Shown here: positions 1 to 64,000 of the stretch, one piece after another | Position numbering within the stretch: position 1 is the first letter of the stretch | Layout: every line of letters begins with the position of its first letter | Source: Emiliania huxleyi CCMP1516 | Lineage: Eukaryota | DNA length: 64,000 bases | Assembly (NCBI RefSeq): GCF_000372725.1 | Contig: NW_005201183.1 | Span: 129,972 to 193,971, forward strand | Reading direction: 5' to 3' | The notes under the pieces: generated by a model | Databases searched by the model: none | Told to the model about the DNA's origin: nothing | The model's input: the letters and a program-made list of their open reading frames with translations, nothing else | Position numbers and translations under genes: made by a program

Positions 1-476
1 AAGGATTCACGCCTCGGGTTCCGGCTCCTTGCCAGATAGGGGGTCTGCTAACGGCTACCTACCTATCCCCAGGCCGCGCAGCGTAGCGAACAAAGATGAA
101 AATAGGGGGTACCTACGTGTTGCAGGGCCCTGGGGCGTTGTACCTTGAGCATACAAGGAAAATCGCAAACCCCGTCAGCACACTACAGCAGTCCTCCTCC
201 GGGAATGTACGTATAAGAGCTACATACACTGAAAATCTCTGGAAAGGAGGCGTTCCCCCACAACTCTCCACCACAGCTCTCCGCAAGTGTTCTGTGATCC
301 AAAATAAAACCGCGCGGGACCACCACGCACCAGCCGGGCGAAACGCTGACGGTTCCGTTCCGGCCATGGAGACGCATATGGAGAGTTGCTCAAGTGAAGG
401 TGTGAAGCCGGAGCCAGACTCCGAGAGAGACGTCTCTCGACGAGTCCACTACCTCGGATCGCGAGCCGTGCGCATG

Positions 477-1442
477 TCAGTCGTTGTTTTCCCAGTACTC
501 GGCCTCGCAGCGCTTGCAGTAGAACTCGGCCTCAGGCGTCTCGTCGTCCTGTCGGCCGCAGCTGTCACAAAACTTGCCTCCGCAGCCGAAGCAAGTCCCC
601 GGGATGTTTTCGCAGACATCGCAGCGCCACATCCCGCGGCACTGATCTCCGTTGTCACAGGAGTATTTCTTGGGCAGGTCGGTAGCGCACGCCTCGCAGG
701 CGGTGAACGAGCACGCCGTACAGAAGTAGAAGCCGGCGCAGCTTGTGCAGTGGGTCTTGAGGCAGACCGAGCATTCCTCGACGGCTGCGCCGCTGTCTGA
801 CGCGGAGTCCTCGTCGCTGCCGTCGCACATGCAGCACGCCTGCTGTCCCATCGCCTTCAGAGACAGCATTGTGCCCCTGATGCGCCGTTCCGTCGCCTCG
901 TCGGACACGAGCGGCACCCACGGGTGGCCCACGCTGTCTGGCTCCATGACTGTGGGTAGGAAAACATGAATGCCGTGGCCGCCTGCGGTGTCGCCTTCCT
1001 CGAGGCTCGTCAGCAGCGTCACGAGCGCCTCGCCGTCCCAGTATGTGCGCTCATTTGGGTAGTGCGCGCAAGGCCCGTGTGTCTGGCGCAGATCGAGGGT
1101 GATGAGCGCACCCGAGCACAGAGGGAGAAGGCCGCGGCCGCTGATGTCGCTGAAGTGGAGGCGGAGCAGCGTCGTGCACTCTTTGGCGTGCACGCGTGTG
1201 AGTAGGGCCGCCAGCTGGCAGTCTGTGATCACCTTGGAGGCGGCCTTGGGGAAGACGATGTGAGACCAGAGGCGTCGCTCGTTGTTGATCAGCGCCTCAA
1301 ACTGCTTGCACGCCGAGCTCGCGTGGATGAGGTCTTCGAGCTTGAGGAATGAAAACGTGTGCGTCAGGTGGTCGTCGATCAAGGAGACGAGAGTCGTGTC
1401 CACGGCCTGCTGGGCGACGGCTGTCGTGGACGCCGTCGCCAT
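477..1442 (-). CDS. F-box-like protein with Cys-rich (CxxC-repeat, zinc-finger-like) C-terminus, intronless
   Basis: ORF from ATG 1442 (MATASTT). LIDDHLTHTFSFLKLEDLIHASSACKQF..LW resembles an F-box. The C-terminal ~120 aa contain many CxxC pairs. Confidence 0.65.
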   Translation of the reverse strand: MATASTTAVAQQAVDTTLVSLIDDHLTHTFSFLKLEDLIHASSACKQFEALINNERRLWSHIVFPKAASKVITDCQLAALLTRVHAKECTTLLRLHFSDISGRGLLPLCSGALITLDLRQTHGPCAHYPNERTYWDGEALVTLLTSLEEGDTAGGHGIHVFLPTVMEPDSVGHPWVPLVSDEATERRIRGTMLSLKAMGQQACCMCDGSDEDSASDSGAAVEECSVCLKTHCTSCAGFYFCTACSFTACEACATDLPKKYSCDNGDQCRGMWRCDVCENIPGTCFGCGGKFCDSCGRQDDETPEAEFYCKRCEAEYWENND

Positions 1443-2898
1443 TTTGGCGAACGAGAGAGAAGCTGGCGATCCTCCAAAGCGTCCCTCCAGGCAAGCTGGC
1501 GTGAAACTCCGCCGTTTTTTCACGCAACACAAACAACTTTATTTTTCTCTTAGATCTATGCGACCTCCGGCGCCGCCGCTTCATCTGACGCGCGCGCGCT
1601 CGCGCGGCCCGCGCGCGCGGTCTCTCGGGAACCGTACCCAATACTACTCAAAAGTACAATATACTCCCACAAAGCACCACTAGCGATTTCGCGCGGAGGG
1701 TCCAGACGCGCAGGCCATCCCTTTCCACATCGAGCGCCGCGTGCCGTGCGCCGACCCGTTTGTGAGCCGCTCGCTGACGTACACCGAGGGCAAGGCGGAG
1801 ATGGGGCACCTAAACTAACTACAAACTACGGGAGGCGTCCCTGATCGCATACGGGCCACAGAGGAGAGACGGAACGGTCAGCTGGGCAGGCGGACAGCGC
1901 AAGCTACGCGGGCTCGTGCAACAAGGGCTCGAACGGTTCACCATCCGAGAAGCCATCACGAGCGCGGGGCACGACGTCGGCAACCTCATCGTCCACATGC
2001 CGGAGGAGCTACCGCACGCGTCGTTGCGTTGGGCTTGCCATTACGAGCGTTTTCGTCCCGGACTCGAGTCCCAGACAAAGGGTATAAGAAGGAGGCGTCC
2101 CGGACTCGAGCGAGTCCCGGACAACTCTCGCTGGGCAGGGGGGGGGGGGGGGGGCGCATGGGCGAACGAAAATCGCATGAAGGTGTCACCAGTCGAGGCC
2201 CCCGTTCCAAATCCGAAGAGTTTTCAGGTGGACCATCAATAGTTACCGAGATATGGCCGCTCAAAGTCTGAGACCTGTCACAAAAGTGATGCACGTATAT
2301 CGTATTGGGAGCGCGACTGTCACGCACGCGTGCAATGCGAAGCTCTGTCCCGGACGGACGGAGGTGATCTGAGGCGGTGCGAGCGCCAGCGCCAGCGCGA
2401 TCGATGGGGATCGAAATGCATTTTCGGGCGGCTGCGCTGCGCTGGCTTTGGCCGAGCTTTCTGTCTGTCTGTCTGTCTGTGACTCGCGGCGCTGAGCGGA
2501 GCAGTAATAATATCGTTGGCCGAAGCCTCTCGTTGGCCGAAGCCTCGTTGGCCGAAGCCCGGTGGCCGAAGCCTCTTTAGATGAGCCGAGATTGAGATGA
2601 GGGCAGCAGGGACGGAGCGCGAGTGTGAGTGCAGTGCAAGTGCAAGTGCGGGGGCGGGGGCGGGCGGGCGAGGGCGGGCGGGCGAGGGCGGGCGGGAGAG
2701 GGCGAGCGGGCGAGGGCGGGCGGGGGCAGTGGTCAGTGCTGGGGTGGTGCTGTGGTGGGAGGATTGAGAATAAGATGAATCGATAGAACTCGCACAAAGG
2801 CTGCCGCGGCCGCGCGGCGAGCTCCAACTGTTTTGGCCCGGCGGCCCGCGTTTTTCTTTCGAACGGGGAAGCTCGCTGTGAGCGAGGCCTCCGTCGAC

Positions 2899-3589
2899 AT
2901 GCTCTCGTTCCTCTCCATCGGCTGGTCGCCGACTCGCGCGCCGGCCATCGGTCTCGCGCGTGCCGCGGTGACGCTCGACGTGGCCGCGGGCGATATGTCG
3001 TACCGAGAGCTCCAGCAGGCCTGCAAGGTGCGCTCGAGTAGACCAGCGTGGCCGTCTCTATCTCTCTCTCTCTCGATGCATGTACAGCAGCACCTTCACC
3101 GGCCCTGTGCCGCGCAGGAGGCGGGGCTGCCGGCGAGCGGCAAAGCCGACGAGCTGCGGACGCGGCTGCTCGAGGCTGAGGCGGCGCCTGCTACGGCAGG
3201 TGGCGGGGAGGGCGGCTTCGAGTTCGAGGAGGCGGACGAGCTCGACCTCGGCGACCTGCTCGACGTGCCGCCGCCTGCGCTCGACGCCGACGCCGAGGCG
3301 GACCTCTTCTTCGACGCGGGCGCGGGGTGGGACGGGCCGGACGATCTCGACGCAGTGCTGGGCGAGCTGGAGGGGATGGGGAGGGTTGGGCTCGACGCGC
3401 CGGAGGGAGGCGGCGGCGGCGGCGACCCCGCCATGATGAAGTGGGCCGAGGGGCTCGACTCGCTGCCCGACAGCGGAGGAGGAGGGGGGGGAGGAGGAGG
3501 AGGGGGAGGGGGAGGAGGGGCGTCTTGGGTTGACGACCTATTTGCGTCGGCGGAGCGCGAGGCGGCGGGCGGCGGGCGGGGGGGGCGCG

Positions 3590-3625
<36 letters not shown>

Positions 3626-5595
3626 AGGGCAGGTACACTGGCACTGGCGGCTACCGGCGGGGCAGCGCCGACCTCGACTCGACCTGGTACGACGGGGCAC
3701 CGGCTGGCCTCTCGGCGGAGGATGGCGCGCTTGCGAGCACGAGCATCCCCAAAACACCCATTAGCCAATTCAACACCCGTACGGTGGAAAGTGACACACC
3801 CACTAGGTCTACTGAGCCAGCCTGGGCACTAGGCGCGCTCCACGACGCGGTGACGCAAGCGGCGCTCGGAGGAGAGCACCAGAAGGCGAATGCCTACCTC
3901 CTCCCCGCCTCCCCCCCTCCCCCCCCCCTGCCTCCCCCCCCCCTGCCTCCCCGCCTCCCCGCCTCCCCCCCCCTCCCCGCCTCCCCCCCCTCCCCGCTGC
4001 CCCGCTGCCCCTCCTCCGACCCTCCTCCGACCCTCCTCGGACCCTTCTCGGACCCTCTCGGACCCTCCTCGGACCCTTCTCGGACCCTCTCGGACCCTTC
4101 TCGGACCCTCCTCGGACCCCTCTCGGACCCTTCTCGGACCCTCCTCGGACCCCTCTCGGACCCTCCTCGGACCCTCCTCGGACCCTCCTCGGACCCTTCT
4201 CGGACCCTTCTCGGACCCTTCTCGGACCCTCCTCGGACCCTTCTCGGACCCTCTCGGACCCTCCTCGGACCCTCCTCGGACCCTTCTCGGACCCTCCTCG
4301 GACCCTCCTCGGACCCTCCTCGGACCCTCCTCGGACCCTTCTCGGACCCTCCTCGGACCCTCCTCGGACCCTTCTCGGACCCTCCTCGGACCCTTCTCGG
4401 ACCCTCCTCGGACCCTTCTCGGACCCTTCTCGGACCCTCTCGGACCCTTCTCGGACCCTCCTCCTCACTAGGTGCTCCGCCTCGCTCACAAGTGGGACCA
4501 GGCGGGTCTCCCGCCGGACGCGGCCATCGGCTGGGCCACCGTCAAGGCGGCCGCGTAGCCCTGACCCTAGCCCTGACCCTGACCCTAACCCTACCCCTAA
4601 CCATCGGCTGGGCCACCGTCAAGGCGGCCGCGTAGCCCTGACCCTAGCCCTAGCCCTGACCCTGACCCTAACCCTACCCCTAACCATCGGCTGGGCCACC
4701 GTCAAGGCGGCCGCGTAGCCCTGACCCTAGCCCTAGCCCTGACCCTGACCCTGACCCTAACCCTGCCCCTAACCATCGGCTGGGCCACCGTCAAGGCGGC
4801 CGCGTAGCCCTGACCCTAGCCCTGACCCTGACCCTGACCCTACCCCTAACCATCGGCTGGGCCACCGTCAAGGCGGCCGCGTAGCCCTGACCCTAGCCCT
4901 AGCCCTGACCCTGACCCTAACCCTACCCCTAACCATCGGCTGGGCCACCGTCAAGGCCGCCGCACGAGGCGTGTGGGAAGTCGGCGACCTTTCCTAGACC
5001 CGTCCTGGACCCTTCCCGCAGGCGGCCGCCGCACGAGGCGTGTGGGAAGTCGGCGCCGCGATGCTCAACGACCTCGAGTCTGCGGGCGTGCCTCTCACGC
5101 CGCACCACTTCGAGTGCGTGCTGCGCGCGTGCGACCGAAAGGCGCGGTGGCAGGAGGCGCTCGCCCTTCTCGGGAGAATGCAGGCCGCTTCCCTTCGCCC
5201 GACGAGCGCCGCGCTCGAGTGCGCCCTCCGCGCGTGCTCAAAGGCGACTCTCGGGTCCTCTCGGGGTCACCTCGGGGTACCCTCGGGTCACCTCGGGGCG
5301 TCTGGGATAGGCGGACCAGCAAGAGATGGCGGGCCGCGTGTCGGAGAGGGGACCACGCCCCGGCTCCGACACTGCCTTTACGGGGCCTGGTGGCGCGTGA
5401 ACAGGTGGAGGCCGTGTGGGAGGTGTTGCGCGCTGAGGTCGCCAACCCGTCCGCCCCGCTGCGCCCTCCGATGCGCACGTACAACACGCTGATGCGCGCG
5501 CTCTCTGGCGGCATCGGGCCGAAGCGGGTGGACGGCGCGCGGAGGAGAGGCGCCGAGCAGGCGCCGGCCCCCCGCCCGCTTGCTCCCCCCCCCCC

Positions 5596-5639
<44 letters not shown>

Positions 5640-7814
5640 ACACCACCCCCACCCCCTGCCGAGAGGCTCGCCTCGACACGCAGGCGGTCCGGCTCCGCCT
5701 CCCGCTCGACGAGACGGCGTACAAGCACGCCCTCCGCGCCTGCGACCTGCTCGGCGAGTGGAGGCGCGGGAGTGGGGAGATGTCGGGAGATGTCGGGAGA
5801 TGTGGGGAGATGTGGGGAGACGTGGGGAGATTGCGGCCTGTCGAGACTCCTCCTCGGCTACCTCTCCCCGCACCTCGGCCGCACACCTCGGCTGCGCACC
5901 CTCTACACACCTCTACATCGGCAACACACCTCGGGCTACACACATTGCACCCATCGGGCTGCACCGCCTCCGCTGCACCTCCTCCGCTGCACCGCCTCTG
6001 CTGCACCGCCTCTGCTGCACCGCCTCTGCTGCACCGCCTCCCAGGCGCGCCCTCGATCTGCTCGACGAGTCGCGCGCCGCGGGCGTGCCCGCCGACGTGC
6101 TGAGCTACGGCAACGCTATGTCTGCTTGCGCGCGCAACGGGCGGGTCGGCAACGTGCTGCAGCTGCTCGACAAGATGCGCGCCGACGGGCTGCAGCCGAA
6201 CGCCTTCTGCTACAACTCCGCGCTCATCGCGTGCACGCGCGCCTCGCGGCTGCCGCAGGTCCTGCGGCCCGGCATTGTCAGCCACGAGAGTCACGAGTCG
6301 CCATCACCACTGCGCGCCTCGCGGCCACCACACAGGCCTTTCCTAGACCTTTCCTAGACTGTTCCTAGACCTTTCGCGGCCACCACACAGGCTCTCTCCA
6401 TCTTGCGCGAGATGGAGGTTGAGGGCGGCGTCGAGCCGACCACCCACTCGTACGCCGCGCTGCTCCGCGCCTGCTCCGGCGCGGCGGGGCGGCGGGCGGC
6501 GGCCAGCACCTCTCCGGAGCTTTCTCGGAGCTTTCTCGGAGCCCTCCTGGTAGGCGCGGGCGACTGGCGGACGGCGGTGCAGCTGCTGCGGCGCATGGAG
6601 CGGCTCGAGCTCAAGGCGGAGGCGGTGCACCACGGCCTCGCCATCAGCCAGCCCGTCACTCAGGAGTGTGGCCACTCGTTACCTCAGGCGGAGGCGGTGC
6701 ACTACGGCCTCGCCATCAACGCGTGTTCGCGCGGCGGCGAGGACGGCAAGATCATGTCGCTGCTGCGCGAGATGCAGGGCATGGGGCTCCACCCGGACGT
6801 GGCAACCTTCACCACCGCCCTCTCCGTCTGCGCGGCAAACAACCAGCTGCCGCGCGCGCTCTCGCTCATCGAGCGCATGTACTCGCTCGAGGTGGCGCCC
6901 GACGTCGCGACGTACAACGTGCTGCTGCAGGCGTGCGACCTTTCCTAGACCTTTCCTACACCTCTCCTAGACCTTTCCTAGACCTTTCCTAGACCTTTCC
7001 TAGACTTGCTGCAGGCGTGCGACCGCGCCGCAAAGCACACCGAGATGGTCGGTCTGGTCCAGTCCATGCCAAAGCTCGGCGTGGAGCCAAACGTCGTCAA
7101 CTACAACACCGCCATCCGCGCGCTCGGCCGCGCCGGCGACCTCAAGCGCGTGGCTGAGATGTTCAGCCTCATGCGCTCGCGCGGCCTCGAGCCCGAGGTG
7201 TCCGCCTCCCGCAATCTCGGCTGCCCCTCGGCTGCCCCTCGGCTGCCCCTCGGCTGCCCTTCGCCTGCCCTTCGCCTGCCCTTCGCCTGAGCTTCGCTGT
7301 GTCTCGGCTGAGCCTCGGCTGAGCCTCGCCCAATCCATCCCACAGGTGTCCACCTTCCGCGCCGCAATCAACGGCACTTGCGACGCGGCCGTCGCCGGGC
7401 GACCCCCCCCCCCCCNNNNNNNNNNNNNNNNNNNNNNNNNNNNNNNNNNNNNNNNNNNNNNNNNNNNNNNNNNNNNNNNNNNNNNNNNNNNNNNNNNNNN
7501 NNNNNNNNNNNNNNNGCCGCCTCCGCGAGATGCGCGAGCTCGGCCTGCAGCCCGATGTGGCGATCCAGCACTCCCTCCTCTCCGCCGCCGCCGCCGACCC
7601 GCAGAGGCACGCCGCCGTCGAGTCCGAGCTCGGCGTCGACGCGGAGGCGGTGATGGCCGCTGCGGCGGAGGCGCACGACCGGCGCGGCGCCGGTCGTGGG
7701 CGCGGGTGGCGCGGGCGCGGTGGGCGCGGTGGGCGGGGCGGGCGGGGCGGGCGCGGGCGAGGCAGCCCCGAATGGAGCCGGAGGGAGGGGTACGAGGCCG
7801 TGCGCTCGCAGTGA
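2899..7814 (+). CDS. Multi-exon pentatricopeptide-repeat (PPR) protein with N-terminal SAP domain and probable organelle-targeting leader
   Basis: Splicing 3028-3117 gives SYRELQQACKEAGLPASGKADELRTRLL (SAP). PPR motifs include DVLSYGNAMSACARNG, PNAFCYNSALIAC, PDVATFTTALSVC, PDVATYNVLLQAC and PNVVNYNTAIRALGRAG. Inferred introns include 3886-4471, 4547-5021, 6616-6687, 6931-7014 and 7198-7345. The gene spans an N-gap. Confidence 0.85.
4020..4460 (+). repeat. Intronic ~11-nt tandem repeat (CTCGGACCCTY)n
   Basis: Directly visible; lies inside the inferred GC-AG intron 3886-4471. Confidence 0.95.
4524..4962 (+). repeat. Minisatellite: six copies of a ~31-nt exon-junction sequence separated by telomere-like CCCTRR hexamers
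   Basis: CCATCGGCTGGGCCACCGTCAAGGC(GGCCGC) starts at 4524, 4601, 4684, 4773, 4850 and 4933. Spacers are built mostly of CCCTGA/CCCTAG/CCCTAA. Confidence 0.95.
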
Positions 7815-10357
7815 GGCCGGGGGGGCAGCGGAGGAGAGAGGCGCCGCATCCATCTCCGGCACTGGGCCCTCCGGCTCCGCAGGCCAAAAAACGCATACTT
7901 TTGTCCACCTACCAAGAAGGGTAACTTGCGGTTGTGAACAGAGTCGTTTTGGTTATATCCGCATGTTACATACAATCGCGAGGACGCGCAAACTATATTT
8001 AGTCTTTATTTACATGCAATCCATCATGCAACATCATCCAAGTTCCAACATGCTACATGGCGTGGGCACACATGACACATAGATTGATCTTTGATGCGGG
8101 GTCCTTGCGGAATTCTCACTCTACCCCTCTCCGTGGAACTAAGAAGGGGATATGGGAGCGAGGGTGGGATCAGAGAATCGAGGCCACTGGCCTCTGCTCC
8201 CGCCTGGGATCGCCCATTGCGACCCAGAGCTCTGAGAGACATCGCGAAACCGCGCCAATAAGTTGGATGCTGCCGATAAGTTCGCGCGACGGCGGCGCGG
8301 CGTGCAATAATTGCAAATAGGAAACCGCGCCAGACCATCAGCGCCTCACACGGCGGACACCAGCAATATCAATAATTGACTTGGGCCGCCATGGTAGGAC
8401 GCCGCCCTGAATGATGACGGCAAAGGCAACCCGAATAATAATAGCCATTGCTACGCCGCATCGCGGCTTGGGGCCTGCTGCCCATCTGGACCAACGAATC
8501 CCCCCTCACTGCTGGACGACCACCCTGGAGGAAGTAGAATGTCGCCATTGTAGCCGCGGACGCGTAACCCCATGACTTGGCATACAAAATCATCCCGCGG
8601 TGTACCTGTGTTAAGTGCCAGTGCGCGCCAGTCAGTCCCGTGCCCAGTGTCGTGCGAGGCGCTAGCTGGTAAACAGTAGGGGGAGGGCTCCCAGGGCTTC
8701 GAGGTTTTTTCAGTGGTTTTTATCGTGCGCTGCTCACTCACTATACACTGAGTGGAGAGAGAGAGTACACCACACACACAAACACTACTCCCCAACACGC
8801 GGCTACGTAGCCAGGCCTGCCTGCTACACGATGGCGACGTTCTATCAGGGTTCTGACTGCGTGCTTTTGCTGCCTCCCGCTTGGAGTTGGCAGTAAAGCA
8901 AGTGGGTGGAAGCGGGGGCGACAGGGACGGCGGCGGCGGCGGCAGGGGGCTGGGGGTTCGGCGATGCCGAGGTGTGTGCCCATGTTTGTGCGTGGGGGGC
9001 GTTGCACGCCGCGGATCAGGCCGGGCGGCGGGGAGGAATCGGACGGCGACGGCGGCGGCAGGGACAGGGGCAGTGGCGGTGACCCAGGGATGGTGGCGAC
9101 CGCCGCGAGCGGGACGCGCAGCCGGCGAGGCGAGGTGGCAGGTGGGCGCGACCGTTGCGCGCTGCTCGAGTGCGCACGACAAAGCAGCTCTGATGCAGCC
9201 ATGGTGACCTGCGTGCGCGGGGACGGCAAGGGTCGCGCCGCAGCCCGTGCTCACCGGGGGCTCAGTCTCGATGGGGAGTCGGGGGAGAGAGAGATGACGA
9301 TCGGCTGGCGACCCGTTAGGGTCGACAGTTGAGCTAGGGAGTGTGGTGATGGCCGACCAAATGCGAACGCAGGAGATAAAGTGCTTTGCGGCGACGTTCC
9401 GAGGGTAGGATCAAGTCGGCGCTCGGTTTCATTACAAGGCTCCTTGCCACGTGGAGTTTACGTGCGTCCTCGGGGACAGGCGTAGCCGAGCTGTCGTGAG
9501 GGAGACAGAGAGTCGTCTCCCTCGCTGCGCGTTTCCCCACCCACCCGCCCTGTGATGGTTTCTTGCCCACCCACTGTCTGTGGTGTGGTGTGGGTTGTCT
9601 CTGTTGTGGGGTTGGGTGCGCTCGCCCGAGGTCCTAACCAGGCCTCGGTCCAGCGCCCAGGGGTCTCAGACCTTTGGCTTTCCCCCCTATGCTATTGTTG
9701 GTCGTGACGACCATTTAGATTGGTTATCTACAAGTTCGCCAAAGCCTCAACATACTCAGCAGCCAGGCCCGCGTACCGGTAATGCGAGACGACATTGACA
9801 GTTGGGCCGCCCGCGGCTTGCAGAGCGTTTGAGTGTTGTCGGGCTACGTGCGCATGTCGCGGGCGACGCCCGTCCGCAGCTGACACGTCGTGGTGACGAT
9901 GATGGCGAGGAGCATCACGGTGGAGAGGAGCGGCACGGCCCTGTTTGGGCTCGCTCGAGTTAGCGGTCTAGGCATGGGCATGGGCATGGGCACATTTCAT
10001 TTATCAGGGCTTCAGAGATGAACCTGGAAGAACTTTTTTTCTGGTATTTGTTGAGCACTCTCTGGTCACCTTCGCCGGGCGAGCCTGGCTCTCGCTGCGC
10101 AGCGGCGCGACCCGCGGTGAGGCTGCCGATCGTCGAACTGGGCTTATAGCTCTCAGTCAAGATATTGTGCACATGGTCGGTCTCTACAATACCTTGGCTG
10201 AGCACGACTGATGAATCAGCAGCAGGGAGACAGTAGGCTCGCTGTGTGAGTCGGCCAGTCAGAGGTCAGAACCTGGGCGAGATTTTTGTTTTTTCCATGA
10301 AACGCCGAGCCCACACCCAAACCGCCAGCACACCGCGCCGCAAGCCGAAAAGCAAGC

Positions 10358-12881
10358 ATGCCTACTTTTTGCATGCCGTGGCTCGCAGCGGGTCCGCCGA
10401 AGGTCGCCGCCGCAGTCGCCGCCTTGGCCGTCGTCGGCACGGTGACGTGGCGCCGCAACTTAAAGGCTTGGCCACCGTCGCTTGCGGTTTGGGTCACTGT
10501 CGCTGGCGGCGCCGCGCTTGTTGCAGCCTCAACGACCGTGCTCTTCATCACAGCTGCCTTCCTCGTCGCCGCCGTTTGCAGCTGGCGGCTGTTCGGGATG
10601 GCTGGCGGCCGAGACGACAAGAGCAGCTCGAGATCCGCCGCCTCGCTCGAGCCTGCCGAACGTCGTTGCCGCCATCGCACGCCGTCTCAGATTCACCACC
10701 AGCAGTTCAATTCGCATAGCTGCTTGGTCCTGCTTTGCGCCTTTGGTATGCTTGCTCCTTGCGAGGCTCGTCCGTCGCCACCTGTGTTCCCGTCGCAGCC
10801 ATCCCCGCACGCTCGACGCGAGCTCAACGACCGTCGCCTCAGCCCGGCGGTCTTCGACTACGCCGATCCGAAGGAGGTCGCCACGCGGCTCAACTGCACC
10901 TTTGCCGGCGTCATCGCCGAGGACCACTTCGACGCGGGCATCGGCGCGGCCTTTGGCGTCTGCGAGGACGTCGCCGCGCCGCACACGCTGCACAAGCTCG
11001 CGATCGCGACGCAGTGCGCCGACTTTGCCTACGGCGCGCGGCTCTCGCTCGAGGTGCGGCGCGTCGTGCGGGCGGCGCTCGTCGCCGCCGAGGCCGCCGC
11101 ACGCAACTCGACGCTCGCCACAAGCACGACCGCCTCCGCGTCCTGGGGCATCGTGCGCGTGCTCTCGAACGTGCCCGCCACCACCACGCCCACCACCATC
11201 GGCGGCTTGCCCGCGCCGTCGCCTCGCCTCGCGGCCAGCGCCGCCGCGACGGGGACGGCGGCCTTCTCCGTCGGGACGGCGGCCTTCTCCGTCGGCGCCG
11301 AGCCGCGCACTTTCCTCGCCATCCGCCTCGAGTACACCGACTACAGCCCCACCTACTGCTCCGAGGCGTGCGTGCGCGACGGCTTCACCCACCCGTCGGG
11401 CGTGCGCCAGCCGGGGACCGTCGAGTACGCCACCGAGCTCTCGTCATACGAGATCCTCGAGTGGACGTCCGTCGAGGTCGTCACGGTGCAGATGGGCCAG
11501 CCCGTCTCCGCCATCGCCGGCTGCGACATCTTCCAGCAGGTCCTCCCCGCGACGAGCCTTGCCCTCTCGCTCATGGCGACGCAGCACCCGAGCGTCTCGA
11601 CCACCTCGTCGACGCAACACATCGAGTTCTGGCTGCCGCACACCTCGGTCTCGCAGTGCTCGTGGGGCGGCCTCGGCCAGCTCGGCGGGCGGTACACGTG
11701 GGAGGTGCAGTACTCTGCGGGCGCCAACCGCAATGGCATCCGCGTGCACGAGCTCGGCCATAACCTCGGGCTGCACCACTCGGGGCAGATGGACGTCGAC
11801 GGCAACGCGCTCAACGAGTACGGCGACTACTCGGCGGTGATGGGCTCGAGCGCGCGCAACAACTGCCCGGGCTTCGTGCTGCCCAACCTGATCACGCTCG
11901 GCTGGCTCGAACGCAACACGCACACGCGCGACTGGGGCGGCGCGGCCGTCGTCGCCATCTCCGACCTTCGCGTCGACCCCTTTGCCTCCGGCTCCGCGGG
12001 CGGCGCGCTCGCGGCCGGCCGCACATACGGCGTGCGCCTCCCCGTGGCGGGATCGAACATGGCCGTGTGGGTCTCGTACCGCACGGGCGCAGGGCTCGAC
12101 GCCACCCTCTCGAGTGCGGTCAAGGGCCGGCTCTCGGTCCATTACGCGCCCGCCAATGGCGAGCGCAACACGCTCACGTATGCCCTCGGCTTCCCTGCCG
12201 TCGGCACGCCCTTTGTGGTACGGCCGCAGCGCGCGTGGGCCGCCTGCTCGAGCGGCGGATGCGTGCATGCGCTGCAGATGTGCACCGCCGGCGCCGCCGA
12301 GGCGATGGTCGCTCTCGTCGTCGAGGACTCGGACGACGCCGCCATCGCCGCCGCGCAGCGCCTGTGCGCCACGCCATCGCCGCCGCCTCCGTCCGCGGCT
12401 CTCATGGCTCCGCCATCCGCGCCACCATCCGCGCCCTCGCCAGTGACCTTTGTCGCTAGTGCACCCGGGGGCGACTGCATCGACGCGTGCTCCGCGCTCG
12501 GCTCCACCTGTGTGAAGGCTCGCTTCCCCCAGACGGCCGACACGATCGAGGCTGCGTTTGCATCGATGGGTCTCGGCACGTGCACGGCCTCGAGGCGTTG
12601 TGACGCGGGCGAGTGCCCGCTCCTCGGCTGGGACGGGACCATCACGGGATGCTACTACTGCCCCGACGAGAATTGGTACACAACCAACAACTGCTACTCC
12701 AAAGCTGGCAGCCGGGTGCGGATGTGCCCATGCAGCGGCGAGCTTGTCGTGCCGCCGCCACCGCCGCCATCGCCACCGCCGCCAGCACCTTTTCCATGTG
12801 CCAGCGCAGTCGACCTGGGGGTGCAGCAAACGACTGTTCCCTCACGTGAAGGCACAATCCTCTCTCGCCCTCTCACCCCCC
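10358..12881 (+). CDS. Zinc metalloprotease, gametolysin/peptidase M11-like, with Pro-rich linkers and Cys-rich module; 3' end in gap
   Basis: HELGHNLGLHH zinc-binding motif followed by EYGDYSAVMG (Met-turn region). Hydrophobic N-terminal segments and PPPSPPP linkers. True start uncertain. Confidence 0.75.
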
Positions 12882-13449
12882 NNNNNNNNNNNNNNNNNNN
12901 NNNNNNNNNNNNNNNNNNNNNNNNNNNNNNNNNNNNNNNNNNNNNNNNNNNNNNNNNNNNNNNNNNNNNNNNNNNNNNNNNNNNNNNNNNNNNNNNNNNN
13001 NNNNNNNNNNNNNNNNNNNNNNNNNNNNNNNNNNNNNNNNNNNNNNNNNNNNNNNNNNNNNNNNNNNNNNNNNNNNNNNNNNNNNNNNNNNNNNNNNNNN
13101 NNNNNNNNNNNNNNNNNNNNNNNNNNNNNNNNNNNNNNNNNNNNNNNNNNNNNNNNNNNNNNNNNNNNNNNNNNNNNNNNNNNNNNNNNNNNNNNNNNNN
13201 NNNNNNNNNNNNNNNNNNNNNNNNNTGGCGGCACTGGCGCGAGGTGCGTGGGCTCAGGCGGCGACGCGCCGGGGTCGGTCGGTGGCTCGGTCCGTGGTTC
13301 TGGGGGACGGTGGGGGTGGAGGGGGTTCTTGCCAGGGGCGTCTCGTACCTTTGCGAGGCGGCGCAGGTCTCGCGCGCTCGCGCCTCTCGCGCCTTTCGGC
13401 CGCGGGGGTTCGTAGAGTGCGCCAGGCAGCGTAGAGGGCGGGGGAGCGT

Positions 13450-14475
13450 TTGTGTATAATCTTCTTGGCGTTTGAGCCGCTCGTACTAGAACATGAGTGC
13501 CGCGCTGTGTCGGCGAACCCCGAACCGAAATCGTCCGAATATTCATCGTCACAAGGCTTCTTTGCGTCCGACACTAAGGGAGGGGTCAGCAAGTCAGGAG
13601 CGTCCGCAGTCGATTTCAGCGCGCGCTTCAGCTGCTCAACCTCGCGCTGCATCGTGCGAATGCGCACCGCCGCGTTCCGGTCGCCTTCCTCATCCTCCTC
13701 GCCCTCCTCCTCGCCCTCCTCCTCGCCCTCCTCCTCGCCCTCCTGGTTTCGGCGGGTGGCCCTTGGCCTTGCGGATCTCGACGATCTCGCGCTCAAGATA
13801 GGCGAGGCGCGATTCGGGATCCGAACTCGGATCGTGCGTAGCCGACCAGCCGAGAACCGACTCGAGCGAGCCAGTGTCGCTGTCCTGCGTGAAGCCGATG
13901 ATTCCGGCGTGGAAGTGAAGGTCGTACTGCGTTCCGAAGTACTCCCAGTCGCACGGCACGCTCGAGATCGTCGCCGGGAAATCGGACGATTCAGGGCCGT
14001 GGAAAAACATCTCCGCCCACGGCCGGAGAATGTTGGCTTGGCCATTCGCGAGGTAGGGATAGAGGATGCTGATCCAGCCGCTGATGAAAGAGTGCGAGCC
14101 CGAGCCACCGCCGCGGTGCTGCGCAGCTTCACCATCGTCTGCCAGAACGAAAAGTTGACCTCGCCGCGGTAGCTGTTGACGAACTCATCGAGGACTGGGA
14201 GCAGGCACGCCATCCACTTGTCGCGGAACTCCGGCATCATCTTCTCCCCAAGCGCCTCGGCGCGCGCACGGAGCGCTGCCAGTCCTCGAGCGTCCCAGTG
14301 AGCGTGATGGAGGGGATGCCGCACATGGTCCTGCAACCGAAGGAGAAGTAGTTCTCCATCGCCGCCATAAGCGTCACCTCTGAGGCCGCGCGCGCGCCGG
14401 CGTTGGTCGTCGAAAAGGCGCCGGCGATCGCGTGGTGTGTCTCATCGCCGATGTGCTCGCGAATCTGCCTGCTAA
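13450..14475 (-). pseudogene. DUF4419-family gene, 5'-truncated and frameshifted
   Basis: Minus-strand peptides FSTTNAGARAASEVTLMAAMENYFSF, CGIPSITLTGTLEDW and FISGWISILYPY match the family pattern but fall in different frames. The 5' part is replaced by a dispersed repeat at ~14487. Confidence 0.65.
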
Positions 14476-14486
14476 ACTTGGGCCAT

Positions 14487-14570
14487 CATCCGGCCCGCTG
14501 GGTGCGCTTCTCTTAGCTCCCCGGCCCTGGATGTGAGGCTAATGACCCTGCACTCCAAGTGCTCCAAGCT
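14487..14570 (+). repeat. Dispersed repeat D ending in a (CCAAGTGCT)n tail; second copy at 63693-63772
   Basis: CTGGGTGCGCTTCTC..AGCTCCCCGG..TGAGG..TGCACTCCAAGTGCTCCAAG is shared by both loci. Confidence 0.8.
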
Positions 14571-14811
14571 CTTGGTGCTCCTGGCGGCCGTTTGAAGGGC
14601 GGGCGCGCGCCGATGGGGGGTGGGTGTGTCTTGCTTGCTCCACACCGAGCGCCCACGGTCCGGACCGGCGTGGTCACCGAGGGTCGGCTTGCACAAGGTC
14701 TGTGCCGCGGGCGCTCGGCGCCAAGTGCAGTGTCACGCTGTTCATCAACAAGCGGTTGCGCCGCTTGGACCCGAGCATAACCCTCCCTCCACCTACCCGT
14801 GTCCCGAAATG

Positions 14812-16113
14812 GGCAAAAACGGGGTGATTTCGGTCATCCGTCAAAATATCTGAAGATCCTACTATAGGATTCTCCCCAAACCTTGCTCAGCTGATCCAGC
14901 CTGGGGGGAAGGCCAGGCCTGGGCAAAGAAACCAGTACCTCATCAGGCTTCCCTGAGCGTCACAGCTCGGTGATCGCGCCGGCCGGACACCACTGTAACG
15001 TCCGTTCCGGGCATTTGAACGCGACCTTCGGGGGCAAAGACATGGGCTCTATGGCTCAGACTGGACTCCTCTTGGTCCCTTCTGATGCCCTAGGCCACAC
15101 CTGGGCCTTACCTGGGGTCCTAGGGGCCGGGCAGGGTTTGCCCCCCCCAACTGGCCCGGAGAACCTTAATAGTACAAACCCAATGGTCCCTTGCGAGCGG
15201 TCCTTCGTTGCGGTCGCACACACGCACACGCCACGCCGCACCGCGCGCCCACCCACTGCCCCGCCCAGGCGGGAAAGAGATGAGGAGATGGGACAGCAAA
15301 GGAGGAGCCCAAACACGTATGGGAGGGTTCAGTTGTGCGCCACGCTGCCCGGCGTCTCTCACTTTCCGGGACAGCCCCGCCCTTTCGAGGCGGGAAAGTG
15401 ACGGCTACCCCGTACGCCCTGTTGCATCATACCCCATCGCCGACCGCCCATCCCCCCTCCTCGTTCCCGCCTCGAACTCTCCGGACCCCGACAAGCCGCC
15501 CGACGTTGGGCCTCTGCCCCGCACGCCCCCGCCCCTTCTGCCCCTCGCTCGCACCCCGGCCCGACACGCACATACAAGACAAACCCGGCGTCCTGCTCTC
15601 AAAAGAAAAAGAAAAAAGGGAATGAGGAGACCAGCGGGGGAGACTCCCCGCCTATGCAAGCCCCAGAGAGGGGCCGCCATCGCCGAAGCTGTGCCAAAGC
15701 ATAACTCCAAAACCCGCAGCGGCCCAGGGGGCCTTGGGGGCAGCCTGCCGGACCGCCGCTGCACGGGGCTAGGCACCAGAAAATGAGTGGAATTGATGAA
15801 TTGGGCCGTTGTCCGTGCCTCCCCTCTATACGTCAGAGTGGGACCTACGCCGCGCCGGGTAAGGGGCGCGCCCGGTCCTCGACGGAGCCGCGTGCCCCAA
15901 ACGACCCAGGCGGCGAGTAGTCGTCCTCGAACCTTCGACATGTAGTTGCCCATAGTTAGCGCCCGCCCGCCCCCCCCTCCGTCGCTTCGCAAAAGAAAAA
16001 AACAAAATAAAAACAAGCGAAAGAGAAAGCGAAGCCAAAAAACGATTGCGTAAACGGCGTCACAAAGCCCGCCGGTTTTGATCGACAATCGTGAGATTGA
16101 CCGCCGTCGACCA
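14812..16113 (+). mobile_element. ~1.3-kb non-coding composite repeat; segments recur inverted at 36085-36448, 47609-47907 and 62465-62800
   Basis: Reverse-complement matches are visible, e.g. GGCAAAAACGGGGTGATT...GGGCAGGGTTTGCCCCC, TAATAGTACAAACCCAATGGTCC and CGACATGTAGTTGCCCATAGTTAGCGCCCGCC. Confidence 0.8.
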
Positions 16114-16197
16114 TGGGCTAAAGGCGACGACGTTAGGAAGTGTACAGCGCCGAATCCGACAGGCGGACAGCCTCTGGCAAGAGAGTAGGCACGAACG

Positions 16198-16803
16198 ATG
16201 CCTGTGCTGGCGTGGCTCGCTGCTGTGCCAAGCCGCTCGCCTCTATTTGCTAGCACCAGCAGCTGCCCCGAATGCGACCTCTCTGGTCTCGGCTTCACGC
16301 CGTGGGCCAGCGGCTCAAAACCCTTTTCCTTGGCAGAGTGGCGGGCTCTCGTTCCAGAGCCACACGATCAGATCAATGGCAGGGTCCCGCCAGGCATCCC
16401 GATTCCCACAAACTCGACGCGACTCAGCGCACAATTGGTCAATGACGTGTGCTTCGTCAACTGGTGGATTCCAGGGCGGCCGCGGGGGTACCGCACTCCC
16501 ATTCACGTCCACCCGCGGCCACAGACAGTGTGCGTCGTCAGCGGCGCAGTCATGACCATCGCTGATGGTATGCCGGATGAGCTCCACACAGCGGGCGAAT
16601 GCTACTTGATGCCAGCGATGACAAAAATGGTGAACCTGGCCGTCGGAAATGGCAGCGACGGCATGGGCTATACCGATTTTGATACCTTTCGCGTCCCGCT
16701 TGGCGAGCCCGAGTGGGTGGTAGTTGAGCCGGGCCCGATTTTGGCGGCGCAGGACCTGCAGTTCGTGCGAGACTGGCATAACTCCTCGAGCTGTACCATG
16801 TAA
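16198..16803 (+). CDS. Cupin-fold protein, possibly secreted, intronless
   Basis: PGRPRGYRTPIHVHPRPQTVCVVSG (cupin motif 1) and AGECYLMPAMTKM (motif 2-like); hydrophobic N-terminus. Confidence 0.6.
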   Translation: MPVLAWLAAVPSRSPLFASTSSCPECDLSGLGFTPWASGSKPFSLAEWRALVPEPHDQINGRVPPGIPIPTNSTRLSAQLVNDVCFVNWWIPGRPRGYRTPIHVHPRPQTVCVVSGAVMTIADGMPDELHTAGECYLMPAMTKMVNLAVGNGSDGMGYTDFDTFRVPLGEPEWVVVEPGPILAAQDLQFVRDWHNSSSCTM

Positions 16804-17509
16804 AAGTCAGATACGCTCAAGCTCGAGACGCAGTCCTTGGGACAGCGACGACTGTGCTACCGTGACCATAGAGGTCGCCCGTGGGGCAAGGTATGAAGTG
16901 TATGGGCGTCTGTTTCGCATGTGTGTTACTCGTATGATATGTACGGACTAGCCGGTACAAAAATTCCCGCAATAAAGCTTCATATGGGCCCGAACGGAGC
17001 TCTGGGGAATCTCTCATGTCCTGAGAGCCCGGTGTGATGAGACATCACCTCGTGCCGGCACTTAAGAGATACTTTTACTCTACTTTATACCTATTGTATC
17101 TGGCATTGTATCTGCATTGTATCTGGAATTGGCCGGATACAATTGTATCTCGCTGTATCTGTAGGTGCCCCTTGTTGTATCTCCCATGTAGGTTTAGGAA
17201 GGTGTGACAGGGAAAGGTATTGTACCTGCATGTGGCCTCTTGCGCTAGGCTACCCACCTTATGCGAGGATAGGCCTCGGGCTATCGGGCTATCTCGCGGT
17301 TCTCGGCTCTCTCGCAGCAAACGTCAAAGGTCAAAATTGGACGGCACGCCTTGTGGCCCAATTGACCTTTGACCACTCTCGCCGCGAGAACTATATTTCT
17401 ACTAACTGAGGTGACCGACTCTCAAGTAAGGGGATGCAGTGGGCGGCCTAACACGAGGTGTACCGTAGTGCGCCGCCCACCCGCCTCTGATGTGAAAGCA
17501 AGGGTACCG

Positions 17510-18237
17510 CTAAATTTTTCGGTTTTCAGGTAAACGCCTCCTGCTCCGCTCCGCGCAGCTACCAGCTTCAATCACTTGGGTGGTGACCTCCGGCGCTTCG
17601 ACGGACTCGATCTGCGCACCAGTCGCGTCGGAGAGCGCTTCTGGCGTCACGTCGGCAAGGGCATCGCCGGCCGACTCGGCGCTCGCCTCGGACGCCAGCT
17701 CAATTTGCGCGGTGACCTTGACGCTCGCGGCTTGCACGGTGAGGGCGATGGCGTCCGGAGACACGTCGATGCTCTGCTCGAGCAGGAGGAGCACCAGGCC
17801 GAGCTTGTACGCCGTCTGGTTGAATGTGGAGACGTCGCCCGCGACCACGCTCTCCATTGTCACCGCGTAAACGTACGTCGCGTCGGGCGGGAGTGGCGGG
17901 AGTGGCGGGAGCAGCGGCGGCGGCGACGGCGAGGGCCGTGATGGCACTGGAGGAGAGACAGGCATTGGCGACAGCAGCGGCGGGGGCAGCGGCGGGAATG
18001 GTGGTGGCGGCGATGGCGGCGGTGACAGGGGCGGCAGCGTGGACGGCGGCGGCGGCGATGGCGAGGGCGGTGGGGGCGAGGGCGAGGGCGGCGGCGGCGA
18101 GGGCGAGGGCGAGGGCGGCGGCGGCGAGGGCGAGGGCGAGGGCGGCGGCGGCGAGGGCGAGGGCGGCGGCGGCGAGGGCGAGGGCGGCGGCGGGGACGGA
18201 GGCGGCGGCGAGGGCGAGGGCGGTGGAGGCGAGGGGG
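17510..18237 (-). pseudogene. Fragment of a Pro/Ser-rich (SPPP) extracellular protein with a following beta-rich domain
   Basis: The minus strand encodes (SPSPPPP)n then YVYAVTMESVVAGDVSTFNQTAYK..VQAASVKVTAQI. No N-terminus is evident and there is a frame change. Confidence 0.45.
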
Positions 18238-18597
18238 ATGAGCGGGCCCAAGGTGCGGCTCGACCTCGGATTCTCCCTCCGCGTGCCGGAGGAGAGCTTG
18301 CAGGTTGCGCCGCACGGCATCATTGGCCAATCCTTCGACGGCGACGGCATCGGCATCAGCGGCGCGCGCGATCCGGCGCCACGCGCGGGCGCCAACCTGA
18401 GCACGACCGCGATGGCCGAGGGTGCGATCGAGGGCTCGTGGCGCGACTACGTCATGGCGTCAGAGTACGACACCGCGTTCAAGTTCTCGCGGTTCGGGGC
18501 GGCGTTTGCGGCCCCGCGCAACACGACGGCGCTCACCGGCGAGCGGATCCGCTCGCTGGCGAACACAGGCTCCGCCATGGCCACCGAGAAGTATTAG
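18238..18597 (+). pseudogene. C-terminal fragment (or short ORF) of an algal extracellular protein with a PHGIIGQSFDGD motif
   Basis: Non-repetitive peptide APHGIIGQSFDGDGIGISG..AMAEGAIEGSWRDY..FKFSRF; it directly abuts the antisense polyproline repeat. Confidence 0.45.
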
Positions 18598-18742
18598 GTG
18601 AGGGCTTGCAGGGCGTGTGGGGATGGGGGAGAGGGGCGGGGGCTGGCACGAGCAGCACGTGGCCGGGGGTGCCCCGAGGCCCAGCTTCATGTCCCAGCTC
18701 GCATCGGTGACGGTGTGGTGTGGTGGCGCCAGCGAGCAGCAC

Positions 18743-18784
<42 letters not shown>

Positions 18785-19204
18785 CAGTCCCGTGCCCAGT
18801 GTCGTGCGAGGGACGGAGGGCTTAATTGTAAGGGAGGTTATTAGTCCCGCTATGGATATGTTTAAGAGCCACTAATATGCACGAATTGTTGCATGTTGGC
18901 CACCTTATCGTATGCAGCACATGCCTCTCCACACCTCCCGTGTATCGATAGCGCAACCTTTTAACTTCACAGACCGCGGCGGAATCCGGAAAAAAATCTT
19001 CTTTTGGTGTGTGTGCACTTCCACTTGGACACTTGAGCAAAAGTACAATGCCCCCACAATAGTCTGGCCCGGTGGGCTCAACACGCCGGATGCGAGGCCG
19101 AGGGCACTACAAAGGGCGACGCTGGTCGCTGCCTGTTCTCTCTTCTCTCCAGTCGCACGCGCCCCCCAACCGTGTCCTCTGGAAAGCACCGCGCGCGCCA
19201 AGTG

Positions 19205-21924
19205 CTACGGCGGCTGCGGCGAGGCAAGCGGCGGCGGCGGTGGTGGCTGTGGCGCCCGGTCGGGCGGAGCGGGCTGCGGCTCTGGCGCCTCCACCAGCTG
19301 CTGCAGCGGCCGCTGATCCTGCTGCTGCTGCTGCTCCTGCTCGGGCGGCCGCGGGCCCGGCGGCGGCGGCTGCGACGGCTCCGCCCCCAGCGGCGGCGGC
19401 GGCTGCGGCGGGCAGGCGGCCGCCTGGCGGGACGCCTCCCCGCCGACGCGCCCGCCAGGGCCGGGGTTGGACGGAGGGTCGGGCGGCGGCGGGCCGGGCG
19501 GCGGCTGCTGCTGGGCTTGGGCGTGGTCGTGGATGCTCGCTCGGAGGTCCTCGTCCCAGCCTAGCAGCCGAGGCGAGCTCGAGGGTTACATCTCATTCTC
19601 TCCCATTCAAATTCTGATGTTCCATTACTATATTCTAGCCTAGCAGCCGGGCGAGCTCGAGGACGCCCGCGTCGCAGTCGCCCTCGAAGAAGGCGTCGCG
19701 GTGGTTCGCCTCGTCGCCGTGCAGCATCGCGCGCGGGTCGCGCAGCCCGAGCATCCGCACCATCGGGTCCGCCTCGCCGACGAGCTCTCCTGTGGTACGG
19801 GCGTGGACGAGTCACGGAACGTGTCCTGCACCGCCCCCTCCCCCTCGCCGAGCAGCTCGCCTGTGGACAGGTCTCGGACATGTCTCGGACATGTCGTGGA
19901 CAACCCTCCCCCTCGCCGAGCATCTCGCGGTTCAGCAGCAGCCGCGGCGTCGCGAGGCCGCACCTGTGGGGAGAGGGTAAGGTAAGGTAAGGTAAGGCAA
20001 ACTTCTCCACACACACGAGGTGGTGGGGCAAGGGGGGGCGACCTCGCGTCTCCACGTCTAACGACAGGAGCCCCACGGCATTAAATGTGCAACGGTGCGC
20101 GTGGGTGGGGAGAGGGGTGTCCGGAGGAGGGCTCAGAGACGCGGCCCCAGAGACGCGGCGTGCGCGAGGGCGCGGCACCGGCCGAGCACGACGCGAAGGG
20201 GTATAAGGGGGTACAAAGGGGTATAGGGGTATAAGGGGTATAAGGGGCGCAAGGGGCACACGGGGGCACACGGGGGTGCAAGGGGGTACAAGGCACCGGC
20301 CGAGCAGAGACGCGAAGGGCTGCACCTTGAGCGACGTGCCCATCACGATGAGGGCCTGCTCGCACACCGGCAGGACGTGACGCGGGCCCCGCCGCCTCTC
20401 CGCCCGCCGGAGCCGACGCCGCGAGGGCGCGCCTCCGCCGCAGGCAGGTGTAAGGGGGTATGAAGGGGGTATAAAGGGGGTATAAGGGGCGATGGCGCGC
20501 CTCCGCCGCAGGCAGGTCGGCCTCGGCCGCCTCAAAGAAGCGAGCCGGCAGCTGCTCGCCAAAGAAGACGATGTCCGGCTTGCAGAGCCCGCCGTACCGC
20601 TCCGCCAGCTCCGCCCAGCCTCCCGGCCCCTCGCGGCCGACCGCGACCGCCCGACGCACCTCGAGGGTTAGGAGGGGGGGGGGGGAGGGGTCAGGGGTCG
20701 GGGTCGGGGCCAAGCCCACCCCTTTGCGCATACTCGACGCTTGGGTCAATCCGCTCCCCCACTCGAGCTGGCTCTCAGTGAGGGCCGGGTCCACCCCCGG
20801 CGCCGGGTCTCGAGAGACCTCCTCGGCTCCGTGCCACGCGCTCTTACTGAGAGCCGCTCGCACCTCCCCGCCGCGCGGGGACCTTAATTATGAACTAGTA
20901 ATGAGTACTGATGAGTTCAGGCGCACCTCGCCGAGAGGGACCGGCTCGCCCGTCTCGATGCAGTGGCAGCCGTCGAAGTTGCCGTGCGCGGCGATGGTCA
21001 AGTCGGCCGGCAGCCCGGCGCGCGCCTCGAGCGAGTCGATGTTTTGCGTGAAGCAGCGGCGCAGCAGCCCCTTCGCGTGCAGCAGCGCGACAAAGTGGTG
21101 GGCGGGCGTCGGCTGGAAGTTGTCGGGCCACATCTCCCTCGCAAGGAGGTAGAAGGCGTCGGGCCGCTCGCGAAAGTAGGAGAGCTCAAAGATGGCCTGC
21201 GGCGACGGCAGGTCGTACTTTTGCAGGTTGTCGTACAGGCCGGTCCCGGGCGACCTGAGTGTTGAATACGCCAGCTTCAGGGCACGAAGGCGGTATTGTG
21301 CAGCGTCTTCGAGAGCACCGCGTGAGTACAACGGAGAAGAATACAGTGCATACAGCGGAATACGACCGAGTACGGCGGAATACGTGTCCTCTCGGGCGCT
21401 AGTTGGGATACATGAACACGTATTCCGCTTCTAGGCCGGGCAGACCGAAAGTCCGGGATGCCGGCCGACACGGAGATGCCGGCGCCGCAGAGGACGACGA
21501 CCGACCGCGGCGGGCAGGAGGCGAGTCGCTGCGCGAAGCCGGCGATGTCGAAGGACGGCAGCTGCGCCGGCCGCGCCGGCGCGTCGCGCATCTCGTACCC
21601 TCTCGCCAGCAGCGCCTCACGCAGCTGCGCCACCATCGCCGCCTGCCGCTCCTCCGACTCCTCACCGCTCCCCTCGCCGCTCCCATCGTCGCCGCTGCCC
21701 TCGCCGTCACCGTCGCCCTCCTCGCCGCCCTCCTCGCCGCCTTCGTCGAAGCCGCCCAAGTCAGCTGTGCCCTCGCCGGGCATCGGCGACGCGGGGAGGT
21801 CAAAGATGCCGTCGCCGTCCGCGTCCGGCAATATCGCCGCAGCGGCAAAGACGTCCTCCTCGCCGTCCTCGCCGATCGCCGAGGCCACGGACATCGCATC
21901 CGTGTCGGAGTCGGAATGCTGCAT
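19205..21924 (-). CDS. SIRT2: NAD-dependent deacetylase, class I sirtuin (SIRT2/Hst2-like), multi-exon
   Basis: Motifs GAGISVSAGIPDFRS/PGTGLYDNLQKYDLP, TQNIDSLE, AHG, KPDIVFFGE, GTSLKVQPFASL, LLLNRE and GDCDAGVLELARLLGW. The last exon follows intron 19561-19639 and reads in frame to TAG at 19205-19207. Confidence 0.92.
19975..20092 (-). mobile_element. SINE/LINE-3'-end-like repeat with (CCTTA)n tail inside a sirtuin intron; second copy at 36745-36859
   Basis: GTAAGG..AAACTTCTCCACACACACGAGGTGGTGGGGCAAGG..TCTCCACGTCTAACGACAGGAGCCCCACGGCATT is shared by both loci. Confidence 0.7.
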
Positions 21925-22298
21925 GTGCATGTACACACACTCGGGTGTGCGCGGGGGCTTTCGTGAAGCGTAAAAAAGAAATTTACGCAAAACTCCCTCG
22001 CACAACACTGGGCACGGGACTGGCGCGTGGCACTAACAAAGAATTTAAACTCGCCCTTAAAAAGAATTACACCAAGACTGAAGTCCCGGCGGTGTGACCG
22101 CCGCGCGCGCCGCGTGGTGACCGGTGAGCGGTGTGCGTATGACTATTTTTTCTATGCGGGCGCTCTCACAGTACACAGGAGGTGAGTCTCACAAGCTCGC
22201 TGCCAGAGAGGAGGGGCGGGGGCCGGCACCGCCACGCCACACCTCGACGAGGAGGCTCTAGTTTCCCCTCTCGCCTCTGCCGAGCACAACCTCCTCGC

Positions 22299-23789
22299 TC
22301 ACGGAGGAGGGGAGGGCGGGCTCGGCGGGAGGCTCGGGAAGGTGTACTCGGCAAACACGAGGGCGGTGGTCAGCAGGGACAGCGCGACGCACACCCCCGT
22401 CGCCATCTGCGCGCGCCACGCGCCCGCCCCGCGAAAGTGCGACATGAGGCGCGAGGTGACGAGGGGCGGCGCCGTGCCGTCGCGGGAGAGCAAGTTCTGC
22501 AGCGAGGGCTCGGCGCCGCCGGCGCCGCGCCGCTTGAGCCGCATCTCCATCAGCCACTCGTCCGCCATGTCGCCGTCGTACTCGCGCACGACGCCGCCCG
22601 AGCGGACGAGCAGCAGCACGGCGCCTGGAGGGCGGAGGAGGGTGCGGCGGAGGAGTTCGGCAGGATGAGGAGGGGGGACGGGGCCTGCCGGCCGAGCGGG
22701 GGGCGGGCGGCGGCGCGCCGTGGACGGGCGGGTTGCAGCCGGGGCAGTTTTGGAAGTCGGGGTTGGTGAGGTGCGGGTGGTTGGGCTCCGAGTGCAGGTA
22801 CTCGGCGGGGTCCCCAAAAGCGAAGCCGCCTAGAGGCGCGGCGTGCGCGTGTCGGGCGGGCAGCGAGGCGTCGGCGGCGCGGCGCGGAGGAGGCGCGGCC
22901 CTCGCGGAATCGCTCGCACGCCGCCTTGAAGGCGGCGGCGAGGGGGAGGCGGAGCGGCGCGCCCTTGGTCGCCTTGAGGTCGTCGCCGATCACGTCGTAG
23001 AATCCCTGCGCAAACTCGCGCGCGGCGGTGTCCTCGGTGATCGAGCTCCTGCGCTGACGGGCGGCGGACGCGTCGCTGGCGCGCGCAGCGGCCTCGGAGG
23101 GGGGGAGGGGTCGGGGGGGAGGGTCGGAGGGTCGGGGGGGAGGGGCGGCGCCAGCAGATGACGGCGATGTCCTGCGGAAGGCCCTCGACGATCGCCCGGC
23201 CGAGCTTCTCCGACTCGCAAGAGTTGAGGAAGACGCACCTACGCGCGGGGGGGAGGGGGCGGTGAGGAGGCGAGGAGGCGCCGCCGACGGCCGGCGGTGC
23301 TTGCAAGCGGCGGGCGCACTCGAGTCCGGGCGGCTCCTCGTCCGGCCGGTGGGCGGCGGCGGCGCTCTTACGCGCCGCGGTCGCCTGGCGCAGCATCGCG
23401 ACGAACTGCGCATTCTTCTGGTCGATGTTGGACGAGTCGATGGCGCCGTTGGCCTTCTCGAACGCGAGCGCTCCTGGGGAGGACCGGGGGGGGGGGGGGG
23501 GGTTCGGAAATATCCCGGAAGGATGCCGGGGAAGACGCCAAAGGCCAAGGAAGGCCCAGGGGGGGGGGGGGGGGACAGAGGGGGGTGCCCCCCCAAGGGG
23601 GGGCCCCCAAAAAAAAAAAAAAGCCGGGGAGGGGCTCCTCCATCTCGCGCCGGCAATCGTCGAGCGTCGCGGCGGGCACCAGGGCGAGGTAGACCTTTGG
23701 GGTGGGGTGGGGTGGGGTGTGTGTGTGGGGGGGGGGGGTTGCTCAGCGGTCTGCACGGCAAGTGCGTCCGGTGAGAGGAGAGTGTGGCC

Positions 23790-23877
<88 letters not shown>

Positions 23878-25862
23878 GCTGGTGCACGGCAAGTGCGTCC
23901 GGTGAGAGGAGAGTGTGGCCGAGGGGTCGTGAGCCGAGTGCACAGGGGGGGTGCCTTTGGCACGGAGCGGAGGAGGAATCGCATCTCTTGCCCGAAGCGG
24001 AGCGGCTCGAGGCGCAGCGCCTTGCGCAGCTTTGGCGGCACGGTCGGGTTGGAGAACAGGGCGAGCAGGGCGGTGTGCTTGCCCGCGATCAGGTCGCGCT
24101 TGACGTCGCCTTCGCCCTGCAGCGCGACGGTCGTGAGGAAGATTTGGCGCTCGAACCGGTTGATCCGCCGAGCGCCGTAGAGCAGCATCAAGGCGACCTG
24201 ATCACGACCCTTCCGCGGTGAGACAGCGCCGGCCCGAGCCGCCGCCGCCGCGGGTGGAGCCGTCGGAGCGCCAGCGGAGCGAAGAGGAGTGCGTCCACCA
24301 CCCCAGCGCCGGCGGTGAGGCGGAGCCTCTCGTGCGCCTGGGCGAGGGAGCGCGACGCGGCTGAGCCTCGCAGGAGGCGTGCCGCCGCACCCTCCCCTCG
24401 CGGCAACTCGCTGCGGCGACTCCCCTCCCCTCCTCTGCTCTCCCTCCTCTCCTCCTCCTCTCCCTCCCTCCCTCCCTCCCTCCCTCCCTCCCTCCCTCCC
24501 TCCCTCCCCCCCTCTGCGGCGTCCCGCTGCGGCGTCTCTCGCGGCTGCGCCACGCGCCTCCTCGAAATCCGCATCACCCCATCTCTCCCCATATCTCCCC
24601 ATATCTCGCGCCTCCTCGAAGTCCGCATCACCCCAGCCCTCCAGCTCGGCTTTCTTTCGCACATCGCGCAGCACGTCCGGCAGGGTGCGGAAGAGGTGGC
24701 ACTCGGTGAGGAGGAAGAGGAGGATGACGAGGATGCAGTCAACCAGCGCCCAGACGTAGTCGAGGCACGACAGGATGCCTACTCCGACGGTGCAACCAAA
24801 GTCCGGCAAGGCGATGCCGAGCAGCAGCAGCCGCCGCGGCACGAGAGGGGTGTGTGCAGAGGAAGGCCGCCCAAGAGCCGAAGAGCAGGAAGCGCAGCGC
24901 GTGCCACGACTGGGCGGCGAGCTGCGATGCCAGCGGCGGACAGTCTAGGTACGACTTCTGCAACCTCTCGCAGAGAAGAAGCACGCCCGCGTCTGCCACC
25001 TCCCCACTCACCGCGTCAGTCAGCGCCGCCTTGAACACGGCGGCCTACGGGAAAGCTCCGGGAAGGTTCGCGGAAGGTTCGCGGAAGAGGCTCGCGGCGC
25101 CTGCTCGCGGCCTCGGAGGCGCGGGAGAGCGATCTGAGGTACATCTGGAAGGTGACGAGGGCGAACGCAGACACGACCAGCAGCCAGTTTGCCGCTCCTA
25201 CGTCGGTGCAGAGCAGGGCCCACGCGGCGACGGCGCAGACGGAGCTCCAGATGTGCACGTCCGTGTCTTTGACCTGCACCCCGAGGGCGGGGTCGGGGTC
25301 GGGGGTGGGGGTACGTCCCCGCGCTCCGCCGCGGCGCGCGTGCGAGCTGGCGGGCGCGCGCCATCATCATCGACACGCCCGCCTCGAGCACGCCTCCCGC
25401 GCCGCGATGGTCGCTCTCAAAGTTGAGGAGCGACTGCTGGTAGATGGCGAGCGCGGCGAAGAGGAAGCCAAAGAGGAGGAGGACGCGCTTGATGTACTTG
25501 AGCTGGTGGTGCCGCAGATACTCGCAGAACGCCTCCTCCACCGACGCGTCGCCGAACCGATTCGTCAGCCAGCTCTGGCCCACGAGCCGGCGCATCCGCT
25601 TGTTTGCCTGTCGCGAGAGCGACTCGCCCATCCACGAGCTGAACTGCTCGTGCTGCACCGCGTTGGACGGCTGGTGCTTCACCATGGTGGTCGGCAGCGA
25701 CCGCTCCGCGCCCGAATCCAGCAGCTGCCGCCCGCTGCTCACAGGGTAGCTGGTCTTCGAGCTGCGCTCGTCCACCAGATTCGACGGAGACTGATCAAAC
25801 ATGGCGATCGTGTTGTCGTCCACCTCTTCGCCGTAGACCATCGACTTGATGGAGGTCATCAT
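22299..25862 (-). CDS. Multi-exon polytopic membrane protein with a CHAT (caspase-like) domain
   Basis: Several hydrophobic helices in the 5' exons, then LLALFSNP..LEPLRFGQEMRFL, ATLDDCRREM, GALAFEKANG, CVFLNSCESEKLG and ITEDTAAREFAQGFY, in CHAT-family order. Region 23480-23740 is low quality. Confidence 0.6.
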
Positions 25863-27348
25863 GGTGCCGACAAACACTCGCACCCACGCCGGGGCTCCGG
25901 GTTCAGAGGGAGGTGGGTTCACGACCCTGGATGAAGCCGTGCTAGAGGAGGTACGGGGCATGGGGAGGGAGCAGCTAGTCCACGAATACCGCCGCCTCTG
26001 CATCACCGGGTTCCGTCTGACCACGGGCAGAGGACAAATGGCTGAGGGGCGCATTGGGGCGACGCCGACTCGCGTTATTATGCTTGAGACACTTGCAGGC
26101 ATCGTCCGACGGCGCCACCGGAACGCCCTCCTCGCGCCGGAAGACACACCGGACGTGCGAGTTGACACGATCTACAACGAGGCGCGCCGAGCCCTAATCC
26201 GGACTTACGCCCACACCCGCCGCCGAGCTCTCGACGAGGAGAAGGCGATTCGCCTCCGAATCCCGGGCTGGCAGCCGTCGCCAGGGGAGGGGCCTGTTGC
26301 GGAGTGGGAGACGGAGTGGCTCGCCTCAGGATTCTTTTCCAGCGAAGGTGAGTGCGAGCTCCCCGAGAAGCTCGAATCTGTCCGAGGGGTGGCGGCAAAC
26401 GGCTGCGCGGTGAGCACAGTCGCACTCCTCTGTGTAGCGCCTCAGGGTGAAGGGGGGGCATGCCGGGTCAAGCTGAGACTAATGGTCGAGGCACCAGGGG
26501 TCGTTCTTCGCCCACAGCAGCAACTGGCAGAGCAGGCGCAACGACGCCCGCCCGACTGGGTGGCATACACAGACGGGTCGGAAGACCTAGGGAAAGCAGG
26601 ATGGGCCTATACAGTACTCATCGGGGGCGACGCAATCGGCGATAGGGGCGCGTCGCTGGCGAGCGAGGGCTACGGGCCAGTTGTCACTTCGGCGGCGCAC
26701 CCAGCCTACCTCGGCGCGCGAAGGCAGACCAACAACACGGCGGAACTAACCGCCCTAGCCGAGCTCCTCCGGGCTCTCCTGTCCTCGTCACCGCAACGAG
26801 CGGGCTCACGCGGAGTAGTGCGGACCGACAGCGAGTACGCGGCGGCGTGCATGATGGGGAGGGTGACCCCCAAAACGAACAGACAGCTAGCGGAGCGCCT
26901 TCGTTCCCTCTGGCGACGCCTTCGCGCCAAACACACCGTGACGTGGAGGCATGTGGCGGGTCACAGCGGCAACAAATGGAACGACTACGTCGACGAGCTA
27001 GCTGCTCGCGGCAGGCAAGGTGACAGAGGCTCAAACGCTGCCGAGTGGGCGGACAACACCATCCCGACGGACACTCCCGACGAGGGGAGCGACACGGAAG
27101 GACCCGCCCCCGCCCCTCGGGGCGGGGGCCCCCGCCCCCCCGGGGGGCCCTTTGGGGCCCCTCCTATCCAGGGGGCGACCCCTCCGGGGAGGCCGGCCTT
27201 CCCCGTGCCGGTCCTCCCCAACCAACCCCGCCGGCAGCGCGAGCTGCCGGCCATATTGAGCGGTTCAACCGCGTCGCGCACTCGTCCCAACCGAGGGCCG
27301 CAGACTCGTTCTGCGCGCCAACGGCTGGTGACACTGTGTTGCCCTTGA
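25846..27348 (+). mobile_element. Retroelement remnant encoding RNase H (domain ~26557-27012)
   Basis: YTDGS, TNNTAELTA, TDSEY and HVAGHSGNKWNDYVDELA supply the D-E-D-(H)-D catalytic set. Intronless, no reverse transcriptase seen, followed by dispersed repeat F. Confidence 0.8.
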
Positions 27349-27430
27349 GCTAGTCCTTCCCCGGTCGCCTAGCCTCTGCGCTGTCTGGCGGACGCCTGTA
27401 TGCCATGCACGCGGACCACGCTTGCGTGGA

Positions 27431-27620
27431 TACGTGGCTGGCAGGCAGACCCGTGTGCGGGGTAACCCGCGCACGGGGAAGCTTCACGGGTTCGAGCCGT
27501 CAAACATTGAGCAGCGGAGGTGTGCCGAGGGGGACCGGGAGGCGGTAAGCCGTCGTCGCCCGGCGCTGCATGCAGCACCGTGGCGATGGCGCTAAGAGGT
27601 TCCTCTTTTCCGCGCCCCCC
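27431..27620 (+). repeat. Dispersed structured repeat F; inverted copy at 41069-41265
   Basis: GGGGTAACCCGCGCACGGGGAAGCTTCACGGGTTCGAG..GCTAAGAGGTTCCTCTTTTCCGC matches the reverse complement at 41 kb. Confidence 0.85.
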
Positions 27621-28139
27621 CCGAAAGGCGCGCGATACAAACACGTAAACGCACAACCCCGGGCCCCGAAATCGCACAGTGATGACAGTGACATGCAACA
27701 CGGGGTCCCAGGGAAGGCGAGCAAAAACCTTATCGCGCGCGCTAGACGCCGACTCGGAGGCCGCACCGGTCAGGCGCGGGTTCACTGTAGTGAGCCTCGG
27801 GCTGGAGGTTGCCGAAAGAAAGAATTTTTTTCACAACACTGGGCACGGGACTGGCGCGCACTGGCACTAACATACGTACACCACGGGAGCCGCCTAAGCG
27901 ACTCCTGCGAGGGCGGCGAGGCACTTAGCTCCGTGCACCCGCCCACCCCCGCCACAGGCAAGCTCATTCACAACCTCTTCCTGCTCTGCGATTGCCGTGT
28001 GAAGAACGCCGAAGAAAGAATTTCGCATGATGCACGCGAGGCGCGGGCGACGGCTTCCTCAGAAGCCGTCGCCCTCACCACACAGGAGCAGTCACACCAC
28101 TCCCATAGATAGGATACGCACACCCTGACAATTGCGGAG

Positions 28140-28820
28140 TCACCCCAGATCAGGAAATTTCTGGTTGTACAGCCGTCCTACAAACTCCCAGTTGTGGTTG
28201 TCCTTGGAAATTTCGTTCAAAACCACGTTGAAGTGAGTGCTCCCCGGCGAAATGGCGTCGCGGACAGCGTCCTTGCTCGTGCAGGTGCTCAGCTTGTCCG
28301 TGTAGCCCAGCGTGAAGTGCTGGGACCAAGATTTGAAGCCCTCCATCTTGGCCAGCTTGTCCTGGAAAATGGAAATTGCGTCACTCTTGTAGTGGGCAAT
28401 GATGATGTTGCCTTTGCGGGGGTCTTTCACGCTCTTGTACTTGTACTCATCGCCAGCGTCGCATGACGCTGATGACAGCCACGTCAGCCCCTTCGGATTG
28501 TACATGTCCGTCCCAAACGCCGCTGCTTGGGCCACCTGTTCCTTGAGCGCGTCTTTGCCTTGCGGCGCAGAGTGTCCAACCGCCATTGTGGAATGAGCCA
28601 CGTTGTGGTCGTACCCGCTCCAGTAGAGCCAGTAATCGTTCTGCCCAGACATCCCGCTGTTCCAGTCATGCCACGGGGCTGTGATGAGGACGTCGTAGTG
28701 GGTTGTCTCGCTCGCTGCGACGCTTGTGTTCAGCGCGGGCGCAAAGGCGACGCTTGTGTTCAGCGCGGGCGCAAAGGCGCGAACTGCAATGAAGTAGGGG
28801 AGCAAGATCGTGATCTTCAT
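28140..28820 (-). CDS. Hypothetical secreted protein, intronless, with a 10-aa tandem duplication
   Basis: Signal-peptide-like MKITILLPYFIAVRA; AFAPALNTSV occurs twice (30-nt duplication); non-repetitive, protein-like composition. Confidence 0.65.
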   Translation of the reverse strand: MKITILLPYFIAVRAFAPALNTSVAFAPALNTSVAASETTHYDVLITAPWHDWNSGMSGQNDYWLYWSGYDHNVAHSTMAVGHSAPQGKDALKEQVAQAAAFGTDMYNPKGLTWLSSASCDAGDEYKYKSVKDPRKGNIIIAHYKSDAISIFQDKLAKMEGFKSWSQHFTLGYTDKLSTCTSKDAVRDAISPGSTHFNVVLNEISKDNHNWEFVGRLYNQKFPDLG

Positions 28821-29023
28821 CTTGAGGAGGGTCGAGCCGAAAGGGCACCCTCTCCGAGGACCCAATTGGGTAGCTCTTTCGACCTCGCCGGGTTCTGCTC
28901 CAAGAGCGTGCGTGTGCCTCTACTCGCCAGGGCCAATGCTGCGTTAGTGTGCAGGAAAAGAAAATCCTGCTCCTATCACCAGCTTAGAGGGGGCGTTCTT
29001 CAGGAGGGTGAGTGTTCGAGTTG

Positions 29024-29216
29024 TTGAGCACTTGAGCACTGGATAGGGTCGATTCCGCATGGTACGGGACCCCTCGATCGTCTCGCCCTCCCTCACTGTG
29101 GTGTGTTCATTGGGGAGGGTCATAACAAACACGGTACAGGATCGAGGTGCACGCTGCCGAGGCAGTGTCGTCCCCCCTCTCCCCGACGGCGATGGCGGTG
29201 TGACCGATCGAGCTAC
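29024..29216 (-). repeat. Dispersed repeat G with (CAAGTGCT)n tail; same-orientation copy at 41268-41484
   Basis: GCACTTGAGCACTGG..AGGGTCGATTCCGC.TGGTACGGGACCCCTCGATCG..GACCGATCGAGCTAC is present at both loci. Confidence 0.85.
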
Positions 29217-29262
29217 TTAGAGTTGTTCTTCAGTTAAGGTCATTCACGGGTGTCCGCGGCCA

Positions 29263-29400
29263 CTGGCTGTTCTTCACCTTTCTACCTACCTACCTTGAGA
29301 GTGGCCTGCCATGTCACAGGAAGGACTGTCGTTGCAGGAGAGTACCACCAGCCATCACTTTAGTTGGCAGTAGGTAGGTAGAAAGGTGAAGAACAGCCAG
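29263..29400. repeat. Perfect 31-bp inverted repeat (MITE-like/hairpin)
   Basis: CTGGCTGTTCTTCACCTTTCTACCTACCTAC (29263-29293) is the exact reverse complement of 29370-29400. Confidence 0.9.
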
Positions 29401-29576
29401 GCTCGGACTGGACACAGTTGGCATAGTACCCCACCTTCATCCCATGATTTCTTTTTTAGTTTCCCATAAGTAAGGTAGGTAGGTAGGTAGGTAGGTAGGT
29501 AGGTAGGGGCGGGGCAGGGGCCGGCCAGGTTGTTGCATAATTTCAGCGTGAGGTCCGCCCTAGCAAAAATAATACA

Positions 29577-31400
29577 ATGGGAAAAGAATTCTGTGCCGGA
29601 GGGGGAGACACGCTGCTTTGTTGCTTGGGAGAGCGTCTGTCTCTCGTGCATCTCCAGATGGATGGGGGGGCAGCGGTGAGGCAGTCGGGACGGCGTGTCA
29701 GCCGCTCGCAGCCCTTTTGGGCCACGGAGGGAATTGGCGACAGCGCCACCAATACTGCAGCAGCACCAGCCGAGGCCGACTCGCCAGTCAAAGCGGAAGC
29801 CGCAAAAGCCGAGCCATCTTCTGGCGCCGCGGCCGCAGTCTCGGAAGCCAGCTCGCGGCGCTCCTCGCGGCGGAGCGAGAGTCTCGACGCCCAGATGGCG
29901 TGGATCACTCTCGAGGTGGACACAAAGACCGACGAGGACGACCCGACGACCCTCCTCGGCGTGCCTGCGGCGTTCGAGGGCAGCTCCTGCTTTGCCGGCG
30001 TGCCGCCGCACGAGCGCGCCTGGTGGCGCTTCTGGGTTCCACAGGACTGGGTGCCGCCGCTCCGGGTGGAGGTCAGGCTCCCATCCGGCCTGCTCGTCAT
30101 CGCCCTGCCTCCCGCCGGCTCCGCCGGCTCGTACCTGCGCTTCTCCGCCCCCAAGAGCGAGCTCGTCTCCCAGAAAAGGGGGCCGGCCAAGCAGGACCTG
30201 CCCCGCTCGCCGGCGCGGGACCTGGCACACTGCGCGTACTGCCAGCGCACCGACTGCCAGTGCCCCGTCAAGAGCCAGCTCGGCAGGCGCCTCTCCTTCT
30301 CGCGCCGCAGCTCGGTGCGCCGCGTATGGCTCGACGACCGAGGGCGAGGCGAGCCGCCCACATCGCTCTCGCACCTAGGCCAGCACACTGACACGGCCCC
30401 TCTCCTCCATGCCCAGGCGAGTGGGCCAAGGAGCAGGCCGAGAAGAGCTTCGAGAAGGCGCTGGCCGCGACGGGCCTGCCGGCGCGCAACCCGTTCGAGA
30501 AGCAGCTCGCCGAGGAGGCGATGGCCAAGGGGAAGAGGCCGCCCACCACCTCCGGCTCTCCCCTCGCCGCCGCGCTGGCGGCACGCTCGCTGCGCGAGTG
30601 CGAGTCGCTCGCCGGACCGGCGCTCATCTCGACGCCGCTCTCGGCGGGCCCGTGCGGCGTCACCTTCCGCAGCCGCTCCGTGCCTCCGTCCGTCGAGGCG
30701 GTGACGTCCTCGAGCCAGCTCGGCGGCGTGCTCTCTCCCGGCGACGTCGTCGCCTTCATCAGCCTCGGTGGGGAGACGGAGACCGCCTGCGCCACGATGA
30801 ACGGTGTGCTGCCCTCCCTTCCCCCCCCCCCCCACCTCTCCCTTTCGACTCCGTGGCTTTCCCTCGACCCTAGCACACATGCTGCATGCACATGCAGCAT
30901 GTGCACATGCATACACCGTCTTACCGCAGGCGAAGACCTCGCCGCCGCCTTGCGGGCGCACGCGGAGAGCGGTGACCGAACCCTCCACTGGATCGCGGGC
31001 GGGTGCGTGCCTCCTGCCTCTCGCCGCATTATGCCAACTATGGTCTATGCCTCCCTCGAAGTCACGCATGGCCCCACTCACACACCGCAGGCGTGTCGCC
31101 GAGCTGCTGGCTTCCGTCGCCGAGCACGAGGTGCGCGACTCCGAGAGATGCTCACACGCCTCTCGATTTGCTCCCAGCTGCACACCACCCCTCCCGCCCC
31201 GGGGCCAACCCCGAACCGTGTTTAGGCGTCTTTGGTGACCGACATGGCGGCGCCCAGCTGGGAGGCGCCCGAAGGCGGGAGCGAGCCGACCACTCGGGTG
31301 CCAAACCTCACGCTCCAGTGGTCACGAGGGCGCCTCCTCTGTCACCTCTGAGCTGCTGGCTGTGTGTGGGAGCAGGTGGTGCTGCCCAGCGGGAAGAAGG
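29577..31400 (+). CDS. Hypothetical multi-exon protein
   Basis: Coding-like segments (AWITLEVDTKTDED.., CAYCQRTDCQC, LSPGDVVAFISL). No family recognised; boundaries uncertain. Confidence 0.3.
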
Positions 31401-32754
31401 CGACCCCCAACCATCTGCAACTCGCCCGCATCGGCGCCTTCGGGGGATGGCCGTCGGAGCGCGGGTGATGCCTGCGAGGCGCGGGTGTGCAGTCTCGCTT
31501 TGGATAGATAGATAGAAACCTTGGCGAAACGCCGAATTTCTACGTGGTGGACCTGTACCTGCTTTTGTTCCTGTAATGTGTAAAGAAAAAAGAAAAAGAA
31601 AAAGCACACTGAGATGTGAGAAGAAGAGGAAGGGATGGGGGACGGCATAGCGCATACACGCCGCCACCTCACATGGAACTGTTCGCGGCGCACACAGATG
31701 GGATAACTGTTCGCGGCATACAGACCGCAGACCCGTGGACCCAGAGGGGGAACACTTCTTACCGCCACCGCTATCTTGTCGCGGGTACCTCACGCGAGCG
31801 AGCCGTCGGGTAGCATCACGCCGGATCCTTGTGCCAAATCACTGACCCTCCGCCCTGTTTCAAGTGGGCAGGAACAGGACCTGCATCCGACGAATCGACG
31901 GTTTCTCTGGTAGGACGGGAACGAGATGCTAGTAGGAGTAGAAGGAAGCAAAGAGGAGAAGCCCCTCCCACCCGTGCTTGTTCACAGAAAAACTGCGGCC
32001 GCCAGCGACTGAGCGTCTCGCTGGCGGACGGGGAGAGGAACACAAAGGGACGTACGGTACGGACGTCCACCCACTGGGATGAGAGTACTGGAGAGATGAG
32101 GTCGAATCTGCTGATTCAACAGCGGGAGGTCGTCTGCACTGCTACGCATATGTAGTCGCCAGAATGCACGATCGGCCATGTTATGTAAATACGCGCCCGC
32201 GATCCATAGTACGTCGGCCAGACGTCGCGCGTGTTTCGGTGTCGTGCCCGAGCCAAGTGGCGCCTGAGGGAGCTACAAATGTCTTGCGTATATTACGAAT
32301 CTGTCTTCTGCATCCACCTTCGGCCGATCGGGGTGTGCCTCTCAAGGCGCGCTACGCACCACGTATTACGCACACACACGCATTCCGGATTCGAGTGAGA
32401 AGTGGCGGCCGGCGGGGGTTACGCCTCACGCATTACGCATACGCTTGATGCATTCGCACGCCCAAGGTGTGTGTGGGAGCGAGCCTACGCACCACGTATT
32501 ACGCACACGCATTCCGGATTCTAGACTGGCGAAGATTTGCAGTGCTCGTGTAGAATGAAGCACGAGCTAGCAGGATTGGTCGCAGCTGCGAGAGGGAGAG
32601 CTCGAAAAAGAATTTTACAACAAGCTCCCTCTCAGGAGGGATTTTAAAATACACCGGTTGTGCGCGTTGTCCCGCCTCGCTGTCGCGGCGGAGCAGCCTT
32701 TCCCTCCACTGGCCGCCGTCGTTGCGTCGCCTGGGCTTTGTGCCGTGCCCGACG

Positions 32755-33840
32755 ATGAGCGCACCGGCAGTCGTCGCAGCCGCCGCTGGCTACGTCGCCG
32801 TGTGCTTGGCTGCGTGGCTCCTCGGACGGTCTGGCGCGGGCCCGCCTCCAAAGCGCACGGTGGAGATCGCGCGCGGTGTGCACATGCCGCTGCTCGCCAA
32901 TGGCGTCGACACGGACCACCACGTATGGCTCGAGGCTGGTGGACGGCACCTCGACACGGCCTTTTTGTACGGAGACTGGAAGCAGCGCGCGGTCGGTGCC
33001 GCGATCGCGTCCAGCGGCCTGCCGCGTGGCGACGTCTTCCTCACGACCAAGGTGATGTGCTGCCCGACGCTGCGCTGCGGTGGCGTGTGCGAGGGCGGTA
33101 CCACCGCTCCCGTCGCCGTGAACGCCGCGACGTACCGCAACGTGACTGCCCAGCTCGAGCACAGCCTCTCCGTGCTCGGCCTGCCTTCGGTCGACCTGCT
33201 GCTCCTCCACTTTCCAAACGCCTCCTAGACACCTCCTAGACACCTCCTAGTCACTTCCTAGGTCGACCTGCTGCTCCTCCACTTCCCGTGCGCGCGCTGG
33301 GCTGACACGGCCGCGGCGTGGCGCGCGCTCGAGAGGGCGCACGCCGCCGGCCACGCGCGCGCGATCGGTGTGTCAAACTTCAACGCCAGCCTGCTCCGCC
33401 GTCTCGTCAAGATCGCCGCCATCCAGCCGGCCGTCAACCAAGTCGGCTTCTCGATCGCGGGCCACCCGGCGGAGCACGGCGGCGAGAATGCGACCCGCTA
33501 CGGCTGCCTCGAGGGCTCGCGTCTGTACGGCGCGGACGACGCCACGCTCCGCCTCGCCACCGCGCGTGGCATCACGACACAGGCCTACTCCCCGCTCGGG
33601 GCGATTAGCAATGTCGACGTGCTCGGCCGGCGGGAGGTGCAGAGGGTGGCGGCTGCGCACAGCCGCGAGGGCGGCGCGCGCAACTGGACGGCGGCGCAGG
33701 TCGCCTTTGCGTGGTTGCTGCAGCAGGGTATGGGCGCCGTGACTGCGACGACCGACGCGAGACACGCGGCAGAGGCGCTCGATGCGGCGGAGCTCCGCCT
33801 CACGCGCAGGGAAATGAGGTCCCTCAGCAGGCTCAGGTAA
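32755..33840 (+). CDS. Aldo/keto reductase, one inferred intron (33190-33261)
   Basis: GGRHLDTAFLYG, DVFLTTK, LGLPSVDLLLLHFP, RAIGVSNF, PAVNQV, TQAYSPLG and AAQVAFAWLLQQG. Confidence 0.9.
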
Positions 33841-34129
33841 GTCCTCGCTTCGCGGTGTGGCTGGGGCAAGTGTGCGACCTGTCTAGCCGCGCGCGGAGCC
33901 AATGTCATCAAAAATTTGTATGTTACGTTTTTTACTCTGGAGACCAACGCGAAACAAAAGTCATGCAGTAAAAAATCTCTCTCTGTCGCGCTCTTCTAAG
34001 CCAAGGCGCAAAGCTGTGTGATGTCTGATGTCTGGAGGCTGCCAGATTTGTACTCCAAATCTGATATGGCCTAATCTGCGTATGAAGGTATGATGTGGCT
34101 CAACGTGGTGACTGGTGGTGGTGTCTCAG

Positions 34130-34954
34130 TCACCCCAGCACGGTGAGGTCCTCCTTCCACTGCTTACTAACTTTCTTCACGAGCTTCATGTCGCTGTAGT
34201 GCGACGGCGGGTGGCGCGCGTACAACGCCGAGATTGCAAGCGGCAGCACGAGCGACGCGAGCAAGTTCATGGCGATGGTCGTCGGCGTCTCGGGAAAGCC
34301 GGCGCGTAGGACCAAGTTGATGCCGACACCGAAGGCCAAAATGTGGAAGACGAGGCCGTAGACCAGGCAGAGCTTTGGGCGCTGCGAGTGGAAGATAATG
34401 TACAAGCCGAGCGGCACCATGACCGCAGATTGCACGCTCCCTGGGTTGTAGCTTCCGCTCAGCACTACTTGCAGCAGGTGGCCACCGAAGCCATTCACGA
34501 CAGCGGTGCCCCAGTTGAGCGTGCTCGCAAAGAGAAAGCGGTCCGCGTCAATCGTCGCAGCAATCATGCAGCCGCCAAACCCACCCCAGATTGCGACAGT
34601 GTTCACCCACAGCGTCAGCTTTGGGTCGAGAGGGCAGTTGACATCGCCGCCGTTGCACGCCGCGCCGAAGAGCGTCGAACCAGTACCCTGGTTCATGGCC
34701 GGGACAAAGGCGTAGCGCCACCCACGCACGTCGTATGCGTGCTCCTCGCTCTGATGGAGGCAGTACATGGCAACCGCGAGCCACCCGAACCAGTGCGGGC
34801 CATGTGAGTGAAAGCGAGCCGCGAGGGCGCCGAAGCCAAAGAGCGCGAACGCCCACGAGAAGAACATCCAGTTGGCCTCGAGCCATGACGTTGCCGTGCC
34901 GTCGAGGTTGCCTGCAGCCAGCACCGAGGGCCCGCTAGCCGCGACGGGGGCCAT
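34130..34954 (-). CDS. HXXEE-domain membrane protein
   Basis: LHQSEEH motif and roughly seven hydrophobic segments; YNPGSVQSAV resembles the family YxPG motif. Confidence 0.75.
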   Translation of the reverse strand: MAPVAASGPSVLAAGNLDGTATSWLEANWMFFSWAFALFGFGALAARFHSHGPHWFGWLAVAMYCLHQSEEHAYDVRGWRYAFVPAMNQGTGSTLFGAACNGGDVNCPLDPKLTLWVNTVAIWGGFGGCMIAATIDADRFLFASTLNWGTAVVNGFGGHLLQVVLSGSYNPGSVQSAVMVPLGLYIIFHSQRPKLCLVYGLVFHILAFGVGINLVLRAGFPETPTTIAMNLLASLVLPLAISALYARHPPSHYSDMKLVKKVSKQWKEDLTVLG

Positions 34955-36881
34955 CGCCGATGTTGCTCCGATCGGCCGATGTGAAGAGGGAAATAACGTG
35001 GGGGCCCTCAGCGGAGCTGGGAAGAGGACCGCCGCAAGCGGCGTGGCGTGGAGCGGTTGTGCATCCCTCCGGGGGCCCCTCTGCGCCGGGGAGGCGTTGT
35101 TGGAGGCTAGGACGCAAGCGTCCGTCGCCCTTTTTCAAACTCGGGGCCCACTCCGCTACGCTCCGACCCGAATTTGGAGGGCCTGAAAGTTTAAGGTGTT
35201 GCTGCGCAAAAGGGGTCGGACACAGGGCGCAGCTCATGCTAAGGGGAGATGGAGAGAACAACCACCCTGTCCCATTATTGCGTACACCAACAAACACCAC
35301 AAAGCTCTCTCTCTCCTGCTCCTCACACTCAGGGGGCGGTCACGACTCCGAGTCCTGCCACGTTCAAAACCAGGACGGCGACAGTGATGGTGCTATCACG
35401 GGCATGGTCAGGGGAAAGTGGAGCGGGGGGGGCGAGCGTCAGCCAGCCAGGTGATAGTAGAGCAGGCGCTTTGTGGGTGGCGGTGGGCGGCGGCGCTGAG
35501 CAGGCGCTTTGTGGGTGGCGGTGGGCGGCGGCGCTGGGTGGCCGGCCGAATCGTTAGCTGAGCTCCTCCCTCAAGCTCGATCACGCATGACGCACGTAAC
35601 CTGACAACGTCGGCGAGCTTCTGGATCAGGTTAGGTTGCTGGAGCACCTCCAACTCCTCCTCTGAGTCAGACACGCCAACGTCGACGACTGCGCCCTCCT
35701 CCTCCTCCTCCGATTCGCCGACTGCACCCTCCTCCTCCATGGGCTCGATCCGATTCCGCAGCGTGTCGTCCTCAGCGGCGGTGCTGCGCGGGAGGCGGCC
35801 GCGGGCACGCTGGGCTCGATCAGCGGCTTTCCCTCAGTTGCTCCGAAAGCACGGATTTGGCGGCCGTTCCTGGCTTCAATTTTACGGAATCTTGGCACCA
35901 GCAGAAGGCTTGCCCGGCGCACATCACGCAGTTCGTGCACGGTATACGGATTTTGCTATTTGTTCGTGTGGGGGTATATTGCAGATTTGTCAATGGTACC
36001 GCGTCTGCGACGCGGGCGCCTTGCGGGCAGAGCCCTTAGCCACCCTTTATATCTTGCGCGGTCAAAAAGTTGAGCGACTTATTATTAGTGTTCCCCGGGC
36101 CACTTTCGGGGGGCAAACCCTGCCCGGCCCCTAGAAGTAGAACCCCAGGTAAGGCCCAGGTGTGGCCTAGGGCATCAGAAGCGACCAAGAGGAGTCCAGT
36201 CTGAGCCATAGAGCCCATGTCTTTGCCCCCGAAGGTCGCGTTCAAATGCCCGGAACGGACGTTACAGTGGTGTCCGGCTGGCGCGATCACCGAGCTGTGA
36301 CGCTCAGGGAAGCCAGATGAGGTACTGGTTTCTTTGCCCAGGGCTGGCCTTCCCCCCAGGCTGGATCAGCTGAGCAAGGTTTGGGGAGAATCCTATATTG
36401 GGATCTTCAGATATTTTGACGGATGGCCAAAATCACCCCGTTTTTGCCGACCGTCGGGAGGAGTTCGATGGGTGCCAGGAGGATCCAGAGAGCGATGAAG
36501 GCGCAAATTGCGCCGCCGAAAGTGGCCGTAGAGGCCAGGCCGTGCGCGTGGGCCGGTCGGGCCCGTCGGCCGAGCGGTGCGAACGGCCGGTCGCCCGCTT
36601 CGGGTTGGACCCGCCGGGCGGTCCGGCGGCGGATTGCATGGCCGGGCGGGCCTCCGGGAGGCAGGCGGGGCCGCGACGGGCGGTAGGCAGAAAATCCCAT
36701 TCGGTGAGCGTGTAGCGCGACCCGGTTCCTACTTTCAATGATAGGTAGGTAAGGTAAGGTAAACTTCTCCACACACACGAGGTGGTGGGGCAAGGGGGGG
36801 CAACCCTCGCGTATATCTCCACGTCTAACGACAGGAGCCCCACGGCATTCAAAGTGCAAGGCCCGTTGCGCGTGGGTGAGC

Positions 36882-36963
<82 letters not shown>

Positions 36964-37172
36964 TGTGTGTGTGTGTCAATGATAGGGATAAGGGATTGAT
37001 GTCAGGCCAAGAATTTCATCGCACGCCGCTCTCTCCGCATGCTAGCGCACGGGTATCATGATGACAAAGATATCAGCTTTTAGAGAGTGAAGCAAGAGAC
37101 AGTCTGCCCAGTGGGTGACTCGGCCAGCCGAATGAAAGACTACTCGCCCTCCTCTGCTGCCCTCTAGCATTC

Positions 37173-38645
37173 TCACTCGTCCGAGTTGCTGCCCGAATCA
37201 CTGTCCTCCCCGCCGCTGCTATCCTCTCCGTCAGAGGAAGTAGGCGTCGGCGGCCGGCTCGCCCACACCTCGATCTTCTTGGGCAGCAGCTGGTCTGACA
37301 GGTCCTCTCCGTGGCCTAGGCAGCCGCCCTCGCCCTTGCCCCACGTGAAGACGGCGCCGTCGGCGATGGCGATGCTGTGGAATGGTCCAGCCGACACAGC
37401 GACGACGCGCTGGCCAGCGAAGGCCTCGACCTTGTTCGGCAGCAGCTGGTTCTGCTCGTCGCCGTGGCCCAACATGCCATTGGCTCCCCAGCCCCAGCTC
37501 CAGACAGCACCGGCGGCGGTGAGGGCGAGGCTGTTGTTCAGCCCAGCCGACAGAGCGACGACGCGCCGATCAGTAAAGGCCTCGATCTTCTTGGGCAGCA
37601 GCTGCCGCTGCTCGTCACCGTGGCCCAGCTGGCCATAGTCTCCCCAGCCCCAGCTCCAGACGGCGCCGTCGGCGGTGAGGGCGAGGCTGTGAAGGCCTCC
37701 AGCCGACACAGCGACGACGCGCCGCCCCGCCAAGGCCTCGACCTTCGTCGGCAGCAGCTGGCGCTGCTCGTCGCCTTGGCCCAACCGGCCAAGGCGTCCA
37801 TCGCCCCAGCTCCAGACGGCGCCGTCGGAGGTGATGGCAAGGCTGTAGCTGCCTCCAGCCGACACGGCGACGACGCGCTGGCCATCAAAAGCCTCGACCT
37901 TCTTTGGCAGCAGCTGAGGCTGCTGGTCGCCGTGGCCCAGCTCGCCAAAGACTCCCCGGCCCCAGCTCCAAAGGCTGCCGTCGGCGGTGATGGCGAGACT
38001 GTGGCTGCCTCCTGCCGACACGGCGACAACGCGCTGCCCAGCCAACGCCTCGATCTTCTCGGGCAGCAGCTGGTTCTGCTTGTCTCCGTGGCCCAACTGG
38101 CCATTCCCTCCATAGCCCCAGCTCCAGACACAGCCATCAACGGTGAGGGCGAGGCTGTGGCCAGAGCCAGCCGACACGCTAACGGCCAGCGGAGAAGGGA
38201 GGCGGGTCGGCGTGTTGAGCCGCGCCACGCCCTCGCCATGGCCAAGCAGGACTGGGGACGGCGCAGAGCCGCACGACGAGAGCCGCCCCTCGCCGACGAT
38301 GAAGACGCTGTGCCGTTGGCCTGCCACCGCCCTCGCTGGCGGGTTGGACTCGCACAGCAGCGCCGAATAGCACAGCCACCGCACGGCGCAGCTCTCGCCC
38401 TCTGGCTGCGCCGGCAGTTCGAAGCCGCGCTCTCGCGCCCACAAGCGGATGCCCTCCACCGCAAGCGAGGCGTGGAAGAGGAGCGAGACGGCCGCGAAGC
38501 GAGCGATGTCGGCGGGGTCGCAGCGAGAGACGACGCGCACGAGGAGGTCGGTGGGGAGGTCGAGGAGGCGGGCGGGCGGGGGCGTGTCTGGCGAGGGAGC
38601 GGCGGTGGCGAGGCGGCGCGAGCGGCGGCGCGTCGGGGTGGACAT
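37173..38645 (-). CDS. RCC1-repeat (UVR8/HERC-like beta-propeller) protein with F-box-like N-terminus, intronless
   Basis: LLDLPTDLLVRV, then ~52-aa repeats VVAVSAGxxHSLALTADGxVWSWGxGxxGQLGHGD. Confidence 0.9.
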   Translation of the reverse strand: MSTPTRRRSRRLATAAPSPDTPPPARLLDLPTDLLVRVVSRCDPADIARFAAVSLLFHASLAVEGIRLWARERGFELPAQPEGESCAVRWLCYSALLCESNPPARAVAGQRHSVFIVGEGRLSSCGSAPSPVLLGHGEGVARLNTPTRLPSPLAVSVSAGSGHSLALTVDGCVWSWGYGGNGQLGHGDKQNQLLPEKIEALAGQRVVAVSAGGSHSLAITADGSLWSWGRGVFGELGHGDQQPQLLPKKVEAFDGQRVVAVSAGGSYSLAITSDGAVWSWGDGRLGRLGQGDEQRQLLPTKVEALAGRRVVAVSAGGLHSLALTADGAVWSWGWGDYGQLGHGDEQRQLLPKKIEAFTDRRVVALSAGLNNSLALTAAGAVWSWGWGANGMLGHGDEQNQLLPNKVEAFAGQRVVAVSAGPFHSIAIADGAVFTWGKGEGGCLGHGEDLSDQLLPKKIEVWASRPPTPTSSDGEDSSGGEDSDSGSNSDE

Positions 38646-39652
38646 CGTGAGAAAAAGAATTTTTAAACGCAGGACTCTCACAGCAGACAGGCTCGACACA
38701 GGTGCGAACTGGCGCGTGCTAGTACTATCACAGGCAGAGAAAAGAATTTTACGCGCTTCGCTCTCGAGAAAAATCTCAAGAACAATTTCAAAAGAGAATT
38801 TACATCCCCCCAAAAAGAAGTTGTGGTTCTCCCACCCCTCCCTTGGGTTGTCTGTTTTCTTTCTTTCTTTCTTTGGCTTCTACAAAGTTACCGCCCGACA
38901 GCACCACCGCGTCGGGCGCGGCAAACGAGAAGCAGTACATGAACATGAGCCAGAGCAGGCAAAACTCGAGCGCGCGATGGTCCAAGACTTGCGGACGAGC
39001 TCGCACTCCCAAGCCAGAGCCGGCCCGAAGGGTTTGTTTTTAGGTAAGAGGTAAGCTGCGGTCCGAGGGCGATGCCAGAGTCTGCCGCCGAGTCGGCTCT
39101 CTGGATGACGGGAAGACGCACACACGCCTCTATCCACTCGCACGCACTCCACTCAGAACACCGACCGCAGACTTGGAAAGTGACAAGTGCGCGTGTGCGA
39201 GTGAGTGAGTATTCTTGATACGTACGAAACCACGACGACACACACCAGTCGACTCGCATCGGTTGCCTCCATGAACGGCGGAGCTATTCTCGCGTCCACA
39301 CCACACCTGGCTCCAACGTGGACACGCCCATAGCTGGGGACACTACTAGGTCACGCATGGCATCAGAAGTTTCATCTCTGGGCCCCGAAAGGCATCTCTA
39401 GCAGCGTCGTTACGCATGCGCCCTCCCCTCCTGAGCGCATGCGCCTCACATCTCGACAGAGCATAAGCCCTTGGCGTGTGACGAGACGAGTTCTTCGCCA
39501 TCGCAGCGAGCAGCAACCCACTCGCCGCACCAGCCGGAGGCATCGCCGCAGCACCAGCCGCGCCGCGGTCCCGCACCCGTCGACGAAGCTCCCCCCCGGA
39601 AGACCACGCGTAGCGACGCCTTGTCATTCGAGATGAGCGCGCTTGAAGCTCG

Positions 39653-39689
<37 letters not shown>

Positions 39690-41878
39690 GCGCGCGCGCA
39701 AGAGAACTTTCGAGTTTTGTTTTATCGAAAGCCCACTGGCAGAGCTGTACCCCCCAGGATCGACGCGCGGGGCATGCAGAAAATCCACGCCGTTGCAACT
39801 GCCATGTCGTGCCGCCGGTGCCGCTTCTTCTCCGAAATTTTGCTCAACCTGTTTGTCGACAAAGTTGTGCCCGAGCTCCTGCTGCTCGACTGCGCGGCGG
39901 AACCGGCCCCTCGAGGCTGAGGTGTGATGCGCCAGCACCGGGGCTACAGCGCGGGACTATTCCCGGGCCGTCTCGGGCAAGTTCAAAATCTGGTGTTTCA
40001 TGACCTCGACATCCTGCTGCACACTTTGACCTCAACCCGCGGCCCGCTGCGCGGCTCTCCGGCGCGAGAGGAGTCGTCTACGAGGCGGCGGCGAGCGCAG
40101 GCGGCGGCGGCGCGGCGGCGCGGCGGCGGATCGCGGCGCTGACAACGGCAGCAATCTGCGGCAGGCTGCTGCTTGCTGCTGCAGCAGCTGCTGCTGCTGC
40201 GGCTGCTCCGCTGCTGCGGATTGTGGATACGGCTTCTCCGATCACCCCGCCCGCCCGCCCCGCCCCACCCGCCCGCCTCTCGCCGCTTGCCCGCCCGCCC
40301 GCCCGCCCGCCCGACCACCCATTCCCATCACCATCTCACATACCTTCATATAGGTTCCTAGGCGCTCGAGACCTCCTCTCGCTGCCTACTCGCTGCCGCG
40401 AGGGAGGGGGGGAAGACGTCAGGCAGCTCTGACTCCTGTGATGAGCGCTTGAACGGAGGCCCCTCCCCGAAAGGGCAAGTATTAGCCACACGAAACCCGA
40501 GACCCCTCCCCCCCGCCCCGACCCCCCCACCCCCTTGCTCCCCTCCCCCCCCTCGGGAGGGCCGAAGAGAGGCGCCCGTGGGGACCCCGCAACTCCCTTC
40601 CCCCCTCGGAGGGGGCCGGACGAGGCGTACCCCGAGGGCCCCACTCTTTCCTTCGCATAGCGGCCACTCTTCGGATCGCTGGTCGAGCGACCCGGGGGAT
40701 GCCCCGCGCGCCTGACCCAGGCGCGAAAACGAATCTGCGAGGCGTGGCCGCTCATGCGGCCCGATGGGGAGGAGCGGGGCGGACTACGGGGATCGGCTTC
40801 TTACACAGCCCTTCCCTGCAGCGAGCCCCCCTCCAACCCACCCGCGCTAGGTCCCGGGGGACGCAGGGGTCACACCCGACGACCTCGGGAACTAGCCGGG
40901 GCAGTCGGAGAAGGGGCAACTCCGTGCACTGACGGTCGGCCGTCAGAAAACACGCCTCTGTGGCTCGGGTTACACCAATCCTCGCTACCCAACGCGGCCA
41001 AAGGATATCCACCTCGAGAACCTCGAGTACCCCCCAGTACCTAGGTAGAGTGTGTATCGCGCGCCTTGCGGGGGGGGGGGGGGCGGAAAAGAGGAACCTC
41101 TTAGCGTCATCGCCATGGTGCTGCAAGCAGCGCCGGGCAACGACGGCTTACCGCCTCCCGGTCCCCCTCGGCATACCTCCGCTGCTTAATGTTTGGCGAC
41201 TCGAACCCGTGAAGCTTCCCCGTGCGCGGGTTACCCCTCACACGAGTCAGCCTGCCAGCACGTATAAGCACTTGAGCACTTGAGCACTGGGATACATAGG
41301 GTCGATTCCGCGTGGTACGGGACCCCTCGATCGTCTCGCCCTCCCTCACTGGTATGTTCATTGGGGGGGGGGGGGGGTCATAACAAACACGGTACAGGAT
41401 CGAGGTGCACGCTGCCGAGGCAGTGTCGTCCCCCCTCCGTCCTTCCTCGACGGTGATTGATGGCGGTGTGACCGATCGAGCTACAAGAGGAACTTGTTCA
41501 GCAGGAGGATATCGCAGGTCGCACCTCATATTCACTGTTTGCAACCTCGCCGTGTAAATATTTGAATATCTTGGTGACACGTGTGTTACAGACAGGGGCT
41601 GGGACCCACCCATGCATGGGGCCCCAAACAAATGACGTGTGCGTGAGTGGTAGAGTTGTTTTTGTTGTCCCGAGGGGTGACGTCGAGTGAGGATGTAGTC
41701 GTGTCCTGGGCGGGCACCCATGAAAGCGACGGCCATTGTACTTGTTCATCATTCTCAACCCATTTTGCCTCATGGAGCACCGAACCCCGGTGCGAAACGA
41801 GTTTTTTGATGGGTCGCACGCAGTCTCACATGTGAGCGCTTTAGAGCTCTACATCCGCCGCTAGAGGCGCTCTACAAC

Positions 41879-42904
41879 GTGGAATATATACAACAAACCT
41901 ACATCACCAGCCTGCCGATGGCCGACCCGGACGCCGACGATTCCTTTTCGGACATCGTCACCCGCTCGCTCGTCAGCGTCGGAGTCTGCGTCGTGCTGAG
42001 CTGGCAGGTGATCGAGTCTGCGGGCTTCCGCCGCTCGCTTGGGCAGCGGTTTGGCGGCTCGCCGCTGCAGTGGTTCCTCATTGCGCTCATGGCTCTCGCC
42101 GCGCTGGAAGGCGTTCTCGCCACGGTCGCGGACGTGATGCTGCTGGCCCGCGCGGACGCGGCGGTCGCCGATTCCTCCTCGCGCCTGCGGGCGCTCAAAG
42201 CGGAGGTGAGCCTCGCGCTCGCCGTCGGTCGGGTCGACCAGGCGGTGGTCGCGCTGCTTATCCTCGGCCTCGGCATCGCGGGCACTCTCACTGGCGTGGC
42301 GGACGCGCCGGTGGCGCTGGTGCTCGGCGGCGCCGCGCTGCTCCTCGGCAGCTGGTTGCCCGCACCGCTCGTGCTCGTGGTTGGCGTGTGGCGGCTGCAG
42401 CGGCGGACCTCGGGGTGGAGGCTGCGCTGCGCGCTGCGTCCCCTCCTCGTGCTTGCGTGCCTCGAGGCGCTGTACGCCTGGTTCCCGGTGCGCGCCTTTG
42501 AGGACTCGCTTGCCGAGGCGAGGCGCGAGGAGGGCGAGGTGCTCTCCGAGCTCGTGCGCGCCAACCTGGTCGACGACACGATGGCGAACGACACCCTCGC
42601 GCTGATCGACTCGATGCGGCCGGCGGTGCTCCTCGAGGTTGCGCAGCAGGGGCTCGGCGACCTCGTCCTCTTCGGCACAACCCTCGCGCTGAGCCTGAGC
42701 GCGAGGTCGCGCGGCGTGCGGCGCGCGCTGCTGCCCGCCGGCGCGGCGCTTGCGCCCGGCCTGCCCTCCTCCTTCGCCGTTGTCTTTGTGTTTCTGCTGG
42801 AGACGCGAGAGGCCCAGGCCGGCGCCCTCACTCTCTTGCCGCTGCACGACACGCCGCTCCGCGCTGGGGCGGAGGAGCGCGTGCAGCGTCCGGATGGAAC
42901 GTGA
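41879..42904 (+). CDS. Hypothetical membrane protein
   Basis: 341-aa ORF with multiple hydrophobic helices; first in-frame ATG at ~41918. Confidence 0.5.
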   Translation: MEYIQQTYITSLPMADPDADDSFSDIVTRSLVSVGVCVVLSWQVIESAGFRRSLGQRFGGSPLQWFLIALMALAALEGVLATVADVMLLARADAAVADSSSRLRALKAEVSLALAVGRVDQAVVALLILGLGIAGTLTGVADAPVALVLGGAALLLGSWLPAPLVLVVGVWRLQRRTSGWRLRCALRPLLVLACLEALYAWFPVRAFEDSLAEARREEGEVLSELVRANLVDDTMANDTLALIDSMRPAVLLEVAQQGLGDLVLFGTTLALSLSARSRGVRRALLPAGAALAPGLPSSFAVVFVFLLETREAQAGALTLLPLHDTPLRAGAEERVQRPDGT

Positions 42905-43129
42905 GCGGGGTGCGTGTCTCTTGTGCACCCTCAACTGAATGCATGTGAAGGTACACAGCCAATCGCATTATAGAGTTTACAATAGAGAATATGCACCCGC
43001 ACGACACCACTTGCACAATGGCTCTCGCCCGGGCGTCCGGAAAAAAGAAAATGGTACCCCCCGCCGGCCCCCGGTTCTCCAACGTTTGCTCGGGTTGGCT
43101 TGGACTCTCGAAGCCACACCTGCTTACGC

Positions 43130-44846
43130 ATGATCTCGACGTCGACGTGGCCTCGAGCGCACGCGTGGCCCAAAGCCGGCCTCATCGCCCTCGTTAGTTT
43201 CGTCGCTCTTGCCGTGACCGCTCGTGCTGTGGCTCGCGCGTCGGTCGTAAGCGATGCTGCACCGCTCACCAGCGCGTGGTCTGAGTTGCGCTTTGCCGAT
43301 GCTAGCGCGTGGACGAAAAGGCCGGCCTTCGACTCGAACTGCGAGGCTCAGTGGACGTTGACCACACTCGCGGGCGTCTCGACCGGCTTCATCAATAAGG
43401 CCATCGGCTCGATGCAGTACCCGCTGCACGTGCATGATGTGCTGCCCGCCGGGAAACAGCTCGAGGTGCGGTCCGCACTCGGCCAGCGAATCGCGCTGAC
43501 CAACGTCTCCGTGCTCGATCTCAACCCGGCGACGATCCAGCTCGGCGTCTGCCGCGACGACCTCGAGTGGCTGCAGAGGCAGAGCTTTGCGCGCCAGGCG
43601 TTTGAGCGCTCGACCCGTCCGAACGACGGGCTGCAGATCCTGGTGTCGGAGATCGTCACACACGTCCAGGTCAAGTTCCAGGTCGTCCAGACCATGGGCG
43701 CGCTCTAGCAGCAGCGCCGCACACGTGGCAGCACCACTCACTGTTCCGTCCCTCCGCTCCGCCTCCCTCTGAACTGTATCGTTGTCGTCTCTCTAGCCCC
43801 TCCCTCTCCAGACCTACGCAATCCCCCGCGCTGCAGGCTCCTTCATCCCCGACGTCTTCCTCGGCTGGGGCACCGCCAACGTGACCGTGCGCGGCGTGCT
43901 CGACATGCACGAATCCGCCCCCAGACCTACTCCGCCGTCGGACACGTCCATGACGCGTCCTCACGGCCGCGTCGCAGGCACGTCGACTTGCGGCACATCG
44001 AGGCGGCCGCGCTCGGGCAGGTGCGAGCCTGCACCTCGCGAGGGGGAGGAGGTGTGAACAGCGTCTCTTCACACCTCCAGCTGTGAACAGTGCCGCGGAA
44101 AGTTCGACGTCGAGTCGATCTCGATCGCTGCCGACGGCATCAGCGCCGGCTTGCTCAACGCGCCGATCCGCCAGGTCGCGGATCTGCTCGTCGGGGAGAT
44201 GGGCCACATCATCTGCTACGGCGACTCGGTAGCCCGCTGCCACGCCCCCCGCCCAACTCGCCACGCCCCCGCCCAACCTGCCGAGGAGAGGTGCCGTTCA
44301 CGGCCTCGCGCGCGGTGCGATCAGGTTGCGGCGGTCGCCGTGTACAACAGCGAGACGTCGCACCTCACGAAGCTGCGCGGCGTGGTCCAGCTGCTCAACG
44401 CGGAGATCAGCGCGCGCGCCACGTTGGTCAACGTCCTCCTCTGGCCTTTTGGCGCCAGCTCCTCGGCAAGGCCCTCTGGCACGTGACGTGCACCACCTTG
44501 ACCTGTCCGCGTGTGTGCTGTACCATTAGGCGCCTCTCCGTTCCCGCGCGAAGTGGATCCGAACTTGGCGGCCGTCGAGCGCGCGCGCGCCGACATCGCA
44601 AAGCTGAAGGAGGTCGGGATAGAGGCGGAGCTGGGCGAGGGGCGGTTCGACCACATACGCGACGAGAACGGCGATGGAGTCTACCACGTTTGGGCGGGCG
44701 CGGATGGCGGCGGAGGGAAGTACGTGAACGGGATCTACCAGCCGAACCACATGGAGAACGACGGGATCGTCTCGATGCTCGCCACCGAGACGCTGGAGGA
44801 GCGCGCCCGCGGGAACTCGGCCAATGTGGACGCAGTGGCAGAGTAA
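43130..44846 (+). CDS. Hypothetical multi-exon protein
   Basis: Successive coding-like ORFs separated by short pyrimidine-rich, AG-ending segments; N-terminal hydrophobic helix. Confidence 0.4.
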
Positions 44847-45180
44847 AAGTTAGAGAGACGCGGACTCTTTTGAGGGGAGCTGGATCTTTATTTTCTTTGC
44901 TCATTGCACATTGGTTAAACCCGGGGGAACTCGGCGGAACCTCTGCCCTACTCAGTACCTCGAAACACGGCGGTATCGGACACACAGCCTGAATCACAGC
45001 AGCAACCTCGTGCTGTGTCGTGGGGGCGTGTTGAGTATATGAGCGACCCACCGCGAGGGTTGCTCCTGACTCTGGCCTTTTCTGGGTCACGTAGCCACAC
45101 CTCGCCTCCTTGGTGCGAGTGGCTGCCAGTTCGACTCTGGGGAGGATCGAACCGTCAACAGGTACGGTTAAGTGTCAAAG

Positions 45181-45980
45181 ATGTCCCATCGGGGCGAGGA
45201 GCGTCGCTGGCGTGATGATCAACAGCGCGCCGAGAACGGACGCGAAGAGCGGCGATGGCGGGGCGAGCCGCGACGGCGGTCGCGATCGCGCGATGAGCCG
45301 CGGCGGGATGAGCTGCGACGGCGCAACGAGCGTTGGCAAGGCGAGCCACACACTGACGGGCGGCATGACGAGCGGCGCGGCTACAACGCCTCTTGGTGCA
45401 GTGGCCGCGAGCAGCGATGGCACGCTGAGCCACACGCAGCTGAGCGCTGGCGCGACGAGCCATTGCGAGGCGAGCGACGGCCGCATCATGACGGGCGGCA
45501 CGTTGAGCGGCGCGGCTGCAACGACCGACCAAGCATAGGCGAGCGCGAGCGCGACTTGTACGATCGGCGCGATGATCGGTCCCACGATCCCAGGCGCGAC
45601 CATGACCGGCGCGACCGCCGCGGCGAGGGGCAGCCTCAGCACAGCGACCGCCGGTTGAGTCCGCCGATGCGTGGTGCGGGATCGCGCGACGAGAGGCACA
45701 CCTCTGCTGCCGGAGGTCAGCTCGATGCTAAGCAGCTCAGCGGCCGTATCTCGCATGCCAGCGGCGCCGACGAGCTGCTCAGGCTCTTTGCTGCCCACAG
45801 CGCGAACTTGAACCACATCCACGCTGCGAACCTGTGGAACAAACTGGGCAAGCAGCGCATCGAGCGGCGGCACGAGGGGCGGCTTGAGCAGCTGGTGCAG
45901 CGCACGCTCGACCTGGTTTCTTCGTGCCGAGCACGCGAGCTGGCCAACGTGTCTCACGGCGTTGCAAGGTGCGGCCTGAG
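45181..45980 (+). pseudogene. Truncated OPR/RAP-type RNA-binding protein 5' fragment with Arg/Asp-rich N-terminus
   Basis: LNHIHAANLWNKLG and CRARELANVSHGVARCG resemble the first octotricopeptide-like repeat; the repeats do not continue. Confidence 0.5.
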
Positions 45981-46206
45981 GCCGCCGGGGAGGCCGCCGG
46001 GGAAGGGCAAGCCGCCCGCGTCGGCGGCGAGGAACGGGTTCGGCCGCACCAGGTGGGTGGACATGAGCATCGCGAGGACAGCAGTTCACCTTCGGGTTCG
46101 GACGTCAGAGCTACAAACACTGAAAAAGAAACCGCGCCTTATTACCTGCCCCAATCGAAGGAGGCGCCCCCGGCTGAGCACGCCCCCCAGCATCCTTGCG
46201 GTCACA

Positions 46207-47060
46207 ATGATCGCGCAACCCGTTCCGACCGAGGCCGACGGGTCGGCCCCGCGCCACTCGCGCGCCTCGGGCGTGCGGCGCCTCGCGCCGGTCCTCGCCC
46301 TCCTCGCCGGTGCAGGGGCCTTTGCGTACTATGGCACGGGCGCCACCGCGCCATCGCCGTCCGACATCAAGCTGGCGATTGGCAAGCCCTTTGTGCAGGG
46401 CATCATCGCGCTGTTCGAGCTCAAGGTGGACCAGATCACCCTGCAGAAGCCCGAGTCCCAGTGGTCGCACTTTGCCCTCGACCTCATTGCCTTTGACCTA
46501 AAGATGGACATCCACATGGAGCTGCTCTTCTTCGGCGCGCAGGCGACGCTCGCGTCGGCGGAGATCGACCTCATGTTCCGCGGGGAGCGGTTCGGCACTC
46601 TCTCCACGCTCCCCTGCCCGCTCGGCGGCGGCGGTAAGATCAAGACGCAGATGGCCGGCCGGCTGGTTGTTGATGACGTGGCCGTCTTCCAGAAGATTGC
46701 GCGCGCCGTCGTGCACGAGGACGAGTTCACCGTCGAGCTGTACTCGACGCTGGCGGTCGAGCTGCGCGGCTCCGACAACGGGTGCCTCCTCAGGAGCGAG
46801 ATGTGCAAGACGGTCGGCTCGGCGCGCATCCCCGGCGTCACGTTTGCAAAGTCGGTCACGCTCAGGGGCGCGCAGGGCTTTGCGGTGGACATGCGCCCGC
46901 TGCAGCTGACGGACCTGCCGTCGTTCGAGCCGGCCGGCAAGGCGCTCATCTCGCTCGAGGCTCGCGTCTACAACCCCTCCACCTTTGTCTTCCGCGACCT
47001 CGACGTCTTCTCGATCGACGTGTACACGGACGACTCGTGGCCAAAGACGGAGAAGCCGGC
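46207..47060 (+). CDS. DUF3712-like single-pass membrane protein, 3'-truncated
   Basis: TM helix, then FGTL.., LVVDDVAVFQKIARAV, FAKSVTLRGAQGF and ARVYNPS. Confidence 0.55.
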
Positions 47061-47099
47061 TGCCGACTCGCTCGGCGTAGAGATCGCGAACTCCGCACC

Positions 47100-47608
47100 T
47101 CGGACGTCGTTGAGGGGCCGCTGCACGGCTCGAAACGGGTCCCGAGCATACCCGCTGTGTTCGAGGATCTCACGTACCAGGACCGAAAGGGCGAGCACCA
47201 CCGACTGGAGGGCTCGCTCCTCGACACTGGTGCCGGAGTCACGGTCGTCGACGAGGCCACCGCAGATCGCATGTGCAAAGCGGGCGCCGCGGTGATCGAC
47301 CGGTCGAGCACCGGAATCACGCTCTCGGGCGTCGGCTCGCGGAGAGTCGTGGGCACGCTGCGCATGCGAATCGCCATCGCAGCGACTCACCTGGAGAGTG
47401 GGCGAACGACGCGATTGCGCTATGAGCATGTCGGCCTCGTGGCGGAGGGAGACGACCAAATTCGCATCTTTGGCAACGACTTTTCCTACACTCACGTGAA
47501 GGATGTAGCGTTGGGTGAGCATCACGCCATCCTACGGCACGGCGGCGAGTTGCACCGGGCCAACATCGTCACGGACGTCAAGCTCAAACGCATGTACGAA
47601 TGCGCTGC
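47100..47608 (+). mobile_element. Retropepsin-like aspartic protease fragment (LTR-retrotransposon-type remnant)
   Basis: LLDTGAGVTVV catalytic motif, flap-like LSGVGSRRVVG and IFGNDF; cut by a dispersed repeat at 47609. Confidence 0.7.
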
Positions 47609-49078
47609 CGAGGAGGGGAGGATGGGCGGTCGGCGTCGGAGTAGCAGGCTGCAGGGCGTACGGGGTAGCCGTCACTTTCCTGCCTCACAAGGGCGGGGCT
47701 GTCCCGGAAAGTGAGAAACGCCGGGCAGCGTGGCGCATTACTGAACCCTCCCATACGTGCTTGTGCTTCCTCCTTCGCTGTCCCATCTCCTCATCTCTTT
47801 CCCGCCTGGGCGGGGCGGTGGGCGGGCGCGCGGTGCGGCGTGGCGTGTGCGTGTGTGCGACTGCAACGGAGGACCGCTCGCAGAGGACCATTGGGTTTGT
47901 ACTATTAACAACGAAGGCGCTCTCAAAAAGAAGAAAATAGCCTGCGTCTGTGAGGCGCCGACGAAACTTGAACCCACCCGGTCTTTGTACCATCGCGCAT
48001 CGGAAGCTGCTACATGAGTTCGCCGTCGATCCCACTGCCCTTCACTGGCGGGCTGCCGAACCGCACCTCGGAGAGCACGACGCAGCCCACCGACACCGCC
48101 TCCTCCGACGTCTCCTCCGTCATGAAGGGCGTCGCCGCGCTGCACCGACAGCTCAGCGGCGGGGATGAGAGTGTTCCGATGCCGTTCGCTCCCAGCCAGC
48201 CCTACCGCCACTCCGCTGAGCAATGCGCCAAGTAGAGCGCTCGTCGTCGCGCCGTGCGCGGCGCGCGCAAAGCCCGAGCACAACGAGACCAAAGCTGCTG
48301 TCGATTAGCGCGGCGATGCGCCGCCGGGGGAGTCTTGTTGGGTGTGCAATCTTTGGTGCGTAGCTACCGTCGGGTACTTATTTTAAGACCAGGTAAACAG
48401 CAATAGATCCGGGTGTAGTGCCGGATCAGTTCCTGGAGCCAGGGGGACCGATTTGCACTTGCCAAGGGACCAATTGCTAAACCCACCCGGGCGGGGGCCG
48501 GGGGGGGGGAGGGGGTACAGGGGGCCGCCCCACAGACCCGTTGCCACGCGCACCAGGTGAGAGGTTCCGCCAAACGCGCACGTTCGGCACAGCAGATACA
48601 TCACACTGGCGGGATGCAAGGGTACACTCAACACCTACCCGACAGTACATTCCATGCCAGAACCTTCATGATGGAGGACCGATTCTCGGCAAGTTGGCAG
48701 GGCGGGCAGCTGTGAAGGATCGATTGCTGTACAACGAGGGACCGATTCCGTGAGGGCTGGGTACTGATTAGGCCGGGGGCGCGAGCGTGTGTGAGAGAGA
48801 CACAGAGAGAGCGAGAGCGCGACCACTCCGAGGGGAGGCCGAGAGGAGTTTCAGTTTGCGGGCTTGTCAGCAAGGGTGGCCGAGTCGCCTCCGCGGGACA
48901 CGTCACACACTTTCGCTGGAGGAGCTGCGATGGATGGAGAGCGTAGCGAAGACACGTAGACGCACTGTACAAGAGGGGCGATCGTACTCCCCCCCGCCCC
49001 CGGGGAGAACTCCCGCTGTGACGACCCAACAGCCGCAAACGACGCGGCGCGTTTTCACGCGTGAAGCCAGCCGGCCGG

Positions 49079-50451
49079 CTATCCGATGAAGGAGAAGACG
49101 GAGCTCCCGGTCGGCGGCGGGAGCGCGTCGCTCCTCTCAGCCGAGGATGGGACCAGCCGCTCTGACGAGAGAGAAGGCGGCGTGTCGCTTCGCTCCGCCA
49201 TCCCCGACCACGGCTCGCCGACCATGCCCATCCCCATCATCGGCTCGGCTGCGGCGAGGAACGGGAAGGCTGATGGCGGAGCAGCGCTCTCGCGCCGTCC
49301 GACTGATTGCGGCGGGGCCGTCCGCGACATCGCCGCAGCGACGAGTGACACGACGGGCAGCTCGCGCGCCGCCGCCAGGAGCCGCTCCGCGTGTGGCGTG
49401 ATCTCCACTCTCGCCTCGAGGTCGATCTCCGCGATCTCGTCGAGCCTAAGGAGAGACGGGGGCGGGAGAGGTCGGGCGGTGGTGGTTGCGGTGGCCGGTG
49501 GGGTGGTGGCGGCGGCGGCGTGGGTGGGTGGGGCGAAGCGCGCGTCAGAGCTGCGAGCTGCGGCAGCGACACCACGCCCGCCTCGGCGAAGGTGGGCGCA
49601 AGCTCGCTCAGCCGAAGCGACGAGAGCAGCTCGCCCTATATGGGAGTCCGGCGACCAACGGCGTCAGCTCCGTGCCGCGCGTGTCGCTGCCCGCCGAGGA
49701 GGGAGGAGCGACCAGCGTCTCGGGCGGCGGAGGCGGCGGCGGTGGCGGCGGCATCGCGAGCACCGGCTGAGCGAGCTCCTCGATGGCAAAGCTCACGGCC
49801 GCCTACTCGGGAGGCCGAGCCGCGTGTGCAAGGGGTCAGCGGGGCGGCGGAGTCCTTCTGTCCTGCGGCGAGCGCCGCGCGGAAGCGAGCGTGCTCCTCC
49901 GCGGCGAGCCGCGCCGCCGCGCTCCTCTGCGCCTCCGCGTGCTCCTCCGACAGCCGCCGAACCGCTTGCAGCCTCTCGTGCTGCTCCTGCTCGCGCTGCA
50001 GCCGCGTCGCCACGGCGGCGCTCCTCCTCCCTCTCGCCTCGGCCGCGACGACGTCAGCCCTCGAGGCCTCGATGCGCGCCGCCGCGAGGCGACGCTCCGC
50101 TGCGACGAAGGCGGCCTCTGCCGCAGTCAGCTCGCGCTGCGCCGCCTCGGACTCTCGCTCCGCGAGAGTGGACTCGGCGGCCGCGACGTCGGCCGCGGTT
50201 GCCGCGTCCTGTGCCTCGCAGGCGGCCACATCCGCCGCCTCGCGTGCGGTGTCGACAGCGGAGCGCGATGCCGAGCAGCCAGCGTCCAGCTCGCTCAAGA
50301 GAGCCGCTCGACGGTCCTCGCTGATCCCCGCCATGAGCTGCTGAGTCACGATGTCGCCGGATTTCAAGAGCGTGGTGTGCGGCTCGCCAGCGCCGGCCGA
50401 AGTAGACGCTCCGTCGTCCATGCCGAAGGGCGACGTCATGAAGTCCGTCAT
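49079..50451 (-). CDS. Hypothetical coiled-coil protein, probably multi-exon
   Basis: Ala/Glu/Arg-rich helical ORF from MTDFMTSPF; downstream exons uncertain. Confidence 0.35.
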
Positions 50452-50748
50452 CGTTCTCAGGGTTCCAACTTTTTCCGGGGTATGGTATGGTGTCGCCCAA
50501 ACCGGTAGGGGGTATGGTCCTGCTCGCCCAAGACTAGCCCTACCATACCCCCAAGCAGGTCTGCCAGCAGGAGGTACTTCCAGCCTGCTGTGGGACAGGG
50601 AACAGCTGACGCAGTCTCGCCAAGGCTCGGGTTTGACTCGGCCAGACAAAAACCCGAGGGGCGTGGGCGTACAGTTGTACCTCGCCAGGGGGATCCGGCC
50701 GCCGAAATCGACGTCGCCGGGCCGCCGCGTTTGGGTTGTCTTCGTCAC

Positions 50749-51661
50749 ATGATGTCGTGCGTCGTCGATGGGAAGGCAGCCGTCATGAACTGGCTGAGCA
50801 CCACGGGCGAGTGGCTCGAAGCCCGGTGCGCCCGGGTCGACAACGTCGAGCCCGAGCCGCAGGAGGAATTGGAAGGCGCCATGCGCGCACATTGCTCCTC
50901 TAACCCACCGTGCTTGGCGCTCACCTGCTGCTTTGGCCTATTAGGGGAGTGCGCGAACGACGAGGGCGCTGAGTACAAGGAGCAGCACACCGTCACCAGC
51001 CGCGCAGTCGGGCGCCGCCGCTTCGGCCGCCGGCCACCGCGCCGGACCACGGTCGTGGTCGCAGGAGGCCGCCGCCCTTTCCGGCCTATGATGGGCTTCG
51101 GGCTGGGGGTTGCCACGGGCGCACTCGTGGCGTCGAGCGTCACACGCAACGAGCGGCGGCGCGCTGAGGAGGAGCGGCGGCTTGCCGAGCAGCAGGCTGC
51201 CGCCGCCGCCACCGCCAACTTGCTCGCCGCCAATGCGATCGCCGCCACCGCGTCGGCTGAGCGGGCAGAGGCCGCGGCAAAGGAGGCGGCCGAGCACGCG
51301 GATGCTGCTCAGGAGGCGGCCGAGGAGTCAGCCGGGTCGCTCTCTAGCAAGGTGCTCAGCTCTCTCGAATTCTCGCCCCCGCCATCCCCCGCCGTCCCGC
51401 CCTCGAGGCCCCGCCCCACGGCTGTACCGGCTTCAGGTGGAGCGGATTTGCCAGGCTCTTGGCATTAAGAAGGGGAAGAACTTGCCCAAAGCTGTCAGCA
51501 AGGCGAACATCAAGATGGGATGGGAGGAGGACCCCGGCACGCCTCTGCCCGAGCAGGTTGTCGCTCGCCCGACCTCTCCACGCTGCAGCCCTTCCCGTTA
51601 CCGTCAGCCCTCTCACGCCTGCACGCTGCAGGTGGATCGGCTTCTGAAAGCGCTCGAGTGA
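50749..51661 (+). CDS. Hypothetical protein, probably spliced
   Basis: Coding-like ORFs with a GFGLGVATGALVAS glycine-zipper-like helix. Confidence 0.3.
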
Positions 51662-52979
51662 TGCGCCAAGTCGACAACCAGCGGGACATCACGGCGTCAG
51701 TGGGGCGTCAGCGGGCGACTCGACATTGCCCCGCGCCCCCCTCCATCTCCTTGTGACATCCGTGTGGTGCTCGGCACTGCGGCGACACTGGGTGCGTGGG
51801 TGGCTGAGTGGCTCGGGCGCTCGGCATAGTCAGACGATTGTGTAGAAGTAGAACACGGACATACCACACACGCCCGACCCGCAGAAAAGAGCGGTAAAGC
51901 GTGCCCCCCTTTCCTGCCCGGAGGGGGGGGGATATTGTTCTTCATCTATCTCTGTATATAACCGACAACCGTGTGTGTGTGCTCGTTTCGCTGGCAGCGC
52001 GCGGCGCCGGGCTCGAGGGCTCGACCCTCTCGGCGCCGCCTGTCGTGCCGCGGCTGCCGCGTTGGTCTGTGTCGATGGTCTGTGCATCTCGCAATCCGTT
52101 TGCCTTACCTTAACCATACCTCTCGCAATCCGCCCCTGGTGTCGCAATATCACCAGTCGCTCTCGTCGCTCGGCGCGCATCCCCATCCTCGTCCCTCCCT
52201 CCTCTCCCTCGCCGCGCCGCCGGTACTCGTCGAATGGAAGCTCCTTTGTGAAGTTGCGGGGACCCTGGAATCCCAGCCTGGATTGTAACACTTCTACCTA
52301 GGACGAGAACTAGAGTGATGGTTGGTGCATGGTGGTACTCTCCTGCAAAACCACAGTCCTTCTTGTGACATGGCAGGCCACTCTCAAGCCCTACAAGCAT
52401 CAGATCACCCATTTGGGGAGGGTTGACATCGTGATTTCCGCGGAAAAGTTCTTTTTCTGAAAATTCCAGCTTGAAGAGAGGGAAAACCCCGACTGGAGGG
52501 CCCAGACCTACCCTACCTACCCCGGCATGAGGCCCGCCCAAGCAAGAATATAAACAACACCTGGTCCCTCGCCGAACGCCGATTCTCGCTGGAGAGGGGC
52601 TTATTCGTCCCACTCTCGTCGTTGCCGTACGGGGAGGGGGCTAGGGGGCATCGCCTTCCTCCCCCACGCCACGCATGTCAGGCTCGGCCGCCGCGAGGTC
52701 TCGCGGCGGCTTGGCTGAGGGTCTCTCTTCGGTTCGCGTATGCCGCAAGAAGGACGCATTACTCAATCTACCTCTCTCACCCTCTACCCCTACTCTACGC
52801 GTGCGAGCCGCGTGTGAGTACGGAGGGGCCCATTGCAGAGGTGGGGCGCCCCAGCTCTTCACAACGAACCTGGTCAAGCCACTCGCGGTCGTCCCACCCT
52901 CGTTCTCTCCCCTCTGTCGCGTCTTGGAGCACTTGGCCGCGGTTTGCTAACGAAAGCCTGTTGCCGTACCGTAGTGTAT

Positions 52980-55900
52980 ATGCCGCCCACGCTCCTCGCC
53001 AGCTTTGTCGCTCGCGCCTCCTCCTCCGGCGACGCGGCTGCGCTCGCGGAGCTCGGCCGCGAGGGACTGAGCAGCACGAGCTACGCCTCGCTCTGCGCGA
53101 CCGTGCGCGGAGCTGCCGCCGCGCTGCAGGCGGCCGGAGTCGTGAGCGGCGAGGCCGTCGTCGACTTTTGCGACGAGGGTCGGGCCATGGTGGTCGCCAT
53201 GCTCGCCATCACCATGGCGGGCGCGGCGATGGTCCCTCTCGACCCGGCGGCGCCGCCGGCGAGGCTGTCTGCCCTCGTCGCCGACTGCGGCGCTGCGCTG
53301 GCGCTTTGCACGCGTGCGCGCCTCGCCAGTCTCGCCAGCGCGCTCGATGGCGGCCGCTGCCAGCCGCTCGCACTCGAGGACGTCCTCGTCCGCGACGCTT
53401 CTCTCCCGGCAGCGCCCGCGCCTCCACCGCCCGGCGCCCTCTGCCACCACATCTACACGAGCGGCTCGACCGGGCTGCCAAAGGCGGTCTCGGTGACGCA
53501 CGGCGCGCTGGCAAGCTACGGCCGCGAGAAGGCCCGCACGCAGCGGGTCGGAGGCGCGTCGCGAGTGCTCGTCGCCTCTGCGCACACCTGGGACCCGGCC
53601 GTCGGGGACGTGCCTTCGACCCTCGCGGTCGGCGGGCATCGTGAAGTACTGTGAATTAAGGAGGAGTGGACGACCGAATTAGGTACTCTCGACCCTCGCG
53701 GTCGGCGGGTGCGTGTGCGTCGCGCCGCGCGCGCACCTCGTCAACGACTTGGGCCACGCGATCGCCGCGACGCGCCACCCACTCGCGAGCCAGAACCTTC
53801 TAGGAACCTTCTAGGAAGCTTCTAGGAAGCCTCTAGGCGCGCCACCCACCTCCTCGCGACCCCTTCCCTGTTGTCGCTGCTCGACACGCCGCCCGCAAGC
53901 CTGCCGACGCTCGCCACGCTCGCCGTCGGGGGGGAGCTGTGCCCGCTCCCTCTCCTCGCCCCCTTCGCCGCCGTGGGGTAGTATCATTTGACTATACCGG
54001 CATACGTTCGACTAGAGCAGCATCCTTTGACTGAACTAGCACCCTTTGACCATAGGGTGGAGGTGATCAACGTGTACGGCGTCACGGAGGCCGCCGTCTA
54101 CCAGACGTACGCCACGCTCTCCCACCTCCCGCCCGACCCGGAAGGGACACCGTACTACTTGCGCGGCCGCGCCGCCGCCGCCGGCGCCGGCGTCGCCTTT
54201 GCGCCCGCCGGCATCCCCTTTCGTGGCGTCGAGCTCGCGCTCGCCCCGCCCTCCGCCCGTGCAGCGGAGGGGGGTGAGGACGGGCTCGGCTCCGACGACC
54301 GGCGCGAGCTCCTCATCGGCGGCGACCAGCTAGGAACCTTCTAGGAACCTTCTAGGAACCCTCTAGGCGCGAGCTCCTCATCGGCGGCGACCAGCTCGCC
54401 GTCGGCTACCTCAACCGGCCACGCCTCACCGCGGAAAAGTTCGTCTGGCTGCCGGACGCGGCCGTCGAGCGGCTCCCGCGCTCGTACGGCCGGGCGGCGC
54501 CGCCGCACTGCGGAGGGTGCGGAGGGCGAGGCGCGCGCGGCGGTCGAGGAGGGGGAGAGGAAGGCGGCGAGGCGGGCGGCGAGGCGGGCGGGGAGGCGGG
54601 CGGCGAGGCGGGCGGCGAGGCGGGCGGCGAGGCGGGCGGGGAGGCGGGCGGGGAGGCGGGCGGGGAGGGGCGTGGCGCGGGGCGTGGCGCGGCGTCGGGC
54701 GACGGAGGCCAGCGCTGGTTCCGCACGGGCGACGCCGCCGAGTGGGGGGCGGACGGGCTGCGGATTTGCGGCAGGCTGGACGAGCAGGTCAAGCTGCGCG
54801 GGATTCGGATCGAGCTCGGCGAGGTCGAGCACGTCGCGCGCTGCTCTGACCTCGTCACCGCCGCCGCCGCCGCCGTCCGGGGCGACCAGCTCCTGCCACA
54901 CACGTGGTGCCGCCGACCCGTCCTAGACGGTTCCTGGAGCCTTCCTGGAGCCTTCCTGTAGGCGGCCAGCTCTTGCTGTACGTTGTGCCGTCCGTGCCGC
55001 GGGCTGCGTTTGAGGAGGGCGGAGGGGGCGTCGAGGTGCTGCTGACGCTGCGCCGGCGGCTCCCGCCGCAGCTCGTCCCGGCGCAGGTGGTCGCCGTCGC
55101 CGCTCTGCCCCTCTCTCCCGGAGGCAAGCTGATGCGGTCGAGGCTGCCGCCGCCGCCGCCGCGCGCCGCGCGTCTCTCGCCCGCCGCGAGAGAGGGGTTC
55201 CGCAGCGAGACGGAGAGGCACGTCGCCGCGGCGTGGGCCGCCGCGCTCGGCGCCGCCGTCGGCCCGGGGGACAACTTTTGGCAGCTCGGCGGCACGTCGC
55301 TGATCGCCGCGAAGATGCTGCGGCTGCTGCAGGGCTCGCTGGGCGAGGAGCACGGCAGAGACTCGTTTGAGCGCGGCAACCAGCGCTTCGCGACGCGGCT
55401 GTGCGGCCTGTACCGCAAGCCGAGGCTGCGCGACTATTGTGTGTGGCTCGACTGGGCGGCGCTTCCTCCGCCGAGCCGTTCGCCGCGCGCCGCCGCCGCC
55501 TTCACCGCCTTCACGTCCGGCGCGAGGACGGCGGTCGCGGCAGAGGGGGAGGCTGCTGGCTCCGAGGCGCGGCCGGAGGAGGCGGAGGGGGCGGCGGAGG
55601 GGGCGGCGGCAAGGGCGGCGGCGGGGGAGGCGGAGGCGGCGAGGGCCGCCGCGGCGGCAGACGCCGACGAGCTCCTCGCGGCGGGCGAGGAGGAGCTGCC
55701 AGAGGAGGAGGACCTGAAGCGGCTCGCGACCGAGGCGCTCGGCGCGGCCGCCGCGACCGGCAGCGCCCGGCTGGTTGCGGCGCTGCTCGCCGCTCGCGCT
55801 TCGGCCGACGGCGGCGCCTCTCGCGCCGCGCGGGGCCCGACGCCGCTCATGCGCGCCGTCGGGCGAGAGATAGCCGAGAGACAGCGGAGAGACAGCCGAG

Positions 55901-57271
55901 AGATAGCCGAGAGACAGAGCCGAGAGATAGCCGAGAGACAGAGCCGAGAGATAGCCGAGAGACAGAGCCGAGAGATAGCCGAGATATGACGCCGCTCGTG
56001 CGCGCCGTCGGGCGCGAGAGACGCGTGGCCGCACCGGACCTGCTCGGAAGCTTCTCGGAAGCTTCTCGGAACCTTCCTGCAGGCACGTGGACGTGCTCGC
56101 GACGCTCGCTGCAGCGGGCGTGACTGTCCGCCTCTCCAGCCACTCGCACGCGAGCGCGGCACACCTCGCCGCCGCTGGCGGCCACGCTGCCTCGCTGCGG
56201 CTGCTGCTGCGGCTCGGCGCGCCGCTGCAGGCGCGCGGCACGTCCGAGCGGACGACGCTGTACCGCCACCCAAAGAGTAGCCGAGACGGGCTGGAGTTAG
56301 GCGCGGGACACGTCCAAGTGGACGGTGCTCTATCACGCGGCGTGGGGCGGCCACGCCGAGTGCGTCGCGCTGCTGCTCGACGCGCGAGCGCGCTGCGACG
56401 CCTCTGACCGGTGGGGGAGGTCGCCACTCTGCTGAGATATAGCCGAGATATAGCTGAGATAGCCGAGATATAGCCGAGATATAGCCAAGATGGGTCGCCG
56501 ATCTGCCGAGAGATAGCCGAGATATAGCCGAGATATAGCCGAGATATAGCCGAGATATAGCCGAGATATAGCCGAGATAGGTCGCCGCTCTGCTGGGCGT
56601 GCTGCCGCGCGCACGAGCGAGTGGTGGCGCTGCTCCTCGAGGCGGGCGCCAGCCCCGACGGCAACCGCCGGCCGCAGCGGGCGCACAGCGAGCGGTTCGG
56701 CCACGTGTACAGCCCGCCGCTCCACCTGGCGCTGCTCGGTGGCGATGCGGACGAGGGGCGAGGGGGCGAGGGGCCTGGGGGCGGGGAGGAGCGGCGGGAG
56801 ACAGACGAGGCTGTGGCAGCAGAGGCGGCGAGGCAGGCGCCGGGGGAGAGCTCGGCGGGTGGCGCCGCGGCGGACGTGGCGGCAGGTGGGCGGAGGGTGC
56901 GGCCGGACGCTCTAGCCGTCGTCAAGTTGCTCCTGGCCGCGCGCGCAGACGCGAATCGGCGCGACCAGCTCGGGCGCACGCCGTTGCGCGTCGCGAGCGC
57001 GGCTGGCCTCGCAGAGGCAGTGGTGCTGCTCGAGGCCGCGGGGGCGCGGCGAGACGACGAGCCGCGCGCAGGCTCTGCGCGCCATCGGGAGGAGGCTGCT
57101 GTGGCGCCCGAGGCTGCCCCTGCGAGCGGCGCGCCGGCACAGGCTGGCGCCGAGAAGCCGTGGCTCCGCGCGCGCTGCTGGGCGGCGGCGAGTTCGGGTT
57201 GGGCTTGGCCACCGGGCGTGGCGCCGCGCGAGGGAGCGACCTCGACCCGAGCGCCTGACAGGTGTGTGTGA
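52980..57271 (+). CDS. Stand-alone NRPS-like protein: adenylation + thiolation (PCP) + ankyrin repeats, multi-exon
   Basis: A-domain cores: [76 protein letters not shown] and [21 protein letters not shown]. Ankyrins: [28 protein letters not shown] and [11 protein letters not shown]. Confidence 0.88.
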
Positions 57272-58401
57272 TGAGATATTTGATGAATACAGGCGCGGCC
57301 GGGGCCCCGCGGTGCGCGAACCGCCCGCGGCGATTCGTATTTCAGTATTCGTCTTGCAGCTGCACACACGGCAAAAAAGCTTGCATTTTGTCTGCAACAG
57401 ACAACACAAACGCCGCTCTCTCTGTCTCTCTCCGAGTCCGTCAGTCCGACTCCGTCAGCTCGGGGGAGTCGTCAGAGTGTAGCGTTTGTGTACGGCTCTT
57501 TAGGCTGTAGCGACGGACGCGGTGTATATGGTGCAGTTCCATTTCACTGTGGCACAGCTCGCGTTACACAATCTTGATTTTGGTCATTTGCGCCAATTCG
57601 TACCTCTCGGTGCCTTCCAGAGGCAGCCGCGACCCCGCCGAGTGGACGGTTGCACACAGCAGGTGGCGCGGTGTGCAACCGTCCGCCACACTCGTCGGGG
57701 TCGCAGCTGCCTCCGTGCGCGTCCTGGGGAGGTACAAAATTGTCGCCGCCGGAGACGACTCGACGCCGCTGAGATCGGAGATCAAGCTCTGACAGGTCGC
57801 ACGTCGCTCCTTTGACGCCGACGTGACTCGCCCGTGCAGAGCACATCAGTACATGGTTTCGACGCGCTCGGTACGACGCCTGCGACCCGTCTCGGGTCAG
57901 GTGGCACGACGCTCATCGCGCCTGCCAGCGCTGCCGTGCAGGCTGCCACGACGAGGTCGAGCACGCTTCTATACGCTCGCCCAGCCTTCCTTTCCATCCC
58001 ATTAGGCAGCCTGGGAACGGTGGCGGTCAGAGGCAAAGCCTGCGAGGGGTGGTGGAACCACATGTCACGGCTACTGCCGGCTCGACCCCACGATAGCCTC
58101 CGAAGGCTGACTTTGAGGCACAATCATCGTACGATGTGGACGAGTTGGGTCGCTCTCGCGGTAGCCAGATGACCTCTCATACTAGTATATCATCGACCAT
58201 GGCCGCAGGGAGCGCGGGGGATGGCGCAGGGAGCAACACGGAGCTCCGTTGGACGTTTTCAAGATTAGCGCGTGTCAGAGTGAAATGGAACTAGCCGAAA
58301 CTCTCTACGGTCTACGGATCTGGATGCCGAGTTTGAGCGGCTCGTCGGAGGTGGGTTTGACGATTTGGGTGATACGCGAGGCCTGGGTGGCGAGAATGAA
58401 T

Positions 58402-60024
58402 TCAATAAAAGCCATACCGATACCCACCATACCGTCCATAATCGTCGTCAGACTCGTACCCGTCGCGACAGTCCCAACACATGGGCTTGGAGCCGCAGTA
58501 CGACGCTGGCGGCGAGTACGGGCGGCCGCAGTCGTAGCACCGGGACGTGTGCGAGCTGTATGCGCCTCGTCCGCGCCGATACGCCGCCTCAAAAGCGCGA
58601 TCGCGTTCCTCCTCCGCGCACTCCTCGCACAGCTCCTCTCCGTACTCGCAGTATTCGCCGCACCGGGTGCAGAAGCACTCGTCGTCGCTGTACTCACCGC
58701 GGCTGCTGCCACCGCTGCTGCCGCCGCTTGGTCTGGTGCTGGGTCCGCCACCGCCGCCAGTGCCAGAGGCTTGTGCGCTCAGGGCCTCGTAGGCCACCTG
58801 CAGCCGCTTGAACGCCGCCTCCGCCTGGCGCGCCTGGTTCTTGTCGGGATGGAGTAGTAGCGCGAGCTTCCGGTACGCGGCGCGCACCGCGTCCGCGCTG
58901 GCCGCCTGCGTCGCGCTGAGCTGCAGCACCGCGGCGTTCTCCCTGGGCCCCAGCTTCAGCACGCGCGCCGCCGCCTCGGCCATCGGCGTCCCCGCGCCGA
59001 ACTTGCGCAGGTGCGCGGCGAGCTGCGCCGCGGCCTCGTTGCCCTCGTGCAGCCGCAGGCTCTTCTCGCAGAAGCGCAGCGCGGCCGCGTCGTCGCCCGC
59101 CTCGTGCCGCTTCCGCGCCTTGTCGAGCCATTCCTCCGCCGCCTGCCGGTTGGTCTCGGAGCAGATCGCGGGCGACGGCGCCGCCTCGCGGGGCGTCGCG
59201 TCGGCGGGTGGAGGGGGTGGCGCGGCAGCAGCCTCTGCCGGCTGCTGCGCCGCCGTCTCTGTCGCGTTTGCCGCCTCCGCTGTCGGTGCCTCTGCTGCGG
59301 CACCCGTCGCCTTCGCCTCCGCCGCAGCTGGTCCAGCCGCTGCGGGTGCAGGCGCCGCGCGCGCGGGCCGGCGGAACCGCTTCGGCTTCCACGCTCCTCG
59401 CGAAAAGGGTTGTTTGACGGTCTCCGCCTCCTGGACGAGCTTGCAGCTGATTCTAAAGCCGTAGCCATAGTTAACGCCAGGAAAGGACAGCTCGAAGTCA
59501 TGCATCTGCAGCTGTGCCTCCTTGGCGTTCGCTGGGTCAGCGTACACGATGTTGGCCATGTTGGCCAGCCGGTAGTTCATCATCTTGCTCGTTGGGTCCT
59601 TCATCAGCGTTACCTGCAGTAGCTCGCCAAACGGCGAGAACTTCGCACGCACCTGCATCGCGCTGACGTCCGGGTGTAGCCCAGAGACCCTCAGCTGCCA
59701 CTGGGTCGGCACAGGCGGCCGCTGCGCAGTCGGCTCAGCACCGAAGACAAATGTCGTCTTTGGAGGTGCAAACTCAACCGTCTGCCCAGTCGCAGCGCTC
59801 TTCGCTTCGACCGACAGACCCTCGAACCCGGCGGCCATCACCGAGTCCGGGCTGCAGGGCTCGGACGCATCGGAGGAGCGCCGCCTCTCGGCGCTAAGAC
59901 GGCGGTGCCGCACGCGGTCGCATGCGACACACATGTCCACAAGGAACTCATCCTCGTCGAACTCAATCGGTATGGAGCACTGGCTGCACAGCTCCGAGGG
60001 GTGTGGCGCGCTCGATGCCGCCAT
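58402..60024 (-). CDS. RRM + TPR-like helix + DnaJ (J-domain) protein with Cys-rich termini, intronless
   Basis: LRVSGLHPDVSAMQVRAKFSPFG (RRM); AYRKLALLLHPDKN..AEAAFKRLQVAYEAL (J-domain with HPD); CxxC pairs at both ends. Confidence 0.85.
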   Translation of the reverse strand: MAASSAPHPSELCSQCSIPIEFDEDEFLVDMCVACDRVRHRRLSAERRRSSDASEPCSPDSVMAAGFEGLSVEAKSAATGQTVEFAPPKTTFVFGAEPTAQRPPVPTQWQLRVSGLHPDVSAMQVRAKFSPFGELLQVTLMKDPTSKMMNYRLANMANIVYADPANAKEAQLQMHDFELSFPGVNYGYGFRISCKLVQEAETVKQPFSRGAWKPKRFRRPARAAPAPAAAGPAAAEAKATGAAAEAPTAEAANATETAAQQPAEAAAAPPPPPADATPREAAPSPAICSETNRQAAEEWLDKARKRHEAGDDAAALRFCEKSLRLHEGNEAAAQLAAHLRKFGAGTPMAEAAARVLKLGPRENAAVLQLSATQAASADAVRAAYRKLALLLHPDKNQARQAEAAFKRLQVAYEALSAQASGTGGGGGPSTRPSGGSSGGSSRGEYSDDECFCTRCGEYCEYGEELCEECAEEERDRAFEAAYRRGRGAYSSHTSRCYDCGRPYSPPASYCGSKPMCWDCRDGYESDDDYGRYGGYRYGFY

Positions 60025-60340
60025 CGGCGCACGAACAATCGAGGCGCCGCCTTTCTGGCGGGAAATTCTGTGCATGCGGGGTCGTTTGTACAGAATCTTG
60101 CCCATGGGTTATGCGAAAAGAATCTTGCGACGCCATACTAGTACTTCCGCGCGCGCGTGGGGCTGGGGGGAGTCGGAGAGGGCCGTGCAGGACGCTGTTG
60201 TTGGAGGATGGTACACTGTCGCGTCGTCCTAGCACGGGGGAGTTCGAGGGGGAGTGCCCGTACCCGTGATGTGGACCGCTAGGTGTAACAGCAGCAACGT
60301 CAGTAACCTCGGCTCCTGCGCTCCTCGCCGCCTTCCCTGC

Positions 60341-61765
60341 TCACTGCCCCGGCGCCCACGCCTCGACCTTCTTGGGCAGCAGCTGGTCCGACAGGTCCTC
60401 CCCGTGGCCTAGGCAGCCGCCGCCGCCCTCGCCCCACGAGAAGAAGGCGCCGTCGGCGGTGAGGGCGAGGCTGTGGAACGCTCCAGCCGACACAGCGATG
60501 ACGCGCCGCCCCGCCAAGGCCTCGACCTTCTTGGGCAGCAGCTGGTTCTGCGTGTCGCCGTGGCCCAGCCGGCCCCCGCCTCCATGGCCCCAGCTCCAAA
60601 TGGCGCCGTCGGCGGTGATGGCGAGGCTGTGGAAGCGTCCAGCCGACACAGCGACGACGTGCTGGTCAGCAAAGGCCTCGACCTTCTTCGGCAGCAGCTG
60701 GTCCTGCTCGTCGCCGTGGCCCAGCTTGCCAAAGCCTCCCCCACCCCAGCTCCAGACGCTGCCGTCGGCAGTGAGGGCGAGGCTGTGGAGTGCTCCAGCC
60801 GACACAGCGACGACGCGTTGTCCGAAGGCCTCGATCTTCGTGGGCTCCAGCTGGGCCTGCTGGTCGCCGTGGCCCAACTGGCTGAAGAATCCAGAGCCCC
60901 AGCTCCAGACGGCGCCGTCGGCGGTGGTGGCGAGGCTGTAGTCATCTCCAGCCGACACAGCGACGACGCGCTGGCCAGCAAAGGCCTCGACCTTCTTCGG
61001 CAGCAGCTGGCGCTGTCGGTCGCCGTGGCCGAGCTTGCCAGAGCCTCCCTCGCCCCAGCTCCAGACGCCGCCATCTGCGGTGAGGGCGAAGCTGTGGAAG
61101 ACTCCCGCCGAGACTGCGACGACGCTCTGGCCCGCAAAGGCCGCAATCTTCGTCGGCTGCCACTGGCCCTGATGGTCGCCGTGGCCCAGCGCGCCCAAGC
61201 CTCCCTGGCCCCAGCTCCAAACGGCGCCGCTGCTAGTGAGGGCGAGGCAGTGGAATCCTCCAACCGCCACGCTCACGGCGCGCTCGCCACCCAGCGTGGA
61301 AGGGAGGCGGGTCGGCGTGTTGAGCCGCGTCACACCCTCGCCGTGGCCGAGGAGGCCTGGGATGTGATCCGGCGCGCAGCCGCTCGACGAGAGCCGCCCC
61401 TCGCCGACGATGAAGACGCTGTGCTGTTGGCCTGCGGCCGCCCTCGCCGGCGGGTTGGACTCGCGCAGCAGCGCGGCGAAACACAGCCACCGCACGGCGC
61501 AGCTCTCGCCCTCTGGCTGCGCCGGCAGCTCGAAGCCGCGCTCTTGCGCCCACAAGCGGATGGCCTCCAGCGCCAGCGAGGCGTGGAAGAGGAGCGAGAC
61601 GGCCGCGACGCGAGCGATGTCGGCGGGGTCGCAGCGAGAGATGGCGCGCACGAGGAGCTCCGTGGGGAGGTCGAGGAGGCGGGCGGGCGGCGGCGTGTCT
61701 GGCGAGGGGGCGGCGGTGGCGGCGGGGGCGAGGCGGCGCGAGCGGCGGCGCGGCGGGGTGGACAT
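60341..61765 (-). CDS. RCC1-repeat protein with F-box-like N-terminus, paralog of 37173-38645
   Basis: Same architecture, and near-identical upstream sequence (61766-61898 vs 38646-38805). Confidence 0.9.
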   Translation of the reverse strand: MSTPPRRRSRRLAPAATAAPSPDTPPPARLLDLPTELLVRAISRCDPADIARVAAVSLLFHASLALEAIRLWAQERGFELPAQPEGESCAVRWLCFAALLRESNPPARAAAGQQHSVFIVGEGRLSSSGCAPDHIPGLLGHGEGVTRLNTPTRLPSTLGGERAVSVAVGGFHCLALTSSGAVWSWGQGGLGALGHGDHQGQWQPTKIAAFAGQSVVAVSAGVFHSFALTADGGVWSWGEGGSGKLGHGDRQRQLLPKKVEAFAGQRVVAVSAGDDYSLATTADGAVWSWGSGFFSQLGHGDQQAQLEPTKIEAFGQRVVAVSAGALHSLALTADGSVWSWGGGGFGKLGHGDEQDQLLPKKVEAFADQHVVAVSAGRFHSLAITADGAIWSWGHGGGGRLGHGDTQNQLLPKKVEALAGRRVIAVSAGAFHSLALTADGAFFSWGEGGGGCLGHGEDLSDQLLPKKVEAWAPGQ

Positions 61766-63814
61766 CGTGAGAAAAAGAAGTTAAACACAGACAGGCTCGA
61801 CACAGGTGCGAACTGGCGCGTGCTAGTACTACCACAGGCAGAGAAAAGAATTTTACGCGCTTCGCTCTCGAGAACAATTTCAAAAGAGAATTTACATCGG
61901 GCCAAAAACTGTCCGCGTGAGCAAGCAGGGCGGGGACACACGATTCCAGAAATGGTTGTGTCCCCGCTCCTCGCTCGCCCGGGCGGAGGGCATGGCCGCG
62001 GAGGAGGCGAGTACGCGCTGCCAGGCCTTCCGCAGACAGCCTCTTGGCCAGACTGAGGGTCGGCTTTGTGTGGCGTGGCCCGTGCGCTGCGCTGCACAAA
62101 GCTGCGTAAACTGCGGGAGCATCCTGTGCTTCCTTTGGGAAGTGCGCACTTCCTGCAGCTGGTGGAAGGCCGTGCCGCCGCTCGTCTGCTCCGTGGACAG
62201 GGCGGGGAGGCGGCACCGCAGCGCCGCAGCGTCCGCTGCACGCCGGTGCAGCACTCTGCTGCCTGGTGGGCAGCATGCTGGTGCTGTGCGCGGTGTTTGC
62301 GAGGCGGCTTTGGCGCTGTACTGCCAGCCGAGGCGAGTGGCGCGCGGCACGCGCGGCGCCGCGCGTGGCCCGGATGGCGCCTGAGAGCGCGCTCGATGAG
62401 CCAGCCGGCGCGGCGCGAGCGCCGTGCAAGCTGGCACATCGTCTGCATGCTGCCGTCGATTCTCTGGTCGACGGCGGTCAATCTCACGATTGTCGATCAA
62501 AACCGGCGGGCTTTGTGACGCCGTTTACGCAATCGTTTTTTGGCCTCGCTTTCTCTTTTGCTTGGTTTTATTTTGTTTTTTCGTTTGCGAAGCGACAGAG
62601 GGGGGGGCGGGCGGGCGCTAACTATGGGCAACTACATGTCGAAGGTTCGAGGTCGACTACTCCCCCCCTGGGTTTTTTGGGGGGGGGGGTTCCTTAAAGG
62701 ACCGGGGGGGCCCCTTTCCCGGGGGGGGGAAGGTCCCCTTTTGACGTAAAAAGGGGGGGCAGGGAAAAGGGCCCCACTCATAAATTCCACTAATTTTTTC
62801 CCTGGCCCCCCCCCCCCCTCGGAGGCCGCGGCCTTTCCCCTGGGGGTCCCCCCCTCCGGCCTCCTCCTCCTTGGTCCTTCCCCCCCGGCCGCCGCCTTCC
62901 CCGTCACCTCCCTGGCCATCCTTTCCTTCACCGCCTTCCTGGAGGTTCCCCCTCCCTCCCCGCCGGGACCGCCTCCCCNNNNNNNNNNNNNNNNNNNNNN
63001 NNNNNNNNNNNNNNNNNNNNNNNNNNNNNNNNNNNNNNNNNNNNNNNNNNNNNNNNNNNNNNNNNNNNNNNNNNNNNNCCTTTTCCCTTTTTTTTTTGGG
63101 GGGCCCTCCCCTTTAGGGATCTTTTTCACCCCCGGGGTTTAGTTTTTGGGGGGGTTCCCCCCAGGCGTGTTTTTTTCAAAAACCCCGGAACCAAAATTTT
63201 GCCCGGGGGCCCAGCATATTAAACGGGTTTTTTGGCGGTTCCCCCTCTAACCTCGGGGGCCCCCCCCCCCCCCCCCGCCGCCGTTTCCTTAATCTTCTCT
63301 CTCGCCGTTTTTACAGGGCGGCTTCCTTTTCCCCCCCCCCCCCCCCACACGCCCCACGGCCGCGGAAGCTGCCCGCCGCGGAAGCTGCTCGATAGGTGTC
63401 TCGCAGCTGCGTATTCTCGTATTCTCGTATTCTCGTCGCGTAGTGTGATATTGCGGTGGGGCGGTGCGTATTCTCGTATTACTAGCTCCGAGTAGAGGGC
63501 AGCGTCCTGCAGTTAAGGGGAAACCTGGTACGCGGGTCCAACCCTCGGAGAGTACTCTTTAGCTCCGAGTAGAGGGGGCGCTCCGCTGCTAGGGGAAACC
63601 TGGAGCGCGGACTAACCCTCGGAGACGTGTTATGGCCCTGCGACCGCGCACCCCCGGGGCTAGGGCTCTCTAGCCCGTAACCCGATGCCGAGCGTCCGGC
63701 CAACTGGGTGCGCTTCTCAGCTCCCCGGTCCTGGGCGTGAGGTTACTGATTGCACTCCAAGTGCTCCAAGTGCGTGGGCGGTTGAGCATCCCTCCGGGGG
63801 CCCCTCTGCGCCGT

Positions 63815-64000
63815 GCTGCCCAAGAAGGTCGAGGCCTTTGCAGGGCGGCGCGTCGTCGCTGTGTCGGCTGGACGCAGCCACAGCCTCACCACCACCGCCG
63901 ACGACGCCGTCTTTACCTGGGGCAAGGGCGGCCGCGGCTGCCTAGGCCACGGAGAGGACCTGTCGAACCAGCTGCTGCCCAAGAAGATCGAGGCGTGGGG
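63815..64000 (+). pseudogene. Isolated last-repeat fragment of the same RCC1 family
   Basis: LPKKVEAFAGRRVVAVSAGRSHSL..VFTWGKGGRGCLGHGEDLSNQLLPKKIEAW; the upstream sequence is repeat-derived. Confidence 0.75.

Follow-up and report, generated by a model that had tools for sequence, protein, structure and literature searches.

Echo introns, in which an intron end copies the neighbouring exon, are confirmed in the marine haptophyte alga Emiliania huxleyi as real, spliced and far above chance. In the window (the whole 64,000-nucleotide stretch of DNA analysed here) and in metagenome loci, many introns are built from 10-40 bases copied from the adjoining exon and a filler that is common to unrelated genes. 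It is likely that E. huxleyi is still producing introns by a duplicate-and-fill DNA repair step, and such a step would account for the predominance of GC at its intron starts. A sequence-only reading of the window had proposed that introns are born when an exon segment is duplicated around newly made repeat filler. All 11 repeats it named are present (Table 1), and its account of their origin is partly supported.

Splicing and echo statistics

Contigs from sequencing runs X1, X2, X6, X7 and X11 were used to look for exon joints. These runs were taken as RNA by guess, except for X11, which retains introns. The four PPR introns named by the sequence-only reading (4547-5021, 6616-6687, 6931-7014, and 7198-7345) were skipped in 3/3 presumed-RNA runs per comparison (four studies over both), as it had anticipated for transcripts. 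The X11 run had neither these PPR joints (0/1) nor any sirtuin joint, and its contigs retain every intron covered; the metagenome contig L004 likewise retains the PPR introns wherever they are covered. Exact overlaps at these four joints are 8-18 nt, shorter than the 31-letter assembly word, and thus repeat collapse in assembly does not account for the joints. GT/GC...AG ends were found at an equivalent cut in 10 of the 11 joints examined, the exception (20351/20497) being placed by length. Splicing is likewise seen in the sirtuin gene. The comparison that includes it, over 19 kb, gives 15 of 255 joints, so that absence of a joint there is uninformative. AKR and NRPS-like introns were placed by homology or frame restoration; removing the AKR intron opens a frame of 337 codons. 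A search with AKR returned one transcriptome relative, whose gapless alignment across the intron is uninformative on its presence.

The anchored echo score was 9.6 in the 15 RNA-joined introns and 4.1 in cross-paired intron/exon controls, and a score of at least 8 was reached by 7/15 introns versus 6/210 controls (permutation p about 1e-5). Without the five introns that the sequence-only reading had named, the scores were 6.7 and 3.8, with 3/10 versus 2/90 reaching at least 8 (p 5e-5). Among introns placed by homology only (n=9), 7/9 scored at least 8 versus 3/72 controls. The remaining 8/15 RNA-joined introns score below 8, and since the genes were picked by the earlier reading, no genome-wide share follows from these counts. 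Two introns were left out: a PPR intron near 5561-5683 (18 unplaced letters) and an NRPS intron near 55860-56082 (no donor found). In all the cases shown, the two copies are separated by filler, and no intron was built of duplicated exon alone.

Nine of the 15 RNA-joined introns have GC donors. The exon supply of GC:GT is about 81:19, and therefore newborn donors would be mostly GC. The view that the donor is drawn from exonic GC or GT is supported. A GC-donor majority was also found in the E. huxleyi survey of Feldmesser et al. 2014 (PMC4028052), where GC donors make up 56-65% and intron retention is frequent; unlike here, the available text of that survey ascribes GC donors to genome GC content and gives no duplication origin. 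The exon supply (81% GC) exceeds this published share, so that extra steps are needed. AG is missing from the exon end in 6/14 introns with an echo score of at least 8, indicating that the filler provides the acceptor, as it often does.

Table 1. Introns and duplications analysed in the window (runs with a splice joint are given where noted).
Gene	Positions	Strand	Ends	Feature
PPR	4547..5021	+	GC-AG	intron; about 5 copies of 83-nt unit; joint in X1, X2, X6, not X11
PPR	5244..5310	+	GC-AG	intron; 11-nt-repeat filler, no significant echo; placed from micro-exon letters
PPR	5329..5404	+	GC-AG	intron; possibly decayed echo
PPR	5764..6044	+	GC-AG	intron; 5-nt echo passing into 10-nt repeat; joint in 3 runs
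PPR	6259..6390	+	GT-AG	intron; acceptor duplicated (nested) around 11-nt-repeat filler; joint in 3 runs
PPR	6479..6553	+	GC-AG	intron; decayed echo (score 11.5), acceptor from filler
PPR	6602..6621	+		polymorphic 20-nt segment; single in window and X11, duplicated in L004
PPR	6616..6687	+	GC-AG	echo intron; joint in X1, X2, X7; kept in X11 and L004
PPR	6931..7014	+	GC-AG	echo intron; 18-nt duplication across CAG|GC around 11-nt repeat
PPR	7198..7345	+	GT-AG	echo intron; 15-nt imperfect echo, 11-nt-repeat filler
Sirtuin	19561..19639	-	GC-AG (predicted)	intron; last 24 nt copy upstream exon end; AT-rich filler; kept in X11
Sirtuin	19790..19928	-	GC-AG	intron; weak donor ACC|GC; X2 joint and micro-exon letters
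Sirtuin	19964..20296	-	GT-AG	intron; exon end and donor copied (nested) around 9-10-nt repeat
Sirtuin	20356..20500	-	GC-AG	intron; 145-nt joint in X2, X6; ends set by length and GC-AG
Sirtuin	20660..20926	-	GT-AG	intron; 9-nt overlap; joint in 3 runs
Sirtuin	21255..21445	-	GT-AG	intron; interior related to unrelated locus L021
'CHAT'	23752..23921	-		39-nt duplication with (CA)43 between the copies; lies entirely within an intron
'CHAT'	24553..24635	-		29-nt duplication of exon end and donor around 10-nt repeat; nested event
AKR	33190..33261	+	GT-AG (predicted)	echo intron; 23 exact nt, 11-nt repeat providing AG
	44054..44090	+		37-nt non-tandem filler module, common to L007 (twice) and partly L020
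NRPS-like	53610..53682	+	GT-AG	predicted intron; 27-nt echo; missing from the earlier list
NRPS-like	53772..53836	+	GC-AG	predicted intron; decayed echo, 11-nt repeat
NRPS-like	54302..54366	+	GC-AG	predicted intron; 30-nt perfect echo, 11-nt repeat providing AG
NRPS-like	54882..54961	+	GC-AG	predicted intron; 15-nt echo
NRPS-like	56231..56300	+	GC-AG	predicted intron; 32-nt diverged echo
NRPS-like	56420..56580	+	GT-AG	predicted intron; 15-nt echo, 11-nt repeat

Simple and nested echoes

The simplest cases (33190-33261, 54302-54366, 6931-7014, and locus L023 in RPB2) have an echo and filler only and no remnant of an older intron. In the PPR intron at 6616, the first 31 nt match the next exon with 1 mismatch and the filler is a 40-nt non-tandem sequence; cutting at 6622-6693 is equivalent and gives an identical transcript. 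Exact matching in the 5'-end echoes is limited to 6-8 bases in 7198-7345 and 4547-5021; with mismatches allowed, the echo at 7198 reaches 15. The 83-nt unit of 4547..5021 is made of exon end, donor, and CCCTAA-like filler, and after the units comes a nested duplication in which 32 nt from the start of the next exon are copied, with 11-nt-repeat filler. In the sirtuin intron 19790..19928, copies of the start of the next exon are stacked and have decayed.

The named pairs hold as intron-end echoes in the PPR gene and, at predicted intron ends, in the AKR and NRPS-like genes and in sirtuin 19561-19639, while three other pairs are nested duplications, secondary in existing introns. Both copies of the 'CHAT' pair 23752/23883 are within an intron, so it was rejected as an exon echo. 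The 'CHAT' pair 24553/24607 and the sirtuin pair 20426/20494 were rejected as intron-end copies of the next exon; each straddles an existing donor, in the latter case that of 20356..20500. Equivalent-cut analysis found no exact canonical shift at the 20356..20500 joint. Two exon pieces of the 'CHAT' gene were tested and had no Pfam match for that label.

On the metagenome contig L004, the PPR gene is present as an allele with 99% identity. It carries an extra 20-nt duplication with a 34-nt filler of 10-mer repeats between the copies, and this 54-nt unit is missing from the window. The 6931..7014 intron is also longer by 33 nt in L004. Polymorphism of such introns had been put forward as a check on the idea, and a copy-plus-filler unit does differ between alleles; however, it sits at an existing donor and enlarges an existing intron, and the direction (gain or loss) is unpolarised. 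Among the alleles compared, none lacks a whole echo intron and only the nested unit is polymorphic. Thus, no empty allele was observed, and the gain of whole introns is what we infer.

Filler families and loci chosen by filler

The sequence-only reading had regarded intron interiors as not homologous, which does not hold. One 11-nt repeat serves as filler in 25 metagenome loci and in several introns of the window, the 37-nt module at 44054..44090 is 35/37 identical to L007, and a sirtuin intron is related to L021. Repeats of 10-11 bp were reportedly described in E. huxleyi introns by Read and colleagues in 2013. There are at least eight unit types among the fillers. Only units and one 37-nt module are shared, and no full-length intron family was seen in the 64 kb and 25 loci. 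Cross-locus comparison showed no shared termini of fillers. After repeat masking of the 25 loci and the window, 12 cross-locus matches were found and none adjoins an array, so no shared element body was seen beside the arrays, although heavily truncated copies would escape. Four non-tandem fillers had no match within the window or the loci, and two filler motifs were absent from viral-contig scans.

The metagenome loci were chosen only for one filler repeat, and an echo filter score of at least 15, which favours long duplications, was applied. Direct repeats flank 19/23 filler arrays versus 1/506 controls. These duplications are 18-40 nt long (median 26 nt). Together with the echo scores, they support the view that these introns originate from a duplication and a filler. 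Junction microhomology was 2.25 nt on the left and 2.0 nt on the right (12 junctions each) versus 0.63 simulated, while 7/19 loci on each side have no direct abutment. Echo length varies between alleles L024 and L025 (20 versus 31 nt), and later array spreading may inflate the microhomology. The proposed AG|GY proto-splice site is enriched in the duplicated segments but it is not required, as the introns without AG at the exon end show. With the filler read as its pyrimidine-rich strand, AG|GY falls inside 12/19 duplications versus 4.4 expected; on the antisense strand there are 3 versus 4.0 expected. A first count of 'spliceable' loci (13/19 sense, 11 antisense) was discarded, because the filler itself contains ACCT. 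Arrays fall in intron-rich genes in 20/23 cases, and the L007 array is nested.

Origin of the echo introns

Probably, introns are still being born here through templated insertion that leaves a long duplication, which would be a variation on the break-repair (Daphnia) and tandem-duplication models. At a DNA lesion, repair synthesis would jump to a distant repeat template and back, so that 10-40 bases become duplicated. A short match to a 10-11-nt minisatellite already present, or to some other sequence carried by introns, may prime the growing strand, which would copy 30-130 nt and re-anneal upstream of its departure point. Such copying is judged more likely than synthesis of the filler on the spot, which had been suggested before. 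An exonic insert would persist only if the spliceosome excises exactly one copy plus filler, using as donor a GC or GT from the exon that lies at the first copy or within it, and as acceptor a duplicated or filler AG. Later events across existing splice sites would be silent and accumulate. Echoes would decay with time, and recombination between copies could delete an intron precisely. The template may be DNA or RNA. More tentatively, a large share of this haptophyte's introns (RPB2 included) may have been made recently, and may still be made and erased, by long-duplication templated insertion using intron repeats as filler; introns would then seed introns without a transposon, and the process would account for the prevalence of GC donors, the intronic minisatellites of 10-11 nt, and intron retention.

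The same intron gain could have another engine. A non-LTR reverse transcriptase, or a telomerase-like activity, might use a nick to prime short RNAs, such as repeats derived from introns or the tails of elements, with a second nick 10-40 nt away giving the duplication. Target-primed insertion gives variable long duplications, microhomology at both ends, and shared inserts, all of which fit. The filler of 4547-5021 is a degenerate CCCTAA repeat, and mammals insert telomeric repeats at breaks with microhomology (Nergadze et al. 2007, PMC2246262). However, no shared element body adjoins any array, the unit types are many, and target duplication is found in a minority of the mammalian insertions (6/130 in rodents). 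We therefore regard retroposition as unlikely. Somewhat less likely still, the duplicate-and-fill step acts only on old introns and overwrites or extends their ends, possibly via spliced cDNA, so that echoes are not birth marks. The sole polymorphic unit at an existing donor, the nested named pairs and L007, and the concentration of arrays in intron-rich genes fit such remodelling. Yet for the start of the next exon to be copied immediately after the end of the previous one, the two exons must once have been joined, and the simple introns have no old remnant. NRPS-like orthologues also appear intron-free: metagenome contigs, the longest 79,872 nt, carry full-length protein calls of 1044-1139 aa, and Chrysochromulina parva belongs to one of the clusters; this suggests intron-free genes provided that these calls are unspliced, as we take them to be. 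No Chrysochromulina-type orthologue was found in the viral-contig scan, and a search of genome contigs gave no relative. Since Chrysochromulina tobin is intron-poor (PMC4580454), intron loss in relatives is possible.

Introners, here non-autonomous DNA transposons with repeat bodies, are improbable as the source. They are present in Chrysochromulina sp. (Gozashti et al. 2022, PMC9860276), and the shared 37-nt module and the sirtuin interior related to L021 point their way, but their target duplications are given as 3-9 bp, whereas those here are 18-40 nt and variable, and the fillers differ in length and unit and have no common ends. The window contains gaps and low-quality stretches, but an assembly artefact or chance is hardly conceivable: the independent X11 contigs and L004 hold the same introns, and 19/23 independent arrays have the same anatomy.

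Templated insertion with a long duplication resembles several known systems. As in the repair of staggered double-strand breaks in Daphnia pulex (Li et al. 2014, PMC4202315), the insertion is accompanied by a direct repeat, the exon end recurring at the other end of the intron, and there are nested staggered-then-staggered events and allele-level variation. The Daphnia repeats are 4-12 bp (33 cases) and those here 10-40 nt, with a metagenome median of 26 under a filter favouring long ones; here, moreover, the insert comes from shared repeat families and often gives the acceptor, and a gene has several such introns. As when an exon segment bearing AGGT is duplicated in tandem (reviewed by Yenerall and Zhou 2012, PMC3443670), the duplicated AG|GY gives donor and acceptor and the coding sequence stays intact, but the duplicate alone is too short here and foreign filler adds length, AG in the duplicate is optional, and GC is used over GT. 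Like introners (PMC9860276), related sequences lie in introns of unrelated genes and splice sites are co-opted from the duplicated target; unlike them, there are no fixed ends or length, the duplication is far longer, and the body is mostly minisatellite. The main text of that paper mentions neither Emiliania nor 'haptophyt'. Mammalian interstitial telomeric insertions (PMC2246262) share the inserted tandem repeat, 1-5-nt in-register microhomology, and sometimes a target duplication, but they have one repeat type and rare duplication, and the available text reports no intron creation. A literature search, with subscription papers and supplements outside its scope, found no description of echo anatomy in haptophytes.

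It has long been asked how spliceosomal introns can originate without transposons, and the majority of gained introns have no clear source (PMC3443670). These footprints are long, frequent, and allele-variable, and thus birth, nesting, decay, and precise loss could be dated from population data, this alga being widely sequenced. They also suggest a cause, open to testing, for two features of E. huxleyi: its GC-donor majority (PMC4028052) and its excess of introns over other haptophytes, a question raised by PMC8379373. Echoes leave junctions ambiguous by 5-20 nt, by which gene prediction can be misled.

Splicing of echo introns

Echo introns, in which an intron end copies the neighbouring exon around a filler, are real, spliced and statistically strong. 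Every repeat cited by the sequence-only reading was found in the window. Contigs of presumed-RNA runs were aligned on 4500-23750 (X1, X2, X6) and 5026-7415 (X1, X2, X7), together with run X11 in both. The four PPR introns named in that reading are removed from transcripts, since they were skipped by all presumed-RNA runs covering them (Table), and X11 contigs had zero joints at these four sites. X11 was continuous through 6346-6963 and 19417-19865, and thus it behaves as DNA. A GT/GC-AG cut resolved 10 of 11 joints examined; at the sole mismatch of the 6616 joint, the transcript base is that of the downstream copy.

For the AKR and NRPS-like genes, frame restoration agrees with the predicted introns: their removal widens the AKR frame to 337 codons, and taking five from the NRPS-like gene leaves 840 stop-free codons (7 stops unspliced). 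Homologues align across the predicted points in both genes; the haptophyte Prymnesium parvum supplies the top relative of the NRPS-like gene, at 54% identity. Pfam matches confirmed four labels (PPR, sirtuin, AKR and adenylation), and none was found for 'CHAT' in the two exon pieces tested. The window has a GC content of about 65%. GC donors occur in 9/15 RNA-joined introns, resembling the 56-65% given for Emiliania huxleyi in the accessible text of PMC4028052. Together with the Prymnesium relative, this donor share points to a haptophyte source, likely Emiliania/Gephyrocapsa.

Coordinates of features in the window and in metagenome loci
Sequence	Position	Strand	Feature	Observation
Window	4547-5021		PPR intron	skipped by 3/3 runs (X1, X2, X6)
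Window	6616-6687; 6931-7014; 7198-7345		PPR introns	each skipped by 3/3 runs (X1, X2, X7)
Window	20426/20494; 24553/24607; 23752/23883	minus	nested duplications	copy existing splice site or intron interior
Window	21255-21445	minus	sirtuin intron	related to locus L021
Window	44054-44090		37-nt non-tandem module	also twice in L007, behind 33-nt echo
L007	1027-1133; 670-756			33-nt echo + 37-nt non-tandem module; 70-nt unit in two copies
L023	212-255	minus	array in RNA polymerase II subunit RPB2	31-nt perfect duplication with CAG|GC around 11-nt repeat
Window	5311-5328; 19929-19963		micro-exons (18 and 35 nt)	each flanked by introns; contig letters agree
Window	9209-9776	minus	echo-less GT-AG intron	unannotated transcript, joined in 3 runs
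Window (both positions); also L024/L025	4556-4934; 20681-20709		degenerate CCCTAA telomere-type repeats within introns	unit includes branch-point-like CTAAC/CTGAC
Window	17093-17170		degenerate 11-12-nt array outside recognised genes	acceptor-like AG at end; possible non-coding intron
Window	2054/2096; 8246/8321; 31677/31705; 32352/32485; 52087/52121; 63483/63560		short spaced duplications outside recognised coding sequence	two spacers look like intron fillers
Window	10367-12880		gametolysin-like M11 peptidase	no introns
Window	25837-27348		open frame with RNase H domain	probably retroelement remnant
Window	37386-38178; 60360-61289		156-nt coding repeats	RCC1-like by appearance

Echoes, acceptors and fillers

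Echoes exceed chance. The 15 RNA-joined introns scored 9.6 against 4.1 in controls that matched each intron to the exons of another, and 7/15 reached at least 8 compared with 6/210 control pairs. The excess held for the 10 introns beyond those listed in the sequence-only reading (6.7 vs 3.8) and for nine homology-placed introns (7/9 vs 3/72). Two introns with unresolved ends were excluded from these counts. A clear echo is absent from about half of the introns in these selected genes. Across the window, arrays of period 10-11 fall mostly (20/23) in five genes spanning about 16.5 kb, and the apparent introns of the genes at 29650-31470 and 43125-44850 contain none; the choice of genes is circular, but targeting among genes may be uneven.

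As an independent sample, metagenome contigs were scanned with the 11-nt filler alone, which gave 25 loci with 27 arrays, 23 of them distinct. Direct repeats (score at least 15) bracket 19/23 distinct arrays compared with 1/506 cross pairs; they are 18-40 nt long (median 26), two being inflated by running into the array. Copies overlap the array by 2.25 and 2.0 nt (12/19 abutting on each side), against 0.63 in simulation. One array is a clean echo intron, as judged from sequence, in the highly conserved gene RPB2. Near the 70-nt units of L007, whose gene we take from its motif to resemble 6-phosphogluconolactonase, a founding echo has a second event stacked over the donor.

The events form two classes. 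Founding-type introns start with the start of the next exon or end with the end of the previous one, and may hold echo and filler alone. Nested events copy a splice site or intron interior that was already present. One sirtuin pair and both 'CHAT' pairs cited in the sequence-only reading are nested. The proposed origin of introns from a duplicated (A)G|GY site was borne out in part: AG|GY lies in 12/19 duplicated segments against 4.4 expected from local sequence, an excess confined to the strand with pyrimidine-rich filler (antisense 3 vs 4.0), but 6 of the 14 window introns scoring at least 8 have no AG at the exon end, so their acceptor derives from the filler. Contrary to the claim that interiors are not homologous, repeat families, the 37-nt module and the L021-related sirtuin intron are common to separate loci. 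The filler was therefore likely copied from elsewhere rather than synthesised on the spot, as had been supposed. No common element body was found beside the arrays.

Allelic variation and intron age

There is direct evidence that the underlying mutation differs between alleles. Metagenome locus L004, which differs from the window's PPR gene at 10 of 1,100 aligned bases, is another allele of it, with the same introns but longer arrays. At the donor of 6616-6687 it carries an additional 54 nt, a perfect second copy of 6602-6621 across a 10-nt repeat, absent from the window and X11. This difference directly displays the unit of change, one duplication plus filler. The unit is a nested event that lengthens a pre-existing intron; its perfect copies suggest a recent gain, and the two states alone fit gain or loss. 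The alleles L024 and L025 have an array and acceptor in common, with echoes of 20 and 31 nt, a difference that would fit one repeat unit having taken the place of 11 nt of echo; they also differ by a 14-nt duplication at another site.

One cluster of NRPS-like orthologues, which contains Chrysochromulina parva, includes proteins of 1139 aa encoded by JGI/IMG and ENA contigs that reach 79,872 nt; three more ENA clusters hold full-length proteins on 6.9-22.6-kb contigs (46-66% identity to protein P0005). If the JGI/IMG and ENA gene calls are unspliced, as we take them to be, these orthologues are intron-free, compared with about eight introns in the window copy. In C. tobin the mean is one intron per gene (accessible text of PMC4580454), so introns may instead have been lost in relatives. 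The evidence for new introns is indirect; the stronger argument, a logical one, is that the start of exon 2 is copied right behind the end of exon 1 and followed by filler only, the residue of an insertion with target duplication.

Origin of the duplications

The duplications probably arose by templated insertion during repair synthesis, which would return upstream of its departure point. Exons supply GC over GT at 81:19, so exon-derived donors would start GC-rich; GC donors in 9/14 high-scoring and 5/10 low-scoring window introns are consistent with this, in numbers too small for a test. Retroposition or telomerase-like addition is a doubtful source, and it is unlikely that old introns were only remodelled. 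Introner transposons likewise have dispersed sequence in common, but their published 3-9-bp duplications (PMC9860276, as accessible) are not matched here; such an origin is highly improbable. An artefact is practically inconceivable, since unbroken X11 contigs show that 6616-6687 and 19561-19639 are no assembly errors.

Templated insertion during repair has partial parallels, as far as the accessible texts go. The Daphnia staggered-break model works alike, nested events included, but its repeats are short (PMC4202315), and tandem duplication of AG|GT works alike but is of exon-only composition (PMC3443670). Microhomology-primed repeat insertion at mammalian interstitial telomeres is reminiscent (PMC2246262). 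No such mechanism is described in the accessible parts of PMC3488318, PMC8379373 and PMC8775090, the second of which names haptophyte intron gain and loss an open question, and our search, which covered neither supplements nor the E. huxleyi genome paper, found no literature on this anatomy in haptophytes. Relative to known intron-gain routes, the duplication length, shared filler and density are unusual.

What the first reader, a model, noticed from the sequence alone, without database searches (positions are those of the whole stretch)
52980..57271. A-T-ankyrin NRPS-like enzyme with no condensation, thioesterase or reductase domain
Nine A-domain core motifs (A1-A8, A10) and the phosphopantetheine Ser (GGTSL) look intact. 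The A4 Asp (WD) implies an amino-acid substrate. Known eukaryotic stand-alone A-T enzymes end in a catalytic or propeller domain (Lys2 reductase, Ebony C-terminal domain, AASDH PQQ-like repeats). Ankyrin repeats are protein-binding, so this enzyme may hand the activated amino acid to a partner enzyme or a protein target (inference).
Basis: partly seen in the sequence, partly recalled or inferred. Interest (0 to 1): 0.7.

Follow-up and report, generated by a model that had tools for sequence, protein, structure and literature searches.

The report
Amino-acid loader with ankyrin hand-off groove
This spliced, transcribed algal gene encodes an enzyme that likely activates an amino acid, tethers it to its own carrier arm and likely passes it to an unknown partner held in a conserved groove of its ankyrin repeats; the same layout occurs in many unrelated plankton groups and we found no paper that gives it a function.

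Summary
A nine-exon gene (52980-57271) gives an unbroken 1159-residue adenylation-thiolation-ankyrin protein, and RNA contigs support all eight introns. It belongs to a family: 43 database clusters share the layout, none with a condensation, thioesterase or reductase domain. Named members come from haptophytes, diatoms, a dinoflagellate, a prasinophyte (partial), diplonemids and a choanoflagellate; no fusion was seen in 90 prokaryotic or viral loci. The catalytic Asp, Lys and carrier Ser are invariant and the substrate pocket is family-specific. New here: one ankyrin repeat keeps a Trp-Arg-Trp triad on its binding face in 44 of 55 divergent members, against 0 of 1278 background repeats, which points to one conserved ligand. 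Best reading: the enzyme loads an amino acid and hands it to an acceptor bound in that groove; substrate and acceptor are untested. The scan noted this layout before in Ostreococcus. New variant of the stand-alone NRPS-like enzymes.

The parts
52980..57271 (+). Whole gene, 9 exons, 1159-aa A-T-ankyrin protein
52980..55140 (+). Adenylation domain (exons 1-6): A3 loop 53454-53483, A4 Asp 53592-53594, A5 54069-54089, A7 54719-54733, A8 54770-54829, A10 Lys 55126-55128; pocket code DPGLAGVVYK; Gly/Glu/Ala repeat insert 54539-54668
   Evidence: best NCBIfam model for 10 of 10 close relatives is TIGR01733 amino acid adenylation domain, below its cut-off in the member shown
55204..55467 (+). Thiolation (carrier) domain with Ser653 at 55297-55299 and a family-specific insert between helices 2 and 3 (55360-55467), nearly invariant in the haptophyte subfamily
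55468..55734 (+). Ala/Glu-rich low-complexity linker, variable in the family
55735..57050 (+). About seven ankyrin repeats across exons 6-9; repeat 6 is interrupted by a low-complexity insert
   Evidence: fold of a relative's T-ANK half is a plain ankyrin stack
56406..56611 (+). Ankyrin repeat 5 (split by intron 8) with the conserved Trp3-Arg5-Trp10 binding-face triad
57200..57214 (+). C-terminal WAWPP motif; a W-x-WPP or x-WPP motif occurs once or twice in 9 of 10 closest relatives and in none of the 33 more distant ones (one has a similar WPWP)
53610..56580 (+). Eight short introns (65-220 nt), five with GC donors, five with 11-bp tandem repeats; five begin with a near copy of the next exon's start

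Best explanation
The gene encodes one spliced, transcribed adenylation-thiolation-ankyrin protein with no release domain, which likely activates a single amino acid with ATP, likely tethers it as a thioester to a phosphopantetheine arm on Ser653, and likely hands it to one conserved acceptor held in the groove of ankyrin repeats 4-6. Shown: gene structure, splicing, domain order, intact catalytic residues, family-wide conservation of the pocket and of one ankyrin face. From established NRPS chemistry: adenylation and thiolation. Inferred: that the loaded carrier docks on the ankyrin stack, and that the acceptor bound there (most likely a conserved protein or peptide, otherwise an anionic small molecule) takes the aminoacyl group by direct attack on the thioester. 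The substrate is unassigned; small residues at pocket positions 239, 299 and 301 suggest a roomy pocket.
For: Intact spliced frame. Asp235, Pro236, the A10 Lys and the carrier Ser are invariant in 43 of 43 aligned full-length members; D-P in 65 of 65 family A domains, G301 in 62, Y331 in 60: one substrate under selection. No C, TE or R domain in 43 of 43 clusters or in the 27 locus ORFs scanned; extra domains are only armadillo-like tails and one J-domain/CSL head. At 29% mean identity, binding-face positions of repeat 5 are W3 50, R5 50, W10 53 of 55, repeat 4 R13 42, repeat 6 R13 41 and E5 35, while in repeats 2-3 the top residue at such positions reaches at most 22 of 55 apart from the framework-like Leu10 (34). 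Triad together 44 of 55 versus 0 of 1278 background repeats (singly 0.5%, 14.6%, 4.0%). The single-chain model of a relative's T-ANK half has pTM 0.85 across a low-confidence linker; by my arithmetic an unplaced 92-residue carrier would cap pTM near 0.74, so the model packs carrier on ankyrin in a defined pose (contacts not visible to me).
Against: No activity, substrate or partner was measured. The ankyrin half matches only ordinary ankyrin proteins (best Z 19.8, rmsd 2.1, 186 aligned), with no known catalytic fold. Family members are related, so the triad counts are not independent events, and the background is a pattern-defined set from giant repeat proteins. The window's own subfamily replaces Gln5/Arg13 of repeat 4 with Trp and lacks Glu5/Arg13 of repeat 6, so the site is not identical everywhere. 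The carrier domain scores below Pfam's cut-off. The full-length model of a close relative is uncertain in domain arrangement (pTM 0.46). A conserved groove fits a docked partner enzyme equally well.
Confidence: 0.5

Rival explanations
1. Trans-acting loading module: the ankyrin half only docks a separate catalytic enzyme, such as an orphan condensation domain of a polyketide synthase, which takes the amino acid from the carrier.
For: PMC4661987 Table 1 footnotes: two Emiliania PKSs and one Ostreococcus lucimarinus PKS may hold a C domain with no A domain. Fungal NRPS9 is an A-T didomain that likely loads NRPS5 (PMC6389888). PMC6361889 notes that probably trans-acting PKS/NRPS domains of Symbiodiniaceae are often fused to ankyrin, HEAT or PPR repeats.
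Against: The family is in diatoms, while the same table lists no type I PKS or NRPS for Pseudo-nitzschia multiseries (a different species from the P. multistriata hit). No C, TE, KS or transferase gene among 81 window ORFs scanned (81 chosen from ORFs of 170 aa or more, spliced genes can be missed) and no biosynthetic neighbour shared across lineages.
Confidence: 0.25
2. No transfer step: loading of the carrier acts as an amino-acid sensor or store, and the ankyrin groove binds a regulatory ligand or the protein's own carrier arm.
For: No release domain in any member; the model packs carrier on ankyrin; RNase L, whose ankyrin groove binds a nucleotide ligand (recalled), is among the tied fold matches.
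Against: No precedent known to me for an NRPS-like sensor; one invariant pocket and carrier Ser fit turnover just as well.
Confidence: 0.12
3. The enzyme serves a J-protein or diphthamide-related step on a translation factor.
For: One metagenome ORF (L049) fuses a DnaJ domain and a CSL zinc finger, the Dph4/DNAJC24 layout (recalled), to the A-T-ANK body. DnaJ genes also lie beside the gene in the picoalgal syntenic block, in L057 and in the window.
Against: The fusion is seen in 1 of 34 locus groups and no CSL finger was found in the other 79 loci or the window; the neighbouring DnaJ genes are of different types and DnaJ genes are common.
Confidence: 0.07
4. Artefact: a pseudogene or two merged genes.
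For: No RNA contig spans the whole gene; one run retains intron 2.
Against: Open spliced frame; carrier and first ankyrin repeats on one exon; many relatives encode the whole layout in one intron-free ORF.
Confidence: 0.02

Closest known systems
AASDH / ACSF4-U26 (animal A-T-beta-propeller enzyme)
   Same: Single-module A-T enzyme ending in a repeat domain rather than a known catalytic domain; described as beta-alanine-activating and possibly acting in post-translational modification (PMC10531068 passages). A D-P pair at the A4 motif in AASDH is recalled, not checked.
   Different: Ankyrin stack instead of PQQ-like propeller. No propeller protein among the 120 listed of 220 pocket-region hits, so close kinship is not shown.
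Ebony (insect A-T enzyme with atypical condensation domain)
   Same: A-T plus a C-terminal domain that is not a standard condensation domain (PMC10531068 passages; the structure paper was not held).
   Different: Here the C-terminal half is a plain ankyrin fold; Ebony's is an acetyltransferase-like fold (recalled).
Fungal NRPS9-type A-T loading didomains
   Same: Stand-alone A-T with no release domain that passes its cargo to another protein (PMC6389888 passages).
   Different: NRPS9 lies in a cluster beside its partner NRPS5 and has no ankyrin tail; here no partner gene is adjacent.
Lys2 aminoadipate reductase and diatom PtNRPS1 (A-T-R, A-T-R-R)
   Same: Eukaryotic single-module A-T enzymes (PMC13194791 passages); relatives match TIGR03443 weakly.
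   Different: No reductase domain; TIGR03443 score 105 against a cut-off of 1030 in the member shown.

Membership tests
NRPS-type amino-acid adenylation domain | Core motifs A1-A10 with catalytic Lys and amine-binding Asp | tested here: met
   fold search of a relative's model returns NRPS modules first
NRPS-type amino-acid adenylation domain | ATP-dependent activation of an amino acid | not testable with these tools
   needs an exchange assay
Stand-alone NRPS-like A-T enzyme | Carrier domain with conserved Ser directly after A, no condensation domain | tested here: met
   Ser invariant in 43 of 43; four-helix carrier in the model; Pfam score of the window's copy is below cut-off
Canonical NRPS | Condensation domain | tested here: not met
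   none in the window exons or 43 clusters
AASDH / ACSF4 | C-terminal PQQ-like beta-propeller | tested here: not met
   C-terminal half is all-helical ankyrin
AASDH / ACSF4 | A domain within or sister to the AASDH clade | tested here: inconclusive
   no AASDH sequence was retrieved, so none is in the tree
AASDH / ACSF4 | Beta-alanine activation | not testable with these tools
   needs an assay
Ebony | Acetyltransferase-like C-terminal condensation domain | tested here: not met
   C-terminal half is positively identified as ankyrin by Pfam and fold
Lys2 / A-T-R reductases | C-terminal NAD(P)H reductase domain | tested here: not met

The most novel reading that the evidence does not exclude
The ankyrin groove is itself the transfer site: the loaded carrier docks on repeats 4-6, whose Trp/Arg/Glu cluster holds the acceptor and promotes amide formation. 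That would make this a pan-plankton aminoacyl transferase that uses an ankyrin fold in place of a condensation domain, installing an undescribed protein modification or metabolite shared by haptophytes, diatoms, picoalgae, dinoflagellates, diplonemids and choanoflagellates.
Probability: 0.2. Interest if true: 0.85.

Novelty: new variant of a known kind. Interest (0 to 1): 0.6.

Why it matters
NRPS surveys of algae count condensation domains or lump such genes as 'Other(A)' (PMC4661987, PMC7073580), so a family kept with one substrate pocket and one ankyrin binding face across distant plankton lineages has had no function assigned. It bears on an open question also posed by AASDH: where does an amino acid go when the carrier ends in a repeat domain? 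Compact, intron-free members (about 850 aa) and three named residues make the question directly testable.

Tried and rejected
No genome was held for the window, so copy number, a phosphopantetheinyl transferase and orphan C domains in this organism were not checked. A full-length profile search was swamped by two-module NRPSs and the T-ANK profile search by giant ankyrin proteins (reused as background). The carrier-ankyrin complex prediction returned no fold and no verdict, so docking contacts stay open. VIA rows that start at model residue 36 were not read as evidence of docking. The substrate could not be assigned: nearest solved pockets are generic NRPS domains and a search for a recalled Lys2 code found 0 papers. 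Gene-cluster reading rejected: shared neighbours occur mainly among six locus groups that look like one syntenic picoalgal lineage and are housekeeping genes. Bacterial or viral origin of the fusion not seen: 0 of 90 loci with ankyrin, 0 of 139 A4 motifs with D-P; these scans need a short pattern match and are not exhaustive, and 6 of 39 similarity-selected outgroup A domains do have D-P. Family monophyly is weak alone (aLRT 14.7) and strong only with P0250 (98.4); P0030 was dropped; the tree has no AASDH, Lys2 or Ebony and cannot give a donor. An earlier tree dropped 21 rows through a pattern error. The carrier Ser counts hold by construction and were not used. An alternative reading of intron 6 as two introns was rejected by the 220-nt joint. 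Atlas search of the A domain gave only generic bacterial clusters. Two papers were not held; supplements of PMC6361889 and PMC7073580 could not be read and may list members of this family.

Full report
Gene. Three-frame reading and splice-site search gave nine exons between 52980 and 57271, eight introns (3 GT-AG, 5 GC-AG) and an open frame of 1159 residues. Sixteen of 20 listed runs hold the stretch, four on record as RNA. Eight were laid. Joints match the model for introns 1 and 3-8, and intron 2 is implied by record coordinates in two runs and retained in one. X15 shows none of the joints and acts as a DNA-like control. No contig spans the whole gene because a GC-rich repeat at 55572-55670 is skipped, but the carrier domain and the first ankyrin repeats share exon 6. 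Contigs run past the stop to 57513 without a joint. The organism is a haptophyte by its closest named relatives; the intron style resembles Emiliania (recalled). No genome was held.

Domains. Pfam finds AMP-binding, a sub-threshold phosphopantetheine site and ankyrin repeats, and nothing else. For ten close relatives the best NCBIfam model is the amino-acid adenylation domain, and a model of one of them (pLDDT 67, pTM 0.46) matches NRPS modules first. A better model of a compact relative's carrier-ankyrin half (pLDDT 86, pTM 0.85) matches only ordinary ankyrin proteins.

Family. Exon 6 retrieved 10 clusters with the same layout among 31 hits. A pocket-region search listed 120 of 220 hits; the first 49 rows are family members or A-only fragments, and 33 more A-plus-ankyrin clusters appeared. 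None of the 43 carries a condensation, thioesterase or reductase domain. Named members: Prymnesium parvum (two paralogues), Chrysochromulina parva, Pseudo-nitzschia multistriata, Seminavis robusta, Symbiodinium microadriaticum, Cymbomonas tetramitiformis (partial), Diplonema papillatum, Lacrimia lanifica and Stephanoeca diplocostata. The ESM Atlas has two all-eukaryote clusters of this layout, 66 and 60 members, with few taxon records. A metagenome scan kept 80 of 164 loci, in 34 groups, many with the whole layout in one ORF. Scans of GTDB and IMG/VR gave 74 and 16 loci, none with ankyrin, against 68 control hits. In an A-domain tree the 65 members exclude the 39 outgroup domains, with weak support alone (14.7) and strong support with P0250 (98.4); the window's protein is sister to P. 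parvum AB1Y20_023458.

Conserved features. The A4 Asp-Pro, A10 Lys and carrier Ser are invariant in 43 of 43 aligned members. The pocket reads D-P-(G/S)-(L/C)-A-G-T-V-Y-K, with D-P in 65 of 65; the window has DPGLAGVVYK (position numbering from recalled GrsA convention and the alignments). I could not match it to a substrate. The carrier has an insert between helices 2 and 3. On the ankyrin stack, positions that normally vary (recalled DARPin numbering) are fixed in one place: repeat 5 has Trp3, Arg5 and Trp10 in 50, 50 and 53 of 55 members dereplicated at 70% identity (5 of 65 dropped for a missed pattern), flanked by Arg13 in repeats 4 and 6, while repeats 2-3 vary. The triad occurs together in 44 of 55 and in 0 of 1278 repeats from 150 unrelated proteins. 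The members are related, so this shows selection on one site, not 44 independent events.

Mechanism. Adenylation and thiolation follow from NRPS chemistry and the intact residues. What empties the carrier is inferred. One conserved groove means one conserved ligand, and a pTM of 0.85 across a loose linker suggests that the carrier docks on the stack (my arithmetic caps an unplaced carrier near 0.74). I put hand-off to an acceptor held in that groove at 0.5, docking of a separate enzyme at 0.25, a sensor or store at 0.12, a J-protein or diphthamide link at 0.07 (one Dph4-like fusion, L049) and artefact at 0.02. No biosynthetic neighbour is seen in the window or shared across lineages.

What is known. 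Ten paper searches found no description of an A-T-ankyrin family or its function; the library lacks most subscription papers. Seen as passages: PMC6361889 (also section 9), which remarks that dinoflagellate PKS/NRPS single domains are often fused to ankyrin, HEAT or PPR repeats; PMC4661987 (also section 5); PMC7073580, which counts eight 'Other(A)' genes in Emiliania without mention of ankyrin; PMC4580454, which found no stand-alone NRPS pathway in Chrysochromulina tobin; PMC13194791; PMC10531068; PMC8283056; PMC6389888; PMC10512218; PMC4647583. Others were seen as listings only. Two supplements could not be read. Two earlier notes of this scan describe the layout, with armadillo tails, in Ostreococcus; such tails occur in L016, L069, P0214 and P0237.

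Verdict. A real, expressed member of an uncharacterised and widespread protist family: a new variant of stand-alone NRPS-like enzymes that works like AASDH or Ebony in outline but belongs to neither. Interest 0.6.

Noticed in passing
L049:318-4148 (+): One stop-free 1277-aa ORF at 34% GC fuses a DnaJ domain and CSL zinc finger (Dph4/DNAJC24-like layout, recalled) to the A-T-ankyrin body; seen in 1 of 80 loci.
   Followed up: partly
window 53610-56580 (introns): Five of eight introns start with a near copy of the next exon's first 20 nt (15-20 of 20 identical) and five hold 11-bp tandem repeats, while close relatives are intron-free (L066): looks like recent intron gain by local duplication.
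   Followed up: partly
window 57200-57214: C-terminal W-x-W-P-P motif, usually in two copies in a disordered tail, limited to the haptophyte subfamily; a likely short binding motif, partner unknown.
   Followed up: partly
window 53772-53836: Intron 2 is retained in the main contig of run X1 but spliced in X3 and X14; retention would break the frame.
   Followed up: no
window 57228-57317: In run X14 (organism C) this stretch around the stop codon is replaced by about 26 other letters, so the tail after WAWPP differs between strains.
   Followed up: no
L016, L069, L071, P0214, P0237: A subgroup adds armadillo-like repeats after the ankyrin stack (Pfam Arm hit only in L016).
   Followed up: no
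window 58402-60108 (-): Neighbouring gene with RRM, DnaJ and a weak zinc-ribbon match.
   Followed up: no
window 60341-61780 (-) and 37176-38879 (-): RCC1-repeat genes, the first with an F-box-like head; a further partial copy near 63664-63945.
   Followed up: no
L064:3696-6356 (-): Ankyrin plus 2OG-Fe(II) oxygenase gene lying tail to tail with a family member; one locus only.
   Followed up: no
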